Shown here piece after piece: positions 1 through 64,000 of a stretch of 64,000 nt of DNA. Positions within the stretch are counted from its first letter, which is position 1. The number at the start of each line of letters is the position of its first letter. A program made the translations under genes and the position numbers. The stretch lies in IMG/VR virus record IMGVR_UViG_3300030329_003387; one strand, given 5' to 3'. The DNA comes from a virus. A model generated the notes under the pieces. It was not told the origin of the DNA, made no database searches, and was given only the letters and a program-made list of their open reading frames with translations.

Positions 1-1014
1 GTTTGCTACCACAGAAGCAGTAGTTTAGGAACTCTGGAGTTCTGCGAACAAAAGTATTTTCTCCAGTACAATCTATCCTACAAGGACAAGACGAACAAAA
101 AAGCTCTCATGGGTACTATTACCCATAAGGTTATGCAGATACTTGGAGACAAGTCACTGGCTGTTGCCAAAGGTGAAGACAAGGTCGTTGATGACGAGCT
201 TGGTACTTTTACACTGAAGCAATGTGACGATCTATCGTATGTAAATGACTTGGCTTTTGACTATTATGTCAACAATTTTCCAGAGGTTGTCCTTACGGAC
301 TCTGAAAAACGAACCTGCTTAAAATGGGCTGAGAAAGCCGTGGCCTATCAGGATGGAATGTTTGATCCTAGAAATCAAGATGTATTTGCGACAGAGCTTT
401 TCTTCGACATTGAAATACAGGAAAACTGGGCAAAGTACAACTACAGGGTAGGTAAAGAAAATGTCAAAGGCAACTTGGCTATAAAGGGAACCGTTGACTT
501 AATCGTAAAACAGGGCGAAAACTATTACGAGATACTAGATTATAAAACCGGCAAGAGAATTAACTGGGCTACTGGAGAAGAGAAGACTTTAGAGAAGCTA
601 CAAAAAGACACTCAGCTCCTCCTGTATTACTACGCCCTAAAAAACATGTACCCAGAAGCAGAGTTTTCTGTAAGCATTTTTTATATTAACGCTGGTGGTG
701 TTTTCTCAATGGTCTTTGACGAAGACGACTACAAAAAAGCAGAAAACATATTGAGACAAAAATTTGAGAAAATTAAGAGAAGTCAAAATCCAAAACTCTT
801 ATCTAACGAAAACTCACATTGGAAGTGCCGCAAGCTCTGTAAGTTTAGCCAACCTTACAAAGAAGGTTCAAAGAAAAGTGTGTGTCAGCATATTAGAGAT
901 GAAATAAGAAAAGACGGAATCTTAAAAGTTGTTGAAAAATACGGAGATGTCAACAAGCTGTCAGCATACGGAGATGGCGGCGGTAGACTCGCAGAAGATA
1001 CTAAGAAAAAATGA
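1..1014 (+). CDS. Cas4/AddB-like PD-(D/E)XK exonuclease with probable Fe-S cysteines (5'-truncated by window)
   Basis: Frame is open from base 1 (VCYHRSSSLGTLEFCEQKYF..., a typical S-S...C...Y N-terminal motif). Has GTITH, GTVDLI, ILDYKTG, QLLLYYYA and a C-terminal C-x3-C...C cluster. Confidence 0.85.
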   Translation, partial: VCYHRSSSLGTLEFCEQKYFLQYNLSYKDKTNKKALMGTITHKVMQILGDKSLAVAKGEDKVVDDELGTFTLKQCDDLSYVNDLAFDYYVNNFPEVVLTDSEKRTCLKWAEKAVAYQDGMFDPRNQDVFATELFFDIEIQENWAKYNYRVGKENVKGNLAIKGTVDLIVKQGENYYEILDYKTGKRINWATGEEKTLEKLQKDTQLLLYYYALKNMYPEAEFSVSIFYINAGGVFSMVFDEDDYKKAENILRQKFEKIKRSQNPKLLSNENSHWKCRKLCKFSQPYKEGSKKSVCQHIRDEIRKDGILKVVEKYGDVNKLSAYGDGGGRLAEDTKKK

Positions 1015-2918
1015 ATTGGACTCCATTACATTTACACAGTCACTACAGCCTACTTGATGGCCTGTCTAGGCCGCAACAGATCGCAAGCAGGTGTGCAGAC
1101 TTGGGATTTAGCTCTTGCGCACTGACAGATCACGGAACCGTGTCTGGAGCTGTCTCTTTCACTAAGGCTTGTAAAGCAAAAAATATCAAACCTGTGTTAG
1201 GCTGTGAGTTCTATCTCAGTCAAGACGACGCAACGGTAAAAGAAACATCAAACAGAACCCTGAGTCATCTTGTAGTGCTGGCAAAGAACAAGACTGGCTG
1301 GGGAAAATTGATCGAGGCTGTATCTCGCAGTAACGATGAAGATGTTTATTATTACAAGCCGCGATTAGACTTAGATTTGCTCGGTCAATATGCTAACGGA
1401 GACCTTTTGGCTTTTAGTGGGCATTTAGGCAGCGACATGGCTAACGCGATTTTTACAGACTATAAAGCTGCGTATGGTCAAGAAACAGAGGCTGGAGTTA
1501 AGAAGTATATAGACCCAAGCTGGGTTGAGAAAGTCACAAAAGTCGCATACAAATATATGGATATATTTGGTAAAGAAAACTTTCTAATCGAAGTGCAGTG
1601 TATAGACCAAGATAACTCTCCAGCAGCAAAGCTTGTAGCGCAAGGGATGCGCTATATCGCTAAAACATTAAAGATACCCTCGATAGCGACCTCAGACTCA
1701 CACTATCCAGAAAAGAAGGATTCACCAGACCACCTACTACTTTTGTGTTCTGCGATGAAAACAACTCTTAGAAAGATAAAAAGCAAGTTAGATAACAATG
1801 AGGACGTTGGTTTCTCTGGGTTTATGAAGTCTAACAACTTCCACATCCCAACTTTACAAGAGATGAAGGCAATACATACAGAAGCTGAATTGCAGAATAC
1901 CATGCATGTGGCCGACATGTGTGAAAGCTATGACATTCTTGGTCAGCCAATGTTGCCTAAGTTTAAATGCCCAGAAGACATGGCGGAAGAGGCTTACCTA
2001 AAACATTTATGCAGAGAGGGATGGAAAAATTTCCTCATGCCAAGTGGTAAGATAAACACAAAAACATCTGAAGATATATATGCCGACAGAATAAAAAAAG
2101 AACTTAAAGTCATAAGTGATGCAAACCTGTCTGGATACTTTCTGATAGTAAGAGATATAGTTAACAATATTAGATCAAACTCTTGGATTCCCGGACCCGG
2201 AAGAGGTTCTGCTGCTGGATGCTTGGTTTCTTATTTGGTGGGCATAACACAGGTTGATCCCATTGAGTATGGATTAATCTTTGAAAGATTTTATAACGCC
2301 GGAAGAAATACAGAAGATCACATATCACTTCCAGATATTGACATAGATGTACCGGCATCCAGAAGGGACGACACCATAGACTATATAAGAGACAAGTATG
2401 GACATTCAAAAGTAAGTCAAATGGTTACATTTGGAAGACTTCAAGGGCGAAGCGCACTTAAAGAAGTTCTACGTATGAATGAGGCTTGCGGTTATGACGA
2501 AATGAATGTCATAACAAAAAGTCTACCACCCGAACATGAAATATCTGACCAACTAGCGGACATGGACGATCCATCAGTAATACGGTGGACTTTGATAAAT
2601 CAGCCGGAAGTCTTGAGAGAGTATTGCAGGATGAATGACGAAGGCGAGCTAGAGGGCGACTATGCAAAATTGTTTGAACAAGCAATGCGCATTGAAGGTA
2701 CATTCAAGTCTCAGGGTAAGCACGCAGCTGGAGTTGTAATTTCCTCCAATAATTTGAACGAGGTATGTCCTATGGTTAGAGACAAATCTAGTTCAGAAAA
2801 AATGGCCGGTATGGAAATGAACGACCTTGAGGCTATGGGTCATGTCAAGTTTGATGTTTTAGGCATCTCACTTTTAGATAAAGTAATGGGTATTAGAGAC
2901 CAACTGGAAGAATCTTAA
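1011..2918 (+). CDS. dnaE: DNA polymerase III alpha, N-terminal part (PHP + palm/thumb)
   Basis: HLHSHYSLLDG, LTDHG, GCE, SDSHY (PHP); GPGRGSAAG, FERFYN, PDIDID, HAAGVVI, KFDVLG. Ends shortly after KFDVLG. Confidence 0.95.
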   Translation: MNWTPLHLHSHYSLLDGLSRPQQIASRCADLGFSSCALTDHGTVSGAVSFTKACKAKNIKPVLGCEFYLSQDDATVKETSNRTLSHLVVLAKNKTGWGKLIEAVSRSNDEDVYYYKPRLDLDLLGQYANGDLLAFSGHLGSDMANAIFTDYKAAYGQETEAGVKKYIDPSWVEKVTKVAYKYMDIFGKENFLIEVQCIDQDNSPAAKLVAQGMRYIAKTLKIPSIATSDSHYPEKKDSPDHLLLLCSAMKTTLRKIKSKLDNNEDVGFSGFMKSNNFHIPTLQEMKAIHTEAELQNTMHVADMCESYDILGQPMLPKFKCPEDMAEEAYLKHLCREGWKNFLMPSGKINTKTSEDIYADRIKKELKVISDANLSGYFLIVRDIVNNIRSNSWIPGPGRGSAAGCLVSYLVGITQVDPIEYGLIFERFYNAGRNTEDHISLPDIDIDVPASRRDDTIDYIRDKYGHSKVSQMVTFGRLQGRSALKEVLRMNEACGYDEMNVITKSLPPEHEISDQLADMDDPSVIRWTLINQPEVLREYCRMNDEGELEGDYAKLFEQAMRIEGTFKSQGKHAAGVVISSNNLNEVCPMVRDKSSSEKMAGMEMNDLEAMGHVKFDVLGISLLDKVMGIRDQLEES

Positions 2919-2919
2919 T

Positions 2920-3171
2920 ATGAGTAGACAATTTATAAAAGATAGGATTGAGAACAAAAGATACGTTGAGTTCAAATCTCTGTCGATATGCAAAATAAAT
3001 GATTTTTATGACAGGATGGTACAAAAAGATATGTATCAAGTTCACTGCTCCAACCCTAAATGCTTACAGCAAAAAGAATCTACATCAAAAAAAATACCAT
3101 TCAGTATGCTTTACGAAGATATTGAACAAGCGTTAAATAAATTTATTGAACTAAGGAAAAAGATAAGATGA
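2920..3171 (+). CDS. hypothetical protein (83 aa) between the dnaE halves
   Basis: Fills the gap exactly: starts 2 nt after the dnaE-N stop and has an ATGA overlap with the next gene. Confidence 0.7.
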   Translation: MSRQFIKDRIENKRYVEFKSLSICKINDFYDRMVQKDMYQVHCSNPKCLQQKESTSKKIPFSMLYEDIEQALNKFIELRKKIR

Positions 3172-3851
3172 ATTACAGAGATATTATTGTATTTGACTTT
3201 GAGACGGGTGGTAGAAACCCATATAAGTGTCAACCGACACAAATTGCCGCAGTTGCTATTCATGGGCGCAAGCTCACCGTGCAGCCCGGAGGTTATTTTA
3301 ATAGTGAAATACGACCTATTTTAGATGACGATAAGGCTATTGAGCTGGGTTTAGATCCAGTAGAGGACGAAGCTCTCGCCGTCACTAGAAAGAATAGAGA
3401 AGATTTAGCAAAAGCGCCGCAGCCAAAAGCGGTTTGGCAAAAGTTCACAAACTTTGTCAATAAGTACAACTTCAAAAAAACAAACTACTACGCTCCTATC
3501 GCTGCTGGTTACAACATAATTGGTTTCGACATGCCTATCGTTGAACGTATGTGCCAACAATATGGTCCTACGCACAACAAGTCAGGCAGGCAGGGCTTGT
3601 TTAATCCTATTCACAAGGTTGATTTAATGCATACGGTATGGATGTGGATGGAGAACAACGCAGACGTTAAATCCTTAAGTATGGATTCAATGAGAGACTT
3701 GCTTGGTATGGACAAAGAAAATGCCCATGACGCTTTACAAGACGTAAAAGACACTGCCAATCTATTAATTGCCTTCATGAAGCTTATCAGAAGGGTTTCT
3801 CCTAGCGTAAAATTTGAAAAGGCATTTGCAGATGGAAACATCCACCTTTGA
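3168..3851 (+). CDS. DEDDh 3'-5' exonuclease (DnaQ/epsilon-like)
   Basis: ExoI VFDFETGG, ExoII GYNIIGFD, ExoIII AHDALQD. Confidence 0.92.
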   Translation: MNYRDIIVFDFETGGRNPYKCQPTQIAAVAIHGRKLTVQPGGYFNSEIRPILDDDKAIELGLDPVEDEALAVTRKNREDLAKAPQPKAVWQKFTNFVNKYNFKKTNYYAPIAAGYNIIGFDMPIVERMCQQYGPTHNKSGRQGLFNPIHKVDLMHTVWMWMENNADVKSLSMDSMRDLLGMDKENAHDALQDVKDTANLLIAFMKLIRRVSPSVKFEKAFADGNIHL

Positions 3852-5403
3852 TCCTATAAACCTATCTTTTGACGACGAGTCCACATGGGACACAATCTGT
3901 AGCGGAAGAACAAAGGGCGTTTTTCAGTTAGAGAGTAGTTTAGGAAGAAGTTGGGCTAAGAAAGTTAAGCCCAAGAATATGGAAGAGCTTTCCGACTTAA
4001 TAGCCATCATCCGTCCGGGATGTTTAAAAGCTATAGTTGATGGAAAGTCTATGACTCAACATTACGTCGATAGGAAGAATGGTGAAGAGTCAGTAACATA
4101 TTTACACGAATCATTAGAGCCAATCCTAAAGAAAACTCAGGGTGTACTTGTTTATCAAGAGCAGTCAATGCAGATAGCTCAACAGTTAGCTGGTTTTAGC
4201 CTTCAGGACGCTGACGACCTTCGTAAGGCCATCGGCAAAAAGAAGGCAGATCTAATGGCTAAAGTAAAGAAGTCTTTCTTAACTGGGGCTGATAGTAAAG
4301 GTATCGTTACCAAAGAAACGGCTGAAGAGATTTTTAGTTGGATTGAAAAATCTAGCCGTTACGCCTTTAACAAATCTCATGCTGTTAGTTATGCTATTTG
4401 CGGATATTGGAGCGCATACGCTAAAACGCATTATCCGCTACAGTTCTACTGTAACTATCTTAGGTATTCGGGCGGAAAGCCAGATCCACAGAAAGAAGTC
4501 AAGGAGCTTGTCACAGACGCTAAGTCTAACGATATATTCATACATCCTCCATCCTTAGATCATCTCAACGAAGAGACTGACGTAATAAACGACACAATCT
4601 ACTTTGGACTCAAAAACGTCAAGTCTCTAGGCTCTAATACGATAGCAACAATAAGAGATAATATTTCTGATCTAAAAGAGTCTTTGAAATCAAAGGAATG
4701 GACTTGGTATGAATTTTTAGTCCTCATTTCTAGGAAGATAAACAAAACGGCAACCAGAGCTTTAATATCGTCTGGAGTTTTGTCAAACCTTAAAGTTTCA
4801 AGACAAAAGATGCTCTATGAATTTGACACGTTTGAAAAGCTATCCAACAAAGAAATAGAATGGGTTTCAGAAAATTACCAAGCCTTTGACTCGTTGCTAG
4901 AGCTTCTTAGAAGTCTAGGTAGACCGAGAAAAGAGGGTGGCGGGGTTACAAATAAGAATAGACTGGAGATAGTAAAAGATTTGATACAGCAGCTAGAAGA
5001 TCCGCCAGTCTCCCTACACGACGATCCAGAGTGGATAGTTAGAACGGAAGAAAATTACTACGGCGTGTCACTAACCTTTTCCAAAGTAGAGTCTTCAGAT
5101 ACCAGCAGGGCTGACACCACATGTAAAGATCTCATCAATGGCAAAGAGGGCAAGGTCATGATTGCCGCAACAGTTTCCGAAACGAGGAAGTATGTACCGA
5201 AAAAGGGCAAGAACGCTGGCAATGAAATGGGTTTTTTAGAGATAGAGGATGCTACTGGTAGCGTTGATAATATAACTCTTTTTAATGAAGCTTGGATTAA
5301 ATATAAAAATGTTCTATATAATGGAAACAATATACTTATAATAGGAAAATCATCCAAGGGCAAAAGAGATGGCGTTATAGTAGACGAAATATTTGAACTG
5401 TAG
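3832..5403 (+). CDS. dnaE: DNA polymerase III alpha, C-terminal part (fingers, HhH, OB fold)
   Basis: TKGVFQLES, AIIRPG, TQGVLVYQEQ, ADDLRKAIGKK, YAFNKSHAVSY, FGLKNVKSLG, C-terminal OB fold (MGFLEIEDATG). ORF is open from TTG 3814; ATG at 3832 is preferred. Confidence 0.93.
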   Translation: METSTFDPINLSFDDESTWDTICSGRTKGVFQLESSLGRSWAKKVKPKNMEELSDLIAIIRPGCLKAIVDGKSMTQHYVDRKNGEESVTYLHESLEPILKKTQGVLVYQEQSMQIAQQLAGFSLQDADDLRKAIGKKKADLMAKVKKSFLTGADSKGIVTKETAEEIFSWIEKSSRYAFNKSHAVSYAICGYWSAYAKTHYPLQFYCNYLRYSGGKPDPQKEVKELVTDAKSNDIFIHPPSLDHLNEETDVINDTIYFGLKNVKSLGSNTIATIRDNISDLKESLKSKEWTWYEFLVLISRKINKTATRALISSGVLSNLKVSRQKMLYEFDTFEKLSNKEIEWVSENYQAFDSLLELLRSLGRPRKEGGGVTNKNRLEIVKDLIQQLEDPPVSLHDDPEWIVRTEENYYGVSLTFSKVESSDTSRADTTCKDLINGKEGKVMIAATVSETRKYVPKKGKNAGNEMGFLEIEDATGSVDNITLFNEAWIKYKNVLYNGNNILIIGKSSKGKRDGVIVDEIFEL

Positions 5404-5432
5404 TTGCAAAAGCTCTTTAGTGAGCGTATATT
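5404..5432 (+). promoter_or_regulatory. sigma70-like promoter upstream of ssb
   Basis: TTGCAA (5404-5409), 17-nt spacer, TATATT (5427-5432), in one of the few intergenic gaps. Confidence 0.55.
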
Positions 5433-5469
5433 GTATGTAGTAAGAACAACTTATTGCAAGGATGGTACT

Positions 5470-5886
5470 ATGAACACTATTTCAAATTATTGCCGATTTA
5501 TTGGTCGCCTAACTGAAGACCCACATCTCATCAAAGTAGACAAAACAGAGTTATGTCGATTTACTTTAGCCGTAACTGAATATAGGCGAGAAAAAAGCCC
5601 TGACGGAGAAAGTAAGAAAAAGAAGAGCGTAAATTACTTTGATTTTGAAGCTTGGGACACCGGAGCGACAACTCTTGGCAAATATTGTAAAAAGGGTGAC
5701 ATAGTAGATGTAGTGACCTCAGCTAGAAATAATAACTGGACAGACAAAGAAGGAAACAAAAAGTTTCAGACAAGATTTAGAGTGAAAGAGTTTAAGCTTT
5801 TTAACACAAATCAAAACACGTCTAGTGTTCCGGATGGGGCGAGCAATGAAGGTAAGCTCGAAAAATCCGAACTGCTAAATGAATAA
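5470..5886 (+). CDS. ssb: single-stranded DNA-binding protein
   Basis: N...FIGRLTEDP, FTLAV, YFDFEAWD, YCKKGD, WTDKEG. ATG 5470 is preferred over TTG 5404. Confidence 0.9.
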   Translation: MNTISNYCRFIGRLTEDPHLIKVDKTELCRFTLAVTEYRREKSPDGESKKKKSVNYFDFEAWDTGATTLGKYCKKGDIVDVVTSARNNNWTDKEGNKKFQTRFRVKEFKLFNTNQNTSSVPDGASNEGKLEKSELLNE

Positions 5887-6376
5887 ACAGAGAAGAAATA
5901 CAACGGACAAAGAGCTTGAAGACCAACTAATTCGTAACAATTACGGACTGGTTGTTAGTCAAGCTCTTTCTTTTTTATCTAAAAACTCTAGCTTAGATGA
6001 ATTTATACAGGCCGGACTGATAGGTCTGCTAAGAGCTATAAGACAACATGATGAAGATATATCTAAGTTTTCTACCTATGCTACCGTATGCATTAGGAAT
6101 GAGATACAAAAACTAAAAAGCAAAAACAAAGACAAAGATGTTAAAGTATTCTTTGACAACAATCTTTTAGCAAAAAGTCTAAAAGATAAGTACTATATAA
6201 AAGAAAGCTTCTTTGATTATGTGCCGGATTATCTATCAGAAGAAGAGAACTTCATACTCAAGCTAAAGCTTGAAAATTATACCAACGCAGAAATTTGCGA
6301 TTTTCTAAATTGCACTAGAGTTGTTTTGAATAAAAAATTAGAGACGCTCTTTGAAAAAATTAGGGAAGCTAATTGA
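5879..6376 (+). CDS. phage sigma-70-family RNA polymerase sigma factor
   Basis: Region 2: LIRNNYGLVV...IQAGLIGLLRAI...KFSTYATVCIRNEI. Region 4-like: LSEEENFIL...YTNAEICDFL. Confidence 0.88.
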   Translation: MNKQRRNTTDKELEDQLIRNNYGLVVSQALSFLSKNSSLDEFIQAGLIGLLRAIRQHDEDISKFSTYATVCIRNEIQKLKSKNKDKDVKVFFDNNLLAKSLKDKYYIKESFFDYVPDYLSEEENFILKLKLENYTNAEICDFLNCTRVVLNKKLETLFEKIREAN

Positions 6377-8013
6377 TGAGAAAGAAAAGAATATTATTTT
6401 GCGGAGAGGCTACCTATCTAAATACAGGTTATGCAACTTATGGTAGAGAAGTTTTAAACAGGCTTTACCAAACAGATAAGTACGAATTAGCAGAATTTGC
6501 TAGTTATGGGACTCCAGAAGAAGCCGCAAAGAACAATATTCCGTGGACTTTTTATCCAAACATGCCCGACACCTCTAACAAAGCTGAGGTAGATCAATAC
6601 AACTCCATTCCTACAAACCAGTTTGGGGAATGGAGATTTGAGGAAGTGTTGCTTAGCTTCAAACCGGATATTGTTTTTGACATTCGAGATTTTTGGATGC
6701 TTGACTATCAAAGTAGGTCGCCATTCAGAAGGATGTTTCATTGGGTTATAATGCCTACAGTAGATGCTTCCCCACAAAACGAACAATGGTTGGCTACATT
6801 TTCTGAAGCTGACGGCGTTTTTAATTATTCTGATTGGGGATATGAGGTTCTAAAAGAAGAGTCTAACGGCGCTATTAATTGTTTGGGTAGCGCTCCTCCT
6901 TCTGCCGACCAAGCCTACCAACCAGTAGCAAGCAAAAGAAAGCATAAATCTGAACTAGGGTTTGACCCAGATAGTAAAATAATTGGCACTGTAATGCGCA
7001 ACCAAAGAAGGAAGTTATTTCCTGATTTGTTTGAAGCTTTTAGAAAGTTTTTAGATAAGAGTGGTAGCAGTGACGTTTTTCTATACTGCCACACTAGCTA
7101 TCCAGACATTGGATGGGACATACCCAAACTACTGAACAAATACGCACTGTCAAGCAAGGTCATCTTTACATATGTATGCCCAAGCTGTGGTCATGCTTTT
7201 CCATCGTTTTTTGCTGACGCAAAGACAAAATGCCCAAGATGCGGCGGTTCTGGAGCTGGATTATCAAGCGTAAAGAATGGAACGAGCTATGAATTCCTTG
7301 CTTCTATCATGAATACGTTTGATCTGTACGTTCAGTATGCAAACAGTGAAGGTTTCGGTTTGCCACAGGTTGAAGCAGCTGCTTGTGGAGTGCCTGTCAT
7401 GAGCATTGATTACTCTGCCATGAGTAGTGTTGTTAGAAAATTGGGAGGAATACCATTAAAGCCAAAAGCTCTCTACAACGAAATGGAAACTGGTTGTGAC
7501 AGGGCAGTACCCGACAACGACAAGACTGCGGAGGAGATGAAAAAGTTCTTCGACATGTCAGATAAAGATCGTCAATTTTTAGGAAAGCTTTGCAAGGCGA
7601 ACTTTGATAAATACTACCAATGGGATTCAACCGCTAAGAAATGGGAGCAGTATTTTGATTCTTTAGAAATTAGACCCGATCAAGAAACTTGGCTGTCACC
7701 ACCCAGAATACACCACCCAGATATAGACGTTCCTGCCTATCTCCCTACACAAGAGTATGCTCAATGGCTGATAGTCAATGTTTTAGGAGAGCCTGAAAGA
7801 CTTAATACTTATTTTGAAGCAAGAATGATTAGAGATCTAAATTATGGGATGTACATAGAAGGCACTGGAGATATGTACTTCAATGAGGACTCTTATAAGT
7901 TTGTTCGCCCAGAATATCAGCCGTTTGATAAAGAAATTGCATACAAGGTTGTTGCTGACCTTGCAGAGAGAAGGAATTTCTGGGAATCAAAAAGGAAAGA
8001 GGTGGTTAGATGA
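6376..8013 (+). CDS. GT4 (GT-B) glycosyltransferase with zinc-ribbon insertion
   Basis: TGYATYGRE, RNQRRK, SEGFGLPQVEAAACGVPV; inserted CPSCG...CPRCG. Confidence 0.9.
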   Translation: MRKKRILFCGEATYLNTGYATYGREVLNRLYQTDKYELAEFASYGTPEEAAKNNIPWTFYPNMPDTSNKAEVDQYNSIPTNQFGEWRFEEVLLSFKPDIVFDIRDFWMLDYQSRSPFRRMFHWVIMPTVDASPQNEQWLATFSEADGVFNYSDWGYEVLKEESNGAINCLGSAPPSADQAYQPVASKRKHKSELGFDPDSKIIGTVMRNQRRKLFPDLFEAFRKFLDKSGSSDVFLYCHTSYPDIGWDIPKLLNKYALSSKVIFTYVCPSCGHAFPSFFADAKTKCPRCGGSGAGLSSVKNGTSYEFLASIMNTFDLYVQYANSEGFGLPQVEAAACGVPVMSIDYSAMSSVVRKLGGIPLKPKALYNEMETGCDRAVPDNDKTAEEMKKFFDMSDKDRQFLGKLCKANFDKYYQWDSTAKKWEQYFDSLEIRPDQETWLSPPRIHHPDIDVPAYLPTQEYAQWLIVNVLGEPERLNTYFEARMIRDLNYGMYIEGTGDMYFNEDSYKFVRPEYQPFDKEIAYKVVADLAERRNFWESKRKEVVR

Positions 8014-9134
8014 AAGTCCTCTATATAGGTTGTTACAGAGATGGTACTGGATGGGCGCAAGCGGCAATAGATTACATACTTTCTATGGACGCCGCTGGAA
8101 TAGACGTTGTTCCAAGACCAATAAAACTAAATAACAACAAGCCAGACATACCTAAAAGAATAATTGAGCTTGAGAAAAAAGACAGTATCGGCAGTGATGT
8201 TTGCATACAGCACGTACTTCCACACATGATGGATTACAATGCTAGATTTAAGAAAAATATAGCCCTATACGCAAGCGAGACAAGCAATTTTAAGGCATCT
8301 AACTGGGCTAGAAAAATAAACTGTTTAGACGAAGCTTGGGTTATAAACAATCAAATGGTGGACGCCGCAAAAGAAAGCGGGGTAAACATACCAATAAAGG
8401 TTGTTCCTCATGCCACAGATTTTTCTAAGTTTGAAAGCAATCATAGAAAGGTTGATATACCAAACATAAGAGACACCTTTACTTTCTACTTTGTTGGCGA
8501 GATGAACAACAGAAAGAATATGGCGGCTTTTATAAGAGCGTTTCATCTAGAGTTTGACCCAGACGAACCCGTCTCAATTTTAATAAAATCAAACAGGTAT
8601 GGTATGTCTTCCGACGAGTGCGCGGCAGAGATAAAAAATGTATGCGATAAAATTAAAACATCTCTTAAAAAGTACGCAAATCTAGAAGACTATAGAGAAG
8701 ACTTAATAGTTACAGATTATTTAGGCGAACAAGAGCTTTATGGTCTTCACAGGGCTTGCGACTGCTTCGTTATGCCTAGTTACGGAGAGGCTTGGTCTAT
8801 ACCAGCTTTTGACGCTATGGGCTTTGGTAAAACACCGATATGTTCAAATACTGGAGGAATGGCAGATTATATAGGTGACTCTGGAATTTTGATTGACGGT
8901 AGATGGGAGCCAGTTTCTGGAATGACAGACACTTTTGCCGACCTTTTTACAGCCGAAGAGGATTGGTACTCCGTAGATGTAAACCAGCTTAGAAAAGCGA
9001 TGAGAAAAATATACACAATGAAAAGCTCAGAACAAGAAGAATACAGCAAGATGAAAAGAAACGGACTTGTTCAAGCACAAAAATATTCTCACGAAAATAT
9101 AGGCAAACTAATAAAAGAGCTTTTGAATGAGTAA
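8010..9134 (+). CDS. GT4 glycosyltransferase
   Basis: NRKN, DCFVMPSYGEAWSIPAFDAMGFGKTPI...GGMADYI. Confidence 0.9.
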   Translation: MKVLYIGCYRDGTGWAQAAIDYILSMDAAGIDVVPRPIKLNNNKPDIPKRIIELEKKDSIGSDVCIQHVLPHMMDYNARFKKNIALYASETSNFKASNWARKINCLDEAWVINNQMVDAAKESGVNIPIKVVPHATDFSKFESNHRKVDIPNIRDTFTFYFVGEMNNRKNMAAFIRAFHLEFDPDEPVSILIKSNRYGMSSDECAAEIKNVCDKIKTSLKKYANLEDYREDLIVTDYLGEQELYGLHRACDCFVMPSYGEAWSIPAFDAMGFGKTPICSNTGGMADYIGDSGILIDGRWEPVSGMTDTFADLFTAEEDWYSVDVNQLRKAMRKIYTMKSSEQEEYSKMKRNGLVQAQKYSHENIGKLIKELLNE

Positions 9135-10143
9135 TCCAGTAGCATCTATAACAAGAGCAGCGACCAGAAAATTTAATGAGCCGCTAAACATACTAACCTT
9201 TCCTACGCACGAAAGGTATGAAAGTCTTTTGTGCAGGACTGGCCATAATTTTTATGCCTACAGAGCTGAAGGTGTAAAAGACTGGAACTCTAATTACGCT
9301 CCTCTACCAGAGAATTACCAACTGCTAAACCCAGAGCTTGGCGAATCACAAATACCACTGAATGTAGATTTTGATCTCATTCTCTCTCAAAACAAATTCG
9401 GTCAATTTCAAATTGCAGAGCCTTTATCAAAAAGACTGCACTTGCCGATGGTTAGTTTAGAGCATACATTGCCAGTTCCTTACTGGCCTCCCAATGTAAA
9501 AGAATCCACAAAATACATGAGAGGCGACACAAACATATTTATATCAGAATACAGCATACACGACTGGGATTGGAGTCCGCAGGGAAATGACACAGCAGTA
9601 ATAACACACGGAGTGGACTCGCAGACTTTTAAGCCACAAGAAGTAGAGAGAGAAAATCAAATACTATCCGTTGTTAATGACTGGATTAATAGAGATTGGT
9701 GTTGCGGATTCACTTTATGGCAAAGAGTCATTCAAGGCTTACCATTTAAGGTTGTTGGAGATACTCCCGGCCTGTCAGTCCCAGCATCCAGCACAGAAGA
9801 ATTAGTAAACGCATACTCTTCCAATAGAATTTTTCTAAACACTTCTACAATATCTCCCGTACCAACAGCCTTGCTGGAAGCCATGTCTTGTGGTTGCGCT
9901 GTTGTTACGACAGCGACATGTATGATACCGGAGATTGTAGAAAATGGCGTTAACGGTTTTATAAGTAATGACGAAGAAGAGCTAAAGCAATACTTAGTTG
10001 ACCTCTTGAATGACGAAGAGCTTGCTAAAAAGCTAGGCGAAAACGCAAGAAAAACCATAGTCGAAAACTTTTCACAAGAAGAGTTTATCAGGAAGTGGGA
10101 CTTTTTACTTAAACAAACTGCTAAAAAGTTTTTTAGGGGATAA
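9127..10143 (+). CDS. GT4 glycosyltransferase
   Basis: HGVD...F.P, PTALLEAMSCGCAVV, PEIVENGVNG, LGENARK. Confidence 0.9.
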   Translation: MSNPVASITRAATRKFNEPLNILTFPTHERYESLLCRTGHNFYAYRAEGVKDWNSNYAPLPENYQLLNPELGESQIPLNVDFDLILSQNKFGQFQIAEPLSKRLHLPMVSLEHTLPVPYWPPNVKESTKYMRGDTNIFISEYSIHDWDWSPQGNDTAVITHGVDSQTFKPQEVERENQILSVVNDWINRDWCCGFTLWQRVIQGLPFKVVGDTPGLSVPASSTEELVNAYSSNRIFLNTSTISPVPTALLEAMSCGCAVVTTATCMIPEIVENGVNGFISNDEEELKQYLVDLLNDEELAKKLGENARKTIVENFSQEEFIRKWDFLLKQTAKKFFRG

Positions 10144-10144
10144 G

Positions 10145-10654
10145 ATGAAGATTAACATAACACTAGGCGGGTCTGGCTACAAATCTGGATTTGTGAACAT
10201 AGACCCAACACTCAAGAGAATGGGTGAAGAAGTAGTTCTAGAGAATGCCAATGATGAACAAACAAATGTCATAAAGGCAGACATTCGTAATTTAGATGAA
10301 ATAACCCTAGAAAACGAATGTGTAGAAATTGTAGCAGAAGACATACTAGATTATCTACAGCTTGGAGAGTCTAGAAAAGTTTTAGCTCACTGGATCAGTA
10401 AGCTTAGGCATGGCGGCAAGATAGTCGTTGGTGGAACGGACATTCTAGAAGTATGTAGGATGTTTTACAAAAAAGCTATAGACACAGAGTCTCTTAATGT
10501 CCTCATGCATGGAAATTTTGAGGAGGCTTGGAGCGTTAAATTAAGTCATACGACTATGGAAGATCTTGTCTCTTTCTTAGAGTCACAAGGTATCAAAGTT
10601 ACAAAGAAAAGATTACAAGGCGTTAATATGTTAGTAGAAGGAGAAAGGCCATGA
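10145..10654 (+). CDS. class I SAM-dependent methyltransferase-like protein
   Basis: KINI..GG...GFVNID, ADIRNL, LAHWISKLRHGGKIVV pattern. Confidence 0.65.
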   Translation: MKINITLGGSGYKSGFVNIDPTLKRMGEEVVLENANDEQTNVIKADIRNLDEITLENECVEIVAEDILDYLQLGESRKVLAHWISKLRHGGKIVVGGTDILEVCRMFYKKAIDTESLNVLMHGNFEEAWSVKLSHTTMEDLVSFLESQGIKVTKKRLQGVNMLVEGERP

Positions 10655-11448
10655 TGGACAATCAGTTAACTAGCTCCTGTAAAGATTGTGTTTTTGCTGT
10701 TTATATTGGCAAAACACAGACAGAGTGTAAGTTAGGTCGAGTAGAGAAGTTTAGAGAAAAGGGAGTTGACATCATTGAAGCAGAGGACTTAGAAGAAAAT
10801 GAGTTCTTTGTGGTTGAGGCTTGGTGCAACTACTACAGAAATCAGGAATGGAAAGAGGCGTTTGACACAAGCGTTAGTCTAACAGACAAAGTAAAAGAAG
10901 AAGCCGTCTTTCCCGTAGGCTTTATAGTTTTGTTTGATAATGACTCCTCCACCGAAGATCTAGAAAAAACTATTTCTGGCATTAAGGAAATAGAAGGCGA
11001 GGCTTCATATGTCACCATAGCCAATAGTTCAGAATCAGACCCTATAGAATTCATTTCTACAGTTCAAGATTTGTTTGGAGATTCTGAAATAGATTACAAA
11101 GTAACTAGGATTATGGAAGAAGAGGCATATCAATACCAATCTATAGATTTGTGTTTTCCTAACATTAACAATAGCTACTACTATGTTTTGAGAGCTGGAA
11201 ACAAGCCTGCAAAGGATGTAATTTCTTTAATTGACAAGCAAACGAACACAGAACTTGAACCTGTTGTCTATATCAAAGGCGATGAAAATCTAAATGGAAC
11301 TGTTGTTCAGGCTACCATGCATAAGTTTTTGAATGGATACTACGGAATGACACTTCTTGAAAAAATAGAAGGCATACAGAGTGAAGACGGAAGTACCAAA
11401 AGTGTAGTTTGGACTTGGGAAGAAATTAGAAATGGAAAAGAATCCTAG
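10651..11448 (+). CDS. hypothetical protein: N-terminal Cys cluster plus degenerate GT-A-like domain
   Basis: CKDC...C...WCNYYR; VGFIVLF...DLEKTISGI resembles the start of a GT2 domain. Overlaps both neighbours. Confidence 0.5.
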   Translation: MMDNQLTSSCKDCVFAVYIGKTQTECKLGRVEKFREKGVDIIEAEDLEENEFFVVEAWCNYYRNQEWKEAFDTSVSLTDKVKEEAVFPVGFIVLFDNDSSTEDLEKTISGIKEIEGEASYVTIANSSESDPIEFISTVQDLFGDSEIDYKVTRIMEEEAYQYQSIDLCFPNINNSYYYVLRAGNKPAKDVISLIDKQTNTELEPVVYIKGDENLNGTVVQATMHKFLNGYYGMTLLEKIEGIQSEDGSTKSVVWTWEEIRNGKES

Positions 11449-12220
11449 AGTTACAATTCTTATAGCTTGTTATAACGACGAAGAGTATATAGCAAAAGCT
11501 ATAAAAAGTGCTATGCACCAAGACTATGAGGGACCTATAACAATTTGCGTTGTTAATGATGGCTCTACAGATAAGTCTTGGGACATAATAACTTCTTCTG
11601 AAAAGAGTGTTGCCAGCGATACATTTGAAGGTTCGCAAGTTTTTATAACTTGGCCTAGTGATGATTTTTCCGATAGAAAATTCGTTGCTATAAACAGAAC
11701 AAATGGAGGCCCTAGTGCTGCTAGAAATACCGGCATCAACTACACGTTGCAGGATACAGATATCTATGCAATTTTAGACGCTGACGATGAAATGTATCCT
11801 GAAAAGATAACAAAGTGTGTCAATGTTATGAAACAGGACATGAAATCTATTGGAGTTGTCTATGCTGATTATGACACTAAACATACTTCTACAGGAAAAA
11901 TAATCAGAGAGTATAAAGAACCTTACACCAGAAGAAGATTAATAGAAGAATGCATGGTTCATAGCGGAAGCATTATAAACAAACAAGCACTACTAGATGT
12001 TGAAGAAGCTACTGGCTACTACGACTCTACTATGAGAACATGCGAAGACTATGATCTTTGGATGAGAATAAGCGAAAAATACATCATAGCTCATGTTGCA
12101 GAGTCGCTGACTCTTGTTAGAGTAACAGGTGACAACTCTAGCTTTGTAGTGAACAAAAATGTCTGGCAACAGAACTGGTCTAGAGTAATGGAAAAATTGC
12201 AAGACAGGGCAAATGCGTAA
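11432..12220 (+). CDS. GT2 glycosyltransferase
   Basis: VTILIACYNDEEYI, VVNDGSTD, GPSAARN, ILDADD, CEDYDLWMRI. Confidence 0.95.
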   Translation: MEKNPRVTILIACYNDEEYIAKAIKSAMHQDYEGPITICVVNDGSTDKSWDIITSSEKSVASDTFEGSQVFITWPSDDFSDRKFVAINRTNGGPSAARNTGINYTLQDTDIYAILDADDEMYPEKITKCVNVMKQDMKSIGVVYADYDTKHTSTGKIIREYKEPYTRRRLIEECMVHSGSIINKQALLDVEEATGYYDSTMRTCEDYDLWMRISEKYIIAHVAESLTLVRVTGDNSSFVVNKNVWQQNWSRVMEKLQDRANA

Positions 12221-12932
12221 ATATAACCGTTTTACAAGCTCAACGAAGCACAATGGAGCTGGCAAAGACGCTGATAAACCTTTAAGTGTCATTATACCAG
12301 TAGCCGGTATGGGTCATAGAATGAAATCCTATGGCCCTAAGTGTTTGCTGCCAGTAAATCAAAGACATACCATACTAGACAAAATAATATTAACGGTAAA
12401 AAAGATTTACCCGTTTTCTGAGATAATAGTTGTGGTAGGGTTTGAATCCGACAGGGTTATAAAAACTCTGGATAGAGACATAAGGATTGTAGAAAATCAA
12501 TCTTATAGAACATCGAATATAGTGGAGAGTCTTAGGCTTGGAGTAAACAACTCAGTCCATGACAATGCACTGATAATATATGGAGATCTTATATTCAATG
12601 TAAGTTCGCTGAATGACATAACAAGGAAAGGCTCTTCTATTGTTGTTGATAGCCAGTCTAGATTTGATGAAGAAGAAATAGGCGTAACTATAGTGGACGG
12701 AGAAGTTACAAACTTTGCTTATGGGTTAGAATCTAAATGGGCGCATATAGCATACTTGGAAGGTTTGGAGTTTGAAATGTTTAACGATTTATGTCAAGAC
12801 AAGACAAAAAACAAAATGTATCCATTTGAGCTTTTCAATATAATAATAAACTCTGGAGGTTTCTTTAGATCTGTTGAACCTCCTCGAATGCAAATAAAAG
12901 AAATTGACTCTCTTAAGGACTTGAAAAAATGA
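12213..12932 (+). CDS. LicC-like nucleotidyl(cytidylyl)transferase
   Basis: IIPVAGMGHRM...PKCLL, VVVGF, IIYGDLIF, EIDSLKDL. Confidence 0.8.
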   Translation: MRKYNRFTSSTKHNGAGKDADKPLSVIIPVAGMGHRMKSYGPKCLLPVNQRHTILDKIILTVKKIYPFSEIIVVVGFESDRVIKTLDRDIRIVENQSYRTSNIVESLRLGVNNSVHDNALIIYGDLIFNVSSLNDITRKGSSIVVDSQSRFDEEEIGVTIVDGEVTNFAYGLESKWAHIAYLEGLEFEMFNDLCQDKTKNKMYPFELFNIIINSGGFFRSVEPPRMQIKEIDSLKDLKK

Positions 12933-13975
12933 AAGTTATGATTTCTAGTGACGGTCCTCATGCGCACTACTATATAAGAATGGGATGGGCTAAAGTTTTT
13001 CAAGCTATAGGTCACGAAGTAATTTTATGGGACACAAATACAAAGTCTGCATATGACGCATTTGATGAGTTTGAACCCGATATATTTATGGGTCAAACTT
13101 ACAACATGAATAGATCTCTCTTTAACTGCATAAAAGAGCGTCCAGAAATGAAGGTTGTAATGCGAGCTTCTGACTGGGGCGACATGCAAAAAGAGGTGGA
13201 TAAAGAAAAATATCCCATCCTGACGGCTACGAAAGATGAGTCTATATGGATAGAAAGACTTAAGAGAGAGTGCGACAAGCCTGACTTCGTTCACAATCAT
13301 TACCATGATAATTGGATGAAGGTCACGCACAATAGGTGGGAAGTAATAGGTGTAAAAGTTGTCTCAATGATGCATGGCGCAGATGTGTTCGACTATGCAA
13401 ACGCTGGTGAAGTAGATCTTCTAAAATCTGATATAGTGTTTGTGGGTGGTTATTGGCCTTACAAAGCAGAAAGGTTAGATCCATATCTTCTTAGGTTGTG
13501 CCATCCTGTCGGCAAGTTCAATATAAAAATCTTTGGAGGGTCTGATTGGCCGGTAGTTCAGTACGCCGGAAAAATCTCTAATGAAAATGTAAAACACGCC
13601 TTTAGATCTGCTACCGTCTGCCCAAACGTCAGCGAACCCCACTCACAGGACTTTGGATATGATATAATTGAGAGACCGTTCAAAGTATTGATGAGCGGCG
13701 GCTTCTGCATTTCAGACTACGTTGAGTCAATGGCAAACGACGTATTCACAAACGACGAAGTTCTGTTTGCAAAAACACCAGAAGAGTTTGAGCAACTAAT
13801 TCAATACTACGTCAATCACCCTAAAGAAGCAGCACTATACGCAGAAAAAGGATTTAATTGCGTTCTACAAAATCATACTTATTTTCACAGAATCGCTAGG
13901 CTGTTTACCGAACTAGACATGCCTAAAGAAGCGGAAAAATGTTTAATGTTCGTAGATAGCATGGTGGAAAAATGA
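12929..13975 (+). CDS. CgeB-like GT-B glycosyltransferase
   Basis: DIVFVGGY, ERPFKVLMSGGFCISDY, HTYFHRI C-terminal pattern. Confidence 0.8.
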   Translation: MKVMISSDGPHAHYYIRMGWAKVFQAIGHEVILWDTNTKSAYDAFDEFEPDIFMGQTYNMNRSLFNCIKERPEMKVVMRASDWGDMQKEVDKEKYPILTATKDESIWIERLKRECDKPDFVHNHYHDNWMKVTHNRWEVIGVKVVSMMHGADVFDYANAGEVDLLKSDIVFVGGYWPYKAERLDPYLLRLCHPVGKFNIKIFGGSDWPVVQYAGKISNENVKHAFRSATVCPNVSEPHSQDFGYDIIERPFKVLMSGGFCISDYVESMANDVFTNDEVLFAKTPEEFEQLIQYYVNHPKEAALYAEKGFNCVLQNHTYFHRIARLFTELDMPKEAEKCLMFVDSMVEK

Positions 13976-14922
13976 AAATACTTGTGACTGGATCGACCGG
14001 ATTCATAGGAAAGCATCTTTGTTTGCAATTAAAACTTCTTGGACACGAACTGATTACAGTATCCCGCCGTCCAATAATGATAACCAAAAGAGACGTTAAA
14101 CTTAGCGATCACTATGCGTTAGACCTTGGCGAAGTAGACAGGTCAAAAGATAGCTACTACATTTTTGAGAACATATGCAAGCAGCACAAGCCTGATTTAA
14201 TATATCACTTAGCAAGCAACGCTGTAGTAAAGCCTGACGATGAAAACCCACATGGCATTATTTTAGACAACACCGTAAGTACACAAAAAATAGCTCATTA
14301 CGCGCCTGAAGGATGTAAGGTTGTCTTGGCTTCTTCTGTCATAGTTTATGGCGATTGGATTTTTAATTCACCAAGCCCTGACAGAAAATACAAAGAATCC
14401 TCTGCCTGCAAGCCAACTTCAATTTATGGAATGACCAAGAGGGCTTCTGAGAGCATAATTGAGTCATATACATCTTCAGGCAAAATAGATGGGGTTTCTG
14501 CTAGATTGTGCGCGACCGTAGGCTCCGGACTGACTCATGGAATCATAAAAGACTTCATAAGAAAAATAAAAAGCGACAACCCAAATCTAGAAGCTTTAGG
14601 CTCTTATCCCGGATCTACCAAACCTTTCTGTCATATAGACGATGTGGTAGAAGCACTGATACTTCTTGGTACACAAGATGCAAAAGGCAAGGTATTTAAC
14701 GTAGTTCCTGATGATTCAATTACAGTTGAGGAAGTTGCGGAAGCAGCAATGTCTGCTCTAGAAATACAAAAGCCTATAAAGTGGCTTGGAGAAGAAGCAA
14801 ACTGGAAAGGCGATAATAGAATTATTAGAGCTAGTAACACATTGTTAAAATCTGCGGGTTGGAATCCTAAGTTTCCTAAATCAAAAGATGTCATCTTTGA
14901 TGTAGTAAAGAGAAGCAAATGA
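13972..14922 (+). CDS. NAD-dependent sugar epimerase/dehydratase (extended SDR)
   Basis: ILVTGSTGFIG, YHLAS, ASS..VYG, YGMTK. Confidence 0.92.
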   Translation: MKILVTGSTGFIGKHLCLQLKLLGHELITVSRRPIMITKRDVKLSDHYALDLGEVDRSKDSYYIFENICKQHKPDLIYHLASNAVVKPDDENPHGIILDNTVSTQKIAHYAPEGCKVVLASSVIVYGDWIFNSPSPDRKYKESSACKPTSIYGMTKRASESIIESYTSSGKIDGVSARLCATVGSGLTHGIIKDFIRKIKSDNPNLEALGSYPGSTKPFCHIDDVVEALILLGTQDAKGKVFNVVPDDSITVEEVAEAAMSALEIQKPIKWLGEEANWKGDNRIIRASNTLLKSAGWNPKFPKSKDVIFDVVKRSK

Positions 14923-15974
14923 AAGTACTCTACTACCCACTAATACAACAACAAGCCATTTCGTCAAGACAGGCTGGAGACTATCTGACAGACACTCTCT
15001 TTCATGGTCTCAGATCTTTGTTAGGTGAAGATCTCATAGACGGCTACAGAATGTGGCATGTCTACAATGATGCCCATCCAGAATCTTTGTCTCACTTGTG
15101 GGGCAAAGGTTTTACTACTTATGGTTTATTGCCAAACATAAAGATTGACAGGGATGACATTGGCGGCAAGATACAAAGCAGATATTTTGACTATGTTATC
15201 TGTCCTATGCATCACACTATGGTTCAAGACTGGAACACGGCAAAGGGTATTATAAAGAAGGTTCTTGAATTTTACCCAGCCAACAGAGTTTGCCTGATAG
15301 ATGGATGGGATAGACCCTACACCGACACCTCTTTAATATCTTTAGTTCCGTTCTTTAAAAGAGAGATAAACGAAGAAACAAGCCAAGCAAAGCCCATCTC
15401 ATTTTCTATACCTAAAGAAAAGCTGCGACCTTTAGGCGGTAAGACAAAACAGATTGATTTTGCTCCGCTAGTTCCAGCGTATGGTCACTTTGACGATCCG
15501 CATATGAAGTCTTACATTTATGATAATGAAAAAGACTACTATGATATGTACGAAGAAAGTTACTTTGCTTATACGTGTAAAAAAGGCAGAGAGCATGTTC
15601 TTGAGGAGTCTTGGGATTGTATGCGACATTATGAAATATTAGCAGCCGGTTCTGTTCCTTACTTTACAGACATAGAAAAATGTCCTCCAAAAAGCATGTT
15701 TAGATTTCCTAAAGACCTTTGCGTAAAAGCAAAAAAAATGTCTGGAGTCATGCCCGGAACAAAAAAACCTTTTGATCCAGAAGAAGACACGTTTATAGGA
15801 ACGTCTAAAGCTATACAAGATGGTTCAGCCAGAGGTTATATAGACTATCCAAATTTCAACAACGCGGAATATGAAAATCTGCTAAGAGATTTTAGAGAGT
15901 ATACAAAAAAATACTTAACTACAGAATCTATGGCAAAATATCTTTTAGAAGAAATGAAAAAATGCTCGGAATAG
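14919..15974 (+). CDS. putative glycosyltransferase (exostosin-like C-terminus)
   Basis: DYLTDTLFHGLRSL, WDCMRHYEILAAGSVPYF motif; operon context. Confidence 0.55.
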   Translation: MKVLYYPLIQQQAISSRQAGDYLTDTLFHGLRSLLGEDLIDGYRMWHVYNDAHPESLSHLWGKGFTTYGLLPNIKIDRDDIGGKIQSRYFDYVICPMHHTMVQDWNTAKGIIKKVLEFYPANRVCLIDGWDRPYTDTSLISLVPFFKREINEETSQAKPISFSIPKEKLRPLGGKTKQIDFAPLVPAYGHFDDPHMKSYIYDNEKDYYDMYEESYFAYTCKKGREHVLEESWDCMRHYEILAAGSVPYFTDIEKCPPKSMFRFPKDLCVKAKKMSGVMPGTKKPFDPEEDTFIGTSKAIQDGSARGYIDYPNFNNAEYENLLRDFREYTKKYLTTESMAKYLLEEMKKCSE

Positions 15975-16684
15975 AAAAAGCTATATGTCTATGTTTAGAC
16001 AAACGAAAAGACGAATGGGAAGACCTACAAAGACAGTGCGAGTCGAAGGGTATTGAGTTTGAAAAGTTTATCGTTGGTGATGGCAAAACATTAGACCCAG
16101 ATATGTACGATAGAATAGACGTTGAAGACGCAGATCTTTCTGATTGGAGTTATGGAAATGACACCACTAAAATCAGACACTACAACGCTTTCATGTCACA
16201 TATTGAAATATTCAAAAGAGCAAAAGAACAGGGGCTAAATCGTTTTTTACTTCTTGAAGACGATGCTTATTTTACAGAGAGATTTGATGATGTAATGTCT
16301 AAGGTGGAACAAATAGCACATCAGTACGAAGAGAACAACAAAAGACCTTTTGTTTTTGATATGTTTTTTCTTGGTTGGTGGATAGGAGAGGCTGACGATC
16401 CTTGGAATAAGACAGTTGAAAGAATATACAATGAGAATGGAGGGGTGGCATTGGGAACCGTGTCGGAAGCACACTTCACTTGCGGCGGAATGCACGGCGT
16501 TATTATCAATAAAACTATCTTAAACAAACTCATAGAGCTTGAGCCTAAAAATCCAATAGACTCACAGCTAAACTCAGGGATACATCAAGAAATGAATACT
16601 TGCTATGTTATGCCCAAAATCATACACGACAAAGGTTTGTTCAGTAATTGTGAACAAAACAGGATTGAAAGAAATAAGCTATGA
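15962..16684 (+). CDS. GT25-like glycosyltransferase
   Basis: CLCLDKRKD, SHIEIFKRA, LLLEDDA, PIDSQL. Confidence 0.82.
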   Translation: MLGIEKAICLCLDKRKDEWEDLQRQCESKGIEFEKFIVGDGKTLDPDMYDRIDVEDADLSDWSYGNDTTKIRHYNAFMSHIEIFKRAKEQGLNRFLLLEDDAYFTERFDDVMSKVEQIAHQYEENNKRPFVFDMFFLGWWIGEADDPWNKTVERIYNENGGVALGTVSEAHFTCGGMHGVIINKTILNKLIELEPKNPIDSQLNSGIHQEMNTCYVMPKIIHDKGLFSNCEQNRIERNKL

Positions 16685-17346
16685 AAGTTGCGGTTTGTCT
16701 TTCTGGACAACTAAGAAGCTTTGTTAGAAGCCGAGACTCACTTTTTAAAAACATAATAGATCCTACAGACGCAGATCTCTTCGTCTATGGCTGGGATTTT
16801 GAAAAGCGAAATGAAAATGATGTAACCAAGAGGTTCTCTGAGGACGGTACTGTAGAAGAATTCTTAGAATTGTACAAACCAAAATCTTTGATTCTTGAAA
16901 GCTGTGATGAGTTTCTAAAAGACAAAAACTTTTCCTTCCGTACAAAAGCTCCAGAGACCAGCGCTGAAAGAATGATGTGTATGTTTTATACAAATATGCA
17001 GTGTTATCAGCAGATAAACAAAGAAAACTATGATGTTGTTTTTAGATGCAGAACAGAAATAGAATACGAAAGACCAATAACAAACGAAGAGCTAGAAATT
17101 TCATATACAAATCTAGTTATACCAAAAGGTCTTGATGGAAGAGGTGGATACCAAGATTCATTTGCGTTTGGTTCTGTAGAAGATATGAACGTATACAATT
17201 CTGTATATAACAACGTAGAGTACTATGCTAAAAACGGCATAATGATACATCCAGAATACATACTAAGATATCACTTAGATTATAATAATGTGCCAGTTAA
17301 TAGAATTAATTTTCCTATGCTTCTTAGGGGTAAGAAATACGGATGA
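16681..17346 (+). CDS. putative glycosyltransferase (VAVCLSGQxR family)
   Basis: KVAVCLSGQLRSF, YDVVFRCRTE, DSFAFGS..DM..Y, HPEYIL. Confidence 0.65.
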   Translation: MKVAVCLSGQLRSFVRSRDSLFKNIIDPTDADLFVYGWDFEKRNENDVTKRFSEDGTVEEFLELYKPKSLILESCDEFLKDKNFSFRTKAPETSAERMMCMFYTNMQCYQQINKENYDVVFRCRTEIEYERPITNEELEISYTNLVIPKGLDGRGGYQDSFAFGSVEDMNVYNSVYNNVEYYAKNGIMIHPEYILRYHLDYNNVPVNRINFPMLLRGKKYG

Positions 17347-18719
17347 TAAAAGTTATAATATTTGATCTTGACGGTGTATTAGTAGAAGCTAGAAATATAC
17401 ATTACGAAGCTTTAAATAGAGCTTTGGCTAAATTTGGAGAAGAATATGTAATATCGCTTGAAGAACACCTTTCTTCCTATGACGGACTTCCTACAAAAAA
17501 GAAACTGGCCAAACTGTCCAAAGAAAAGGGATTGCCAACCAATATACATACAGAGGTTTGGCAAGAAAAACAAAAATGCACACAAAAAGTAATATCAGAC
17601 GTGGTTAGTCCCTTTTCACATGCTGGTATATGCATGGTACTAAGAAGGCTTAGCAGCGATGGGTATAAGATATACTGCGCTTCAAATTCAATAAGGTCTA
17701 GTGTAAAGCTAATGCTTTTAAAGGCAGGCTACCTAGAATATATAGATGAATACTTTTCCAATGAAGATGTAAAAAACCCAAAACCACACTCTGAAATATA
17801 TCTAAAATGCATGATACATGCTGGAGTTAACCCAGAAGAATGCTTAATTGTAGAAGACTCTCATATAGGCAGAGAGGCGGCTGCAAAATCTGGAGGAAAT
17901 GTTTTAGGCGTAAAAGGTCTAGAAGACGTAAGATTAGATAACATACATAAAGCTATAGAAAAAGCTGAATGTAAGCATCAACCAATAAGACCTAAATGGC
18001 AGGGTGGAAATATGAAAGTTTTGATACCAATGGCTGGAGCTGGCTCTCGTTTTGAGAAAGCGGGATATACCTTTCCTAAGCCACTTATTGAAGTAAACGG
18101 CAAGCCCATGATACAAGTTGTCGTTGAAAATTTGAACATTGATGCTCAGCATATATTTATAGTTCAAAAAAGTCACTATGAAAAATACAATCTTCAGTAC
18201 CTACTTAACTTGATAGCTCCTAATTGTGAAATAGTTCAAGTTGACGGAGTGACTGAAGGTGCGGCTTGCACGACATTGTTGGCAAAAGAATTTATCAACA
18301 ACGATGAGCCGCTTTTAACAGCAAATTCTGATCAGTTTATTGACTGGAATAGCAATGAGTTTTTATATTCAATGCAAGCTTCTGGTGTAGATGGAGGAAT
18401 TTTAACTTTTGAATCGGTTCATCCAAAGTGGAGCTTTGCAAAGCTTGATAAAGATGGGTTTGTTTCCGAAGTTGCTGAAAAGAAACCGATCAGCAACAAG
18501 GCAACGGTGGGCGTATATTACTGGTCTAAAGGTAGCGACTATGTAAAATATGCCGAGCAAATGATTGCAAAAGACAGACGGGTAAACAACGAGTTTTATG
18601 TTTGCCCTGTATTTAACGAAGCTATAGAAGACAAGAAAAAAATTAAGGTGTTCGACATCGACAAAATGTGGGGTCTCGGAACGCCAGAGGACTTAGAGGT
18701 ATTTTTAAATGACACTTAA
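17343..18719 (+). CDS. HAD phosphatase / nucleotidyltransferase fusion
   Basis: N-terminal FDLDGVL, KPHSEIY, VEDSHIG; C-terminal IPMAGAGSRF...PKPLI, AEKKPIS, GLGTPEDL. Confidence 0.9.
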   Translation: MIKVIIFDLDGVLVEARNIHYEALNRALAKFGEEYVISLEEHLSSYDGLPTKKKLAKLSKEKGLPTNIHTEVWQEKQKCTQKVISDVVSPFSHAGICMVLRRLSSDGYKIYCASNSIRSSVKLMLLKAGYLEYIDEYFSNEDVKNPKPHSEIYLKCMIHAGVNPEECLIVEDSHIGREAAAKSGGNVLGVKGLEDVRLDNIHKAIEKAECKHQPIRPKWQGGNMKVLIPMAGAGSRFEKAGYTFPKPLIEVNGKPMIQVVVENLNIDAQHIFIVQKSHYEKYNLQYLLNLIAPNCEIVQVDGVTEGAACTTLLAKEFINNDEPLLTANSDQFIDWNSNEFLYSMQASGVDGGILTFESVHPKWSFAKLDKDGFVSEVAEKKPISNKATVGVYYWSKGSDYVKYAEQMIAKDRRVNNEFYVCPVFNEAIEDKKKIKVFDIDKMWGLGTPEDLEVFLNDT

Positions 18720-19371
18720 AGTTTTTATCGGATGGGATAGTAGAGAAGTTGATGCCTATAATGTTTGTGTCAAATCTCTAAAAGAACACGCATCACAAGA
18801 ACTCGACATTACGCCAATTGTTAGAGATACACTTATTGATACTGGCGAATATTACAGACCGCAACCAGAAGCTGGTTCCGTGGAGTTTACTTACACTAGG
18901 TTTTTAACACCATATCTAGCGGATTACAACGGCTGGGCATTGTTTATAGATTGCGACTTTCTATTTACGAAAGACGTGGCTGAATTGTTCTCCATGACAG
19001 ATGACAAATATGCACTGATGTGCGTCAAACATGATTATGTACCCAGAAACGCTGTGAAGATGGACGGACAAAAACAGGTTTCTTACCCAAGAAAAAACTG
19101 GTCTAGCTGTATTTTGTGGAATTGCGGACACCCATCTAACAAGGCACTAACAAAAGACATAGTTAGCGGAGAGTCTGGCGCGTTCTTACATAGATTTCAA
19201 TTTCTCAAAGACGAAGAGATTGGAGAACTGCCTCTTGAGTGGAATTGGTTAGAGGGTGAGTATGATAAACCCGAAACTCCACCCGCAGTAATACACTTTA
19301 CGAATGGTGGTCCGTGGTTTGAGAACTGGCAAGATGTAGACTATGCTGAACTCTGGAGGAGTTATCTCTAA
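18709..19371 (+). CDS. GT8-like (CDI-like) glycosyltransferase
   Basis: VFIGWDSRE, EFTYTRFLTPYL, FIDCDFL, YPRKNWSS, WNWL, IHFTNGGPW. Confidence 0.85.
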   Translation: MTLKVFIGWDSREVDAYNVCVKSLKEHASQELDITPIVRDTLIDTGEYYRPQPEAGSVEFTYTRFLTPYLADYNGWALFIDCDFLFTKDVAELFSMTDDKYALMCVKHDYVPRNAVKMDGQKQVSYPRKNWSSCILWNCGHPSNKALTKDIVSGESGAFLHRFQFLKDEEIGELPLEWNWLEGEYDKPETPPAVIHFTNGGPWFENWQDVDYAELWRSYL

Positions 19372-20351
19372 TGAAGGTAGCTATATGTTACACAAAGAGA
19401 AGAACAGACCAGATAATGGAATCCTTTACTCAGGGCGTTGTCGATTCTGGAGATCATGTTGAGATAATAAAATCAAAACGTGACTTACATAAGCTTGAAA
19501 AATGCGATATTTCTTTTCAAATAGCCGAAGTTACAAGATATGAGTCATTGTGCTTTCATTCAGATCCTAATGGTATGGCTGAAGAAGGTTACATGAGGGT
19601 CGCTATAAAAAACAAAATGATAGAACTTGGCCGTCAAAGAATAATGCTTGATTGCGGAATTTTGAGTGATGACAGAAATAGAAATGTGGATGAGAGATAT
19701 TTTTCTATAGGTGTTGACGGAATTAAAAGAGGAGCAAGCTTCTACAACGAAAACAGCCCAAGAGATAGATTTAAAAAAAGAAGATTGAGAATTAAAGAGT
19801 GGAGACCATCTGGAGATCACGTTCTCATTATTGGCCAGACACATTACGGCGCTGGCTTGGCGCATGTAGGAACTGAGAGCGACCCCATGTCCAACATGTG
19901 GACTGACCCAACAGATTACTACCATAATTTGGTAAAAAGGGTGAGAGAGTATACCGATAGACCAATTGTCTTTAGAACGCATCCGGTAGGTGATAAAGAA
20001 ATAAGAAATAGAATTAGACCTCCAGAAGGAGTTCATGATATTACTCTTACCGACGCTAGAGAAGTCCCGATTAAAGATGATTTAAAAAATGCTTGGTGCG
20101 CTATAACAAGAACGTCTAACGGCGCTGTTGATGCAGTATTTAATGGCATACCAGTTATAACAGAAGATCCAATTTGTTTAGCTTATGACGTTGCCGGACA
20201 TACAATCAAAAAAATAGAAGATCCAGAAAAACCGAGCAGAACTCAGTGGCTTTATGACATGTCATATGCCGAATGGTCTTTGGAAGAAATGAGACAGGGA
20301 CTGCCTTGGAAACACTTAAGGAGTAATTTAAAACATGCACAGGATAAATGA
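19371..20351 (+). CDS. capsule-synthesis (KpsS-like) GT-B glycosyltransferase, paralog 1
   Basis: YTDRPIVFRTHP, LKNAWCAITRTSNGAVDAVFNGIPVI, YAEWSLEEM..G.PW. Confidence 0.65.
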   Translation: MKVAICYTKRRTDQIMESFTQGVVDSGDHVEIIKSKRDLHKLEKCDISFQIAEVTRYESLCFHSDPNGMAEEGYMRVAIKNKMIELGRQRIMLDCGILSDDRNRNVDERYFSIGVDGIKRGASFYNENSPRDRFKKRRLRIKEWRPSGDHVLIIGQTHYGAGLAHVGTESDPMSNMWTDPTDYYHNLVKRVREYTDRPIVFRTHPVGDKEIRNRIRPPEGVHDITLTDAREVPIKDDLKNAWCAITRTSNGAVDAVFNGIPVITEDPICLAYDVAGHTIKKIEDPEKPSRTQWLYDMSYAEWSLEEMRQGLPWKHLRSNLKHAQDK

Positions 20352-21015
20352 TGTATGGTGCGTTCCTGACGGGGACCAACTTATAACAAGAAAAATAAAC
20401 GAAAGAAAAAAGAAAGACTCCGACCCTACACATACGGATCTTTACTATGAAAGACGAGTTAGAAAAGCAGCCTTAGAGCATGTCACTAATTTTGGAACTT
20501 TTGTCGATGCCGGAGCTAATGTTGGTATATGGAGTAGACCAATGTCTGATCTGTTTACAACAGTAGAAGCGTTTGAGCCAGCTGAAAAAAACAGAGAGTG
20601 CTTTACAGAAAACGTTAAGGAATTAGATAATATCAATTTGTACAGTCATGGGTTAGGGGAAACACGAACTCATGGAAACTTGCTTTTAGGTGTTAAAAAT
20701 TGTGGCGACTGCAAAATACTTTACCAAGATGAGATCAAAGGTGTAAAGTTTAAGCCTGAAGATTCCGTTGAGGTAAGAACATTGGATTCTCACAACTTTC
20801 GTGAAGTTGGTTTAATCAAAATCGACACACAGGGTCACGAACTACGAATACTCAAAGGCGCTGTAGAAACCATGAAAAAGTGGAAGCCAGTTGTTGTTTT
20901 TGAGATAGACCAAGACAAAGACCTATGCTGCGACCTTCTAGAGTCCATTGGGGCGAGTAGAATACCAGTAGATAATAAATGCTTAATGATATACGGATTT
21001 AAACATACGTTATAA
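20335..21015 (+). CDS. FkbM-family methyltransferase
   Basis: VDAGANVGIWS, AFEP, TLDS, IKIDTQGHELRILKGA, PVVVFE. Confidence 0.92.
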   Translation: MHRINDVWCVPDGDQLITRKINERKKKDSDPTHTDLYYERRVRKAALEHVTNFGTFVDAGANVGIWSRPMSDLFTTVEAFEPAEKNRECFTENVKELDNINLYSHGLGETRTHGNLLLGVKNCGDCKILYQDEIKGVKFKPEDSVEVRTLDSHNFREVGLIKIDTQGHELRILKGAVETMKKWKPVVVFEIDQDKDLCCDLLESIGASRIPVDNKCLMIYGFKHTL

Positions 21016-21044
21016 TCAACCTCAGAAAACTTGTCAGGCATGTC

Positions 21045-21821
21045 ATGAAAATCCTATACGTAACTACTTTTAACAACAAACTGTACAACGCAACCGGAAG
21101 AGACATGATTGAATCTTTCGTCAAGTATAAGACGGAAGGCGATTTACTTATTGCTCACGAAGACGGTCTAGACGCAGTTATTCCCCACCATAGAAAGTTT
21201 ATTTTTCATGACTTAGAACAAGATAACTTTCTTTCTTCATGGTTAAAGGAAAACGAGGACATTATACCTGTTGAGCTTGGTGGTAAATTTGAAGGTGTCT
21301 ATGAGGAAAAAACCAAATTCAATCAAAGAGCTTCTCAGTGGTTTAGAAAGATAGTAGCACTCAACGCGGCTATGGATAATAAGTCAGACTACGAAGCTAT
21401 AGTATTCCTAGATAGCGACACGGTGGTAAATAAACATCTGCCCGGATCAAAGATAGAGGAGATATTTAGCGGTCACTCTATGTTCTATCACTTAGGTCCT
21501 CACAGGAAAAAGTCAGGCACTGGGATAGAGTCCGGTATAATTGGATTTAACTTAAAAGAAGAGGGGGTCTTACTCTTAAGTATTGTTATTAATAAGTTCA
21601 GGAGTGGTGAGTTTAGAAAATATCTTAGGTGGGATGACGGTTATGTATTTAGAATGGTCGTTGAAGAATATACAAATATAGCAACCAGAGACATTGTAGA
21701 TGTCCAAGAAAACAATGTCGTAGAACATGGACCTTTTGCTGAATATTTAGTACACAAAAAAGGAATACACTGGAAAGAACACGGTTTACCATCTATGAAA
21801 GGTTCTAAAGATCCACGATAG
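21045..21821 (+). CDS. putative GT-A glycosyltransferase
   Basis: VTTFN, WFRKIVAL, VFLDSDT (DxD), ESGIIGFN, WDDGYVF, HKKG. Confidence 0.7.
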   Translation: MKILYVTTFNNKLYNATGRDMIESFVKYKTEGDLLIAHEDGLDAVIPHHRKFIFHDLEQDNFLSSWLKENEDIIPVELGGKFEGVYEEKTKFNQRASQWFRKIVALNAAMDNKSDYEAIVFLDSDTVVNKHLPGSKIEEIFSGHSMFYHLGPHRKKSGTGIESGIIGFNLKEEGVLLLSIVINKFRSGEFRKYLRWDDGYVFRMVVEEYTNIATRDIVDVQENNVVEHGPFAEYLVHKKGIHWKEHGLPSMKGSKDPR

Positions 21822-21822
21822 A

Positions 21823-22587
21823 ATGGCAGTATCTCCGCCAAAAACCATCTTGACAACACACGAAAGAAGCAAAGTTGTCGGCAGAGCGTTCGCTGAAGGC
21901 TGCGGTGGCGGAGTCATAAATATATTTAAGCTTCAAGAACTAGCAAAGAGGAAGATAATTGTTCCTCGCGTAGCCAGCTATGGCATACTTAGAGGGTGTG
22001 GAGAAGCAATAAAAGCCGCAAAGGATTACTGGCATATTGATCACGGTTACTTTTTTAGATCAAGCACACCAGAAGCGTATGACGGTTATTACAGGATCAC
22101 TAAAAACAACTTCTGGCACGACGGGCTTAGTAAGTGTAATTCAGACAGGTTTGCTAGATTAAAAATGCAAGGCTTGCAACTGAAAGACTGGAGAAAGACT
22201 GGCAATCACATAATAGTAGTACCCCCATCAAAATACATGGCAGATCATTGGGGTATGCATGACTGGTTAAGAGACACCGTCGCAGAAATTAAAAAATATA
22301 CGGATAGAGAGATAGTCGTCTCTATCAAAAATGAAACACCGCTAGAAAGGGTCTTGCCAAATGCATGGGCTTTGGTGACAGATCATTCAAACGCAGGGAT
22401 AACAGCTCTATTAGAAGGAGTCCCTACTATCTTCACTAACCCAGCAAGAAAGCTTGGGGAAATATCAGAGATAGAAAATCCACCTATGGATCGTGACTTT
22501 TTTTATGGGTTGGCTTACCAGCAATGGACTTTAGAAGAAATAAGATCAGGTGAAGCATGGAATTACTTGGGCGATACAAAACATTAA
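21823..22587 (+). CDS. capsule-synthesis (KpsS-like) glycosyltransferase, paralog 2
   Basis: IDHGYF, YYRITKN, KDWRKTG, YTDREIVV, NAWALVTDHSNAGITALLEGVP, LAYQQWTLEEIRSGEAW. Confidence 0.65.
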   Translation: MAVSPPKTILTTHERSKVVGRAFAEGCGGGVINIFKLQELAKRKIIVPRVASYGILRGCGEAIKAAKDYWHIDHGYFFRSSTPEAYDGYYRITKNNFWHDGLSKCNSDRFARLKMQGLQLKDWRKTGNHIIVVPPSKYMADHWGMHDWLRDTVAEIKKYTDREIVVSIKNETPLERVLPNAWALVTDHSNAGITALLEGVPTIFTNPARKLGEISEIENPPMDRDFFYGLAYQQWTLEEIRSGEAWNYLGDTKH

Positions 22588-23150
22588 TAGAAGAAGTAGA
22601 AAATAGACAACCAAAAACGATACTAGAAGTTGGTACTCATCGTGGCAATAGCGCGATCACTATGGTAAACAAAGCCAAGCAGTACAACGACGATGTATTT
22701 TATTATGGATTTGATATATTTGATTGGGCTGACAGTGACTTTATGGCTAAGGAATTTAATGGTAAAGTTCCTCCAGTTTTAGCCCAAACCAGAAAACGTC
22801 TCAAAAGAGAAGGTATTCAGCACAAACTGATGGTGGGAAATACCAATAGTACTCTTTCAAAATTTTCGCCAGATAGACAAATAGATTTTGTATTTATTGA
22901 CGGTGGACATTCGGTCGAAACAATAGAAAGCGACTGGAACAACATAAAGAAGTTTATGGATGATGAAACCGTTGTAATATTTGATGATTACTACGAAAAC
23001 AGAGACGATTTTGGATGCAAAAAGTTAATAGACGAGCTGTTACAAGACAAAACATTTTCTGTTGAAAAACTAGAACCAATAGAAATAGTAGAAAAAAACA
23101 ATATACATCTAAGATTAGCGAAGGTTACAAAGAATGTCGGTACAAATTAG
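22557..23150 (+). CDS. class I SAM-dependent methyltransferase (Methyltransf_24-like)
   Basis: ILEVGTHRGNSA, GFDIF, DFVFIDGGHS, VVIFDDY. Confidence 0.9.
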   Translation: MELLGRYKTLIEEVENRQPKTILEVGTHRGNSAITMVNKAKQYNDDVFYYGFDIFDWADSDFMAKEFNGKVPPVLAQTRKRLKREGIQHKLMVGNTNSTLSKFSPDRQIDFVFIDGGHSVETIESDWNNIKKFMDDETVVIFDDYYENRDDFGCKKLIDELLQDKTFSVEKLEPIEIVEKNNIHLRLAKVTKNVGTN

Positions 23151-25176
23151 TGATTTAACCATAGTTAGCGCAGCTTGGAACTGTTCAAGTTTTTTAGAGG
23201 CGAACTGGAAATTAATATCTGAGTATTCAACAGATGGTCTTCAGTGGGTTGTTGCAAATAATCACCCAGAAAAAAGCTTGGGCATGGTTGAGACTATTCC
23301 TAACTTTAAAATTGTTGACGGAGTTCCTAAATCGGAAATAGATATACCGCCAAGAAGCAGGGCTATACATATAGGAAGTTATCACCACGCCGCTGGTATT
23401 AACAAAACAATACCACACATTAAAACTAGATATGCTTTGTTTTTAGACCCTGACTTTTTTATAGGGCCGTCTTTAGTAGAAATAATTGACTACATGGACA
23501 AAAAAGACCTTGCGTTCTTTGGGACACCTTATGCAATAGATGGGTCTGATAGGCCAAGTCATACGTTCCCGTGTGTTTACTGCATGTTTGTGGATACAAC
23601 AAAAGTTGACATCTCTACCTTTGACTTTACTCCACAGCCAAGCGATCTGTACAAAGGCGACACTGGAACAAAAGTTTATTTAGACCATTTAGATTATCCT
23701 CATGAGTCGGTTAGACAATCTGTCGCTGACATGAAGGTAAAGGATCAGCTAGCGAAAAGACCTCATATCAAATGGCCATACACAAAAAGTACGCTGCAAT
23801 CTGTCTACGGTATGAAGACTCCAGAACATGCAAAAAATAACTACTTCTGGAAAAACGGAGGCGAATACTTTGGCTCTCATGTAAGAATGAAAATAAAAGC
23901 TAGAAACGAAGAGGGAACTGTATTCTCCGCTAAAGCAACTGAACCACACAGTGAAGCAGCTCACATAATGAATATTGTAGAAGCTGTTCAACATATAAGA
24001 CAGGTGGAGCCACAAAAAATGGTGACTCCTCTATTTAGAGTTCTTATGCACGAAGATGCTATAAATGAAAGTCATAAAGTTCTTAGGTCAGGCTATGTAT
24101 CTCAAGGCAAAGTTAACACTATTTTTGAAAAAAAGCTTATGACTCATTTCAGTAACAAAAACATAGTTACTGTTAATTCTGGAACGTCAGCTCTACATCT
24201 TGCGTTTGACCTAATAAAACAAGCAGAGTCTCTAGATGAATCTTGTCAAGTTGTTTGCAGTCCATTAACGTGCGCGGCTGGATTGCTACCAATAGTTTCA
24301 AACGGACTTTCCATAAAATGGTGCGATATATCACCATCAAATCTAAATATAGATTTAGACAAGGTGGCAAAGCTACTTAATGAAAACACAAGAATTCTTA
24401 GCTTTGTTCATTGGGGCGGATATCCAATAGACTACAAAAAGCTACAGGAAATAAAAAAGCAATACGCGCTAAAATACAAAAAACTATTATATATTGTTGA
24501 GGACTGCGCTCACGCTTGGGGTTCTACTTGGAACGACCGTCCTGTTGGTGCAGTTCTTAACGATAATTCAACATTTAGCTGTTTTAGTTTTCAGGCCATA
24601 AAATCTTTAACAACTGGAGATGGAGGTCTTTTAATCACGCCGTCCGGGTTCAAACAAATAGCAAGAAAAAAGAGATGGTTTGGAATAGATAGAGATAATA
24701 ATGAGGATTTCAGAGGCGGGTATCCTATTCAAGATTTAGGTTTTAAGTTTCATATGAATGACATTTCTTCTGCCCTTGGAATTGGCAACATGCCACATAT
24801 TAAAAGTGCAATAGAAGATACTAGAGAAAACGCCGATGTCTACTATAAGAAACTTTCCGATCTTCGTTATGTCAAACTTCTGGATAACGACTATCAGTCT
24901 CGGTCAAGTTACTGGCTTTTTACTATAAGGGCTATGTATAGAGATCAGCTTTCAGAACACCTAAAGGAGTCAGGCATACAAACCAGTCTCGTGCATCACA
25001 GAAATGATACACATCCTGTATTTAAAAACTTTAAACCGAAGGCAAATGCACTACCAGTACTAGATGAAGTTTCTAAGGATATGCTTTGCGTTCCTGTTGG
25101 TTGGTGGATGACACCACACAGAATTAGAAGAATTGTGGACAGGATAAAAGATTTTTACGTACAGAGAAAGGGTTAA
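23134..25176 (+). CDS. GT-A-like domain fused to DegT/DnrJ PLP-dependent sugar aminotransferase
   Basis: N-terminal HAAGIN...YALFLDPDFF; C-terminal NSGTSALHLA, VHWGG, VEDCAHA, SFQAIKSLTTGDGG (PLP lysine), GFKFHMND. Confidence 0.88.
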   Translation: MSVQISDLTIVSAAWNCSSFLEANWKLISEYSTDGLQWVVANNHPEKSLGMVETIPNFKIVDGVPKSEIDIPPRSRAIHIGSYHHAAGINKTIPHIKTRYALFLDPDFFIGPSLVEIIDYMDKKDLAFFGTPYAIDGSDRPSHTFPCVYCMFVDTTKVDISTFDFTPQPSDLYKGDTGTKVYLDHLDYPHESVRQSVADMKVKDQLAKRPHIKWPYTKSTLQSVYGMKTPEHAKNNYFWKNGGEYFGSHVRMKIKARNEEGTVFSAKATEPHSEAAHIMNIVEAVQHIRQVEPQKMVTPLFRVLMHEDAINESHKVLRSGYVSQGKVNTIFEKKLMTHFSNKNIVTVNSGTSALHLAFDLIKQAESLDESCQVVCSPLTCAAGLLPIVSNGLSIKWCDISPSNLNIDLDKVAKLLNENTRILSFVHWGGYPIDYKKLQEIKKQYALKYKKLLYIVEDCAHAWGSTWNDRPVGAVLNDNSTFSCFSFQAIKSLTTGDGGLLITPSGFKQIARKKRWFGIDRDNNEDFRGGYPIQDLGFKFHMNDISSALGIGNMPHIKSAIEDTRENADVYYKKLSDLRYVKLLDNDYQSRSSYWLFTIRAMYRDQLSEHLKESGIQTSLVHHRNDTHPVFKNFKPKANALPVLDEVSKDMLCVPVGWWMTPHRIRRIVDRIKDFYVQRKG

Positions 25177-25177
25177 A

Positions 25178-25981
25178 ATGAAGTCACATGAAAAGTCTTG
25201 GCACAGGACTAGAAAGTACAGAATAGAGTTTTTAGGTGATATTTCTTCACTGCATGAAAGCGGAGATTATACCAACTTTAGACAGATAGAAAGTTTGCGT
25301 AAAAACATAAGTGGAGATAACGCTAAGAGAGCAAACGGTGAATTAAGCTATCTATTAAAAAACAACCCAGAGATATTAACTGAAAATTTAGACAAGATAA
25401 AAGAATGGGACTCATTTGGTAATCCTGTGCTACAAAGTTTTGAGCGTGAAAATTTTAAGATTGACTGCTCGGATTCAGTTTTTCCACCGCTGTACGACAT
25501 AACAAAAATAAAGGAAAATCTCAACCTCTCCTCAAACTTTGACATAGTGGAAGTTGGATGTGGCTTTGGAATAGAAGCTAAAATTTTTCACGATATTGTT
25601 GGTTACAAGAGCTACACCCACGTAGATCTTCCAGACATGTTAAAACTTCAGTCAGTTTATCTTTCTAACTTTAAAACACCTAATATTACCTACATAAACC
25701 CATACAAAGACATTGATAAACTAAAAACTCATTACGATTTGTTTATATCTAACTTTGCTTTTACAGAGATAACTCACGATGTACAAAAATTCTATTTTGA
25801 CAACATCATAAAAAAATGTAGCACGGGAATAATTGTAGGAAAAATGGCGCCACACATAGAAAGCGTGATGAATAACAAAATAACCAAAGTGCAAATTGAT
25901 TGGATTAAGTCAGAATTTAACATCAAGTATGAAAAGAATTCTGCTTATGGCAGAGGGGGTTTAATATATTTTTGGAAATGA
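25178..25981 (+). CDS. putative sugar O-methyltransferase
   Basis: IVEVGCGFG, VDLPDML.LQ..YL, DLFISNFAFTEI. Confidence 0.75.
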   Translation: MKSHEKSWHRTRKYRIEFLGDISSLHESGDYTNFRQIESLRKNISGDNAKRANGELSYLLKNNPEILTENLDKIKEWDSFGNPVLQSFERENFKIDCSDSVFPPLYDITKIKENLNLSSNFDIVEVGCGFGIEAKIFHDIVGYKSYTHVDLPDMLKLQSVYLSNFKTPNITYINPYKDIDKLKTHYDLFISNFAFTEITHDVQKFYFDNIIKKCSTGIIVGKMAPHIESVMNNKITKVQIDWIKSEFNIKYEKNSAYGRGGLIYFWK

Positions 25982-26598
25982 ATAAATTTAAATACAAAAC
26001 ATTTAAGTACAGATTTGCTTCAATATTGCAGAGGGTTTTTAGCTGTGTAGATATGTCATGCCTACACGAAGAAATAAAACTATTTGATGTAGACACAGAC
26101 CAATCTTCAAAGTATCACAAAAAGTTTTACGAGCTTCCCGAAGATCATTTGTTCTTTTTAAATTTTAGAGAATTTGTAGTAAATGAAATAAAACCGCTAT
26201 TTGACGAACCTATAATCTTTCAGAAAAAGCCTACCTTTAGAGTTCATCTAAGAAACAATGTTGCGGTAGGCGCTTTTCACAGAGATAGGGACTACAATCA
26301 TTTCACAGATGAAGTAAATTTTTTCGTCCCGTTAACAAAAGCGTTTGGCTCAAATACTGTGTGGGTGGAAAGTGAAGAAGGAAAAGAAGACTTTAGCCCT
26401 ATGGAAGCGGACTACGGTGAGTTCTATATGTGGGACGGAGCTAACTTAGCACACGGAAACAAGAAAAACGAGACAGGGTCTACTAGGGTCAGTTTTGATT
26501 TTAGGGTATTGCCTAAGTCAAAATACACAACAACAGACAAGAAAAGCGTCACTCAAGGGATGTCCTTTAAGATAGGCGAATATTATGAAGAGCTATGA
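25978..26598 (+). CDS. StrG-like 2OG-Fe(II) oxygenase
   Basis: FQKKPTFRVH, HRD (HxD), NFFVPLT, distal HGN and RVSFDFR. ATG 25978 forms an ATGA overlap. Confidence 0.75.
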   Translation: MNKFKYKTFKYRFASILQRVFSCVDMSCLHEEIKLFDVDTDQSSKYHKKFYELPEDHLFFLNFREFVVNEIKPLFDEPIIFQKKPTFRVHLRNNVAVGAFHRDRDYNHFTDEVNFFVPLTKAFGSNTVWVESEEGKEDFSPMEADYGEFYMWDGANLAHGNKKNETGSTRVSFDFRVLPKSKYTTTDKKSVTQGMSFKIGEYYEEL

Positions 26599-27166
26599 CA
26601 TACTTGTACTAGGCTCCTCATACCTAACAGAGCTTTCGGTTAAACATCTTTTAGATATGGGTGACTACAACCTTGTTGGCTATGTACCTTGTAGAAATAC
26701 ACCAGTCGAAGGAGACATACCTCTAAAAAGAGTAGATGTTAATCACCCGTGTGATATAAAACTCTCACTTCAATACGACATCATAGTTGAGGACACATCA
26801 AACACTTACAATCTTCACACTGGATTGCTTCCTCAATATGGCGGTAGAGATATATTAGACCATACTATTAAAAATAAAGAGCGAGAACAGGGGCTGACTT
26901 TTCACAAAATGACTGAGGATCTTGATTACGGCCCAATAATAAGCAAAATAACATACCCAGTACTAGATACTGACTGTTCTTTTGATTTGTATAAAAGAAT
27001 GCTGGAAATAGCACCCCTTTTTGTGCATAGCAGTTTGAAGCTATTAAATAGCATGAAACAAAAAGAAATAGAAAAATGTTACAAATATCCTCCTACTATG
27101 TATAGTAGAGGAGAGTTTAAACTTAGTGAAAAATTTAAAGAGTTTATAAAATGCAAAAAGCACTAG
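26585..27166 (+). CDS. N10-formyl-THF-dependent (sugar N-)formyltransferase
   Basis: NLHTGLLPQYGG and TFHKMTEDLDYGPII catalytic motifs. Confidence 0.85.
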   Translation: MKSYDILVLGSSYLTELSVKHLLDMGDYNLVGYVPCRNTPVEGDIPLKRVDVNHPCDIKLSLQYDIIVEDTSNTYNLHTGLLPQYGGRDILDHTIKNKEREQGLTFHKMTEDLDYGPIISKITYPVLDTDCSFDLYKRMLEIAPLFVHSSLKLLNSMKQKEIEKCYKYPPTMYSRGEFKLSEKFKEFIKCKKH

Positions 27167-28140
27167 TAACAGGTGGAGCTGGGTTTATAGGTCACCACCT
27201 AATAGAACATATATTAAAAAATACAGATTGGTTTGTTGTTTGTTTGGATAGGCTGGACACTTCTGGAAACCTCAATAGAATATCCGAATTTCTTGAAACT
27301 AACCCTTCTTGGAAAAAAAGATTTAAGTTTTTATACCACGACCTAAAGGCTGAAATAAACTCACAATTAGCAAGGCAGATTGGTAATGTAAGCATAGTCT
27401 TTCATCTAGCCGCCTCTTCTCATGTAGATAGAAGTATTGAAGATCCTTTAAGTTTTGTTTACGACAACGTGGTAGGTTCTTGTAATCTATTCAATTTTGC
27501 CAGAAATTGTGACACTATCGACTACATACAAAATTTTAGCACGGACGAAGTGTTTGGCGATGCGCCAGTAGGAACTGCCTACAAAGAATGGGATCGTCAC
27601 ATGGCAAAAAATCCATACTCTGCTAGTAAAGCTGGGGCAGAGCAGTTAGGAATTGCATTTCATAATACCTATGGACTTCCTATCATCACAACCAACTGCA
27701 TGAATGTGATTGGTGAAAGACAGCATCCTGAAAAGTACCTACCATTATGCATCAAAAAAATATTGGCAGGAGAAAAGATATACATACATTCAGATCCAAA
27801 CAAGAATCCCGGAACTAGATTTTATGTACACGCAAGAAACGTTGCTGACGTATCTTTATTCTTGACAGAAAAAGCAGAAGCTGGAGACAAGTATAATCTT
27901 GTTGGGCAAAGAGAAGTTTCAAATTTAGAACTAGCACAAATGGTAGCTGAAATTTTAGGAAAAGAGCTTAATTACGAACTAGTTGATTTTCATTCTTCTA
28001 GACCCGGACACGACTTAAGATATGCGCTAGAAGATACAAAAATATGCAATATGGGATACAGCTATCCTGTGTCGTTCGAGGATTCTTTAAAGAAAACAAT
28101 ACAGTGGACGATAGACAATCCTAAGTGGTTGGCAGGATAA
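27151..28140 (+). CDS. rmlB: NDP-glucose 4,6-dehydratase (RmlB-like)
   Basis: LVTGGAGFIG, HLAASSHVDRSI, STDEVFG, NPYSASKA, QHPEK, RPGHDLRYA. Confidence 0.9.
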   Translation: MQKALVTGGAGFIGHHLIEHILKNTDWFVVCLDRLDTSGNLNRISEFLETNPSWKKRFKFLYHDLKAEINSQLARQIGNVSIVFHLAASSHVDRSIEDPLSFVYDNVVGSCNLFNFARNCDTIDYIQNFSTDEVFGDAPVGTAYKEWDRHMAKNPYSASKAGAEQLGIAFHNTYGLPIITTNCMNVIGERQHPEKYLPLCIKKILAGEKIYIHSDPNKNPGTRFYVHARNVADVSLFLTEKAEAGDKYNLVGQREVSNLELAQMVAEILGKELNYELVDFHSSRPGHDLRYALEDTKICNMGYSYPVSFEDSLKKTIQWTIDNPKWLAG

Positions 28141-29081
28141 TGAAATTTTTAATCCCAATAAAAAATAACAAATACTTTAAAATTGTTTCAAAAGCTCTTA
28201 AAGCAGGGCTAGAGAAACAAGGACAGGTAGCCGAAATCATACTTAGAAACGACCTGTCTAAAAAAGAAGAGTGTATCAAAGAGTATGATTTTGTTTTTGT
28301 GTTTACGATAACGGGAGATTGGATAAGAGATTTAGCTATTAAATATGGAAAGCCTTACATCTACATGGATAAGGGGTATTGTAGAAATGCCAGACTTAAA
28401 AAGCCTGAAGCATTTATAAGATTTAGTCCAAACAGCTGGCAACCTTTAAAGCACCTAGATAAGTTTTCGGATAGAGATGATAGGTGGGAGGAACTGCTAA
28501 AAATACCAATAAGAAAGTGGTATGAAAAAGACGGAAAAGTATCCAAAGTAGAAACTCTAGAGCCAAAACCTCACTTTAAAGAAGAGGGTGAGTATATACT
28601 GTTTGCTGGAAGTTCTGCAAAATACCATCTATATATGGGCATTGAAGAACCAACCACATATACAAAAAACATAGTTAAAGAGATTAGACAACTTACAGAC
28701 CGTCCTATAATATACAGACCTAAACCAAGTTGGAATGCAAAGCAAGAAGTAGAAGGTACAATATTTTTAGGCGACAATAAGATAAAATACCACGAACTGC
28801 TAAAGAAAGATCTGTATTGCGTCATAACTCATACCAGTAACGCTGCTTTAGAAGCTAACTTCTACGGAATACCTACAATCGTTCTCGGAGAGGCGATAGC
28901 TAAACCAGTATCTAGCACAAAGCTAGATGGGATAAATAATATATATAGGCCAACACTTGAAGAGAAGCATTCATTAGGCAGATCCCTATCCTACTTTCAA
29001 TATAGAATTGAAGAGGTGGAGGATGGAGTCATGTTTGATAATCTAAAAGGCATTTTTGAGGAGGAATTAAATGGGTCATAA
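28140..29081 (+). CDS. capsule-synthesis (KpsS-like) glycosyltransferase, paralog 3
   Basis: MDKGYCR, LTDRPIIYRPKP, CVITHTSNAALEANFYGIPTI, LSYFQYRIEEV. ATG 28140 overlaps the upstream TAA. Confidence 0.62.
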   Translation: MKFLIPIKNNKYFKIVSKALKAGLEKQGQVAEIILRNDLSKKEECIKEYDFVFVFTITGDWIRDLAIKYGKPYIYMDKGYCRNARLKKPEAFIRFSPNSWQPLKHLDKFSDRDDRWEELLKIPIRKWYEKDGKVSKVETLEPKPHFKEEGEYILFAGSSAKYHLYMGIEEPTTYTKNIVKEIRQLTDRPIIYRPKPSWNAKQEVEGTIFLGDNKIKYHELLKKDLYCVITHTSNAALEANFYGIPTIVLGEAIAKPVSSTKLDGINNIYRPTLEEKHSLGRSLSYFQYRIEEVEDGVMFDNLKGIFEEELNGS

Positions 29082-29451
29082 AACACTAACGGGCGCTGTT
29101 CAGGGTAAGTTTTGGGGAACAACAAGATGCTTTTTTGAGAATGCAACAAGTGAGGTTCATTACATAGAAGCTAATAAAGATGGCTATTGTTCTCGTCATC
29201 ATCATGAAAATAAATGGAACAGATTTATCGTGCTTGAAGGAGCTTTGAAGGTTATTATATATAAGCAGGATAGTGAAGATGAGACAATACTGAGACAAGG
29301 TATGTTTTCTGACGTTCCTCCCGGAATAGACCATAGATTTGTCGCAATGGAAGACACAAAAGCGTTAGAGGTTTATTGGATAGACGGATTAGACCCTAAA
29401 GATATAGTTAGGAAAGATACTGGTGGTTCTGGAAGAAGTACAGATAAATAA
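29071..29451 (+). CDS. cupin (sugar isomerase/epimerase-like)
   Basis: CSRHHHENKWNRFIVLEG and VPPGIDHRF cupin motifs. Confidence 0.82.
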   Translation: MGHKTLTGAVQGKFWGTTRCFFENATSEVHYIEANKDGYCSRHHHENKWNRFIVLEGALKVIIYKQDSEDETILRQGMFSDVPPGIDHRFVAMEDTKALEVYWIDGLDPKDIVRKDTGGSGRSTDK

Positions 29452-30214
29452 ACCTGTTTTACTTATAGGCTCTGGTCCAGCTATAGATGAGTATCTTACA
29501 CCGGAGATAGCAAGTAAATATTTTACATTGTGTACCGGAAGGGCTATATATGCGCTAGATCACGTAGATATAGTTACCTGTCTAGATCTGGTCAGGTTCG
29601 TCCATAATATATCTAACTTTTCAGATAGATTTGATCACTTTTTAGTTCCTCACTGCCTAACCACCAGATTCTGGACTGGAAGCAAGTCTGGAATACTAGA
29701 GGTCACGAACACGACTCCTATCTACACTTTTAACACTGGAGCTAGCAGTCCAAGCTCAACAAAAGATTGGTCGGACGTTCAGTACACATACAAAAAAAGC
29801 CCAAAGCACGCAAAGATGTTAGCTCACATGAGCCAGTTTGAAAGCTACAAAAAACAAATGGGCGTTAACGAAGGGTGTACAATATTGCACCCGCATGTAG
29901 CTTACGAAAATGTACTTAGGGTACTGTCGATCTCTTCCACATTATCGCAAAAGATAGAGATGTTTTTGAGAGAAGATGTCGATTTAACACATTGCCCTAT
30001 AGATCAGTTTTTATTAAAAGACAATACTCTGAGAAATCACTGTAGTTGTTTGCACTTCTTAATAAACTGGCTTTGGCTAAAAGGAGTTAATAAAGTGCAT
30101 ACAATTGGCATAACAAGAGAGTATGAAGGTTGGGGACACACAAGACAGTTATTTGATTTTTACGGTATCAATTTTACTATGATGGAAGACTTTGGCGGAG
30201 AAATAAAATTATGA
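29423..30214 (+). CDS. hypothetical protein, possible Maf/sialyltransferase-like transferase
   Basis: VLLIGSGPAI N-terminus and GVNKVHTIG near the C-terminus; context. Confidence 0.45.
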   Translation: MVLEEVQINKPVLLIGSGPAIDEYLTPEIASKYFTLCTGRAIYALDHVDIVTCLDLVRFVHNISNFSDRFDHFLVPHCLTTRFWTGSKSGILEVTNTTPIYTFNTGASSPSSTKDWSDVQYTYKKSPKHAKMLAHMSQFESYKKQMGVNEGCTILHPHVAYENVLRVLSISSTLSQKIEMFLREDVDLTHCPIDQFLLKDNTLRNHCSCLHFLINWLWLKGVNKVHTIGITREYEGWGHTRQLFDFYGINFTMMEDFGGEIKL

Positions 30215-30681
30215 TTTTAATATCTCATAGAGGTAACGTTTACGGTCCAGAACCTAGATTAGAAAACAGTCCTGTCTATATAAACTCTGCCTTGCAAGAA
30301 AATTACTTTGTAGAAATAGATGTGTGGAAAATAAAAGACTCTTGGTTCTTAGGTCACGATGGACCAGCATACGAAACAACCGAAAAGTTTTTAACACAGA
30401 AGAATCTACTAATACACGCTAAAAATTTAGATGCATTAAAATGTTTGTTAGAGCTAGACGTTCACTGCTTTTGGCATCAAGAAGATTTCTATACTATTAC
30501 CAGTAGGGGTTTAATAATTAGTTATCCGGGCTACGCTACTGGCGAAAATGTTATTTGCATGAAACCTGAGCTTATATCAATGGACACAATACGTGACTGC
30601 CATGCAATATGTTCAGATTATGTAGGAATTTATAAAGATAAAAAGCCAGAAATCAAGGTGGGTTTTAGTGAAACACGCTGA
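30211..30681 (+). CDS. short GDPD-like phosphodiesterase
   Basis: LISHRGN, EN, VEIDVW, LGHD, HAKN. Confidence 0.75.
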   Translation: MILISHRGNVYGPEPRLENSPVYINSALQENYFVEIDVWKIKDSWFLGHDGPAYETTEKFLTQKNLLIHAKNLDALKCLLELDVHCFWHQEDFYTITSRGLIISYPGYATGENVICMKPELISMDTIRDCHAICSDYVGIYKDKKPEIKVGFSETR

Positions 30682-31462
30682 CGTAACGATTGTCATACAA
30701 GGTCCTTCTGTTAGCGTATCTGGAAAACTGGGTGCTGCATTTAGAAATTTAGAAAACTACAGCAAGCACGTTGGCAATATTGTAATATCAACTTGGGATG
30801 ACAGCAAAGTAAAGCCGTCAAAAAGGATGCTAAGCAGGCTTGGTATCAAGTATGTTGAAGATTCTAAAGATCATTATAAGAATCATTACAACAACTCTAA
30901 TATAGCATACCAATCTGCAACTTCACTAAATGGATTAAAACTTGTTAAAACCAAATACGCTATAAAAGTAAGGTGTGACGAAAAGTATACCGATATTTCT
31001 AAATTTATAGAGGTAATGAAAAGCGCGCCAGAAAAAATAACGACTAGCAATTTTCTGTTTACTTCTGATGACTTTAGTCAATTCCACATATCCGATCACG
31101 TAATTGGAGGCAAGACGGAAAACTTGATAGGAATGTTTGATAATGCGTCCATGCTATGCAAACACTACGCTAATAAGACAGACCCTATAACAGGAAGTGA
31201 CTTAGCTATAGACAACTACAGAAATGGAAAAACAAAAAACGACGAAATATCACCAGAGTCACTTTTGTTTTTGTGCTTCCTAGCTTATAAAGAAATTGAA
31301 ATAGACTGTTCAAAGTCTATAGAAATAATGAATAATAATTGCCAACTTGTTGAATTAACAGATATGGGAGACTTTCTTTGCCATATGTCTTGTATACCCT
31401 ATACAAATTACGATAGGGTATTAGAGGACACGGCTACTATAACATCAATGAACGATCTATGA
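30668..31462 (+). CDS. WavE-like LPS/glycan synthesis protein
   Basis: VTIVIQGP, IVISTW, YQ...SLNGLK.VKTKYAIKVRCD, FHISDH, PES. Confidence 0.78.
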   Translation: MKHADVTIVIQGPSVSVSGKLGAAFRNLENYSKHVGNIVISTWDDSKVKPSKRMLSRLGIKYVEDSKDHYKNHYNNSNIAYQSATSLNGLKLVKTKYAIKVRCDEKYTDISKFIEVMKSAPEKITTSNFLFTSDDFSQFHISDHVIGGKTENLIGMFDNASMLCKHYANKTDPITGSDLAIDNYRNGKTKNDEISPESLLFLCFLAYKEIEIDCSKSIEIMNNNCQLVELTDMGDFLCHMSCIPYTNYDRVLEDTATITSMNDL

Positions 31463-31593
31463 CCAGAAGTAAAGATATAGGTTTTATATTTTTAATGTCA
31501 CTCTTAATTACAGTGCAATTTCCAGTCGAACAATCCACTTGTATATTTTTAGCTTTCGTAGCTTACAGGAGAAAAAAATGCCTAAAATATTAG
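31459..31593 (+). CDS. 44-aa hydrophobic small protein (below ORF-track cutoff)
   Basis: MTRSKDIGFIFLMSLLITVQFPVEQSTCIFLAFVAYRRKKCLKY*. ATGA overlap with the WavE stop; overlaps the next start. Confidence 0.45.
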   Translation: MTRSKDIGFIFLMSLLITVQFPVEQSTCIFLAFVAYRRKKCLKY

Positions 31594-32513
31594 TTACAGG
31601 AGGTGGCGGGTACGTAGGAAACGTATTGTGCCGACATCTATTAGACAAAGGTTATGAAGTAAAGTGTGTTGACAACTTTCATAAGGGTCAATGTGACGCA
31701 ATTATTCCGTTAGCAACAAATCCAAGATTTGAGTTTGAATATGGCGATGTAACCGTCTTGGAACAAATGAAGGAGGCTGTACGTGGGTGTGACGCTATTA
31801 TTCATCTCGCTGCTATTGTTGGCTTTCCGGCTTGCAAATCCCAGCCCGCTTTGGCAACGGCGGTAAACGTAGAAGGCACTAGAAATATTATTTTCGCAAG
31901 AGAGGCTTACAACCCTAAGATTCCTCTTGTTTATGCGTCCACAGGCAGCGTGTACGGTAAGGTGGAGGATATTTGCACAGAAGAGTCCGCACTCAACGCT
32001 GTATCGCTTTACGGGGTAAATAAGAAGGTTGCAGAAGAGATGGTGGGAACACAAGAAAACACTGTTTCTTTTAGGTTCGCTACTGGGTTTGGTGTCAGCC
32101 CATGTATGCGGGTGAATTTGCTCGTAAACGATTTTGTGTATCAGGCTATGACGAATAAGATACTGACTATTTTTCAAGCAGATTTTCGCAGAACTTTTAT
32201 TCATGTAAGAGACATGGCAAAAGCTTTCACTATGGGTGTGGAAAACATGGGTAACTGGAAACACAAAGTTTACAACTGCGGAGCTAACCATTTGAATTGG
32301 ACAAAAAGGGAACTCGCAGAATATGTAAAAGAACAGACAGGATGTTTTGTTCATTATGAAGAAATTGGCAAAGATGCTGACCAAAGAGACTACGAAGTGA
32401 GTTATGATAAACTAGAAGCCGAAGGGTTTAAGTGCGACGTAGACATGAAGACTGGCATCAATGAATTAATTAAAGTAGCACCTATTTTACAAATTAGGCA
32501 TCAATACTCATGA
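31578..32513 (+). CDS. NAD-dependent epimerase/dehydratase
   Basis: ILVTGGGGYVG, HLAAIVG, ASTGSVYG, YGVNK; AGGAGA RBS before ATG 31578. Confidence 0.9.
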   Translation: MPKILVTGGGGYVGNVLCRHLLDKGYEVKCVDNFHKGQCDAIIPLATNPRFEFEYGDVTVLEQMKEAVRGCDAIIHLAAIVGFPACKSQPALATAVNVEGTRNIIFAREAYNPKIPLVYASTGSVYGKVEDICTEESALNAVSLYGVNKKVAEEMVGTQENTVSFRFATGFGVSPCMRVNLLVNDFVYQAMTNKILTIFQADFRRTFIHVRDMAKAFTMGVENMGNWKHKVYNCGANHLNWTKRELAEYVKEQTGCFVHYEEIGKDADQRDYEVSYDKLEAEGFKCDVDMKTGINELIKVAPILQIRHQYS

Positions 32514-33466
32514 TAGATTTAAAAGATTCAAAAGTATTAGTAACTGGTGGCACTGGTTTTTTTGGAAGGGGTATATGCAAAGCCTTAGAGACTAGAGGTG
32601 TAGAAGAAATTATAGAGGTCAATTCTGACGTTGTAAATCTAATGGACATTGAAGCTACCATAATGTTTTTGGATTCAACCAGACCAGACTATTGCATACA
32701 CGCAGCTGGATATAACGGCGGGATTGAATTCAACAGAATGTATCCTGCTGACATTCTTTACGCAAATACAGTCATGGGATTAAATTTACATCATGCGTGC
32801 GAATATATGAAAGTTAAAAAGGTTCTCTCTATTATGACTTCTTGCGCCTACCCAGACACAGGCATGGAGTTGTTAAAAGAAGAAACTTTTTGGAATGGAC
32901 TTCCTAACAAAACAATCAGAGCGCATGGTATTGCAAAGAGAACACTACAAGCAGCAGCCGAAGCGTATGAAGATCAATACGATTTAAAATCAGTGACAGC
33001 TTGTGTAACAAATTTATACGGCCCGCACGACACATTTAACTTAGTTAGGACTAAGGTGGTTGGTGCTTTGATAAGAAAATTTGTTGAAGCCGTAATAGAG
33101 GAGGAAGATGAGGTTGAATGTTGGGGTACTGGCGCTCCTATGAGAGAGTTTATGTATGTAGACGACGCCGGTGAAGCAGTTGTGCAAGCTTTAGAAAAGT
33201 ACGACGACAGCTCAACACCTCTCAATATTGGAACAGGAAATGACATCAGCATAAAAGAACTTGTTGACTATATAGTGTCTGCCGTGGAGTATGAGGGCGA
33301 TGTTTTTTGGAATACAGAAAAGCCTGACGGACAAATGAAAAAGCTATTAGATACTTCAAGAATGAAAGAAATAATCAACTTGGAACCAATATCCGTTAAA
33401 GACGGTATAGAAAAAACCATAGAGTGGTATATATCAAACAAAGAAAAAGCAGATGCAAAAAATTAA
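32510..33466 (+). CDS. GDP-L-fucose synthase (Fcl/WcaG)-like epimerase/reductase with atypical active site
   Basis: GGTGFFG, GGIEFN..PADILYAN, SCAYP, NLYGPHD.F, WGTGAPMREFMYVDD, KPDGQ. Confidence 0.85.
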   Translation: MIDLKDSKVLVTGGTGFFGRGICKALETRGVEEIIEVNSDVVNLMDIEATIMFLDSTRPDYCIHAAGYNGGIEFNRMYPADILYANTVMGLNLHHACEYMKVKKVLSIMTSCAYPDTGMELLKEETFWNGLPNKTIRAHGIAKRTLQAAAEAYEDQYDLKSVTACVTNLYGPHDTFNLVRTKVVGALIRKFVEAVIEEEDEVECWGTGAPMREFMYVDDAGEAVVQALEKYDDSSTPLNIGTGNDISIKELVDYIVSAVEYEGDVFWNTEKPDGQMKKLLDTSRMKEIINLEPISVKDGIEKTIEWYISNKEKADAKN

Positions 33467-33929
33467 TAAAGTTGGTGTAGTTATAGATGACTTAAGCGCC
33501 GGTCAACTATCATACCACATCATAAAAAATATAAATAACTATGTAGAAGAAAGCTCTACAGACTTTGTTGCGTTCTTTCAAAACTCAACCTCAAACATGA
33601 TGCCAATGACTTTTTCGTCTATGTGCATAAATGAGATTTGGAATTTTGACGGAGCGGCAATAGCGACCTCAGTTTCAACAGCTCTCGCAATATCAAAAAC
33701 GTTTTCTCCTAGAAGAAAGTATTTTTACGTTTGGGATCTAGAGTGGTGCAGAAGAAACGGTAGGGAGTTTGAATACAACGTCCAAGCTTTTAACAAACAA
33801 GATATAAATCTAATAGCAAGAAGCGAAGATCATGCTAAAGCTATTAAAAACTATTGCAATAGAGACGTTGTCGGCGTTGTAGAAAATTTTAACATCAACA
33901 AACTAATGGAAATAATTAATCATGAGTAA
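33453..33929 (+). CDS. hypothetical protein resembling an isolated GT-B N-terminal lobe
   Basis: D.AAIATS.STA...KYFYVWDLE resembles the WsaF-type IAT...TA...YFIQD.E segment. Confidence 0.5.
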   Translation: MQKINKVGVVIDDLSAGQLSYHIIKNINNYVEESSTDFVAFFQNSTSNMMPMTFSSMCINEIWNFDGAAIATSVSTALAISKTFSPRRKYFYVWDLEWCRRNGREFEYNVQAFNKQDINLIARSEDHAKAIKNYCNRDVVGVVENFNINKLMEIINHE

Positions 33930-34710
33930 TCAATTTTTAGAGAAGTACAAAGAGTACATCATAGATCAGTATGTAAATCAAAAAAAGAGTACATACGAAA
34001 TAGCTCAGGACATTGGTACTTATCCAAATAAGATCAGAAGAACGCTAAACACTTTGGGTGTTGATCTTAGGGATAGGAGTTCTGCGCAAACAGTGGCTAT
34101 TGAGACCGGAAGACACGAACATCCCACCAGAGGTAAAAAACGAACTGAAGCTGAAAAGATAGCCATCAGTAATGGCATGTCTAACTTTTGGGACAACATG
34201 GAAGAGACCGAAAGAGAGCGTCGATCAAAGATTTCTAAGGAGCAATGGGCTTCAATGTCTGAAGAAGACAAAGCAAATCTCAGAAGGCTTGCCGCTGAAG
34301 CTGTACGCAAGGCCAGTAAAGAGGGATCAAAAATAGAAAAATTTATCTGTGAAGGCTTGACGGGTGCTGGTTATGATGTTATATTTCACAAAAAGGGACT
34401 AATTCCTAACGAAAATATGGAAGTTGACTTATTTGTGCCGGGGATTAAAACCGCTATAGAAATAGACGGCCCTGCTCACTTTCTTCCCATTTGGGGAGAA
34501 GAAAGCCTACAGAAGCATATACGTGCAGACGCTCAAAAGGCCGGTATGCTTATTAATAGGGGTTACGTTGTTCTCCGTGTCAAAAACTTGATTAAAAACA
34601 TCTCCCAGAAGCGAATGAGAGATATTCTCAATCAAGTTATTGGGGAGCTTTCAAAAATTGAAAACAAATTTCCCCCTCAGTCGAAAAGACTCATTGAAAT
34701 AGAAACATGA
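33922..34710 (+). CDS. DUF559/Vsr-like endonuclease with HTH and NUMOD3-like DNA-binding segments (homing-endonuclease-like)
   Basis: STYEIAQDIG...IRRTL (HTH), GKKRTEAEKIAIS, EVDLFVP...AIEIDGPAH...DAQK...GYVVLRV. Confidence 0.75.
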   Translation: MSNQFLEKYKEYIIDQYVNQKKSTYEIAQDIGTYPNKIRRTLNTLGVDLRDRSSAQTVAIETGRHEHPTRGKKRTEAEKIAISNGMSNFWDNMEETERERRSKISKEQWASMSEEDKANLRRLAAEAVRKASKEGSKIEKFICEGLTGAGYDVIFHKKGLIPNENMEVDLFVPGIKTAIEIDGPAHFLPIWGEESLQKHIRADAQKAGMLINRGYVVLRVKNLIKNISQKRMRDILNQVIGELSKIENKFPPQSKRLIEIET

Positions 34711-35561
34711 TAGATTATAATAAAAAAAACATTGCAGAACTAAAGCAGATACTGGAAGATCACAACTGTGCGATTCCCAGCGGTGCAAAAAAAGCCGATT
34801 TAGTAAAATTAATTGAGGAAATCATGTCAGAGAATACATTGTTCGACGAAGTCTTTGAAGAGGAATCTTCAGAGCAAGAAGTTCAGGAGCAAAATCTAGC
34901 TCCGGTAATCGGGTCTCCAGAGTGGAACGATTACGTCATGAGTCACTTTCAGTCTAACGAGCTTATAGATGGAAATCCTATTTGCGCTGGTCTTAGACGT
35001 GTTGCTGAGGATTTGTTAGGTGACATTGTAGAGTCTGGGCCGGTTGAGGTTTTTCCTGCTACAGATAGCAATGGGCCGGGAAGAGCTACTGTTGTTTATC
35101 AAGTTATATTCAACTGGGGAAATGCGGGTGTATACAAGACCTTTAAGGAGGTCGCTGATGTATGGCATGGAAATACAGACGACCTGTTCTGTGCGCATCC
35201 TGTAGCTACTGCAAGCACAAGAGCTGAAGGTAGAGCCTTGAGAAAGGCGTTGAAGCTTAGATGCCTAGCGGCAGAAGAGCTTGCTAAAAAAGATATTGTG
35301 GAGATAGTTCAACAGGCTGTTTCCACTCCAGATCAAGATGGTAGAGTTAGTCAACAACAAATTCAATTTATAGACACTAAGTGTAGCCAGCTTGATATAA
35401 ATATGTTAGAATTTATAAACATCGGAGAGAACAAATATAGAAGTATCAATGATGTTGATAAAGATTGTGCTAAGTTGATGATTAAACATCTGAACAATTA
35501 TCAAAACGGCAATACGGAAATTCCAGAATCCATTAAAGGCTATAAGAATTGGAGAAGCTAA
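34707..35561 (+). CDS. Rad52/Sak-like single-strand annealing protein with N-terminal HeH/LEM-like motif
   Basis: N-terminal NIAELKQIL...AKKADLVKLI; ASTRAEGRALRKAL core; C-terminal SQQQIQFI. Confidence 0.6.
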   Translation: MIDYNKKNIAELKQILEDHNCAIPSGAKKADLVKLIEEIMSENTLFDEVFEEESSEQEVQEQNLAPVIGSPEWNDYVMSHFQSNELIDGNPICAGLRRVAEDLLGDIVESGPVEVFPATDSNGPGRATVVYQVIFNWGNAGVYKTFKEVADVWHGNTDDLFCAHPVATASTRAEGRALRKALKLRCLAAEELAKKDIVEIVQQAVSTPDQDGRVSQQQIQFIDTKCSQLDINMLEFINIGENKYRSINDVDKDCAKLMIKHLNNYQNGNTEIPESIKGYKNWRS

Positions 35562-35897
35562 ATGAAAGTTAATTACACAAACAGCACCGGAAGAATCAGT
35601 GCAGAAATTATTGCAGATACTCAAGTTGAAGTTTTTGAGCAACTAGCTCATTTTCAAGAAATCTTTGATGAATCTGCCTGTGGCAAATGTGGAAGTGAGA
35701 ATATTCGTTTTCAAGTTCGCACAGTAGAAGATAATCTTTACTACGAACTTCGTTGTATGGATTGCGGCGCAAAGCTAGCATTTGGAACAATGAAGAAGGG
35801 TGGAAGACTGTTTCCACGACGTAAAGATAAGGAAGGAAACTGGCTAAACGACCGTGGATGGGTTAAATGGAACCCTGATACACAACAGGAAGAATAG
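35562..35897 (+). CDS. zinc-ribbon hypothetical protein
   Basis: CGKCGS and CMDCGA pairs. Confidence 0.7.
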   Translation: MKVNYTNSTGRISAEIIADTQVEVFEQLAHFQEIFDESACGKCGSENIRFQVRTVEDNLYYELRCMDCGAKLAFGTMKKGGRLFPRRKDKEGNWLNDRGWVKWNPDTQQEE

Positions 35898-35904
35898 TCG
35901 GTGG

Positions 35905-35946
35905 ACAAAAGAAAAGCCCGTCTCTTATGAGTCGGGCTTTTTTTGT
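35905..35946. terminator. bidirectional rho-independent terminator
   Basis: A-tract, stem AAAAGCCCG-T-CTC, loop TTAT, GAG-T-CGGGCTTTT, T-tract; sits between the convergent gene blocks. Confidence 0.88.
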
Positions 35947-35970
35947 GAAGTTAGCGGGTGCAATATGGGT

Positions 35971-36681
35971 TTATAGATATTCTAACTCCACGTATAGTCC
36001 ATATAGGGTTTTACTTCCAACGCTGTCTGGAGATGCGGAAATTCCAACATACCAGTCATGTTGTGTGTATTGCCCTGTGTTAGATGAACCATCTCCAGCA
36101 AAAATACCACTAGGGCCGGGAGATTGTGCTAATGGGACGAAAATGCCACTACCACCTACGGTATTAGTACCAGCAGGAAGTCTGCTGCTTGGATTGGGAG
36201 AACCCTGAAACGAGCCTTGAGCATCTGTTCCAGTATGGGTTGAGCCTCCCCACCAAAGTGCATCTCCAGAACCTTCTATACTATAGGAAGAAGATGGATG
36301 TAGAAGTTCGCACGCCCTAGTAATTACACCACTAGCTGGGTGATCTTTATTTGTTCTATCGAATATTCTTAATTTACAGTTTTGCGTTCTAACAGCCGTG
36401 CTATTTGTAAATCTAATATTAGCTGTTGCTTTTTCATTTGGTATGTATCTTAAACCTGTGGCTGGAACTATGCCAGCAGCAAAACCTAGACTGTCTGTTG
36501 AGTATTTTACATTGTTTGCAGCACCACCCTGTACAGTACCATTTCCGTCTGTAATAAAGGTTGTGTCTTGAAATTTGTTGATTTCTACCGATGCACCAAA
36601 AGAACCACCAAAAAACCCTAACCCAGATCCTGACAGGTGATTTACAACTGTGTTACCAGCATAAAAACTTATTGAAGCCAT
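35971..36681 (-). CDS. putative virion structural protein
   Basis: Gly/Ser-rich beta-type sequence, strong AGGAGAG RBS, last gene of the tail block. Confidence 0.6.
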   Translation of the reverse strand: MASISFYAGNTVVNHLSGSGLGFFGGSFGASVEINKFQDTTFITDGNGTVQGGAANNVKYSTDSLGFAAGIVPATGLRYIPNEKATANIRFTNSTAVRTQNCKLRIFDRTNKDHPASGVITRACELLHPSSSYSIEGSGDALWWGGSTHTGTDAQGSFQGSPNPSSRLPAGTNTVGGSGIFVPLAQSPGPSGIFAGDGSSNTGQYTQHDWYVGISASPDSVGSKTLYGLYVELEYL

Positions 36682-36704
36682 ATTTCTCTCTCCTATGGAG
36701 GTTA

Positions 36705-36724
36705 TCTACTATAATATTATACAC
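36705..36724 (-). promoter_or_regulatory. candidate promoter (TATAAT) for the 236-aa gene
   Basis: Minus strand reads GTGTATAATATTATAGTAGA in the intergenic gap; contains the palindrome TATAATATTATA (36710-36721). Confidence 0.45.
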
Positions 36725-36726
36725 CA

Positions 36727-37302
36727 TTATTCAAAAAAGCCTTTTGTTTTCTTTTTCTTCCCATATGGGAACAATTTGTTTAATTTACTTTGCCTTTCCT
36801 TGCATCCACAGTCTTTATCCATAGCGTTAAATACTGTATCTACTGCGGCTTTTATTCCAGTAGCTTTAGTTATTTTCGCAACCGTGTCACCCAAACCTCT
36901 AGATTTTTTAGGTATATTGGGGTCTGACATAAAATAGTCTCTTTCGAGTATTTCTTTATCTTTTTCCTCTTTCTCTTTTTCTATTTTTGTGCCTTCCTTC
37001 ATGACATTTTCATACATGCTTTGCATTGGGCCTCTACCCTGCTCCCAAAGATCAAAATAATCTTTTCTCTTCTTGCATAGCTGTACAAGGTCTGGAGTTT
37101 TCCAGCACTTATGCCTATCACAAAATACGCCACTAGAATCTTCTTCTGAACTGCACGCACATGGAGTTAGGCCACCATTTATAACAACTTCTTCTACATG
37201 TGGCAGTTCTCCGTCGTCTCCAAAGAAACCTTTACTCCTGTGAGTAGGAGGTTTACTTCCATGAGAATTTAACCATTTTTTATTACATCCATTACAAGCC
37301 AT
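36727..37302 (-). CDS. Cys-rich hypothetical protein
   Basis: CNGC, CAC...CDRHKC...C, and C-terminal GLGDTVAKIT...CGCKERQ.KLN. Confidence 0.7.
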   Translation of the reverse strand: MACNGCNKKWLNSHGSKPPTHRSKGFFGDDGELPHVEEVVINGGLTPCACSSEEDSSGVFCDRHKCWKTPDLVQLCKKRKDYFDLWEQGRGPMQSMYENVMKEGTKIEKEKEEKDKEILERDYFMSDPNIPKKSRGLGDTVAKITKATGIKAAVDTVFNAMDKDCGCKERQSKLNKLFPYGKKKKTKGFFE

Positions 37303-37326
37303 TTTATATTTCCTTAATTACCAGTA

Positions 37327-40300
37327 TCATTCTGGGTATTTTGTTCCAAGTTTAGGATCTGCCGCATTACTAGCACTACCTTCATGCACGTCTACCCTTA
37401 ACAAAGCTTGTGCTGGGAAACCGAACGGTCTATTAACATCCATTATGGCCTCTGTGTAAGGTCCATAACCCCTGTTACACGTTTCTTGATTTATATTTCC
37501 ACAGTCTTCGTCAATAATAGGTAAGTAATGATTACAAACCTCATCATTAAAAGTAAATAACCAATGAAGCATTGTAGGCGTGCTAGATTCACCCTGTTTG
37601 CAATCGTCAAGCGGAACTTCTTGTCCTACCTTTATTCTAAACGAACCACCACTTCTACTCCACTGACATCCAAAATATGGGCCAAAGTTACCATCAGAGT
37701 CTGGCGTTGGAGCTATGTATTGCATTCCTCTGTATAAGTCTTTTGGCGACCCTAAAGTGACGTGATGTCCAAGATATGTTAGTGGAACAGGTTCGTTGGT
37801 TGCAACTAATGATTGATTAACTAAATCTTCTGTTGTTAATATTTCATCTGGCATCACAACCACAAGATCTCTATCAAAATCTTTATCTGATGAACATGTT
37901 GTTACCGCATTACCGTTAGCACCAAAAATTCTTATTTGCTCTTCGCGCACTGACGTTGGTATAGGTCTCCAAGGATTATTTGGGTAGTCAGGATGGCTCT
38001 TACTTTTCTCATTACAAACTTGATATTTTAATGTTTCGTCCCATTCTCTTTCATTGACAGCTGGAGACTTGTGTATTGGAGTTGCTTCGTAATGAATCTT
38101 AATCTCTGTTGGGCTAATAACGCTCACTACATGACCACCCTCGTAAGATGCTTGTGGGCATACACATTGTTCCTCTACAAACTTTCTTTCTTTGGGTGAA
38201 CGGCCGAACGGTGAACTCCCAGCCTTATCACTAACACATAAGTCCTTTCCAAGATTCACTCTAACCCAATCATTTTTTGGATAATCAGCATGGCCTTTGT
38301 CTTTCTCGTAACATGTTTCTGGCTCATCAATACAGTGTACGCAATTTTGACAATCGCAAGTTTCCATAGTGCTTATGAGTTCATCTAACTTACACAAAGG
38401 AGGACAACCCATTTTTAGTCTTTCTGGATCTACAGCGTCAAAGTACCATTCACCACCAAGAACGTCCTCACACATAACTTGATCAACCATTTCCATATCC
38501 ATTCCAGTAGGAAGTGGAGATTCAAACATGCCCAGAGTTGAAGATCCCGGCATTCCTGACGAAGGGTGAAGATAAGGAACGTTTAAACAAGTAGCCTCTG
38601 TATTTTTACCGCCGCTTATTATTATTCTTTCTCCGTCTCGTAAATCATGCTCGGAGTATGTAGTCAGCTTAGTATATAAAAACTTAGGATACCACCAAGC
38701 AGTTTTAACCCAATAATGATCTTTGTCTCCTTCGCAACTGCTAAGGTCGTTGAGAGGACTAGATGCGTCTACTTTTACGTCTGGATCGGTTGGATCTTTC
38801 TTGTTCTTATAACACTGCCCTTGCTCTTCGCAATCTGCTTTATTGTTAAATTCTGGATTAGTGCAAAAAGACTTATTGTAGTCATATACGTTTTCTACAC
38901 TTTTAAAGCTAAGCGACAAGTTCAAGTCATTATGATATATAGGCTTAGGCTTAGTTGTGTCGGGATTACCATCGGCATCTAGTTCGTAATTTGTTTCTAT
39001 CAACGGAATGTCACTAAGGAATACGGCCCTTTTAGGATCTAGTATGTTAGAAAGGGTTGGTGTAAAACCTCTTCGACTTTCCCTAACAAAATTCGGTCCA
39101 AGATGCTCTAAGTGAAGATCGTTAGCTGGACCTCCTTTAGGAATTCTTTGATCGCTTTGTACTCCGACCGGCCACAGTTTATCGCCATAAGGCCACGGAT
39201 CGCTATTTGCAGTGCCATCTGAGTTTATTGGTTGTTCATAACCACCTGCCATTCTGTACAAGTGATCGTTAAGTACATGCGCTCTGCTTTTTAGAACATG
39301 AGGATCTCTGACAAATATTTCCATATAATCTGATTGATCTTCAGGAGATGTTCCATTTTGTAGGTATGTATCACTAAACTTATCTGTATCAACGCCCCAT
39401 CTACCAAAACCATTCGGGATTGATTTTGCTAATTTTGAACTACCCCTTCTAAACATTTGGTAGTCCATTGCAGGATTTTTACTAAGCTTGTCTCTAGTAG
39501 ATCCACCGTAAGTTCCTGTTTCTGCTTCATTTCTATCAGCCATTCCTGTATTTACTACAGTACCTTCTGTCCATCCACAATTATATCTGCTATTTTTTCT
39601 AACTACTAATCTTGCTATATTTCCTTTACCAGTACCTATAGTATTATAGGAATCCACCCAATCCATATGGAAAACTTCAAAGTTTTCAGGCTGTTTTCCT
39701 CCATGATAATTTATCCACTTTCCTTCTGGTATTTGAGAGCCTTGAATTCCATAAGGTCCTCCATGAAGAGTTGAAATATCACTAGCTGTAGCGCATGTTA
39801 CATAGTTGGCTGGATCTTCATAGTGAGACGCGTCAGCAATATTTTTATTAAACTCACAACATTCTGTACATGGTAGTTGTGCATCACAATGCATTGGAGA
39901 ACCAACAACAAAAGGAGTACTCATACAGTCATGAAAATAAGGCACAGGATTCACAGGTTCGTACCAAGTCCTACCTGTTGGCCCTTTAAAGAATGTACCT
40001 AGATTACCCGTTTCACCCTTGAAACTACTTCCAACCCACTCTTGATTGTTTATGTCTGCCTTCTCCGGATTAACACCCGCAGATCCACGTCCACTAAACA
40101 CACCACATTCACTCGCCTCATCAGCTACGACCCATAGGCCAGTACAATCAGGCGTTGCTCCTCCAACAGATGGTTCAGCACACAGCGGATCTAAAATTGC
40201 TGCCTGACATGAATCGAAGGTGTGACCCAACTCGTAACAATATTCAACATGTGTTGACTGAGGATGTTCTATTAAGGTCGGAACTTCTTCACATACGCCA

Positions 40301-43300
40301 TTAGCCTTGTGAGTTTTCGCGTTTGCTCGTTCTCCAGAATGGCACACTTCGCCGCATGGAAAGCTCGCAATGTTTCCGGGATCATTTTCAGGGTCTACCT
40401 CTGCGGGAGGACGAACTGGAAGTTTACAGTAACCATTTACTATCTCTTTACTTCCTTTGTTTGCAGGACCACCCGGCATCCATTCAATATCACATCTTCC
40501 TTTCCAGAAAAATGGATCATACCCATTGACTCCAAGTTTGAATCCTCCTTGACCCCCTTCAGATATTACCCCAGCTCTATCAACTTCCAGAATGCCATCT
40601 CCAATTATAAAACTGTTTGGGCATGGAGGGTTAAAGCTATCCATTGCACTTAATTTATTGCAATCTGGATAATGACAATGAGTGACTTCTAAAAACATTG
40701 CGAGCTGATTGTTTCTATAATTGTCTCCGCCTTTTAGGGTGTCTCTACCAGTGTATTGTTGGAATGCTCCTCCACAACCCATTCTAAGTCTCATTAAATG
40801 AGCGTCTTTAACAGGTGTTGGCACTGGAGGCTCTTTGTATTGTGTCCAACCAAGAGTAGCGCAACCTCCACAATTCATATCCATCGTAAAGCCAGTGCTT
40901 GCCCATCCGGGTTTGTAATTTTTGGCTTTAACCCAAGTTCCTCCGCACTGTTGACAAGATCCGGCATCACCTGACTCACAACCCCATCTCGCATCAGCAC
41001 AATGATGAGTTAAGCATTTGTCTGGTTGAAAATAATGCTCGCACGACATACCACCAACAAAATGATTATAAGAAGGGCCTGAGTTTAACGTCTTTGTTTT
41101 TGGACTATCCCCCATCATGACTTCCCAGTCAGAAATCCAATGAGATCCATTGTATTCCATTTTTACTGTTTTTGTCCCCATTCCATGACAGCCATCTTTG
41201 TAGTCTTTTTTACCACCAACGTTTTTTGGGCCATCTAGAGGAACAAAATCATAACAGTGACTTGTTGGCATAGCATAAGTGTTTCTTTCTCCACAACCTT
41301 TATTGCCAGTTCTTGGGTTTACTACTGCTGCATTATTAGTCCATGTTTCGTTTTGTGCATCCCAGTTTCCTTTAGACTCTATCGGGCATCCTACTGGAAT
41401 CGAGGGCTTTATAGTTTCGCTTTCGCATTTCATCGGTCTTCCGTTTGGAAAACCAAAGCAAGGAATGTCTCCGTTTACATCTCCACATTCACAGCTAGCA
41501 AGGTCTAAATTAAACTGACAAGGAGAAAGATCGCCGGATATACAGTCTTGCTCATCTTTTGATCCACCATTTCCATTGGCGTCTTTTGACGCTTCAAAGC
41601 AGTACTTACCGGAATTATTAAAAGTACCTGTACAAGTTCCGGGAATGGTTGTGTCCGGTATTGGGTCTGTCCAAGTGCAACCAGTCGCAATATTAGTACC
41701 CGTAGCACCACCCTCACACAGAACTTTCATTTGCGCGTCAGTAAGCGCTCTTGATGAACCAAGAGAATTTAACCCTTCACAAGTACTCGCTCCGGGAACT
41801 AATTCACATTTACCAGAAGTGACAGTCTTGCAACTTAAATTACCTATAGTGTTATCACAGCCATTTGGAGCATTGTCCATAACTTGTTTAGATGTGGGAT
41901 ACTGCAAAGCGTTCACATCTTGAACACCGGAGTCAGGTCCCGGATCACAATCACAATCACAGCAAAAATCACCACTTTTATCTGCGTGTTTATATACTTG
42001 GTCTGGCCATCTAGGGTCATCAAACCTAATAGCATTTCCACAATCAAAACATTTCTGATGCCAAGAACCATGACCGCCTAACGGTGCTATATAAGTACCA
42101 CAGTCACAACAATACCTACCGCCTACAGGCAATCCCCAATAGTTTAGAACCGAGTCGTGCATCTTACCCGTACACTTATTTATGCCGCAAGGTACTGTAG
42201 TTTCTAATTTTCCCTTTTGAAGCTCTCTTTCTAATAGGCCATCATCTACACATCTATCTCTCCAGTCCTCACCCGGTTCTAAACCTTGCATACCTTCTTT
42301 TACAGTGGTGCTATCTTTCCAATCACCCACCGTAGTGCCTCCAGCAGATCTTTCCTTGCAAACATCTTTAGCGGGGTTGTGTAGAGTGGTAGCTATTTCT
42401 CCACTAAGCATGTAATCTTCAATTTCTGTACTTCCACCAGCGTCTCTATCTCCAGTGATGGTAGCGAAAAGTGTGTTAGGTAGAAAATGGTCGCAGCAAA
42501 CAGGGCATGTTTCCTCTTGATCTAACCAAACATAGAAGTTTTCAGCTTTGCTTGAATCTTTCGGGAATATATCTGTCCAGCCAGTTCTATATTTTGGAGC
42601 GTTGGGATCTCCTTCAAATGTATAGGGAGTAGCTGCGGTGGCTAATCTCCACGAACCAGTAAACGGACAGGCTGTGTAAACGCTAACTCCGTCGCCAGCG
42701 CCACTTGCTCCTTGATAAGACTTGAATGACTTTACAGTTATCCACTCCAATGGTCTCCAGCAATCATCACCGCAAGGATGATTATCATTAGAGTTTTGTT
42801 TAGGTACATATACTGGATCTTTGCCTTTATCAGTAGGAGCTTCAACTCTTTTGTAATTATTCTTTAAACTATTACATTCATGCTTTGTCATGACAGACCA
42901 TACAGGATCGTATGGAGGATCTACTATTTCACAATTACCATATTCTATGCAATCGGTTTCGCCTGCTTTTTCTCTTAAAATACTGTCCGTGGTATGTAAG
43001 TCTACTGGTGGGTCTAATTTCACTAACTTTGGATTGACAAGATCCTCAGTTACTGTGACTTGCGCCGTGGGAACCTCTACAGGAGAAGCAAATACAGAAG
43101 CACACATTCTTATGCCTTCTTCCTCGCATTGCGGTTCATGCAAGTTTTCTTCTACCTGTCCATCTAATGGTTCTCCGTCACATGTATACAAAGCAAAGTT
43201 ATGTTCATCTACCTTCTTAACAACAAAGAAGTCAGCAGGAGGAGGGTCTTCACCTTTGACTATAACGCCAGAGCAGTACTCATTATTTGGTCCGTATAAA

Positions 43301-46300
43301 AAAGGTCCGTTACAAGGACAAACCACGTCTGGCCAATACGGATCTTGACAATTATCTCCCTTGCATTGTTTCGATGCTTTTTCTTCCCATTGAACCGCTT
43401 GCCATTCTTCGACAGTGAAAACATTTGCTGCAAAATTTCCTTTCACATCAAACGATTGAATCATATCGCCGTCTTCTAAACCATGACGCTTGCTCGTAAC
43501 AATCACAGGTCTAGTATTGCTAGCCATTTCAATGTCTTTAGTTCCGCCTTGACCTTTACAAGCGTCAACTACATAGCTTGACCTAGCCGCATCTGGATAT
43601 AGACCAGTTCTTCCCCAATAATCTAAATTTTCGCCAACACCCTTTTTGCTTGGCTGTACTATTCTAGGGTCAAGGATAATATCCTTAACCTCTTGTTTCA
43701 TAGGGAATACATCACCTACAGCAAAAGCCTCCGGAGTGTCCCATTTTGGACTAAAGTAGTCTCCATTTTCGTCCCATCCGTCAGTTCTCTTATTCCAATC
43801 ATCATATATGTTCCAAGTGGCAATGCCGGGAATTCCACCCATAGCACCGCAGTCAATCCTACCTAAAACATTATTTCCATGCCTTGTTCTTATTACTCCA
43901 CCACCAGTTCCTCCACCACCCCAGCTTCCACCAACTTCCATACACCATTCAAAAGAAACAACTCTGGTGTCGCTACATCCGTCAAATTGTAAAGCTGAGC
44001 ATTCTGTGTAGCACTGTTCTAGCTTAGAATCAGACTGACCCATTAAGCCTTTACAATTGCCATTATTATCTCTTTCGCAATCACAAGTTGGGCCTGAGAC
44101 CATCTCGCATTCATACTCGATAAACCTCGTGCCTGTTGTGCCGTCAGCTTTTGTAAACTGTTCTTTTGCCACTCGGTCTGTGATAGTAGATGGACAAGAT
44201 CCGGGATTGTCTGGGTCGCTATAATAAACCTGACCGTCACAGACACAGACCTCCTCTTCAAAGTCATAATGACCATAGCCTTGTGAGGCATTAGCAGAGT
44301 GCATTTGATTAAATACACATTTTCCGGGATCTTTTTTATTCTCTAGCCCTCTTGTGTACGCCTGAAGTTTTTCTCCAATTTCAGAACAAACTTTATTCTT
44401 GTCTTGAGGACCGTTAGCAAAACCAACAAAGTCATGTTCAAACCAATAAGCTAAACCAGTCCATGCACAATGACTTCCGAAGTTTTGATTTATACATCCG
44501 TTAAATAAATTACGATCAGATTTTGCTTGCGCTAAGCTCTTATAAAAGTTTTGCTTTCTTTCGGTAGCTTTAAATGGTTGGTATTGAAGATTTAACTTTC
44601 TTAGAGCAAAGTCTCCGGGAGGATGATAAGACCTTGCGTTGTGAGGTTCCATGCCTATTTGATTTTCCCAGTACAAAGCTTGTGCGCATGGACCATGATC
44701 ATAGTCTGCCCCTTTACCAGCCCAGTGTATACCCGGATTTGTATGCTTTACACTTAACTCATAAGCATCTCTTCCTCCCGTGGCCCAATCCGCTTGACCG
44801 TCATCATTAAAATCCCAACGGTAACACCAATCAAGATGTTTTCCACCAATGGAATAAGAACCATCTTCATTTTCAGTTTGAGAAGAGCCTTCTTGTGGAT
44901 CTCCGGGATAAAATCCAGCAGGATTTCCCCACCAGCCATACTGTTCTCTCCAGCCGCCACGCTGGTCATTACTACCCGGAAATGGAGATAGCTGTGTTAG
45001 CCTAAGATTGGAGCAGTTCATTATCTGATCCATCGGTATATAGAGTACCGTGACTTCTCCAGTTCCAGTTCCGGGATTTATTGTATTTCCATAAGCATCT
45101 GTTTCGGGGTCAAAACAGTTTCCATAATAGCCACATTCTTTAATAACAAGAGTAAAACCACTATTAGCTATGTCTGCATACGCAGCTTCGTCACCTCTCT
45201 GAAATGAACTGAATGATGGTCCGGCTCCCATTGTGTCACCCATATTAACAATACTACCGCTTTCTATTCCCGGTATTAGAGTGACTGTCTTTTCGCCATC
45301 TACGCATGTGTTTTGTCTAGAGCCTTTTATATCGTCGAAACCCTTAGCCATTTCTGGAATCCACGCAGGACTAGTATCACTAATACCTTCACCTGCACAT
45401 AAATGTCTTCCTTCAACTGGATGCATCAGTTGTGCATACCCATCTGTGCTTGATAGAAAAGTAAGAGCATCATATTCAGAAGTGCTTAACTCTCTCCATT
45501 CCTGACTCCAGTAATTTCTAGCTAGCTTATCTCCTCCATACTTATACTTGACATCTTTAAATGGATCAGTATCATCAGGTTCAGGCAATAGGCCAAGTTT
45601 TATGCACTCCCATTTATTTTCTACTAAATCATGCTCTCCCGGATCTTCTCCTTCACCAAGCGGAGTACCGTCCGCTTTGACAAGTAGTATAGTTCCGTCT
45701 TCAAGCTTAGTTCTACAGGTAGCTCTTTCAAAACATTCCTCCTGATCTAGAAATCTTTCAGCTCTATATAAAAGTCTTCCTGCCTGTTGACAATTGTGAG
45801 CGTGCTGCTGATCGCCTCCATAAGATTCATTATGTATTGTTATGAACTTTCTTCCTTCTCCGCCGCTCGCAGGAACATCCTGACCTTCCGAATAGCAAAC
45901 TTGCCAATCTGTTGTTGCAAACTCAATCTTAGTTTCTTCCCCAATACCAACATCCTTCACACACATTGAGGGTACAGGAAATCTCTCTCCATTCGGCAAA
46001 GGAGCTACCTCTTCATTTTTTTTCGAGAGGTCGTAAATGTAGTCTTTATAGTGTTTTATAAATGGGTTTGGCTTGTTCGTCGTGAGACCTAAATAATCTG
46101 GAAACTCACTAAAAGGATTTCTATCTGAGGACCAATTATGATCTTCTAGATTAATTATTTCTCCCATTAAGAAAATATTTTCAAGATGCTGCCTTTCTAT
46201 CGGTAGCTGTCCTTGATACGGATTGTCATTGTAGTACCAATCAACTAAGTTAGGACGAAAGGATCTCTCTCTGTCGAAGTTTGAAATTGAGCTTGTGGGC

Positions 46301-46929
46301 GGAAAGGGAACGCCGTGCTGATCGTAGAATGGTCTGCCGGTTTCGCCTACAGGACTTCGATCATGCGTAGTAAATGTATCTAAACCGATATTGCCCTCTT
46401 TACCAAAATATCTACCGGCGATTCTGTTCTGGGTTTCTAAAAAAGGATCTGGCGTACTACGGTGAGGTGGTTTTGAGCAATGAGAACGACCGCGCCAAGC
46501 ACCTTTATGATATCTAAGAACAAACTCTTCGGTTGCACCTCCAGCTCTAGCCAGTTCTCTGCTAGTTTTATTCCAAGTCGCACTAGTTTCCCATTCGCCC
46601 TCTAATGTTTCACAATCACTTTTGTTATTTGCTTCTTTACCTAAACATGTTCCATTGTTAGCTTCACAGTCTTCAGGAGTTTTGTCATTAGTTTTTCCGT
46701 TTGATGCGTCTACACAAAATGGATCTACTTTTGCAATGCCAATTTTGATTTCGTTTGGCAGCATACAGTTTCCTTCAGCGCCGTAAAAGACAGACTTACA
46801 GCCACATCCAATATTGCATGGATGTCCACCGTTATTGTCTTGTCCCGGACGGGTATGGCCGGATTTTCTACCAGTTCGGTAGTTTGTCAGCCCTTCAGCT
46901 GATGTATCAAAATTGTCCCCTAGTCCCAT
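37327..46929 (-). CDS. giant (3200 aa) cysteine-rich putative tail fibre/adhesin
   Basis: Uninterrupted 9.6 kb ORF in the tail block; many C...C..GGxW modules; two FCCH-like (H.L.DG..I) segments. Confidence 0.7.
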   Translation of the reverse strand: MGLGDNFDTSAEGLTNYRTGRKSGHTRPGQDNNGGHPCNIGCGCKSVFYGAEGNCMLPNEIKIGIAKVDPFCVDASNGKTNDKTPEDCEANNGTCLGKEANNKSDCETLEGEWETSATWNKTSRELARAGGATEEFVLRYHKGAWRGRSHCSKPPHRSTPDPFLETQNRIAGRYFGKEGNIGLDTFTTHDRSPVGETGRPFYDQHGVPFPPTSSISNFDRERSFRPNLVDWYYNDNPYQGQLPIERQHLENIFLMGEIINLEDHNWSSDRNPFSEFPDYLGLTTNKPNPFIKHYKDYIYDLSKKNEEVAPLPNGERFPVPSMCVKDVGIGEETKIEFATTDWQVCYSEGQDVPASGGEGRKFITIHNESYGGDQQHAHNCQQAGRLLYRAERFLDQEECFERATCRTKLEDGTILLVKADGTPLGEGEDPGEHDLVENKWECIKLGLLPEPDDTDPFKDVKYKYGGDKLARNYWSQEWRELSTSEYDALTFLSSTDGYAQLMHPVEGRHLCAGEGISDTSPAWIPEMAKGFDDIKGSRQNTCVDGEKTVTLIPGIESGSIVNMGDTMGAGPSFSSFQRGDEAAYADIANSGFTLVIKECGYYGNCFDPETDAYGNTINPGTGTGEVTVLYIPMDQIMNCSNLRLTQLSPFPGSNDQRGGWREQYGWWGNPAGFYPGDPQEGSSQTENEDGSYSIGGKHLDWCYRWDFNDDGQADWATGGRDAYELSVKHTNPGIHWAGKGADYDHGPCAQALYWENQIGMEPHNARSYHPPGDFALRKLNLQYQPFKATERKQNFYKSLAQAKSDRNLFNGCINQNFGSHCAWTGLAYWFEHDFVGFANGPQDKNKVCSEIGEKLQAYTRGLENKKDPGKCVFNQMHSANASQGYGHYDFEEEVCVCDGQVYYSDPDNPGSCPSTITDRVAKEQFTKADGTTGTRFIEYECEMVSGPTCDCERDNNGNCKGLMGQSDSKLEQCYTECSALQFDGCSDTRVVSFEWCMEVGGSWGGGGTGGGVIRTRHGNNVLGRIDCGAMGGIPGIATWNIYDDWNKRTDGWDENGDYFSPKWDTPEAFAVGDVFPMKQEVKDIILDPRIVQPSKKGVGENLDYWGRTGLYPDAARSSYVVDACKGQGGTKDIEMASNTRPVIVTSKRHGLEDGDMIQSFDVKGNFAANVFTVEEWQAVQWEEKASKQCKGDNCQDPYWPDVVCPCNGPFLYGPNNEYCSGVIVKGEDPPPADFFVVKKVDEHNFALYTCDGEPLDGQVEENLHEPQCEEEGIRMCASVFASPVEVPTAQVTVTEDLVNPKLVKLDPPVDLHTTDSILREKAGETDCIEYGNCEIVDPPYDPVWSVMTKHECNSLKNNYKRVEAPTDKGKDPVYVPKQNSNDNHPCGDDCWRPLEWITVKSFKSYQGASGAGDGVSVYTACPFTGSWRLATAATPYTFEGDPNAPKYRTGWTDIFPKDSSKAENFYVWLDQEETCPVCCDHFLPNTLFATITGDRDAGGSTEIEDYMLSGEIATTLHNPAKDVCKERSAGGTTVGDWKDSTTVKEGMQGLEPGEDWRDRCVDDGLLERELQKGKLETTVPCGINKCTGKMHDSVLNYWGLPVGGRYCCDCGTYIAPLGGHGSWHQKCFDCGNAIRFDDPRWPDQVYKHADKSGDFCCDCDCDPGPDSGVQDVNALQYPTSKQVMDNAPNGCDNTIGNLSCKTVTSGKCELVPGASTCEGLNSLGSSRALTDAQMKVLCEGGATGTNIATGCTWTDPIPDTTIPGTCTGTFNNSGKYCFEASKDANGNGGSKDEQDCISGDLSPCQFNLDLASCECGDVNGDIPCFGFPNGRPMKCESETIKPSIPVGCPIESKGNWDAQNETWTNNAAVVNPRTGNKGCGERNTYAMPTSHCYDFVPLDGPKNVGGKKDYKDGCHGMGTKTVKMEYNGSHWISDWEVMMGDSPKTKTLNSGPSYNHFVGGMSCEHYFQPDKCLTHHCADARWGCESGDAGSCQQCGGTWVKAKNYKPGWASTGFTMDMNCGGCATLGWTQYKEPPVPTPVKDAHLMRLRMGCGGAFQQYTGRDTLKGGDNYRNNQLAMFLEVTHCHYPDCNKLSAMDSFNPPCPNSFIIGDGILEVDRAGVISEGGQGGFKLGVNGYDPFFWKGRCDIEWMPGGPANKGSKEIVNGYCKLPVRPPAEVDPENDPGNIASFPCGEVCHSGERANAKTHKANGVCEEVPTLIEHPQSTHVEYCYELGHTFDSCQAAILDPLCAEPSVGGATPDCTGLWVVADEASECGVFSGRGSAGVNPEKADINNQEWVGSSFKGETGNLGTFFKGPTGRTWYEPVNPVPYFHDCMSTPFVVGSPMHCDAQLPCTECCEFNKNIADASHYEDPANYVTCATASDISTLHGGPYGIQGSQIPEGKWINYHGGKQPENFEVFHMDWVDSYNTIGTGKGNIARLVVRKNSRYNCGWTEGTVVNTGMADRNEAETGTYGGSTRDKLSKNPAMDYQMFRRGSSKLAKSIPNGFGRWGVDTDKFSDTYLQNGTSPEDQSDYMEIFVRDPHVLKSRAHVLNDHLYRMAGGYEQPINSDGTANSDPWPYGDKLWPVGVQSDQRIPKGGPANDLHLEHLGPNFVRESRRGFTPTLSNILDPKRAVFLSDIPLIETNYELDADGNPDTTKPKPIYHNDLNLSLSFKSVENVYDYNKSFCTNPEFNNKADCEEQGQCYKNKKDPTDPDVKVDASSPLNDLSSCEGDKDHYWVKTAWWYPKFLYTKLTTYSEHDLRDGERIIISGGKNTEATCLNVPYLHPSSGMPGSSTLGMFESPLPTGMDMEMVDQVMCEDVLGGEWYFDAVDPERLKMGCPPLCKLDELISTMETCDCQNCVHCIDEPETCYEKDKGHADYPKNDWVRVNLGKDLCVSDKAGSSPFGRSPKERKFVEEQCVCPQASYEGGHVVSVISPTEIKIHYEATPIHKSPAVNEREWDETLKYQVCNEKSKSHPDYPNNPWRPIPTSVREEQIRIFGANGNAVTTCSSDKDFDRDLVVVMPDEILTTEDLVNQSLVATNEPVPLTYLGHHVTLGSPKDLYRGMQYIAPTPDSDGNFGPYFGCQWSRSGGSFRIKVGQEVPLDDCKQGESSTPTMLHWLFTFNDEVCNHYLPIIDEDCGNINQETCNRGYGPYTEAIMDVNRPFGFPAQALLRVDVHEGSASNAADPKLGTKYPE

Positions 46930-46937
46930 CTTTTATC

Positions 46938-48803
46938 TTACCCCAATGAGGATGCTGGATAGTTATCATCCGGCCCACAATCTTTAGTAGTTGTCATTCC
47001 CTGCACCATAACTTTTCTAGTACAAGCACCGTACTCGCCAGCTTCACAATGGGCGTTAGTTACCATTTCTACACCCATAAACTCACCCTGTAAGATAACA
47101 TGAACAGGAATGCTTTCACTAACTCGTATAGCTTGCCCTCCAGCCCCGCATCCAGCACCATCTTTTGATCTCATATATGACACGGTGACTCTTCTACCAG
47201 TATCATAACTAAGAAACGAGTCTCCTAGCATAAGACCTTGGTTTAATGGGTTTTCAATTATAATTCTTTGATATAACACCGACAAAGCTCTGTGACTGTA
47301 TTCCTCATCAGCTTCATTTACACCTTCAAGCTTGTCTTGTAAATATTCAAATTTGCCATCATAGCTAGAACCCCACCCATGACAAGGAGTACCAATTCTT
47401 CTAGAAAATGGATCTGAAGCCATAGTTTTACTAAACTTATCACCACAATCAGACCTAACATTTCTACCAGAAACAACATGACCCATAGATCTTAGTATAA
47501 TTGCATCATAAAATGGAACACAAGCTGTAGTAGGATCTTCACAAGATACATATGGTCCGGCTGGCCCCTTTTTTACTTGGCACTTACCGCACCACTGAGA
47601 GTCTTCAGGGTCGTATATTTCTATGTCTGGGTAATATTTACTTTTTGGAAAATAAGTATCATACTTACATTGTTTAGAAGGGCATGGGTTTCTATACACT
47701 CTACCTCCACCAGTAGTATTTCCTACACCAAAGTTCCAACTATTTCTTCCGTCTTCACCAGCTGTTGGTAATATACATCTAGCAGCTTTAGATAGATAAA
47801 CTTTATTTTCTCCCGGAGCAGTCCAGACTTTTCTGTCGGTATCCCACCTTAAATCCACAGGACCAGTCTTCCATTTGTCTATCCTTGATAAGTGACCTGA
47901 AAGAAAGTGCTTCTGAGGTTTGTCTTCTTCAAGATAGTCTGGAAGCCCCGTTGGTTTTCCATAGTCTTTTGATTTTGCTGAGGTATTTTTAAATTCCGCG
48001 TCAAATTTTTTGTTAGGGACAGGGTTTGATTCTAGGTCATACCCCCAACCAGTTATGACAAGAGGTCCTCTTAAAGACATAGGTCTCGCTGCACCTTGTG
48101 GTCGTGTATTTATTTTACCGAGTGCAGGCTCATCTTCTCCATGACCACCTTCATCAGCCCTAACATCTACATTTCCGGGCTGAGAACCTCTATTGACTAC
48201 TGCTATATGATGACCTTTAGCAAAAGGATTCAAGGTAGCTGAAGTAACAACACCAGAGCCGACATGCCACCATTCTATTAATCTTGAGGGCTTTTCGTAG
48301 GGAGGCAGTCTGTTTTGATTAATACCCGGCCTTCCCGTTCCTCCTTGTGGATCTGCATACTCAGCCCCTTGACCTTCAGGTTTTCTTTCAACAAAAGTTG
48401 TAGACATTGGAAGTAATAAACCATCACTACTCATGGCAGATGTAGATTGATGCTTTAGTTTATCTACAGTCCCTCCACCTCTTGGATCATCTAACCCTTG
48501 AGCTTGGTTAGTTGTGTACTGAGATTTGTCAACCATTGCAACACTAGGAGCTGACGTGTCTTCTGTATAACCGTCTGGGTTGTTTGCGTCAGTAGGAATA
48601 ACTTCTATTCCATCTTCATTTTTTTGAGTTATCGGTTCTCTATTGGGTTCTCCAAGAGAACCTTTAAATATGCCAGCACCATAACGAGGCTGTCTTGGTT
48701 GATTTGAACCAGCCCTTTGTTCACGTCTAGTAGACTTAGACTGCTCTCTAGTCTGCTTACGCTCTTCTCTTCTTTGTCTTAATTTATCTCCGAAATTTCC
48801 CAT
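46938..48803 (-). CDS. putative tail/baseplate protein
   Basis: Position after the hub-like gene; LRGPLVITGWGYD, GPVDLRWD; Cys-rich C-terminus. Confidence 0.55.
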   Translation of the reverse strand: MGNFGDKLRQRREERKQTREQSKSTRREQRAGSNQPRQPRYGAGIFKGSLGEPNREPITQKNEDGIEVIPTDANNPDGYTEDTSAPSVAMVDKSQYTTNQAQGLDDPRGGGTVDKLKHQSTSAMSSDGLLLPMSTTFVERKPEGQGAEYADPQGGTGRPGINQNRLPPYEKPSRLIEWWHVGSGVVTSATLNPFAKGHHIAVVNRGSQPGNVDVRADEGGHGEDEPALGKINTRPQGAARPMSLRGPLVITGWGYDLESNPVPNKKFDAEFKNTSAKSKDYGKPTGLPDYLEEDKPQKHFLSGHLSRIDKWKTGPVDLRWDTDRKVWTAPGENKVYLSKAARCILPTAGEDGRNSWNFGVGNTTGGGRVYRNPCPSKQCKYDTYFPKSKYYPDIEIYDPEDSQWCGKCQVKKGPAGPYVSCEDPTTACVPFYDAIILRSMGHVVSGRNVRSDCGDKFSKTMASDPFSRRIGTPCHGWGSSYDGKFEYLQDKLEGVNEADEEYSHRALSVLYQRIIIENPLNQGLMLGDSFLSYDTGRRVTVSYMRSKDGAGCGAGGQAIRVSESIPVHVILQGEFMGVEMVTNAHCEAGEYGACTRKVMVQGMTTTKDCGPDDNYPASSLG

Positions 48804-48816
48804 TTTTCTCTCCTAA

Positions 48817-51800
48817 CTATATAGGCTGAAACCCGTTAGCGAGATCGTGAGCTAGTTGAATGAAGTCTTCAGCGCCTTGACGCATTCTATTCTCATATAT
48901 CTCGTTAAGTTTATGGGCTTTTCTTTGTGTTTTCATTGTGTAGGTTGTAGTAACGCCATTATCACCAATATTTATACTAACATCTGTTACATATGGACCT
49001 GTGTCTAATAGTTGAAGACCCATGATTGTAGGTTTATTTGTGTCTAAAGTGCTTGGAAGTCCAGCTAAAGTAACAGTACCACTTTCATTTGCTACACCAT
49101 TAGTAGCGCCAGCAGGCTCTACAGCCGCTTGAAGTTTAGCAGTTGCCGCTAACTCCATATTATCAAATCCTCCAAAATTTTCTGGAGCAAAAGTATTATC
49201 AATTTCTAACCTTGCTTTACCAAAACCTCTACCTTCTGCCCAAGGACCCCATCTATACCTATTGCTTTTCATAGGAACTCCAACAGTCCAAGGCTTAAAC
49301 ATAGCTGCGGCTAAACTAAATCTTCCACTACCCTCTTTATCATTGTCACCAATATAGTTGAATGTGTTGAATGCGGCTCTAGGATGGTTAGCATCTCCGT
49401 GGAACAAAGTCCTCCCGTCATCAACGCGCCAAAGAGGAATAGCTGCCAATGTTGCATATCTGTTTATTTGACCGTCAGCACTAATAAAGCTATTCAACGC
49501 ACCTACGTTTCTTCTCCAGAATGAATTAGCAGGAACCCCATTTAATCCACCGCCATAAGTGGGAACCATAGCTTGAACCATATCGGTATCGTTATAAACA
49601 GCGGGACTTGCTATCTCTATCATAGCATATGGCTTCACAGTTCCACTCGTCGCTCTTCCTGTTTGTATTGCGTATGTTGTAGGATTCCACAACCAATATA
49701 CCTGTTCGTCTACCATAGCTTTTGAATAAACTTTGCCAATACTGTCGCCGCCCATAGAATTTGCAGGCATCAAATTGGTAACGTGATACTGAGTAGGATC
49801 TAACTCTATAGGAAATCCACCATTAGGAAAGTAGATACTTGACATATTTTTACTTATGACTTGTTTGTGCATGTTAGGATAAACAGCAAAAGGCATAAGC
49901 TTTCCAGACTGATCAAAGAAGCTTATATTTTGTGGGTATCTTTTTGCAAGCTCTGGAGTTGTTATATCAATATCAACCCAGCCAGACTGAGATGGCTCCC
50001 AAGAAGATTCAAATTGATAAACTTCATCGCTTATTTGTCTTAGATGTTGGCCTACTTCGTTAGGGGTAAATGGAAGAGGGACTAAATATTTTCTGCCGTA
50101 AAATTCATTAGCTACTTTAGCTACTCTTTGGTAAACTTCAGAAAGCGTCGATTCTACGGTCGCTCCTTGAACTTTTGTTCCAGCCCCAGTTCCTGTGTCT
50201 ATTTCCACCTCCTGCATTCTTCCGTCACCACCAGCGTTTGCATCCGTAGCAACGCCTGTGTGCTGAACCCCTAGCCATCTATTAAAGCTATGTACACTAG
50301 AACCTCCCATAACAGTTATTGGTTTTGTGTATTTGATATCGCCGTTTTCATCTTTTTTGCAAGAACCAACCCCTTCTCCAGCTGGTATCGTGCCAGCTTG
50401 AGAATCTTCTATTGTATAAGTTTCACAAGTAATAGAGCTATGTACACTCCCACTTAAATCAAAAGCATTAGCAGCAGCTGTTGTTGTCCCCATTTGCATA
50501 GGACATGTAGATGCTCCCATATTACAGTGCAGCCAAGGTTCAAATATTATAGTATACTCCCTCCAAGACTCCTCCCCTTCAATAGCAGCTCTTAGTGCGG
50601 TAACCGTTGTATAATAAAAATGACTATAATCTCCATTATTAGTTACCGGACCACCTCTCCATCCAGTACCAGCTAGGTTAATTGGTATTACATTTACTGG
50701 AGGTATATGCCAGTCCCAACTAACAAGCCTCCCCTTATTGCCGTCTGGGTTTTTACAGTAAGTACCAATTAAATTGCCGCCCTTCATTTGGGGTCTTAGC
50801 ATATAAGGATTTTCTAGACAGTGATTACTAATTTCATTGTTAAAACAACAGTCTTCATTGATAAAAACACTAGATCTATTGTCAAACTTTTGATTTAGTA
50901 ATTTATATCTATATGTCGGACCTGCCTGTCCGTGAGAGTAACACCAGCTATGATATGGATTTTTACAAACAGGAAGTTTTGCTTCATATCCAGTTGGATT
51001 TTTTACAACCATTGAAGTACTGCTTCCAATGACAGGCATAGTTCTTCCTGATACAGGAAGGTTCACTGTACTGTAAGGATTATAATATTCAAATATTGTG
51101 AATATACCCTCATTAGTATCGAAGTCATTGTATGGGTTGTCATCAGCAAAACCGCCCATAATAGGAATACCTTCAGCTCTTTGCTGCAATAAAGCAATAG
51201 AGGCAAACGGTCCTTTTAGTTTATCAACACCCTTTAAGAAGCCCCAACAAGGGAAAATGTCTAATAAGCCGTCACCCCAAGTTCCTGTAGGCATAAATGG
51301 AGCTTTAGTTCCTGCTGGAAGAGGGCCAGCTAAGTTAGCTAATCCAGCAGCAGTATTCATGTTAGGAACTAAGGATTTTCCATAAGCGATATAATCGTCA
51401 TTAGATGCTGGAGAAGGACTTGCGGGTACATTACTTATAGCACCAAGAACGCCACCAGAAGCTTGATCATAGCTATGACCTCTTACGTATGGAAAATTAT
51501 GAGGGTTATACCATCCGGGATTGCCATAAGTTACTCCGTCATGCTCCATACTTGGGAGAAATTCCTGAAGTTTCTCAGAACCAGCAGTAAATCTTTCACG
51601 TATCATGCCCGCATTTATGCGCGTAAACCAGCCAATATCACTGACACCCACAACTCTAGTTCTCTCAGCGCCTAACATCATTATTCCGGAAAGAGGGTCC
51701 TTGTATTCATAACCCATACTTTCAGACACAATTCTGTTAGTCCAAGGATGACTTGTTCCTGTTGCTCCACAAACTTCGTCATCATGAGCTGTGTCTATAG

Positions 51801-53016
51801 CTTTTCTTATTTTTCCATATTCTATAGGTGCGTTTCTGGGTATAGGTATAATTTTTATTACACCTGAATATTCTCTATCCGGGTCTGTTTTTTTTAACAC
51901 GCCTGTTTGTTCGAGCTGGACAAAGAAATCCGCACCTGCCATTTCACATATATTTTGAATTAAGGCCAAGAGAGACATTTTCTCGCCCTTAATTCTATAT
52001 TCATCAGGTATGAGACCTCCGTTGTCGATACTAAGATTGTCTAACTCTGTTAAATCAACTTTATAGCGATGAACATTAATTGGCTCTGTAGCTTTTATTA
52101 CTTGATCGACTCTACTGTCCCGAACGTAATAAAGCGGACCCCCTAACCTTTCTAAATCACTCCCAGCAGCTATATCGTATTTACCTTGAAGTATAGCCTG
52201 ACAAGCTGTTAAAACTTTTCTCCACAAAAACCCATTTCTATTTGTTAAGGCTGCTCCAAAATCATAATATTCATAATAACCATAAGCATTGAGTATATTG
52301 TAGTAACCCATATAACCATTTGTTAGGGTTCTAGCATTTGTTTGCTTGCCGTCATCAAACTTATCTATCATGCCAAAAGACTTATCTGGAGGAGCAGTAG
52401 TTCCAGCATAACCGTTTAGTATTACTTGAGTTCCTTCAAGAAGCTGTCTTGGGTCTACAAGATTAACTTCATAAACTGTTCCACTAGTTCCTTTAGTTCT
52501 TTTATATGAGTTTACTATTCCATTAAACTCAAAAACCTTTTCTAACCTTTCCTGATTAAACTGCTTTTGTTTGTTTTCACCTGAAGGTTTAAGCCAGCTA
52601 AAACCGGCTGTAACACAAGTGTCCTCAGTTTCATACTGAGGTTTTTCTGTATAATTACCTAAAACATCATCTCCTGTACCTACATTTGTATCGTAACATT
52701 TTCCACAATTTGGAATTAACGATTTATAATAAACAAAATAAGCCGGTTCTCCAGTTATAGGAGCATAAAATTTATCACCAGTAGATGTATAATTTTTAGT
52801 AGCGCCTTCAGGAAATCCAGTGTCTTTTTCCCATATATGATAACCCTCATCAACTGCGTTTGGTTTTCTTGTATTAGCCTCGTCTTCAACTAAAGTTACA
52901 TTCACAGTAGTGCTATTACTGTTGAAACCCATACTGGTATTCCAATTTTTAACAGAAGCCCCAAGAAAAGTCTGTTGAAACAGATATTCTTTATCATATG
53001 ATGTGTTTATAGTCAT
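48817..53016 (-). CDS. putative baseplate hub/tail-tip protein
   Basis: FNGIVNSY...YEVNLVDPR, LLALIQNICEMAG.DFFV, and C-terminal ESGTVTLAG...VTDVSINIG.NGVTTTY, all typical of hub proteins. Confidence 0.6.
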   Translation of the reverse strand: MTINTSYDKEYLFQQTFLGASVKNWNTSMGFNSNSTTVNVTLVEDEANTRKPNAVDEGYHIWEKDTGFPEGATKNYTSTGDKFYAPITGEPAYFVYYKSLIPNCGKCYDTNVGTGDDVLGNYTEKPQYETEDTCVTAGFSWLKPSGENKQKQFNQERLEKVFEFNGIVNSYKRTKGTSGTVYEVNLVDPRQLLEGTQVILNGYAGTTAPPDKSFGMIDKFDDGKQTNARTLTNGYMGYYNILNAYGYYEYYDFGAALTNRNGFLWRKVLTACQAILQGKYDIAAGSDLERLGGPLYYVRDSRVDQVIKATEPINVHRYKVDLTELDNLSIDNGGLIPDEYRIKGEKMSLLALIQNICEMAGADFFVQLEQTGVLKKTDPDREYSGVIKIIPIPRNAPIEYGKIRKAIDTAHDDEVCGATGTSHPWTNRIVSESMGYEYKDPLSGIMMLGAERTRVVGVSDIGWFTRINAGMIRERFTAGSEKLQEFLPSMEHDGVTYGNPGWYNPHNFPYVRGHSYDQASGGVLGAISNVPASPSPASNDDYIAYGKSLVPNMNTAAGLANLAGPLPAGTKAPFMPTGTWGDGLLDIFPCWGFLKGVDKLKGPFASIALLQQRAEGIPIMGGFADDNPYNDFDTNEGIFTIFEYYNPYSTVNLPVSGRTMPVIGSSTSMVVKNPTGYEAKLPVCKNPYHSWCYSHGQAGPTYRYKLLNQKFDNRSSVFINEDCCFNNEISNHCLENPYMLRPQMKGGNLIGTYCKNPDGNKGRLVSWDWHIPPVNVIPINLAGTGWRGGPVTNNGDYSHFYYTTVTALRAAIEGEESWREYTIIFEPWLHCNMGASTCPMQMGTTTAAANAFDLSGSVHSSITCETYTIEDSQAGTIPAGEGVGSCKKDENGDIKYTKPITVMGGSSVHSFNRWLGVQHTGVATDANAGGDGRMQEVEIDTGTGAGTKVQGATVESTLSEVYQRVAKVANEFYGRKYLVPLPFTPNEVGQHLRQISDEVYQFESSWEPSQSGWVDIDITTPELAKRYPQNISFFDQSGKLMPFAVYPNMHKQVISKNMSSIYFPNGGFPIELDPTQYHVTNLMPANSMGGDSIGKVYSKAMVDEQVYWLWNPTTYAIQTGRATSGTVKPYAMIEIASPAVYNDTDMVQAMVPTYGGGLNGVPANSFWRRNVGALNSFISADGQINRYATLAAIPLWRVDDGRTLFHGDANHPRAAFNTFNYIGDNDKEGSGRFSLAAAMFKPWTVGVPMKSNRYRWGPWAEGRGFGKARLEIDNTFAPENFGGFDNMELAATAKLQAAVEPAGATNGVANESGTVTLAGLPSTLDTNKPTIMGLQLLDTGPYVTDVSINIGDNGVTTTYTMKTQRKAHKLNEIYENRMRQGAEDFIQLAHDLANGFQPI

Positions 53017-53019
53017 ATT

Positions 53020-55035
53020 TTATCTCTTAGTTCCCGGATAGGTATTATCTGCGCCAGTAACTCCGTCTACATCATCTCCACAAATATAACTTTCACTTAG
53101 CTCATAAGTCCAACCCATAGTCCAGCTCCAAGATCCACTTTGAGGATCCCAGTTTTCTTGAGGGGCGGTGTCTGCATAGTATACACGAGCATGTGTAGGA
53201 GTAAATTTATCTACAATTTGTCTTATAGCATCTCTTTGACTAAGTGACCCAACGCCACCCGGTATTGTTGAAACCATGCTAGGTTTTTTTGCATTAGCAT
53301 CGCTATAATCTGAAGCCAAATAATTTGGGTTATCAACCCACTTTCTGTCTGAAGTTGTTCCGTCTGGATTTTTTGTACAGCTATCTTCATCTTCATGTAA
53401 GGTCTTATATGAATTAGGATCTATACAAAATTTTGTACTATCAACATCTACAACACAGTTCATTGACATTGTTCTTTTCCAAGGGCCTTGAGTTCCTATG
53501 TTTTGAAGTATAGGGCCAACTTTTCTTCCTATAACCTGCTGCTGCGCTATTATGTTACCGGGATACGTGTCATTAATTGAAACTGCTTCTGTTTTACAAA
53601 ATGGTATGTGATATTTTCTATTCTCAAACGTATAGCTGTAAGTTATATTTCCGGTTTGTGGATTTCTTGTTATATTGCTATTTGTTGGTGTGGGTATTAT
53701 AGTACTGTCTTCGGACCATTTTTGCGCAGATTTATATAGCATTGGTTTTAACAACGCAAACTGCGCTTGTGCGTTTATATACTTTTCATAACCATTGACT
53801 TCTGTTCTTGCCAACTCAAAATTGTTCTTGTTACCATCATTAGCGCCAGATGATTTCGTCTGCCCGTTTCCGTCAATCTTAGCCGTTGTATCATATTCTG
53901 AGTCTCCAGCTAGCCTAACACCCTGTATCGTTCCGTTAATTGTTATGGCGGTCTTACCATGCCCAGAATCTCCACCTCTTGTAAACTGCATAGTTTCAAC
54001 AGCTAAAGTATGCTCTGGTAATAAATCAAAAGTTTCTGTCACACTAAAAGTGCCGTCCATCTCCCCTATACTTTGTGTCTTCTCGTAATTATATACGGTA
54101 TATTTTGTTATGGTTTTTCCTCTAAGCTTGTTATCACCTGTTATGTCGTAAGGAATATTAGAGCCATATAAAGAAAGGTCTACTTCTCTATCACCTTCCA
54201 TGACGTGCGACCCAAACATTAATTTTTTTCTACAAAAATCTCTAGCCTGCGACCAAGCTTCTCCATTAAGCTTATTAAAAAACCCATCTTTAGAATCTTC
54301 CGCCAAGCCATCCCTACCAAATCTTTCGGTAGCATACCCTTGCGCTCCGCCACCTTCAAATCTTCGTTTTCCGGTCGCGTTAACCGTATGACTAACTTTG
54401 TAAGTAGGAAAAGTACCTAATGAAAATTTTCCGAGTTGGAGAAAGCCGCCAGTGTCAGGGTCGTGATTAAGAAAAACCTGTTCGTTATCTTCGCTGATTT
54501 CCCAACTCTCACCAGCCGCACTAACAAGTTCATGCCCCTGAAGAGTCATGTCATCTGGGTCATTGACTCCAGCACCCTGCAAAGAATAAGACTCAAGAAC
54601 AACAGTGTAAGGTTGAACGTATATATTTCCCGGAGCTTGTTCAGGAAATGTAACGGAAACAATAGTTGGATTACATTTGATAGTAGCCGCTCCAGTAAAA
54701 GGAGCGGTTATAGCCAGTTCACCACCCTCATTAACTTTAGAAAATAGCTTTCTTAAAAGTTGCTGCTTCTTTAATATGTCTGTATATGCATGAGCGTGAA
54801 CGTGATCGTCAATAATTTTGTCAGCGCTGTCTGTCAGAAAACCGTTGGTTGCGTCTGCATGAGTAGACGGAGACCCTCTGTCAGGAACTAAAGTCCCATT
54901 TAAAGTAATCGTATAAGTAACACCTAATATCTGACCATCTCCAGACCTGTCGTAGTTTTTATCTATCGACACAAAAGGAGCTGGCGTCAAATAACAAATT
55001 TGATTTGGTTCATGTGCATGATATGAAACTGGCAT
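53020..55035 (-). CDS. putative tail structural protein
   Basis: Repeated beta motifs (TITLNGTL, ITINGTIQG, GTFSVTETF, GNITYSYTF); position in tail block. Confidence 0.55.
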   Translation of the reverse strand: MPVSYHAHEPNQICYLTPAPFVSIDKNYDRSGDGQILGVTYTITLNGTLVPDRGSPSTHADATNGFLTDSADKIIDDHVHAHAYTDILKKQQLLRKLFSKVNEGGELAITAPFTGAATIKCNPTIVSVTFPEQAPGNIYVQPYTVVLESYSLQGAGVNDPDDMTLQGHELVSAAGESWEISEDNEQVFLNHDPDTGGFLQLGKFSLGTFPTYKVSHTVNATGKRRFEGGGAQGYATERFGRDGLAEDSKDGFFNKLNGEAWSQARDFCRKKLMFGSHVMEGDREVDLSLYGSNIPYDITGDNKLRGKTITKYTVYNYEKTQSIGEMDGTFSVTETFDLLPEHTLAVETMQFTRGGDSGHGKTAITINGTIQGVRLAGDSEYDTTAKIDGNGQTKSSGANDGNKNNFELARTEVNGYEKYINAQAQFALLKPMLYKSAQKWSEDSTIIPTPTNSNITRNPQTGNITYSYTFENRKYHIPFCKTEAVSINDTYPGNIIAQQQVIGRKVGPILQNIGTQGPWKRTMSMNCVVDVDSTKFCIDPNSYKTLHEDEDSCTKNPDGTTSDRKWVDNPNYLASDYSDANAKKPSMVSTIPGGVGSLSQRDAIRQIVDKFTPTHARVYYADTAPQENWDPQSGSWSWTMGWTYELSESYICGDDVDGVTGADNTYPGTKR

Positions 55036-55043
55036 TTTTTCAC

Positions 55044-57521
55044 CTAATCTGTAGTTCTATAACCTTGAGTATATAAAGTTGCATCCCAATTACCGCTGGA
55101 TTTTATGGAAGGAATAACTAGATCCATTGTTCCGCTAGATATGGTTCTCCCAACAGTTACCATGTCCGCACTATTATTAGTATTTACAATAGGCTTTCCA
55201 CTAAACCTTTTACCCTTAACCAAAAATTGTGGATCATCCGGCTGCATATATAGATTCATTGAATCATTATGTTTATACTCCGAAGGACCAAGTAAATATA
55301 GCTTTGTAGTATTGACCCCACTTTCCGTTGTCTTTACTGATAACGGCATAGTAGCTATAGGCTTCTTACCTTGAATAAACTGTGGAAAATTGATATTGAA
55401 TTTTGCAGGATCAATTTTAGGGAATGCTAGGTTCATTCCTACTTCTGCAACACCAGTAGGAGCTTCTGGTATTATCAAAAGGGGCATAGTTTTTTGTATG
55501 TATGGGTAAATATTTACGCCACCCTTAGTTTCTAAGTTCAAGTTATTATTTGCATAATAAACCTTACCGCCGATAAACAGCGTTTTTGTCATTTTTTCAA
55601 TAGCGCCGAGAAGACTTAAGTTCATGCTGTCATTAATTGTTACGCCAGCATTAGCACTAAGATAGCCATGACCTGTATCACCCATACTGGTTTTGGCATC
55701 TTGATTTATGACTAGCGGCATACTCTGTGTAGCTTTGTCAGTAAATACCGTTAATCTAAGATCGCCTGAAGCTTTCGCTTTCAAGCCGCCATCGACAAAC
55801 AATGGAAGGTCAACGCCATTTCCGGGAGATAAGGGATTTCCGGCAACGGTTAGTTGTCCATCAATATTGTTGTACTTGTTATATCTGTCAAACCCTGTGT
55901 ATCTTATCTTTGTTGAGTAAACTTTAAATTCAGCATCATATGGATGGTCGTACTCTGGGTAGAATACTGTAAGGTTAAGTTTATGTTCTCTAAAGTCTTC
56001 TCTAAAAGAATTTCCATTTTGATAGAAGTTGCTGACCCCATCTAATGGAGCTTCAAAGGTAATCTTTTGCTTTTCCCCAGAAGGAACCATAATCCCACTA
56101 GGAAACCAATTCAAACTTTTATATTTATTTATTAAAAGTTCATGTTCTTTATGCAATAACGCGGCTGAAAACTTAGCTCCACTTGGGTGATTTGTACTGT
56201 TCTCTACCCATACATCTACAGCAACGGTATCAAGTTGGTGGAAGGTAGGAGGTGTTTCTTCTATCCTAACACTTAGAACAGATGACACAGCGTAGTTTGA
56301 ATTGCCCCAAAGATTTGTGTCATAAGCTCCACCTAAAGCTTTTTCGCTATTACCTGAAGCTACAGTAAATTCAATATAGTCTTTGTCTTGAGCGTCAAAA
56401 GCCCCACTAAATAAACCAGCCTTAAAAGCAGCTCCGGTTGGCGCAGAATAACTTTTTATAATATCTGTAACGCCAAACGTATGATTATAAAACTTACTAA
56501 CCTCTTCGTCGCTAAAAGTCTTGTTACTAATACCTACTTCGTCTACCCATCCGGTATAACCACGTTCAGATATGGCAAACCCTCGTTTACCTAAAATTAT
56601 GTCAGTATTATCAGCTCCAGTTACGTCCCTGCTAAAAGTATTGGACTCACCTTCAATTTTACCGTTTACATAAATCTTTAATCTTGACTCGCCAGAAGCA
56701 AAAACTCCAACAACATGTGCTGGATATTTGTATTCTTGATAGTTCTTTGCTGACTTTGCTACAAAAGCTGTGTTAAGACCAGAAACGTTTCCATCAGAAC
56801 GTATGTAGAACTTGCCGTCAAAGTCACAGCCTAGAACAAATTTAGCTGGATTTTCTTTGTGCTGAGCGAGAATAACGGTATCACTTATATCGCCACTGGG
56901 TAATATTTTAGAGTAAACCGTAAAGCCCTTTGCGTCACTTAGACTGACGCCGCTACCTAAATTAACATTGGCTCTTTCAGAAAGGAATAGACATCTTTCT
57001 TGTATAGCTTCTCGACCTACTATACCTACGAGATCTCCGGCCTTTTGCCATACAGCAAAACCGTCTCCAGCAGAGTCTCCATCGGCAGTACCGGAAGAAC
57101 CACCACCAACACCTGCGGTACATGGGCCGGAAACAACACCACCCATATAACCAGCTCCGTCAGGTGGATCTGTACATCCACAAGTAGCGTCGTATGAATC
57201 AGGTTGATCTCCACATAGGTTTGAATATAAAAACCATTCAGCCCCATCCCACATCCAAGCGCAACCCTCTGGGTCACAACCCAGTCCACTGGCATTAGTG
57301 GATGTGCCTTTTTTAGACTTTACAACAGGAGAGCCAGAATACAGACCGCTACCCTCAAGAGGCATGTAAAGTTTATTAAACTTCCTTACAATCTCTTTAT
57401 TGTAACTCCCTCGCCAGTATCCGAATTCTCTGTTTACACCACTAGGAAATATTTCTCTTTCCTCTACGTGGGCAACACTTCCGAATATGACTAGGCCCAT
57501 ATTTCCTGAAGAAGCGGTCAT
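55044..57521 (-). CDS. LamG/concanavalin-A-like domain virion protein
   Basis: HVVGVF...LKIYVNGK...IILG...GWVDEVGISNKTFSDEEV..FY; short N-terminal Cys module; C-terminal MxL repeats. Confidence 0.75.
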   Translation of the reverse strand: MTASSGNMGLVIFGSVAHVEEREIFPSGVNREFGYWRGSYNKEIVRKFNKLYMPLEGSGLYSGSPVVKSKKGTSTNASGLGCDPEGCAWMWDGAEWFLYSNLCGDQPDSYDATCGCTDPPDGAGYMGGVVSGPCTAGVGGGSSGTADGDSAGDGFAVWQKAGDLVGIVGREAIQERCLFLSERANVNLGSGVSLSDAKGFTVYSKILPSGDISDTVILAQHKENPAKFVLGCDFDGKFYIRSDGNVSGLNTAFVAKSAKNYQEYKYPAHVVGVFASGESRLKIYVNGKIEGESNTFSRDVTGADNTDIILGKRGFAISERGYTGWVDEVGISNKTFSDEEVSKFYNHTFGVTDIIKSYSAPTGAAFKAGLFSGAFDAQDKDYIEFTVASGNSEKALGGAYDTNLWGNSNYAVSSVLSVRIEETPPTFHQLDTVAVDVWVENSTNHPSGAKFSAALLHKEHELLINKYKSLNWFPSGIMVPSGEKQKITFEAPLDGVSNFYQNGNSFREDFREHKLNLTVFYPEYDHPYDAEFKVYSTKIRYTGFDRYNKYNNIDGQLTVAGNPLSPGNGVDLPLFVDGGLKAKASGDLRLTVFTDKATQSMPLVINQDAKTSMGDTGHGYLSANAGVTINDSMNLSLLGAIEKMTKTLFIGGKVYYANNNLNLETKGGVNIYPYIQKTMPLLIIPEAPTGVAEVGMNLAFPKIDPAKFNINFPQFIQGKKPIATMPLSVKTTESGVNTTKLYLLGPSEYKHNDSMNLYMQPDDPQFLVKGKRFSGKPIVNTNNSADMVTVGRTISSGTMDLVIPSIKSSGNWDATLYTQGYRTTD

Positions 57522-57532
57522 TAATTATTCCT

Positions 57533-60500
57533 TTAGGCAGTCCCTTCTATATCCATTCTTGGCATATCTGGGAACTGTCTTTCTATGAAGCTATTAATTC
57601 CCCTACTAACTTCTCGTCTAATTTTTCTTTGCATTCCTCTGCTCATTTCTCCGTCATCAGTAGGCTCACCATTATGGTTCACACTTACTATAACGTTCAT
57701 GTCTTCAATTTTGTGCGACATTTGTATTCCGCCCTTGAATAATTCTTCAAGTCTCTTGACAGAGCTGTCAAATGAACCTACAGCGTCAGTAAAGGCGGAC
57801 GAATCTAATCTGTACATATTAGTTCCGCCTGTAACTTCACCCTCACCGCCACCAGCCAAGTAGTTGGTTCCTCTAGATTTTTTACTTCTATTGTTAGTAT
57901 GTCCAGCGCCCATGCTATTAATAGACTTGAGAGTTTCTATACCTACAGCATCTACAGCAGCTTTTCTTACAACAAACTCTCCCGGTGTTAACATTGCAGG
58001 AACTGTGTCTGTTCCCATAGCTGGACCACCAGTATTAAACAACGAAACAAAACCGCCTTTAGCATATCCTCTATTTTTAGCTTCTTTTTTGTAAAATTCA
58101 GCAAGTTCATCCTTTAGTTGGTTTCTAGATTTTCCACTTGGATTTTTACTGGCGGTGCGACTCTGACTCATTAAATGGTCGTAATGTCTAGTCAGAACTT
58201 CATTACCTTCTAAAACCTCATCAAGAAATTTTTGAGGTACACCTCTGTTTGAGAGGGTCTTTTTCACTCTCGATTGTTTCATAGCTATTTCTTTTTTAGC
58301 AGCTTCAAGAGCTTCTCGGCTACCATACACGTTATCCCAATCATGTATTGCTTTCGGTCCTGAGTCAGGTATCGCGTCTTGTTTCTTTAATTCATCTAGA
58401 GCTGCTCCTCCGCGAAGTTGCTCACCTTCCATTGCTAGCCTTTTGTTCATCGCTGCCTGTCTTCCGGGAGAGATAGGACGACCTGCATACTGTTCTTGTA
58501 CCTGTTTAAGTGTAGGTCTTGGTTCTTTCGGTCCTCTTGTCAGTTTCTGGGTTTTTCCAACAACAGCATTTGCCGGAGTGTAAGGTTTTTTACCCGGCTG
58601 CATAACAGCGTCTTTTGCTTCTACTCCTGTATCCATTCTTTCCATAGTTTGAGCAACTTTGATGTCTTCCAGCATTTTATTTGGAAGAACTTCTTTTCCT
58701 ACGGGAGAGACTTTCTCTTGCGTCTTACCTCGCGGACGATTCAACATATCTTGCTTTGTTACTGTCGGATTGAGATCTTCCATTGCTTGAGCTTCATTTC
58801 TTCTTCTTGCAAGGGCGCCTTCAGGATTTTCAGCTCCTCTTGTTTGAATTTGATCTCTAAAGTCTTTCTGGCCAGCTTTAAATTTGTTTAGATAATCTTC
58901 AGCTATAGCATTTTCTTCTGCTGCGTTCTTTGCAGCTGCTTCTGCTGCTTCTTCTGCTGCTTCTTTAGCTTCTTTTTGGTCCTTGTCAAAGTCTTTCCTC
59001 TTTTGCTCTAACTCCTTTGTCTTATCGCTTTTGCGCAAGAATTTATCTTGCGTTTTGCTTAATGCAATTTCTGCATCAAGTTTAGCTCGCTGTTCTGCTG
59101 GAGTCAGTTCACCTACTGATTGCTTTGCAGCATCATCTGCCTGTTTTGTAACTTGTGCCTGTCTTCTAGTTACAACCTGTATCGTGTCGTCTACTTGGTC
59201 AATTGCGGCAAGACTAAAAGTCTCTCCAGCTCCATATTTTCCAGCGGCTGCGGCTGCTGGTTTTGGAGTGGTTGCGGCTGCTGGTTTTGGAGTGGTTGCG
59301 GCTGCTGGTTTTGGCTTAACAGCTGTAACGGGTTTTTTAGGGACGGTATCGGCAGGAACTTTCCAGCGACCAACGGTGACAGCTTCTTTGGCCTGATTCA
59401 TTATATCGTCCGCTATTCCAAGCGCTTTTTGAGCAACTTCCTCAACTGTGTCCATTAAACTACCAACATTAAGAGAGCCGGGATGATTGAACATCTCTTC
59501 TTTTGCTTTTTGTAGCCAATCAATAGTGACTTCAGGATCACCTCCCGGTCTTTTTACCTTCTTAGCTTCAAGTTCTGCTAGTTTATTTTTACCTTGCTGT
59601 ATTCGCACTTCGTCTGCGGCACTAAACGCATTAGGCTTTGCTCCCTTCGGTACTTGACCCGGAGGAAGATTCTTTATCATCGCTTGTTTTTGTGCGGTGG
59701 TAAGAGTCGCGTCATTTATAATATCATCATAAGTTCTTGCAGCAAAACCTAGACCCGGCTTAGTTTCAAATGTTGTTTTTCCTTTACCGGGGATTATATC
59801 TGTATAGAAACTCGATTGTGGATCAAACGCGCCGAAATCACTTTTGTATGTTTTACCAGTTTCTGGATCGATGTATGTCTTTCTTGCTGGCCCTTGCCCA
59901 CGAGCTTCAACATAATTTCGCATGTCGGCAGTAATTGCCTCTGGCCTCTTCGGTATTTCAGGCGCGTCGGGTGTAAATTTACCACGATTGAGAGGATCAA
60001 ACGTTCCGGGTTCCATACCTTGAAGTAGATCATCAACTGCTGCGTCTGGTTTTACAGGACCTTTAGGTGCAGGTTTTGGTTTAGTCAATTCTCCTAAACC
60101 CGGCTTTTTACCAGTCAATATGTCCATCGAAGATTGACCTAGAAGTTTATTTACTTCTGCGCTGTGCCTAGCTTGCGTTGCTCTTTTCTGAGCCTGTTCT
60201 GCAATATCATTCGCAAACGACTTAGCTTTTTTAACAGTAGTACTGACGACATTTTTTGTTACTTTTGCGCCGACTTTACCTACTTTGCTTCCTGCCATTC
60301 CCGGAACAGCAACTTCGGCAAGGTCCAATATTCCCTGTCTGTCTTTGGCTTGTTGCTCAGTTAAACCGCCCTGCATAGCGCGTTCGACAAACTTATCTTC
60401 ATACTCTTCACCCGTAAATGTAGAGGTAAGAGCATCACCAAACCCCTGCAAACTAGCCATGAAGCCAGCTCTGTCATCCTCGCTAACAATAGCGGGTATC

Positions 60501-63500
60501 GCCTGCATTCCAGTTTGGATTAGGTTGGGGACGGCCATCATAGCGCCCTCTACAACATTAACACTCTTGCTTTGCTCAATACCTTCTCGTGTTATGTCTT
60601 TGACGCTGGCGCCTTCCTTAGCAAGATGTGTTGACCGAGCAACGAACGCATTGATAGAGTCTTCTGAATGACCAGCCTTACGCATTCTTTCAGCTTCATC
60701 AAGAACGGCATTTAATGCATGAGCTTCAATTTTTTCATCAATGAATTCTCCCATCATTCCCATGCCGCTCTTAAGAGCATCGCCAGTAAGGTCCCACGCC
60801 CCTAAAAGTATGTTGCCACCGATGTTGCCAGTTCTGTCAATATTTTCCTTCATATAGTCGCGTTTTTGAGTCTCGGTATCTACCTTACCCCTTGCGGCCA
60901 CGGCTGTACCCATCGTTCCCATCTGAGGATTAACTTTTACAACTTTTTCAAAATATTCTCTCCAAGGCTTTGCTGCTTGTAATATTTTTCTTTGACGATC
61001 AAACTCTGCTTTGTCATTACCCATTCCTGTTGGTAAATTCATAAGATTTGAATCTATTTCAGATGATTTCATCTGTCTCCACCAACTACCAGCTTGCGTT
61101 TCTATAATGTCAAGAACGCTCTTGTCTTGTAAGTTTACCGGCGGGGATTCATATGGGCTAATTATCCCATCTTTATCTATATCGCGAGGATCAAATGTAC
61201 CCCCAAAATGCTCATTAAGGGTTGCATAAGTAACAGGCTTTTCTGGAATTTCATAGGCTTTTGCTGCCGCAAGAAGTTTTTCATAGCTTGCATTAATAGC
61301 CTCTGCAAACTTTTGATCTTCTGTGCTAGAAGGGAACATTCCCATTTTTCCAAAATCTTCAACCTGCTTGCGTACTAAAGGATTATCAGGATCTACTGCG
61401 ATACCTTCAGTGGTTGCACTTTTTCCAACTTGACTTTCTTTATAACTTGTTCGTAACTTATAGTAAGCTTTACCTAATTTTTGTTGTTCAATAGCTGTGT
61501 ATTTTGCGTTTTCTTTGTCTACTCTAGCTCTTTCTTTTACATCTAAAGCATAAAGATCTTCCATAACATCCGTAGGAAGGACTGGGAAGGTTTCAATTTG
61601 TGTATTTCCCGGACCTTCTTTAGTAGATCTAAAGGTAAATGCATTTTCTATTTTTGAAGCTTTGCCGCGATAAACACCTTGGTTATAAGATTCTCTATGA
61701 GCAATAAAACTATCAAGAAGAATGTTCAAATCCTCTTCATTTTTTTCTGCTATATTTTTTTCTAGATCTGCTATTCTCTGACCAAAACTTCCTCTCAATC
61801 TGCTTTTAAATGGCGCTTTGTCTTGTATCATTTGATACCCAGCAGGACTTCTTTTAAATCCTTGTCCGGGTTGATAACTTGCGTATTGAGTAGCTAAAGC
61901 TCCGTCATCTCTTGCCGCTTGTAAAAATGCTCCATGATTAAATTGTGCTAAATAAGGTATGGCGTTGAGATTCGCAAAAACTTGCTTTTGATCTTTTTCT
62001 GATAATTGATGACTTACGTTACCTTGACTATCTACAAGAGGTGCGTCTTTGAACCTATCTTTATCCTTTCCAATCTCAAGATCGCCACTAGCTTCTAGAC
62101 TATCTAAAAGCTTATAGAGTGATCCGGCTTCTGTCATTGGTTGTATAAATCTAGCAGCCTTTTTTAAATCTTGTTCTGCAAAAAACTCAAGCATCCTTTT
62201 GTCTCTTGCGTAAGATTTTAGGTCGCCGGGAGCTTCACCTCTACCGTAAGTTTGTATCCATTGTTTAGAATGGTCTTTATCAGGAGGATTAAGTCTAGAC
62301 GGAGGCCAGTTTTTAATTGTTCGGTTATTTTCGTCTGGGTGACTTTCAGCATGTTCTTCAGCTTCAGCTAAGTATGCGCCAACAAGCCTCTTTGGATCTA
62401 CTAAACCACCTTCAGCTAAGTATTGAGTCTTGCCGCTATTGAGAGCTTGTAATGCTCCCATGTTTTTCTGAGCAGCTTTTCTATTAACAACAAACTCGCC
62501 GGGTGTTAGCATGGCCGGTACTGTATCTGTACCCTTTGGAGCAAATATAGTTCCACCATCAGCTTTAGTTACTGGCTTTACTTGGAACGGACGAGCGTTT
62601 TCTTTAAACTCTGCACTCCAACCTTTCCAAGCCATTGAGAAGCTCTCTTTTACTTGCTTCTGCATAAGACCTAAATGTCTTGCCACTGTTCCACCACCAA
62701 AGAACAGATCCATCATTTTTCGTTGACCTTCTTCAACTTTTCCATAACCCCATTCGTTAGCCGGTAAATTCGCCCAACCGTTAAGTCTGCCTATCAAACC
62801 ACGCTGGCCGATGAAAGTCATAGCTTTTTTAGGGTCTCCGGTGGTGTTACCGCCACCTAACAAACCTTGCATTGCGGCTATGCCTTGGTTTTTAGGGTTA
62901 GCTCCGGGTCCAACGGCTCCAGTTACGCCTTTTACACTAACGTCTCGTATTTTGCCTTTGGATTGGTGTACTGCATCCCAACCTAGACCTAACTGCTCAG
63001 AGATTCTCTCTTGATTAATTTTAAGACCACTAGCGTCCATTCCGTTAAGAAATCCGCCTCTAATCATGACTTGTAAATCATGACCAAGACCTTTAAAGAA
63101 TGGAAATACCATATGTGCGGTATTTTCATCAAATTCATAATTTTGCAGCCATCGTCTGTTAATACCTGCATATTTAGGCATTGCTGACTTAATTCTATTC
63201 TTCATCATAAAGTTGGTAACTTTATTCATATGGGAAGCAAGCCTGCTTCCGGTAAGAATAGGACTTTTCATAAACTTAAAGTTTTCATTTACGTCGTCTT
63301 TAAGTTCTTTGTTTGCTAGCGCGTCTTTTTCTTGCTGATCTTTTACAGCCTCCTGAGCATCTTCAACGTCTCCTGCGCCCATGCCCTGTATAGCTACCCC
63401 ACCAAAAAGTGCGGTTTGAAGTGCGTCAAGAGCTGTACCATATCCTGCGGAAGTATTGTTTGCCTTTATAAATTTATGGTAATTGACAAAAATTTCACGC

Positions 63501-64000
63501 ACGCGATCAATTTGTTTACTTCTTTCAGTTGCACCCGCTTGAATAGCCGCAACATCAGGGATTGACCCCCAACTGCTTGGGTTTGCCGGATTAAACTCAA
63601 AGCCCCTAAAAGAATTCGCTCCGAAACCTGTATCTATCAAATGTTTTTTAACACCACCTGCTATTTGTTTTAATCTACTTGTATATCCAGTTCCTGTGGT
63701 TTGTTCCCATATGTTTGTTCCTCCGCTCACAAAACCCCTGTACCAAGAATCTGGATGCATTTCTTTAACAACGTCGTCTATGACGTTTAAATTATTCCCA
63801 GACTTTAATGCTTCTTGAATTGCACCGACTTTTTTAGAAAGGTATGATCTAGCGGAAGTACCATAAAGTTCTGCAACGGCTTCTTGTTGGAGTTTATGGG
63901 CATCTTTAAAAGCTTGTAAGGGGCCTTTAACTTTTTCGCTGAAGGCAAGAGCTGTGTTAAGACTTCCAGCTACATCAAGATTTTTCCATGTACCAGAGGG
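57533..64000 (-). CDS. tape-measure-like / internal virion giant protein (5' end beyond window)
   Basis: Frame stays open from 63760 to 64000 (checked codon by codon); two GTDTVPAMLTPGEFVV motifs characteristic of tape-measure C-terminal regions; helical Ala/Lys/Glu-rich sequence. Confidence 0.75.
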   Translation of the reverse strand, partial: PSGTWKNLDVAGSLNTALAFSEKVKGPLQAFKDAHKLQQEAVAELYGTSARSYLSKKVGAIQEALKSGNNLNVIDDVVKEMHPDSWYRGFVSGGTNIWEQTTGTGYTSRLKQIAGGVKKHLIDTGFGANSFRGFEFNPANPSSWGSIPDVAAIQAGATERSKQIDRVREIFVNYHKFIKANNTSAGYGTALDALQTALFGGVAIQGMGAGDVEDAQEAVKDQQEKDALANKELKDDVNENFKFMKSPILTGSRLASHMNKVTNFMMKNRIKSAMPKYAGINRRWLQNYEFDENTAHMVFPFFKGLGHDLQVMIRGGFLNGMDASGLKINQERISEQLGLGWDAVHQSKGKIRDVSVKGVTGAVGPGANPKNQGIAAMQGLLGGGNTTGDPKKAMTFIGQRGLIGRLNGWANLPANEWGYGKVEEGQRKMMDLFFGGGTVARHLGLMQKQVKESFSMAWKGWSAEFKENARPFQVKPVTKADGGTIFAPKGTDTVPAMLTPGEFVVNRKAAQKNMGALQALNSGKTQYLAEGGLVDPKRLVGAYLAEAEEHAESHPDENNRTIKNWPPSRLNPPDKDHSKQWIQTYGRGEAPGDLKSYARDKRMLEFFAEQDLKKAARFIQPMTEAGSLYKLLDSLEASGDLEIGKDKDRFKDAPLVDSQGNVSHQLSEKDQKQVFANLNAIPYLAQFNHGAFLQAARDDGALATQYASYQPGQGFKRSPAGYQMIQDKAPFKSRLRGSFGQRIADLEKNIAEKNEEDLNILLDSFIAHRESYNQGVYRGKASKIENAFTFRSTKEGPGNTQIETFPVLPTDVMEDLYALDVKERARVDKENAKYTAIEQQKLGKAYYKLRTSYKESQVGKSATTEGIAVDPDNPLVRKQVEDFGKMGMFPSSTEDQKFAEAINASYEKLLAAAKAYEIPEKPVTYATLNEHFGGTFDPRDIDKDGIISPYESPPVNLQDKSVLDIIETQAGSWWRQMKSSEIDSNLMNLPTGMGNDKAEFDRQRKILQAAKPWREYFEKVVKVNPQMGTMGTAVAARGKVDTETQKRDYMKENIDRTGNIGGNILLGAWDLTGDALKSGMGMMGEFIDEKIEAHALNAVLDEAERMRKAGHSEDSINAFVARSTHLAKEGASVKDITREGIEQSKSVNVVEGAMMAVPNLIQTGMQAIPAIVSEDDRAGFMASLQGFGDALTSTFTGEEYEDKFVERAMQGGLTEQQAKDRQGILDLAEVAVPGMAGSKVGKVGAKVTKNVVSTTVKKAKSFANDIAEQAQKRATQARHSAEVNKLLGQSSMDILTGKKPGLGELTKPKPAPKGPVKPDAAVDDLLQGMEPGTFDPLNRGKFTPDAPEIPKRPEAITADMRNYVEARGQGPARKTYIDPETGKTYKSDFGAFDPQSSFYTDIIPGKGKTTFETKPGLGFAARTYDDIINDATLTTAQKQAMIKNLPPGQVPKGAKPNAFSAADEVRIQQGKNKLAELEAKKVKRPGGDPEVTIDWLQKAKEEMFNHPGSLNVGSLMDTVEEVAQKALGIADDIMNQAKEAVTVGRWKVPADTVPKKPVTAVKPKPAAATTPKPAAATTPKPAAAAAGKYGAGETFSLAAIDQVDDTIQVVTRRQAQVTKQADDAAKQSVGELTPAEQRAKLDAEIALSKTQDKFLRKSDKTKELEQKRKDFDKDQKEAKEAAEEAAEAAAKNAAEENAIAEDYLNKFKAGQKDFRDQIQTRGAENPEGALARRRNEAQAMEDLNPTVTKQDMLNRPRGKTQEKVSPVGKEVLPNKMLEDIKVAQTMERMDTGVEAKDAVMQPGKKPYTPANAVVGKTQKLTRGPKEPRPTLKQVQEQYAGRPISPGRQAAMNKRLAMEGEQLRGGAALDELKKQDAIPDSGPKAIHDWDNVYGSREALEAAKKEIAMKQSRVKKTLSNRGVPQKFLDEVLEGNEVLTRHYDHLMSQSRTASKNPSGKSRNQLKDELAEFYKKEAKNRGYAKGGFVSLFNTGGPAMGTDTVPAMLTPGEFVVRKAAVDAVGIETLKSINSMGAGHTNNRSKKSRGTNYLAGGGEGEVTGGTNMYRLDSSAFTDAVGSFDSSVKRLEELFKGGIQMSHKIEDMNVIVSVNHNGEPTDDGEMSRGMQRKIRREVSRGINSFIERQFPDMPRMDIEGTA
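59249..59314. repeat. 24-bp tandem repeat, ~2.75 copies, encoding (PKPAAATT)n
   Basis: Unit TGCGGCTGCTGGTTTTGGAGTGGT at 59249 and 59273, partial at 59297. Confidence 0.92.

Follow-up and report, generated by a model that had tools for sequence, protein, structure and literature searches.

Background

All bacteria replicate their DNA with C-family polymerases, which to our knowledge have previously been known in split form only where an intein rejoins the pieces, as in cyanobacteria, whose split DnaE depends on a trans-splicing intein. We found no published description in the literature of an intein-free DnaE that is split between its palm and fingers. Single-chain DnaE proteins, such as those of Taq (2HPI/3E0D), E. 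coli (2HNH/5FKU), and the phage vB_BpsS-36, share domain order, catalytic triad, and finger motifs with the polymerase described here at ~30–35% identity, whereas our chain is cut downstream of the helix after the third catalytic aspartate and has two genes inserted at the cut. One of these is an exonuclease gene, which is embedded in the polymerase locus, while that of the single-chain systems is a distant dnaQ.

Among the C-family replicases that come in two pieces, marine 'fractured' dnaE genes carry split inteins, in some cases together with a homing endonuclease (PMC2677866). The cyanobacterial and fractured genes resemble our locus in dividing a C-family replicase in two, and in the fractured genes the pieces are likewise adjacent, with the 3′ end of the intervening gene overlapping the downstream piece. 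However, their pieces are rejoined by split inteins, whereas our locus has no intein; the cyanobacterial break lies ~200 residues further downstream than ours (PRK09532/PRK07373 mapping); and where the fractured dnaE has a homing endonuclease as its intervening gene, our gap contains a small ORF and a DEDDh exonuclease.

Split phage enzymes that do without inteins are known from other families. The N and C proteins of PhiKZ PolB form a 1:1 complex of two chains without an intein (PMC13648687), and the split gp43 of T4-like phages and Aeh1 NrdA are intein-free split phage enzymes according to work cited in PMC2677866, where the T4-like breaks are attributed to homing-endonuclease invasion. Assembly without splicing has been demonstrated biochemically or structurally for PhiKZ (PMC13648687) and for Aeh1 NrdA (cited in PMC2677866). 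Like ours, all of these are essential phage replication enzymes made of two polypeptides, but they belong to the B family or are another enzyme, whereas ours is of the C family. In group 2.2 jumbo phages, a split 'minimal' Pol III alpha has been predicted (Iyer et al. 2021, PMC7824862), which also presents a C-family catalytic module as two proteins; however, it lacks PHP and other domains, and its genes lie far apart and alongside a PolB, whereas our polymerase is full-length, has its pieces adjacent, and is the only polymerase in the records of its relatives. Finally, Rossellomorea phage phiT1 resembles our locus in encoding DnaE as two CDS (gp20 and gp18) with a homologous cut and a tiny ORF (gp19) in the gap, though its gap holds no exonuclease.

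Here, we sought to characterize a two-piece dnaE of an uncultured marine phage (record IMGVR_UViG_3300030329_003387) from a window of 64,000 nt, which is the whole stretch of DNA analysed. In our reading, to which we assign a probability of about 0.85, the locus encodes a two-gene DnaE that assembles as a non-covalent complex, with the exonuclease as its likely proofreading partner. Intein-free split phage polymerases are a kind already known; what is new here is that the polymerase is of the C family and that its break holds the gene of a proofreading-type nuclease.

Results and discussion

Two dnaE genes in a row of replication genes

The first 6.4 kb of the window hold co-oriented replication genes in a row, all on the plus strand. 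A PD-(D/E)XK nuclease gene (109–1014) is followed by the N-terminal half of dnaE (1011–2918; 635 aa), an 83-aa ORF (2920–3171), a DEDDh 3′–5′ exonuclease gene (3168–3851; 227 aa), the C-terminal half of dnaE (3832–5403; 523 aa), and genes for an SSB (5404–5886) and a sigma-70-like factor (5879–6376). DnaE is not one continuous polypeptide here: its halves are separate ORFs spaced by 913 nt, in which two further genes lie. A single nucleotide lies between the N-half stop and the 83-aa ORF, the stop of this ORF and the exonuclease start share an ATGA overlap, and the last 20 nt of the exonuclease gene are shared with the beginning of the C-half (3832–3851, read directly from the sequence), so that the start signals of the C-half lie inside the exonuclease gene. 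The C-half ORF is open from a TTG at 3814, but its start is most likely the ATG at 3832, which the gene callers of public assemblies use. Such a C-half start that overlaps or abuts the exonuclease gene recurs in 85 of the 115 related loci scorable for this junction, a larger set than the 81 loci in which all three genes were found.

Given their co-orientation with 1-nt spacing or overlaps, the four genes from N-half to C-half are probably co-transcribed and translationally coupled, which would result in matched protein amounts. A scan of the locus for promoter and terminator patterns stayed at chance level, which would fit a single operon with translational coupling. Megablast of the locus gave no match among INPHARED phages, where the best identity at the protein level was 34%, and the giant ORFs on the minus strand of the window yielded next to nothing in scans against PHROG and Pfam.

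The halves are complementary and meet between palm and fingers

The N-half (PHP, palm, and thumb) matches the Pfam families PHP (5e-39) and PF07733 (palm/thumb; 3e-69), and by itself scores 456 bits against TIGR00594, above the cut-off of 434. All three catalytic aspartates had been placed in this half on reading the sequence, and they are indeed there (D442, D444, and D615); D442, D444, D446, K613, and D615 are invariant across 13 diverse homologues (39–67% identity), and the PHP metal ligands look intact in alignment with Taq DnaE. The C-half matches the fingers family PF17657 (4e-48) and HHH_6 (3e-07), and its OB-like C-terminus has a weak match to PF01336 (6e-4; 20.1 bits, under the 27-bit cut-off). 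Its finger blocks YQEQ, LR[KR]A.GKK, and FNKSH align with Taq DnaE.

Aligned to single-chain enzymes, the halves run end to end with only a short linker at the break. The N-half covers Taq DnaE residues 7–626 and the C-half 645–945, the end points being N residue 623 at Taq 626 and, in a numbering that begins at the TTG, C residue 14 at Taq 645; on E. coli alpha, N residue 623 corresponds to 563 and C residue 13 to 585. Full-length profiles are divided in the same manner, with phrog_405 covered at positions 42–616 by the N-half and 622–1070 by the C-half, and NF004226 at positions 4–565 and 583–1049, respectively. The halves are exactly complementary on all four references, with no DnaE sequence missing or duplicated, where the sequence-only reading had said that little was. 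At the junction, 12 residues on the N side and 7 on the C side are unaligned, and the linker residues at the break number 18–23 in the split pair (7–13 plus 5–13) versus 10–20 in contiguous relatives. The break falls at about Taq residue 638, or E. coli alpha 575–579, between palm and fingers, in the linker beyond the helix next downstream of the third catalytic aspartate. The N-half had also been described as ending ~20 aa after KFDVLG; it does end shortly past this motif, but the distance is 17 aa.

Together, the domain profiles, the full-length models, and a recurrence of the arrangement in dozens of independent assemblies, far more than chance would allow, confirm that DnaE is split here in two ORFs, and that the locus is a genuine two-gene DnaE-type replicative polymerase, a feature both real and conserved. 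Judging by established DnaE structures, its catalytic centre would be divided between the two chains.

A search for devices that would rejoin the halves

Cyanobacterial DnaE is a precedent for covalent rejoining of the two products, be it by a split intein, by RNA trans-splicing, or by an intron, as are the marine fractured dnaE genes with their split inteins (PMC2677866), and inteins are present inside some N-halves of related split polymerases (P0138 and P0129). In our locus, however, neither half contains an intein or Hint domain (Pfam, E ≤ 0.01), in line with the earlier statement that intein motifs are lacking, and no Rfam RNA family, introns included, was matched within positions 800–5600 at E ≤ 1. 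The gap between the halves is fully coding, as first noted, and leaves no free space for intron RNA; its genes are the DEDDh exonuclease and the 83-aa ORF, with no homing endonuclease between the halves. Because the halves abut within ~20 residues on Taq DnaE and on contiguous relatives, there is no room for intein pieces, which at ~100 + 35 aa would not fit. The gap is moreover under purifying selection, and among relatives it varies in length and content. We consider covalent rejoining extremely unlikely, and favor two chains that remain separate.

The split locus is conserved and under purifying selection

Contigs with an identical N-half number at least 23, all marine and independently assembled (Tara, JGI, and ENA; the longest 151 kb), and all carry the same four genes as far as their sequence reaches. 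The best 120 clusters at 90% identity (53–100% identity to the N-half) contain proteins of 492–693 aa, most of 620–693 aa with the shorter ones incomplete; all have PF07733, none has the fingers domain, and PHP is present in all but one. Among the 153 nearest proteins, taken from an exhaustive search of 50%-identity clusters, 145 have their end no more than 32 aa, and for the most part no more than 14 aa, from one shared profile position. N-half and C-half co-occur in every related IMG/VR locus with enough sequence (81/81), and the order N-half, exonuclease, C-half was kept in each of the 81 loci where all three genes were found. Conservation of breakpoint and gene order, which the sequence-only reading had put forward as a check, holds to ~40% identity.

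The spacing is freer than the order. The distance from N-half to exonuclease ranges from −14 to 6191 nt across relatives, while exonuclease and C-half mostly overlap or abut, with up to 4.4 kb between them in some relatives; extra genes occur in some gaps, such as those for a UDG and a SIS-domain protein in locus L015. In pairwise comparisons of close relatives (NG86), dN/dS was 0.005–0.08 for the N-half, 0–0.06 for the exonuclease, 0.012–0.08 for the C-half, and 0.04–0.13 for the small ORF, i.e., all four genes are under strong purifying selection.

These data bear on the possibility that the split is an assembly artefact or a decaying pseudogene, with a host polymerase doing the work. Contiguous relatives do exist, though they are rare (P0130, P0160, P0171, and P0158), but selection is not relaxed on either half of the split gene, with dN/dS between 0.005 and 0.08 on both, and the catalytic residues are invariant. 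The same structure recurs in many independent assemblies, which disposes of misassembly, and more than 140 clusters at 50% identity have the break at one and the same residue. The probability of an artefact or pseudogene is next to negligible.

We further inspected the records of five relatives that are 83–100% complete (the window's own genome is not among them). Each has one palm locus and one finger locus in separate frames, and we detected in them neither PolA nor PolB, nor a clamp gene or beta-clamp N-domain, such that the split DnaE is the sole polymerase in these relatives. An arrangement in which the halves hold separate jobs (for instance, an N-half that extends primers or serves as a PHP nuclease on its own, and a C-half that binds DNA as a separate factor) would draw on the intact look of the PHP metal ligands and on the proposal that jumbo phages have a 'minimal' split Pol III alpha whose parts are encoded far apart (PMC7824862). 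We consider such a division of labor improbable, given that both halves co-occur in all 81 loci, that each of the relatives' genomes has exactly one of each and no other polymerase, and that the dNTP-binding finger residues are kept in the C-half. A joint polymerase of both halves remains our preferred reading.

The exonuclease in the gap is a predicted proofreading partner

The exonuclease matches PF00929 (RNase_T/DEDDh; 9e-13, above the cut-off) and phrog_192, 'DNA polymerase exonuclease subunit' (5e-26). Its residues D10, E12, D121, H187, and D192, which make up the DEDDh set across three Exo motifs, are invariant in 15 diverse homologues, in which the C-terminal tail is conserved as well. 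A profile search identified the PolC-type exonuclease 2p1j as its nearest solved relative (1.9e-13), while phmmer against the PDB returned no match. The protein scores below every NCBIfam DnaQ cut-off (e.g., 18.7 bits versus 245 for PRK06309), and by these cut-offs it is not an epsilon orthologue. From its motifs and matches, it is most likely a proofreading partner with an epsilon-like role, and it may be a subunit of the polymerase. The phiT1 polymerase has its break at this very point although its gap lacks an exonuclease, and the exonuclease is therefore not needed for the split itself.

At the exonuclease stop, the sequence CTT TGA (3846–3851) recalls the +1 frameshift site of prfB, and the +1 frame past CTT is the C-half frame in the window, which raises the prospect of an exonuclease-fingers fusion protein. 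However, only 7 of 115 related loci have CTT TGA, namely the window phage's own copies plus L020; the C-half lies in the +1 frame of the exonuclease in 68 loci, in the +2 frame in 35, and in frame 0 in 12; spacers or extra genes separate the two in many loci; and no strong Shine-Dalgarno-like stimulator lies upstream. The T-T-T-G-A pattern arises because a conserved Phe-Asp of the C-half N-terminus is read in the overlapping frame. We reject the fusion as a feature of the family and consider it very improbable for this phage, and return to exonuclease and C-half as separate proteins.

The small ORF is a real gene but a doubtful subunit

The 83-aa protein has no Pfam, PHROG, or NCBIfam match. 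It belongs to a small-ORF family of 71–96 aa (family A) with 32 homologues at the same position of their loci, which is also found upstream of the exonuclease in contiguous relatives. In other relatives, the slot is filled by family B (57–62 aa) or family C (89–96 aa), among which and family A hhalign detected no homology, and it is empty in locus L044 and in a group with an N-half of ~542 aa, whose end is overlapped by the exonuclease gene. An AF2 model of family A has a helix, four strands, and a helix (pLDDT 86), and is unlike the all-beta model of family B (pLDDT 94.6). Foldseek found nothing for the 83-aa model at E ≤ 0.001, and the best VIA-align match, YkuJ with Z 6.2, does not suffice for assigning a function; theta (HolE/HOT) was not among the fold-search matches listed, of which YkuJ came first. 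A single conserved micro-subunit was dismissed, since families A, B, and C are unrelated by hhalign and the folds of A and B differ.

The sequence-only reading had counted this protein among the possible components of the replicase. The gene itself is real and under purifying selection, but its place as a subunit is doubtful because the slot holds three sequence-unrelated families, or none, in relatives. We do not treat it as a core subunit, and regard it rather as a probable accessory.

Proposed working of a two-chain replicase

In the arrangement that we propose, the N-half would bring the PHP domain, the thumb, and the palm with its three metal-binding aspartates, and the C-half the fingers, whose basic residues would hold the incoming dNTP, together with the HhH and OB DNA-binding parts. 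As palm and fingers are on separate chains, the active site would exist only upon association of both polypeptides, presumably non-covalent and over the palm/fingers interface; we infer both the physical assembly of the halves and its stoichiometry. The sequence-only reading had put forward a non-covalent replicase too, and it is supported by the alignments, the intein search, and the conserved breakpoint and gene order that it proposed as checks; no other reading agrees with all of these data. The DEDDh exonuclease, encoded between the halves or just upstream of a contiguous dnaE, would act as the proofreader, and the 83-aa protein would be an accessory.

A two-chain DnaE in a very large family of aquatic phages indicates that the palm/fingers junction tolerates fission. 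An active site lying across a subunit interface could serve as a natural model in which to follow the coupling of fingers closure to catalysis, and could offer a basis for engineering split Pol III enzymes. There are consequences for annotation too, as such halves are routinely labelled as 'DNA polymerase III subunit alpha' fragments or mistaken for pseudogenes.

Contiguous relatives, phiT1, and the direction of evolution

Few contiguous DnaEs were found at 46–51% identity, namely P0130, P0160, P0171, and P0158, the last of which has an intein in its fingers. For P0160, a scan of viral contigs found nothing. Two candidate split-intein variants in the same identity range (P0124 and P0203) were discarded, as they share 90% clusters with proteins of 1663 and 1126 aa and are therefore probably truncated contiguous genes. 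The contiguous state can be seen in its genomic setting in loci L173–L175 (83% identity to P0171), where a family A small ORF and the exonuclease are followed by a contiguous dnaE. The split and contiguous states therefore differ by the position of the same two-gene cassette, and this pair of small gene and exonuclease travels with the polymerase whether the latter is split or contiguous.

In the N-half tree, contiguous forms appear in two or three places within the split radiation, and monophyly of the split forms was rejected by an AU test (delta lnL 150, p = 0.0056), a post hoc result in that the group was picked after the tree had been seen. In the C-half tree, the P0130/P0171 clade is again nested beside split forms, while the P0160 clade is basal or unresolved, and a single split clade was not rejected (AU test, p = 0.11). 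The more parsimonious explanation, though not an established one, is that at least one lineage has re-fused its halves.

The isolate phiT1 (PV767480) offers a comparison from a different setting, i.e., a phage of 52.8 kb with a Bacillaceae host, for which we found no paper in the literature. Its gp20 and gp18 are both annotated as Pol III alpha and are separated by gp19, of 49 aa, with the three genes in three frames. The cut is at the homologous residue: N-half residue 634 corresponds to residue 569 of 573, while the beginning of gp18 is equivalent to C-half residue 6. In both the N-half and the C-half trees (100* sets), phiT1 clusters with outgroup DnaEs that are contiguous. This points to a separate fission event in this loop, and the phiT1 split may thus have arisen independently of that of the marine family. 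As phiT1 is in culture, the question of a two-chain polymerase is open to bench testing.

A broader scenario can be drawn from these observations, which we offer tentatively and hold to be doubtful on balance. The palm/fingers cut would be both ancestral and the usual state in a very large aquatic radiation and would have been re-fused in at least one lineage, leaving the cassette upstream of dnaE; the exonuclease would dock at the break as an integral third chain, a built-in proofreader like that of PolC; and phiT1, if its identical cut arose independently, would mark this loop as generally permissive for fission in C-family polymerases. Other phages show other states of the gene, with a contiguous dnaE in Bacillus phage vB_BpsS-36 and a DnaE cut elsewhere, into three pieces, in phage WH1.

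Inteins, fusions and insertions in related split polymerases

One or two complete inteins, LAGLIDADG endonuclease included, interrupt many N-halves of the DnaE family that share the palm/fingers split point, and they do so at several sites; the affected N-halves include P0138, P0129, P0145, P0131 and P0163 (related proteins from the 50%-identity cluster search), and there are more beyond these. Such N-halves nevertheless terminate at the usual split point, and therefore inteins and an intein-free cut coexist within one protein family. A further relative, P0231 (762 aa), has a circularly permuted YpsA/SLOG domain joined to the N-half C-terminus (PF12694, 1.6e-35).

Across related loci, the gap between the DnaE halves is an insertion hot spot for additional genes, while the halves themselves remain intact. 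The gap spans ~6.1 kb in L034 and L037, the exonuclease-to-C-half distance reaches 4.4 kb in L082, and L015/L050 likewise hold additional genes there; across these loci, the additions comprise a UDG, a SIS-domain protein, and several ORFs of 250-550 aa. Separately, metagenome loci L178-L211 form a sister group with a shorter N-half (about 542-564 aa), whose end is overlapped by the exonuclease gene, and the small ORF is absent.

Uneven divergence along the polymerase operon

Compared with the nearest relative, L001, synonymous divergence across the polymerase operon (1011-5403) varies from gene to gene, with dS of 0.13 for the N-half, 0.55 for the small ORF, and 0.33-0.35 for the exonuclease and C-half. 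Because dS differs along the operon, the sequence comparison suggests that recombination breakpoints lie within this locus.

Gene blocks across the window

Directly downstream of SSB, a position kept in relatives, the plus strand encodes a phage sigma-70 region-2 factor (5879-6376). Back-to-back glycosyltransferase and nucleotide-sugar enzyme genes occupy plus-strand positions 6373-35561, including GT1/GT2 families, three SDR epimerase/dehydratases, a DegT aminotransferase fusion, and a HAD-nucleotidyltransferase fusion; at ~29 kb, this glycan-building island is very large by phage standards. At ~35600-36000 the coding strand switches and both GC skew and AT skew change sign, and this is the border between the plus-strand replication/glycan block and a minus-strand block of giant ORFs. 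The latter (37327-64000) holds, in a row, ORFs of 3200, 621, 1399, 671, 825, and >2075 aa, the last continuing past the window end. PHROG and Pfam searches of these ORFs gave no match outside 55044-57521, where a Laminin_G_3 domain was the sole hit; the giant ORFs presumably encode tail or structural proteins.

Follow-up and report, generated by a model that had tools for sequence, protein, structure and literature searches.

The uncultured marine phage described here has a genome of about 150 kb, and approximately 18% of it is occupied by an island of glycan-related genes located at positions 6373-33929 of the window, i.e., the whole stretch of 64,000 nucleotides that was analyzed. The open reading frame listing contains 32 co-oriented, mostly overlapping genes on the plus strand of this interval, which agrees with the large co-oriented gene run described in a first-pass annotation of the sequence. 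The genes are tightly packed: 26 of the 31 junctions are overlaps of 1–31 nt, three are gaps of 1 nt, and the only two larger intergenic gaps measure 29 and 76 nt. Families were assigned with Pfam and NCBIfam, resulting in a tally of 13 predicted glycosyltransferases, approximately 10 sugar-nucleotide enzymes, three firm and one weak methyltransferase, and six unknowns. Upstream, on the replication side, lie a PD-(D/E)XK nuclease, a split DnaE, an exonuclease, SSB and a sigma-70 region-2 protein (5879..6376, plus strand; Sigma70_r2, E 1.3e-12), the stop codon of which overlaps the first island gene. Downstream, a gene not related to glycans (33922..34710, plus strand) encodes a protein with a Vsr-type nuclease-like C-terminal half, a profile match in the PDB to the AbaSI nuclease domain (E 0.022) and a conserved D...EIDG..H pattern, and this flank is syntenic with the module behind a 4413-aa ORF in a relative. 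Of the replication and tail genes reported earlier as flanks, the former were recovered, while on the tail side, which family searches did not confirm, these gave only Laminin_G_3. At the convergent junction, a hairpin bordered by one run of A and one of T was read from the sequence (35908..35946, no strand assigned); it has a counterpart at 67802-67875 of the related contig G001 and is probably a bidirectional terminator ending the island transcription unit.

The viral origin is supported by 64 related IMG/VR contigs and by TerL-like genes in five related contigs that are 90-100% complete, two of which have terminal repeats; a megablast search against GenBank phages gave no match. Comparing the island across these related phages revealed a conserved head and tail and a differing middle, with island sizes ranging from ~6.5 kb to 28.7 kb, and in this lineage the variable middle has expanded to ~20 kb. 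Synteny with G001, the closest relative, covers the entire island, at 54-97% amino acid identity with 4-fold sites saturated at 30-45% identity, and since high amino acid identity is combined with saturated 4-fold sites, the genes can be regarded as functional and under strong purifying selection, with some recent recombination patches.

The island head holds the core that is common to the whole phage clade and consists of three GT4, two GT-A and one nucleotidyltransferase gene. In all clade members examined, the first island gene encodes a GT4 (GT-B) glycosyltransferase (6373..8013; Pfam) that is extended at its C-terminus and has a zinc ribbon inserted at residues 264-292. Its identity over the clade, 33-77%, is close to that of DnaE, whereas 185,579 prokaryote genomes yielded no close relative of it, and the GT group 1 genes that a few cyanophages carry are only ~22% identical to it. 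Two further core GT4 enzymes follow (8010..9134, Glycos_transf_1, E 7e-15, conserved in the clade; 9127..10143, Glycos_transf_1, E 5e-19), so that Pfam bears out all three GT4 enzymes proposed before. The next gene encodes a small conserved core protein (10145..10654), for which a class I methyltransferase-like fold is a weak lead (Pfam CheR, E 0.035; profile against a PDB methyltransferase, E 0.21; both not significant). A core enzyme of GT-A fold that had not been listed previously (10651..11448) has no Pfam match; it carries an N-terminal Cys4 module with invariant C10, C13, C26 and C59, and its AF2 model (pLDDT 91.5) has WrtF, TarP and TarS as Foldseek neighbours at E ~1e-6. The core is completed by a GT2 glycosyltransferase (11432..12220; Glycos_transf_2, E 1e-24) and a MobA/IspD/GlmU-N-like nucleotidyltransferase (12213..12932; NTP_transf_3, E 1e-11; all NCBIfam matches below cut-off), which is kept even in distant relatives and is presumed to activate a sugar or polyol phosphate.

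Next in the island come a CgeB-like GT-B glycosyltransferase (12929..13975; Glyco_trans_1_2, E 2e-21), an extended SDR predicted as NDP-sugar epimerase, dehydratase or reductase (13972..14922; Epimerase, E 4e-38; no NCBIfam equivalog reached), a 351-aa protein without match in Pfam, NCBIfam or PDB that by synteny is also found in G001, G006, G008 and G009 (14919..15974), a GT25-family glycosyltransferase (15962..16684; Glyco_transf_25, E 3e-8, 34 bits, above cut-off) and a protein with a sub-threshold DUF7796 match (16681..17346; 24.6 bits vs. a cut-off of 27). Pfam thereby confirms the GT2, CgeB-like and GT25 assignments. The second nucleotidyltransferase, which like the first had been correctly recognized, is a sugar-1-phosphate nucleotidyltransferase fused to a HAD domain of the beta-phosphoglucomutase family (17343..18719; HAD_2, E 5e-28; NTP_transferase, E 1e-11; bPGM and RmlA-like NCBIfam matches); with 96.5% amino acid identity to G001 and 72.5% identical 4-fold sites it marks a recent recombination patch. 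The GT8-like enzyme (18709..19371) passes its Glyco_transf_8 cut-off only marginally (24.4 bits vs. 24.3), and it is 95% identical to G001 at the amino acid level with saturated synonymous sites. An FkbM-family methyltransferase (20335..21015; Pfam, E 3e-12; TIGR01444, 79 bits, above cut-off), a 258-aa protein without family match that, with 95% amino acid and 77.6% 4-fold-site identity to G001, sits inside a recent recombination patch (21045..21821), and a Methyltransf_24 class I methyltransferase (22557..23150; E 4e-16) follow. A fusion protein (23134..25176) combines an N-terminal domain of 295 residues, also absent from the earlier list, which is GT-A/GT2-like by an Atlas lead only (GT2 at 0.95), with a DegT/PseC-type sugar aminotransferase (DegT_DnrJ_EryC1, E 1e-65, residues 306-671; PseC, 185 bits, below cut-off), the aminotransferase noted before.

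Downstream of this fusion are a NanM-type sugar O-methyltransferase (25178..25981; TIGR04371, 71 bits vs. a cut-off of 44), a 2OG-Fe(II) oxygenase of the 'sporadic carbohydrate cluster' type (25972..26598; TIGR04324, E 1e-8, below cut-off), a sugar N-formyltransferase (26585..27166; Formyl_trans_N, E 2.5e-11; NCBIfam matches to ArnA and dTDP-4-amino-4,6-dideoxyglucose formyltransferase), a dTDP-glucose 4,6-dehydratase-like SDR (27151..28140; TIGR01181, E 1e-74, 251 bits, below the cut-off of 365) and a WbuC-like cupin that by synteny is kept at the island 3' end in G006-G008 (29071..29451; Cupin_2; TIGR04366, E 1.5e-7). Oxygenase, formyltransferase and cupin thus stand as annotated, and three of the four proposed methyltransferases (20335, 22557, 25178) do so as well, the gene at 10145 being the weak lead. 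The 3' end encodes a protein with a faint, not significant MptE/Maf-like match (29423..30214; PF01973, E 0.016, 15 bits), a 156-aa protein without match in Pfam or NCBIfam (30211..30681), a WavE-family putative glycosyltransferase (30668..31462; WavE, E 2.6e-10), an extended SDR with 90-94% identity across G001 and G006-G009 (31539..32513; Epimerase, E 8e-37), and a GDP-L-fucose synthase-like 3,5-epimerase/4-reductase (32510..33466; NF047922, E 6e-74, 249 bits, below the cut-off of 500), the last of four confirmed SDRs. The final gene, for a 158-aa protein (33453..33929), is kept even where the island is small and may belong to the backbone rather than to the island.

Three further genes had been described as KpsS-like, which holds at the fold level only; none of them has a Pfam match, and the family lacks Pfam annotation. 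The first paralogue (19371..20351) is a KpsC/WbbB/KrkA-like transferase with an R-x-H-P motif, and its confidently predicted model (pLDDT 93) resembles retaining beta-Kdo transferases (Z 15.6 for KpsC, 14.1 for WbbB and 12.8 for KrkA) more than generic GT-B folds (~10). The second, shorter one (21823..22587; BLASTP to the first, E 9e-19) has a gap in the H-P motif region, and the third (28125..29081) has K-P in place of H-P. G001 has a gene for Kdo-8-phosphate synthase (match to solved KDO8PS, E 4.5e-91), and the gene beside it is homologous to chlorovirus A075L (E 2e-17). In other viral loci, the KpsC-like family lies near kdsA in 5/79 cases vs. 0/74 control loci, with overlapping stop and start in one of the five. 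A075L is implicated in building the glycan of the PBCV-1 capsid protein (PMC9614988).

The reported absence of export, polymerase and priming genes holds for the island, the whole window and G001 (136 kb, 90% complete). Proteins with at least three predicted membrane spans occur neither in the window nor in G001, and window ORFs of at least 80 aa contain no convincing hydrophobic span (19-residue Kyte-Doolittle means of at most 1.60), a crude hydropathy test that is blind to peripheral membrane binding via amphipathic helices. The short hydrophobic ORFs of the window are antisense shadows inside genes, the few small hydrophobic proteins of G001 match no glycan family, and searches for priming transferases (Bac_transf families) gave no match in five relatives, positive controls included.

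Family, fold and synteny data together describe a system rich in soluble glycosyltransferases and sugar-nucleotide enzymes, and we consider it about 90% probable that the island is a soluble phage glycan-assembly system that requires no membrane. Soluble glycosyltransferases account for at least 13 of its genes, including three with a retaining beta-Kdo transferase fold. Judged from their families, the encoded enzymes could make several activated sugars: an NDP-hexose can be converted by 4,6-dehydratase, DegT aminotransferase and formyltransferase to a 4-formamido-4,6-dideoxyhexose, the fucose-synthase-like reductase can yield one or more 6-deoxyhexoses, and O-methylation and 2OG-dependent oxidation are encoded in addition. 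Kdo would be provided by the phage Kdo-8-phosphate synthase, the gene of which is seen in G001, and its activation would rely on host CMP-Kdo synthesis; calling the system self-sufficient was an overstatement, as the CMP-Kdo synthetase-type PF02348 is below cut-off or absent in five related contigs (three at least 90% complete). In the cytoplasm, these enzymes may build complex oligosaccharides of one or more kinds, probably without repeat units, the core transferases starting a glycan that the variable set elaborates.

As no membrane-crossing machinery is encoded, the most likely product is a sugar coat of the virus particle, and virion proteins are our tentative choice of acceptor, held at somewhat less than even odds. 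The acceptors would most plausibly be Ser/Thr-rich fibre-like proteins or the capsid, modified before lysis. Indirect support is seen in late-gene paralogues of G001, the only genome in which these late-operon enzymes, KdsA and the A075L homologue could be confirmed: its structural strand carries a phosphoribosyltransferase-domain protein, a Methyltransf_24 protein and a WavE-like paralogue of the 30668 gene (32% identical), and this trio lies between proteins in which Ser and Thr make up 21-27% of the residues and a 757-aa fibre bearing a Peptidase_S74 chaperone domain. Moreover, the transferase lineages look virus-specific rather than recently acquired from hosts, with the nearest Atlas clusters being 94-100% viral for the KpsC-like protein at 19371 and 86-100% viral for the GT2-like domain at 23134. 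Finally, conservation of the core transferases is roughly on a par with that of DnaE, the C-half of which drops to 42% identity within the clade, and therefore a phage-carried acceptor fits better than host-specific glycans. Counting against this acceptor, the promoter-like motif GTGTATAAT precedes several structural genes and is absent from the island, which shares its strand with the replication genes and comes after DnaE, SSB and sigma; expression of the island together with the virion proteins late in infection is therefore not indicated.

Remodelling of the host envelope is the strongest competing explanation, possible and yet doubtful. In bacteria, the LPS, capsule and teichoic-acid pathways likewise employ soluble transferases at the cytoplasmic face, and a phage could use the lipid carrier and exporters of its host; missing membrane genes are therefore no proof of a cytoplasmic target. 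The phage enzymes would then act on host lipid-linked intermediates, e.g., undecaprenyl-PP-glycans, lipid A-core or the lyso-phosphatidylglycerol Kdo linker, and the altered LPS or capsule would be displayed via a host flippase or ABC exporter and ligase, whereby superinfection would be blocked or progeny kept off debris. The GT25, GT8, WavE, RfaG-like GT4 and KpsC-like families are typical of LPS and capsule pathways with lipid-linked intermediates, which counts against the virion, and the same applies to the conserved ends and variable middle, a pattern shared with bacterial surface-antigen loci by analogy. The Kdo-8-phosphate synthase of G001 would suit a product of LPS or capsule type, early/middle replication genes run in the same direction as the island, and TarP, a fold neighbour of the 10651 protein, is encoded by a prophage and modifies wall teichoic acid ahead of host export. 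For the P-SSM2 set of 24 'LPS' genes (PMC1079782) and for pelagimyophage transferases (PMC7029224), such a role was put forward as an untested proposal. However, the DnaE-like conservation of the core holds across a deep clade, the members of which probably infect different hosts, the transferases look viral in descent, and related glycan enzymes are found among the fibre-like late genes of G001. Host flippases, ligases or exporters would have to accept the product, the phage supplying none, and at least 13 transferases are many for one repeat unit. An O-unit typically needs 3-6.

Another cytoplasmic product or acceptor, such as a free or lipid-anchored oligosaccharide, counter-defence glycosylation of host proteins or small molecules, or a matrix released on lysis, is unlikely: the sugar tailoring of natural products also typically employs DegT, FkbM, 2OG oxygenase and formyltransferase enzymes, and six ORFs lack an assigned family, but no aglycone-forming genes (PKS, NRPS etc.) were seen in the window or among the scanned G001 proteins, and the long-term retention of a multi-transferase core favours a defined macromolecular acceptor. 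Glycans on modified phage bases that evade restriction are very improbable, for although the island follows replication genes, two core transferases have zinc-ribbon or Cys4 modules that could, speculatively, bind nucleic acid, and phage GT-A/GT-B transferases decorate 5hmC or 5hoC DNA with varied glycans, the systems described are tied to a thymidylate-synthase homologue or a C5-methyltransferase with 5mYOX (bioRxiv 10.1101/2023.12.21.572611; PMC13326640), whereas PF00303 had no match in five related genomes (90-100% complete, positive controls included), Tet_JBP none in related genomes (a search without positive control), and the scale, formamido sugar, Kdo-type transferases and O-methylation far exceed the DNA glycans of both papers.

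Returning to the soluble glycan-assembly system with virion proteins as tentative acceptors, precedents for such an island exist in the marine phage P-SSM2 with its 24 'LPS' genes (PMC1079782), in the transferases of pelagimyophages (PMC7029224), in the Flavobacterium phage immuto and in the 38-kb cluster of CroV. To describe the scale as more typical of giant viruses was therefore too strong, given the P-SSM2 genes, and the island represents a large form of viral glycan clusters of which similar examples are already known.

The island (window 6373-33929; genes are named by their start coordinates in the window) consists of 32 co-oriented genes on the + strand that encode both enzymes for NDP-sugar synthesis and soluble glycosyltransferases (Pfam, NCBIfam), and its chemistry is reasonably clear. 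It contains 13 predicted transferases, approximately 10 enzymes for donor synthesis or tailoring, three firmly and one weakly assigned methyltransferases, and six genes without assignment. Nearly all of the gene families listed in the first-pass annotation were recovered with Pfam and NCBIfam, while the remaining unassigned ORFs of the island gave no match in NCBIfam, and PDB sequence or profile searches with 10145, 10651, 14919, and 21045 yielded no significant match. The core gene 10651 encodes a protein with a predicted GT-A fold, for which WrtF, TarP, and TarS are the structural neighbours, and with four invariant N-terminal cysteines. Two of the conserved core transferases, 6373-8013 and 10651-11448, carry a cysteine/zinc module, i.e., a zinc ribbon inserted into the GT4 protein and an N-terminal Cys4 module on the GT-A protein, respectively. 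Such modules are, to our knowledge, unusual among glycosyltransferases, and they may recognise the acceptor. In the DegT-type aminotransferase 23134, the N-terminal 295 residues are similar to viral GT2 clusters of the Atlas, a similarity that serves as a lead only. The uncharacterised enzymes of the island include a putative GT-aminotransferase fusion and zinc-module transferases, next to a largely viral KpsC-fold family.

This family is represented by the three paralogues 19371, 21823, and 28125, which had been labelled KpsS-like; the label holds at the level of the fold, as judged from the model of 19371, but it gained no sequence-level support, since none of the three genes matched a Pfam family even at E values up to 5 and Capsule_synth (PF05159) was not reached. 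PDB profile searches with the family were empty as well, and among the neighbouring Atlas clusters one carries PF05159 on just 10% of its members. The family comprises 80 metagenomic members, of which none is annotated, with some homologues from Tara Oceans samples, and by its sequence relatives it appears to be largely viral. Foldseek placed the retaining beta-Kdo transferases KpsC, WbbB, and KrkA at the top for the model of 19371 (pLDDT 93; E 1e-7). The VIA Z scores range from 12.6 to 15.6 for beta-Kdo transferases (KpsC 15.6, WbbB 14.1, KrkA 12.8) and thus lie some 3-5 units higher than those of generic GT-B proteins (approximately 10), and 251 residues could be aligned to Escherichia coli KpsC with an rmsd of 3.7. 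The predicted structure of 19371 points to the characteristic GT-B-derived fold of the GT99/GT107 retaining beta-Kdo transferases, an assignment that holds at the fold level only. The signature of GT99/GT107 is an H-P motif plus a catalytic Asp. In the family alignment, 19371 shows R-x-H-P, as do 28 of the 34 members, while the motif reads K-P in 28125 and falls into a gap in 21823, leaving two of the three paralogues without the motif His; D94, a candidate for the Asp, is nearly invariant. The gene for Kdo-8-phosphate synthase, kdsA, is frequent in IMG/VR (204 matching stretches), and of 79 such viral loci, five have a member of the KpsC-like family no farther than 8 kb from kdsA, once directly adjacent, vs. 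0 of 74 control loci; this linkage in some viral contigs is suggestive, not significant. In L231, one of the kdsA loci (L164-L243), a gene of the KpsC-fold family overlaps the kdsA stop codon. No matches of the CMP-Kdo synthetase type or NeuB type passed the family cut-off in the related contigs searched, and if Kdo is used it would have to be activated by the host or by the core nucleotidyltransferase 12213.

The island is embedded in one of two convergent gene arrays, which occupy the + strand from position 1 to approximately 35.9 kb and the - strand from 36 to 64 kb, and the GC skew changes its sign at the junction. The + strand array starts with a PD-(D/E)XK nuclease and a split DnaE with a DEDDh exonuclease, followed by SSB and a sigma-70 region-2 protein. 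DnaE (window 1011-5403) is divided into N- and C-terminal halves around an 83-aa ORF and the DEDDh exonuclease, and this arrangement is conserved in the clade. This replication module of split DnaE, SSB, and sigma faces giant ORFs of 3200, at least 2075, 1399, 825, 671, and 621 aa on the - strand (36-64 kb). Searches of PHROGs and Pfam with the giant - strand proteins and with candidate head genes of G001, the closest long relative, gave almost no matches, and no named PHROG was matched by the large virion-side proteins. Because these family searches are nearly empty, the label "tail" derives only from synteny, a single LamG domain, and, in G001, a single fibre with Peptidase_S74. The stop codon of the sigma gene overlaps the first gene of the island, in which 26 of the 31 junctions are overlapping and gaps longer than 1 nt occur only twice (29 and 76 nt). 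The segment 33922-35897 was considered as part of the island and rejected, as it encodes nuclease-like, HeH-domain, and zinc-ribbon proteins that are kept even where the island is small; the originally proposed end at 33929 is correct, with non-glycan genes from 33922 onward. Gene 33922-34710 encodes a clade-wide protein of 262 aa that is conserved in its N-terminal region and shows a D...EIDG..H pattern towards the C-terminus, and it constitutes the downstream anchor of the island, and its C-terminal part matches weakly to the Vsr-like nuclease domain of AbaSI (E 0.022). At the convergent junction the + strand array is closed by a hairpin with an A run and a T run (35908-35946), which looks like a bidirectional terminator. 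A 93-aa ORF on the + strand (35927-36208) is probably spurious, because it begins inside this hairpin, overlaps a gene on the - strand, and is missing from G001.

The viral origin of the contig, which had been presumed before, is supported by its relatives. A search with the C-terminal half of DnaE revealed 64 IMG/VR contigs, the nearest being 95% identical, and a TerL-like ORF is present in all five long relatives, which measure 136-238 kb, are 90-100% complete, and in two cases have terminal repeats. A cellular origin was rejected. The lead GT4 gene (6373) has no close relative in 185,579 prokaryote genomes, and the island has no megablast match in GenBank phages. As a protein cluster encoded in the window has a longest contig of 151 kb, the genome is estimated at approximately 150 kb and the share of the island at approximately 18%. 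G001 comprises 136,411 bp with 140 ORFs (CheckV 90%) and is assembled from pieces.

Comparing the island content across these relatives, as suggested in the first-pass annotation, reveals conserved ends, a variable middle, and a graded size. The locus always lies between SSB/sigma and the homologue of 33922, and among the genomes and loci tabulated its length increases from approximately 6.5-7 kb (G002, G003, G005, L034, L038, L046, L048) to 10.6 kb (G004, G010), 12.2 kb (G007), 16.7 kb (G009), 20.2 kb (G006), 22.3 kb (G008), 27.5 kb in this window, and 28.7 kb in G001. G001 and G006-G009 have in common the head (6373-14922) and a tail formed by the SDRs 31539 and 32510, joined in most of these genomes by the cupin and by 33453. 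In the variable middle the copy number of KpsC-like genes differs between relatives, and the cassette from aminotransferase to dehydratase (23134-28140) is found only in the window, G001, and L065. Four-fold degenerate sites are saturated with respect to G001 (30-45% identity), yet proteins like 18709, 27151, and 31539 retain 94-95% amino acid identity, which indicates strong purifying selection. The SDR 31539-32513 is 90-94% identical in relatives whose DnaE C-terminal half is only 55-69% identical, with a synonymous identity of 58%, and judged by these alignments it is unusually constrained. Three patches, 17343-18719, 21045-21821, and 25178-26598 (genes 17343, 21045, 25178, and 25972), show 72-87% identity to G001 at four-fold degenerate sites compared with the background of 30-45%, suggesting that diverged phages have recently recombined within the island. 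In 74 other IMG/VR loci bearing DegT, at most eight ORFs per 21 kb are similar to any island protein, a count that is a rough lower bound and that places the island, by sequence similarity and roughly, at the large end among such loci. The clade offers a clean comparative series, in which an anchored locus grows from approximately 6.5 to approximately 29 kb with no membrane machinery in a near-complete relative.

The absence of an exporter, a polymerase, a priming transferase, and GtrA/B, stated previously, is borne out in the window and in G001 by hydropathy and in five relatives by PF02397. No window ORF of at least 80 aa reaches a 19-residue hydropathy mean above 1.60 (Kyte-Doolittle) and none has a hydrophobic span; shorter hydrophobic ORFs in the window are antisense shadows. 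None of the 140 ORFs of G001 has three or more predicted spans, and eight small hydrophobic G001 proteins matched no glycan family, including the priming transferase types. The family Bac_transf (PF02397) is absent from the five relatives, while 10 of 14 control genomes are positive. Applying the Kyte-Doolittle scan, which is crude, simple, and blind to peripheral membrane association, no flippase, polymerase, or ABC exporter was found in the window or among the 140 ORFs of G001, and neither contains membrane proteins of the kind of GtrA, GtrB, or a polytopic serotype-specific Gtr.

Further glycan genes are encoded outside the island in G001. On the structural strand (18.7-21.7 kb), four successive genes encode a protein with a phosphoribosyltransferase domain, an ORF product of 199 aa, a Methyltransf_24 protein, and a WavE-like protein. 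They are flanked by proteins consisting of 21-27% Ser+Thr on one side and by a fibre of 757 aa with a Peptidase_S74 domain on the other, and the late WavE-like protein is 32% identical to island gene 30668. The late paralogue was not found in G006-G009, contigs that are only 47-66% complete, and the WavE family search gave no matches in distant relatives and none in the control genomes either. A second small early cluster (128.3-133.4 kb; L153 8271-13398) encodes a GT4-like protein, an A075L/GT47-like protein, kdsA, and a SAM methyltransferase. The Kdo-8-phosphate synthase is firmly assigned (Pfam E 3e-71; E 4.5e-91 to a solved KDO8PS), and the homologue of chlorovirus A075L/GT47 (E 2e-17) lies outside the island, with no window protein matching it at E 1e-5. 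The transferase A075L of PBCV-1 has been proposed to take part in building the capsid glycan (PMC9614988). A 196-aa protein (G001 134685-135275; L153 14688-15275, - strand) has sub-threshold matches to nucleoside 2-deoxyribosyltransferases and might have a role in the metabolism of nucleotides or in the modification of DNA. The motif (T)GGTGTATAATA recurs in seven or more intergenic regions of G001, on the structural as well as the early strand, and is likely a phage promoter element. It is found once in the window (36715-36724, - strand), upstream of gene 35971-36681, and not in the island. For GTGTATAAT from the intergenic regions of G001, the single occurrence in the window lies outside the island, for which it gives no timing information. 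Scans for sigma-70 promoters and terminators over the island gave counts not above those of shuffles and were uninformative.

As the acceptor of the sugars we favour virion proteins, with a probability of about 45%, because conservation of the core transferases extends across a deep clade, the lineages of the transferases look viral, G001 has related enzymes among its fibre-like late genes as well as the A075L homologue, and the number of transferases is high. More tentatively still, we propose that the virion of a tailed phage, on fibre-like proteins or the capsid, is coated by complex O-methylated glycans containing Kdo and formamido-sugars, assembled wholly in the cytoplasm by the products of over 40 phage genes from the island and the smaller clusters elsewhere in the genome, started by the clade-wide zinc-module transferases and diversified by the rapidly exchanging middle cassette; this would be the bacterial-virus counterpart of giant-virus glycan coats. 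The host envelope is a less probable acceptor, yet a serious one: families of the LPS and capsule type are present, Kdo would play a part, the island is encoded on the replication strand and lacks the structural-type promoter motif, and the same interpretation was offered for P-SSM2 (PMC1079782) and pelagimyophages (PMC7029224). The architecture is likewise that of an antigen locus, and bacterial O-antigen and capsule loci and gtrABC phages share with the island the families for donor synthesis and soluble transfer as well as conserved ends and a variable middle; however, the island lacks their priming transferase, Wzx/Wzy, ABC exporter, and GtrA/GtrB. The choice between virion and host envelope is closer than that with DNA, which is a very improbable acceptor: according to two studies, DNA glycosylation goes together either with a thymidylate-synthase homologue, which makes 5hm- or 5ho-pyrimidine nucleotides, or with 5mYOX and a C5-cytosine methyltransferase (bioRxiv 10.1101/2023.12.21.572611; PMC13326640), but PF00303 (thymidylate synthase) is absent from the five relatives that are 90-100% complete, with 10 of 14 controls positive, and a search for PF12851 (TET/JBP-like) was empty, although no control genome matched either. 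If the product is on the virion, tailed phages would share autonomous, cytoplasmic, and chemically complex protein glycosylation with giant viruses, and this would matter for host recognition and the stability of phages as well as for grazing and the stickiness of particles in the sea. Should it be the host surface that is remodelled, the island would be an extreme example of how a lytic phage can reprogramme the glycans of the envelope.

Among tailed phages, we know of no demonstrated case of virion glycosylation of the proposed kind other than that of mycobacteriophages, for which Freeman et al. in 2023 reportedly found only a few transferases per phage. Their phage-encoded soluble transferases are described to glycosylate capsid and tail-tube subunits (PMC10527164, as cited in PMC12619734), whereas the island comprises 32 genes with its own predicted donor synthesis. 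Giant viruses such as CroV, PBCV-1, and Mimivirus resemble it in that they encode soluble transferases as well as pathways for nucleotide sugars, a likeness extended in G001 by Kdo-8-P synthase and the sequence homologue of PBCV-1 A075L. The glycogene cluster of CroV (38 kb, 34 ORFs) encodes Kdo biosynthesis, approximately five transferases, and sugar methyltransferases and is, like the island, a single contiguous viral cluster of similar size (PMC9614988). In contrast to these viruses, the island belongs to a tailed phage of approximately 150 kb with a bacterial host and takes up approximately 18% of the genome; it has at least 13 transferases compared with approximately five in CroV, and it differs further in having no complete Kdo pathway and no match of the CMP-Kdo synthetase type past the cut-off. 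Marine-phage clusters of sugar genes have been known since 2005, and remodelling of the host envelope as their role was proposed both for the T4-like Prochlorococcus phage P-SSM2, with 24 "LPS" genes in two clusters (PMC1079782), and for pelagimyophages, with transferases beside tail-fibre genes in hypervariable regions (PMC7029224). Unlike these, the phage studied here appears to be of another lineage (split DnaE module, giant - strand ORFs), and its island forms one 27.5-kb operon-like block with a KpsC-like triplet, a formamido-sugar cassette, and zinc-module transferases, whose transferase lineages look virus-specific rather than host-derived. Only six phage records in GenBank contain a homologue of DegT at E<1e-20; one of them, the cultured aquatic Flavobacterium phage vB_FspM_immuto (NC_055915), carries a run of 13 genes (gp181-gp169, approximately 11 kb) for transferases, an aminotransferase, a methyltransferase, and an epimerase. 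Its GT2 gene directly upstream of the aminotransferase, which is 41% identical to that of the island, is the counterpart of fusion 23134, but the cluster has one third of the island size, no KpsC-like or formyltransferase genes annotated in it, and a backbone with a family A polymerase. With KpsC, KpsS, WbbB, and KrkA (GT99/GT107), 19371 shares the predicted fold with no sequence-level match. The kind of system is already known from P-SSM2, pelagimyophages, immuto, mycobacteriophages, and CroV. The island is set apart by its share of the genome, the single operon-like layout, the KpsC-fold triplet, the formamido cassette, the zinc-module core, and the graded sizes within the clade.
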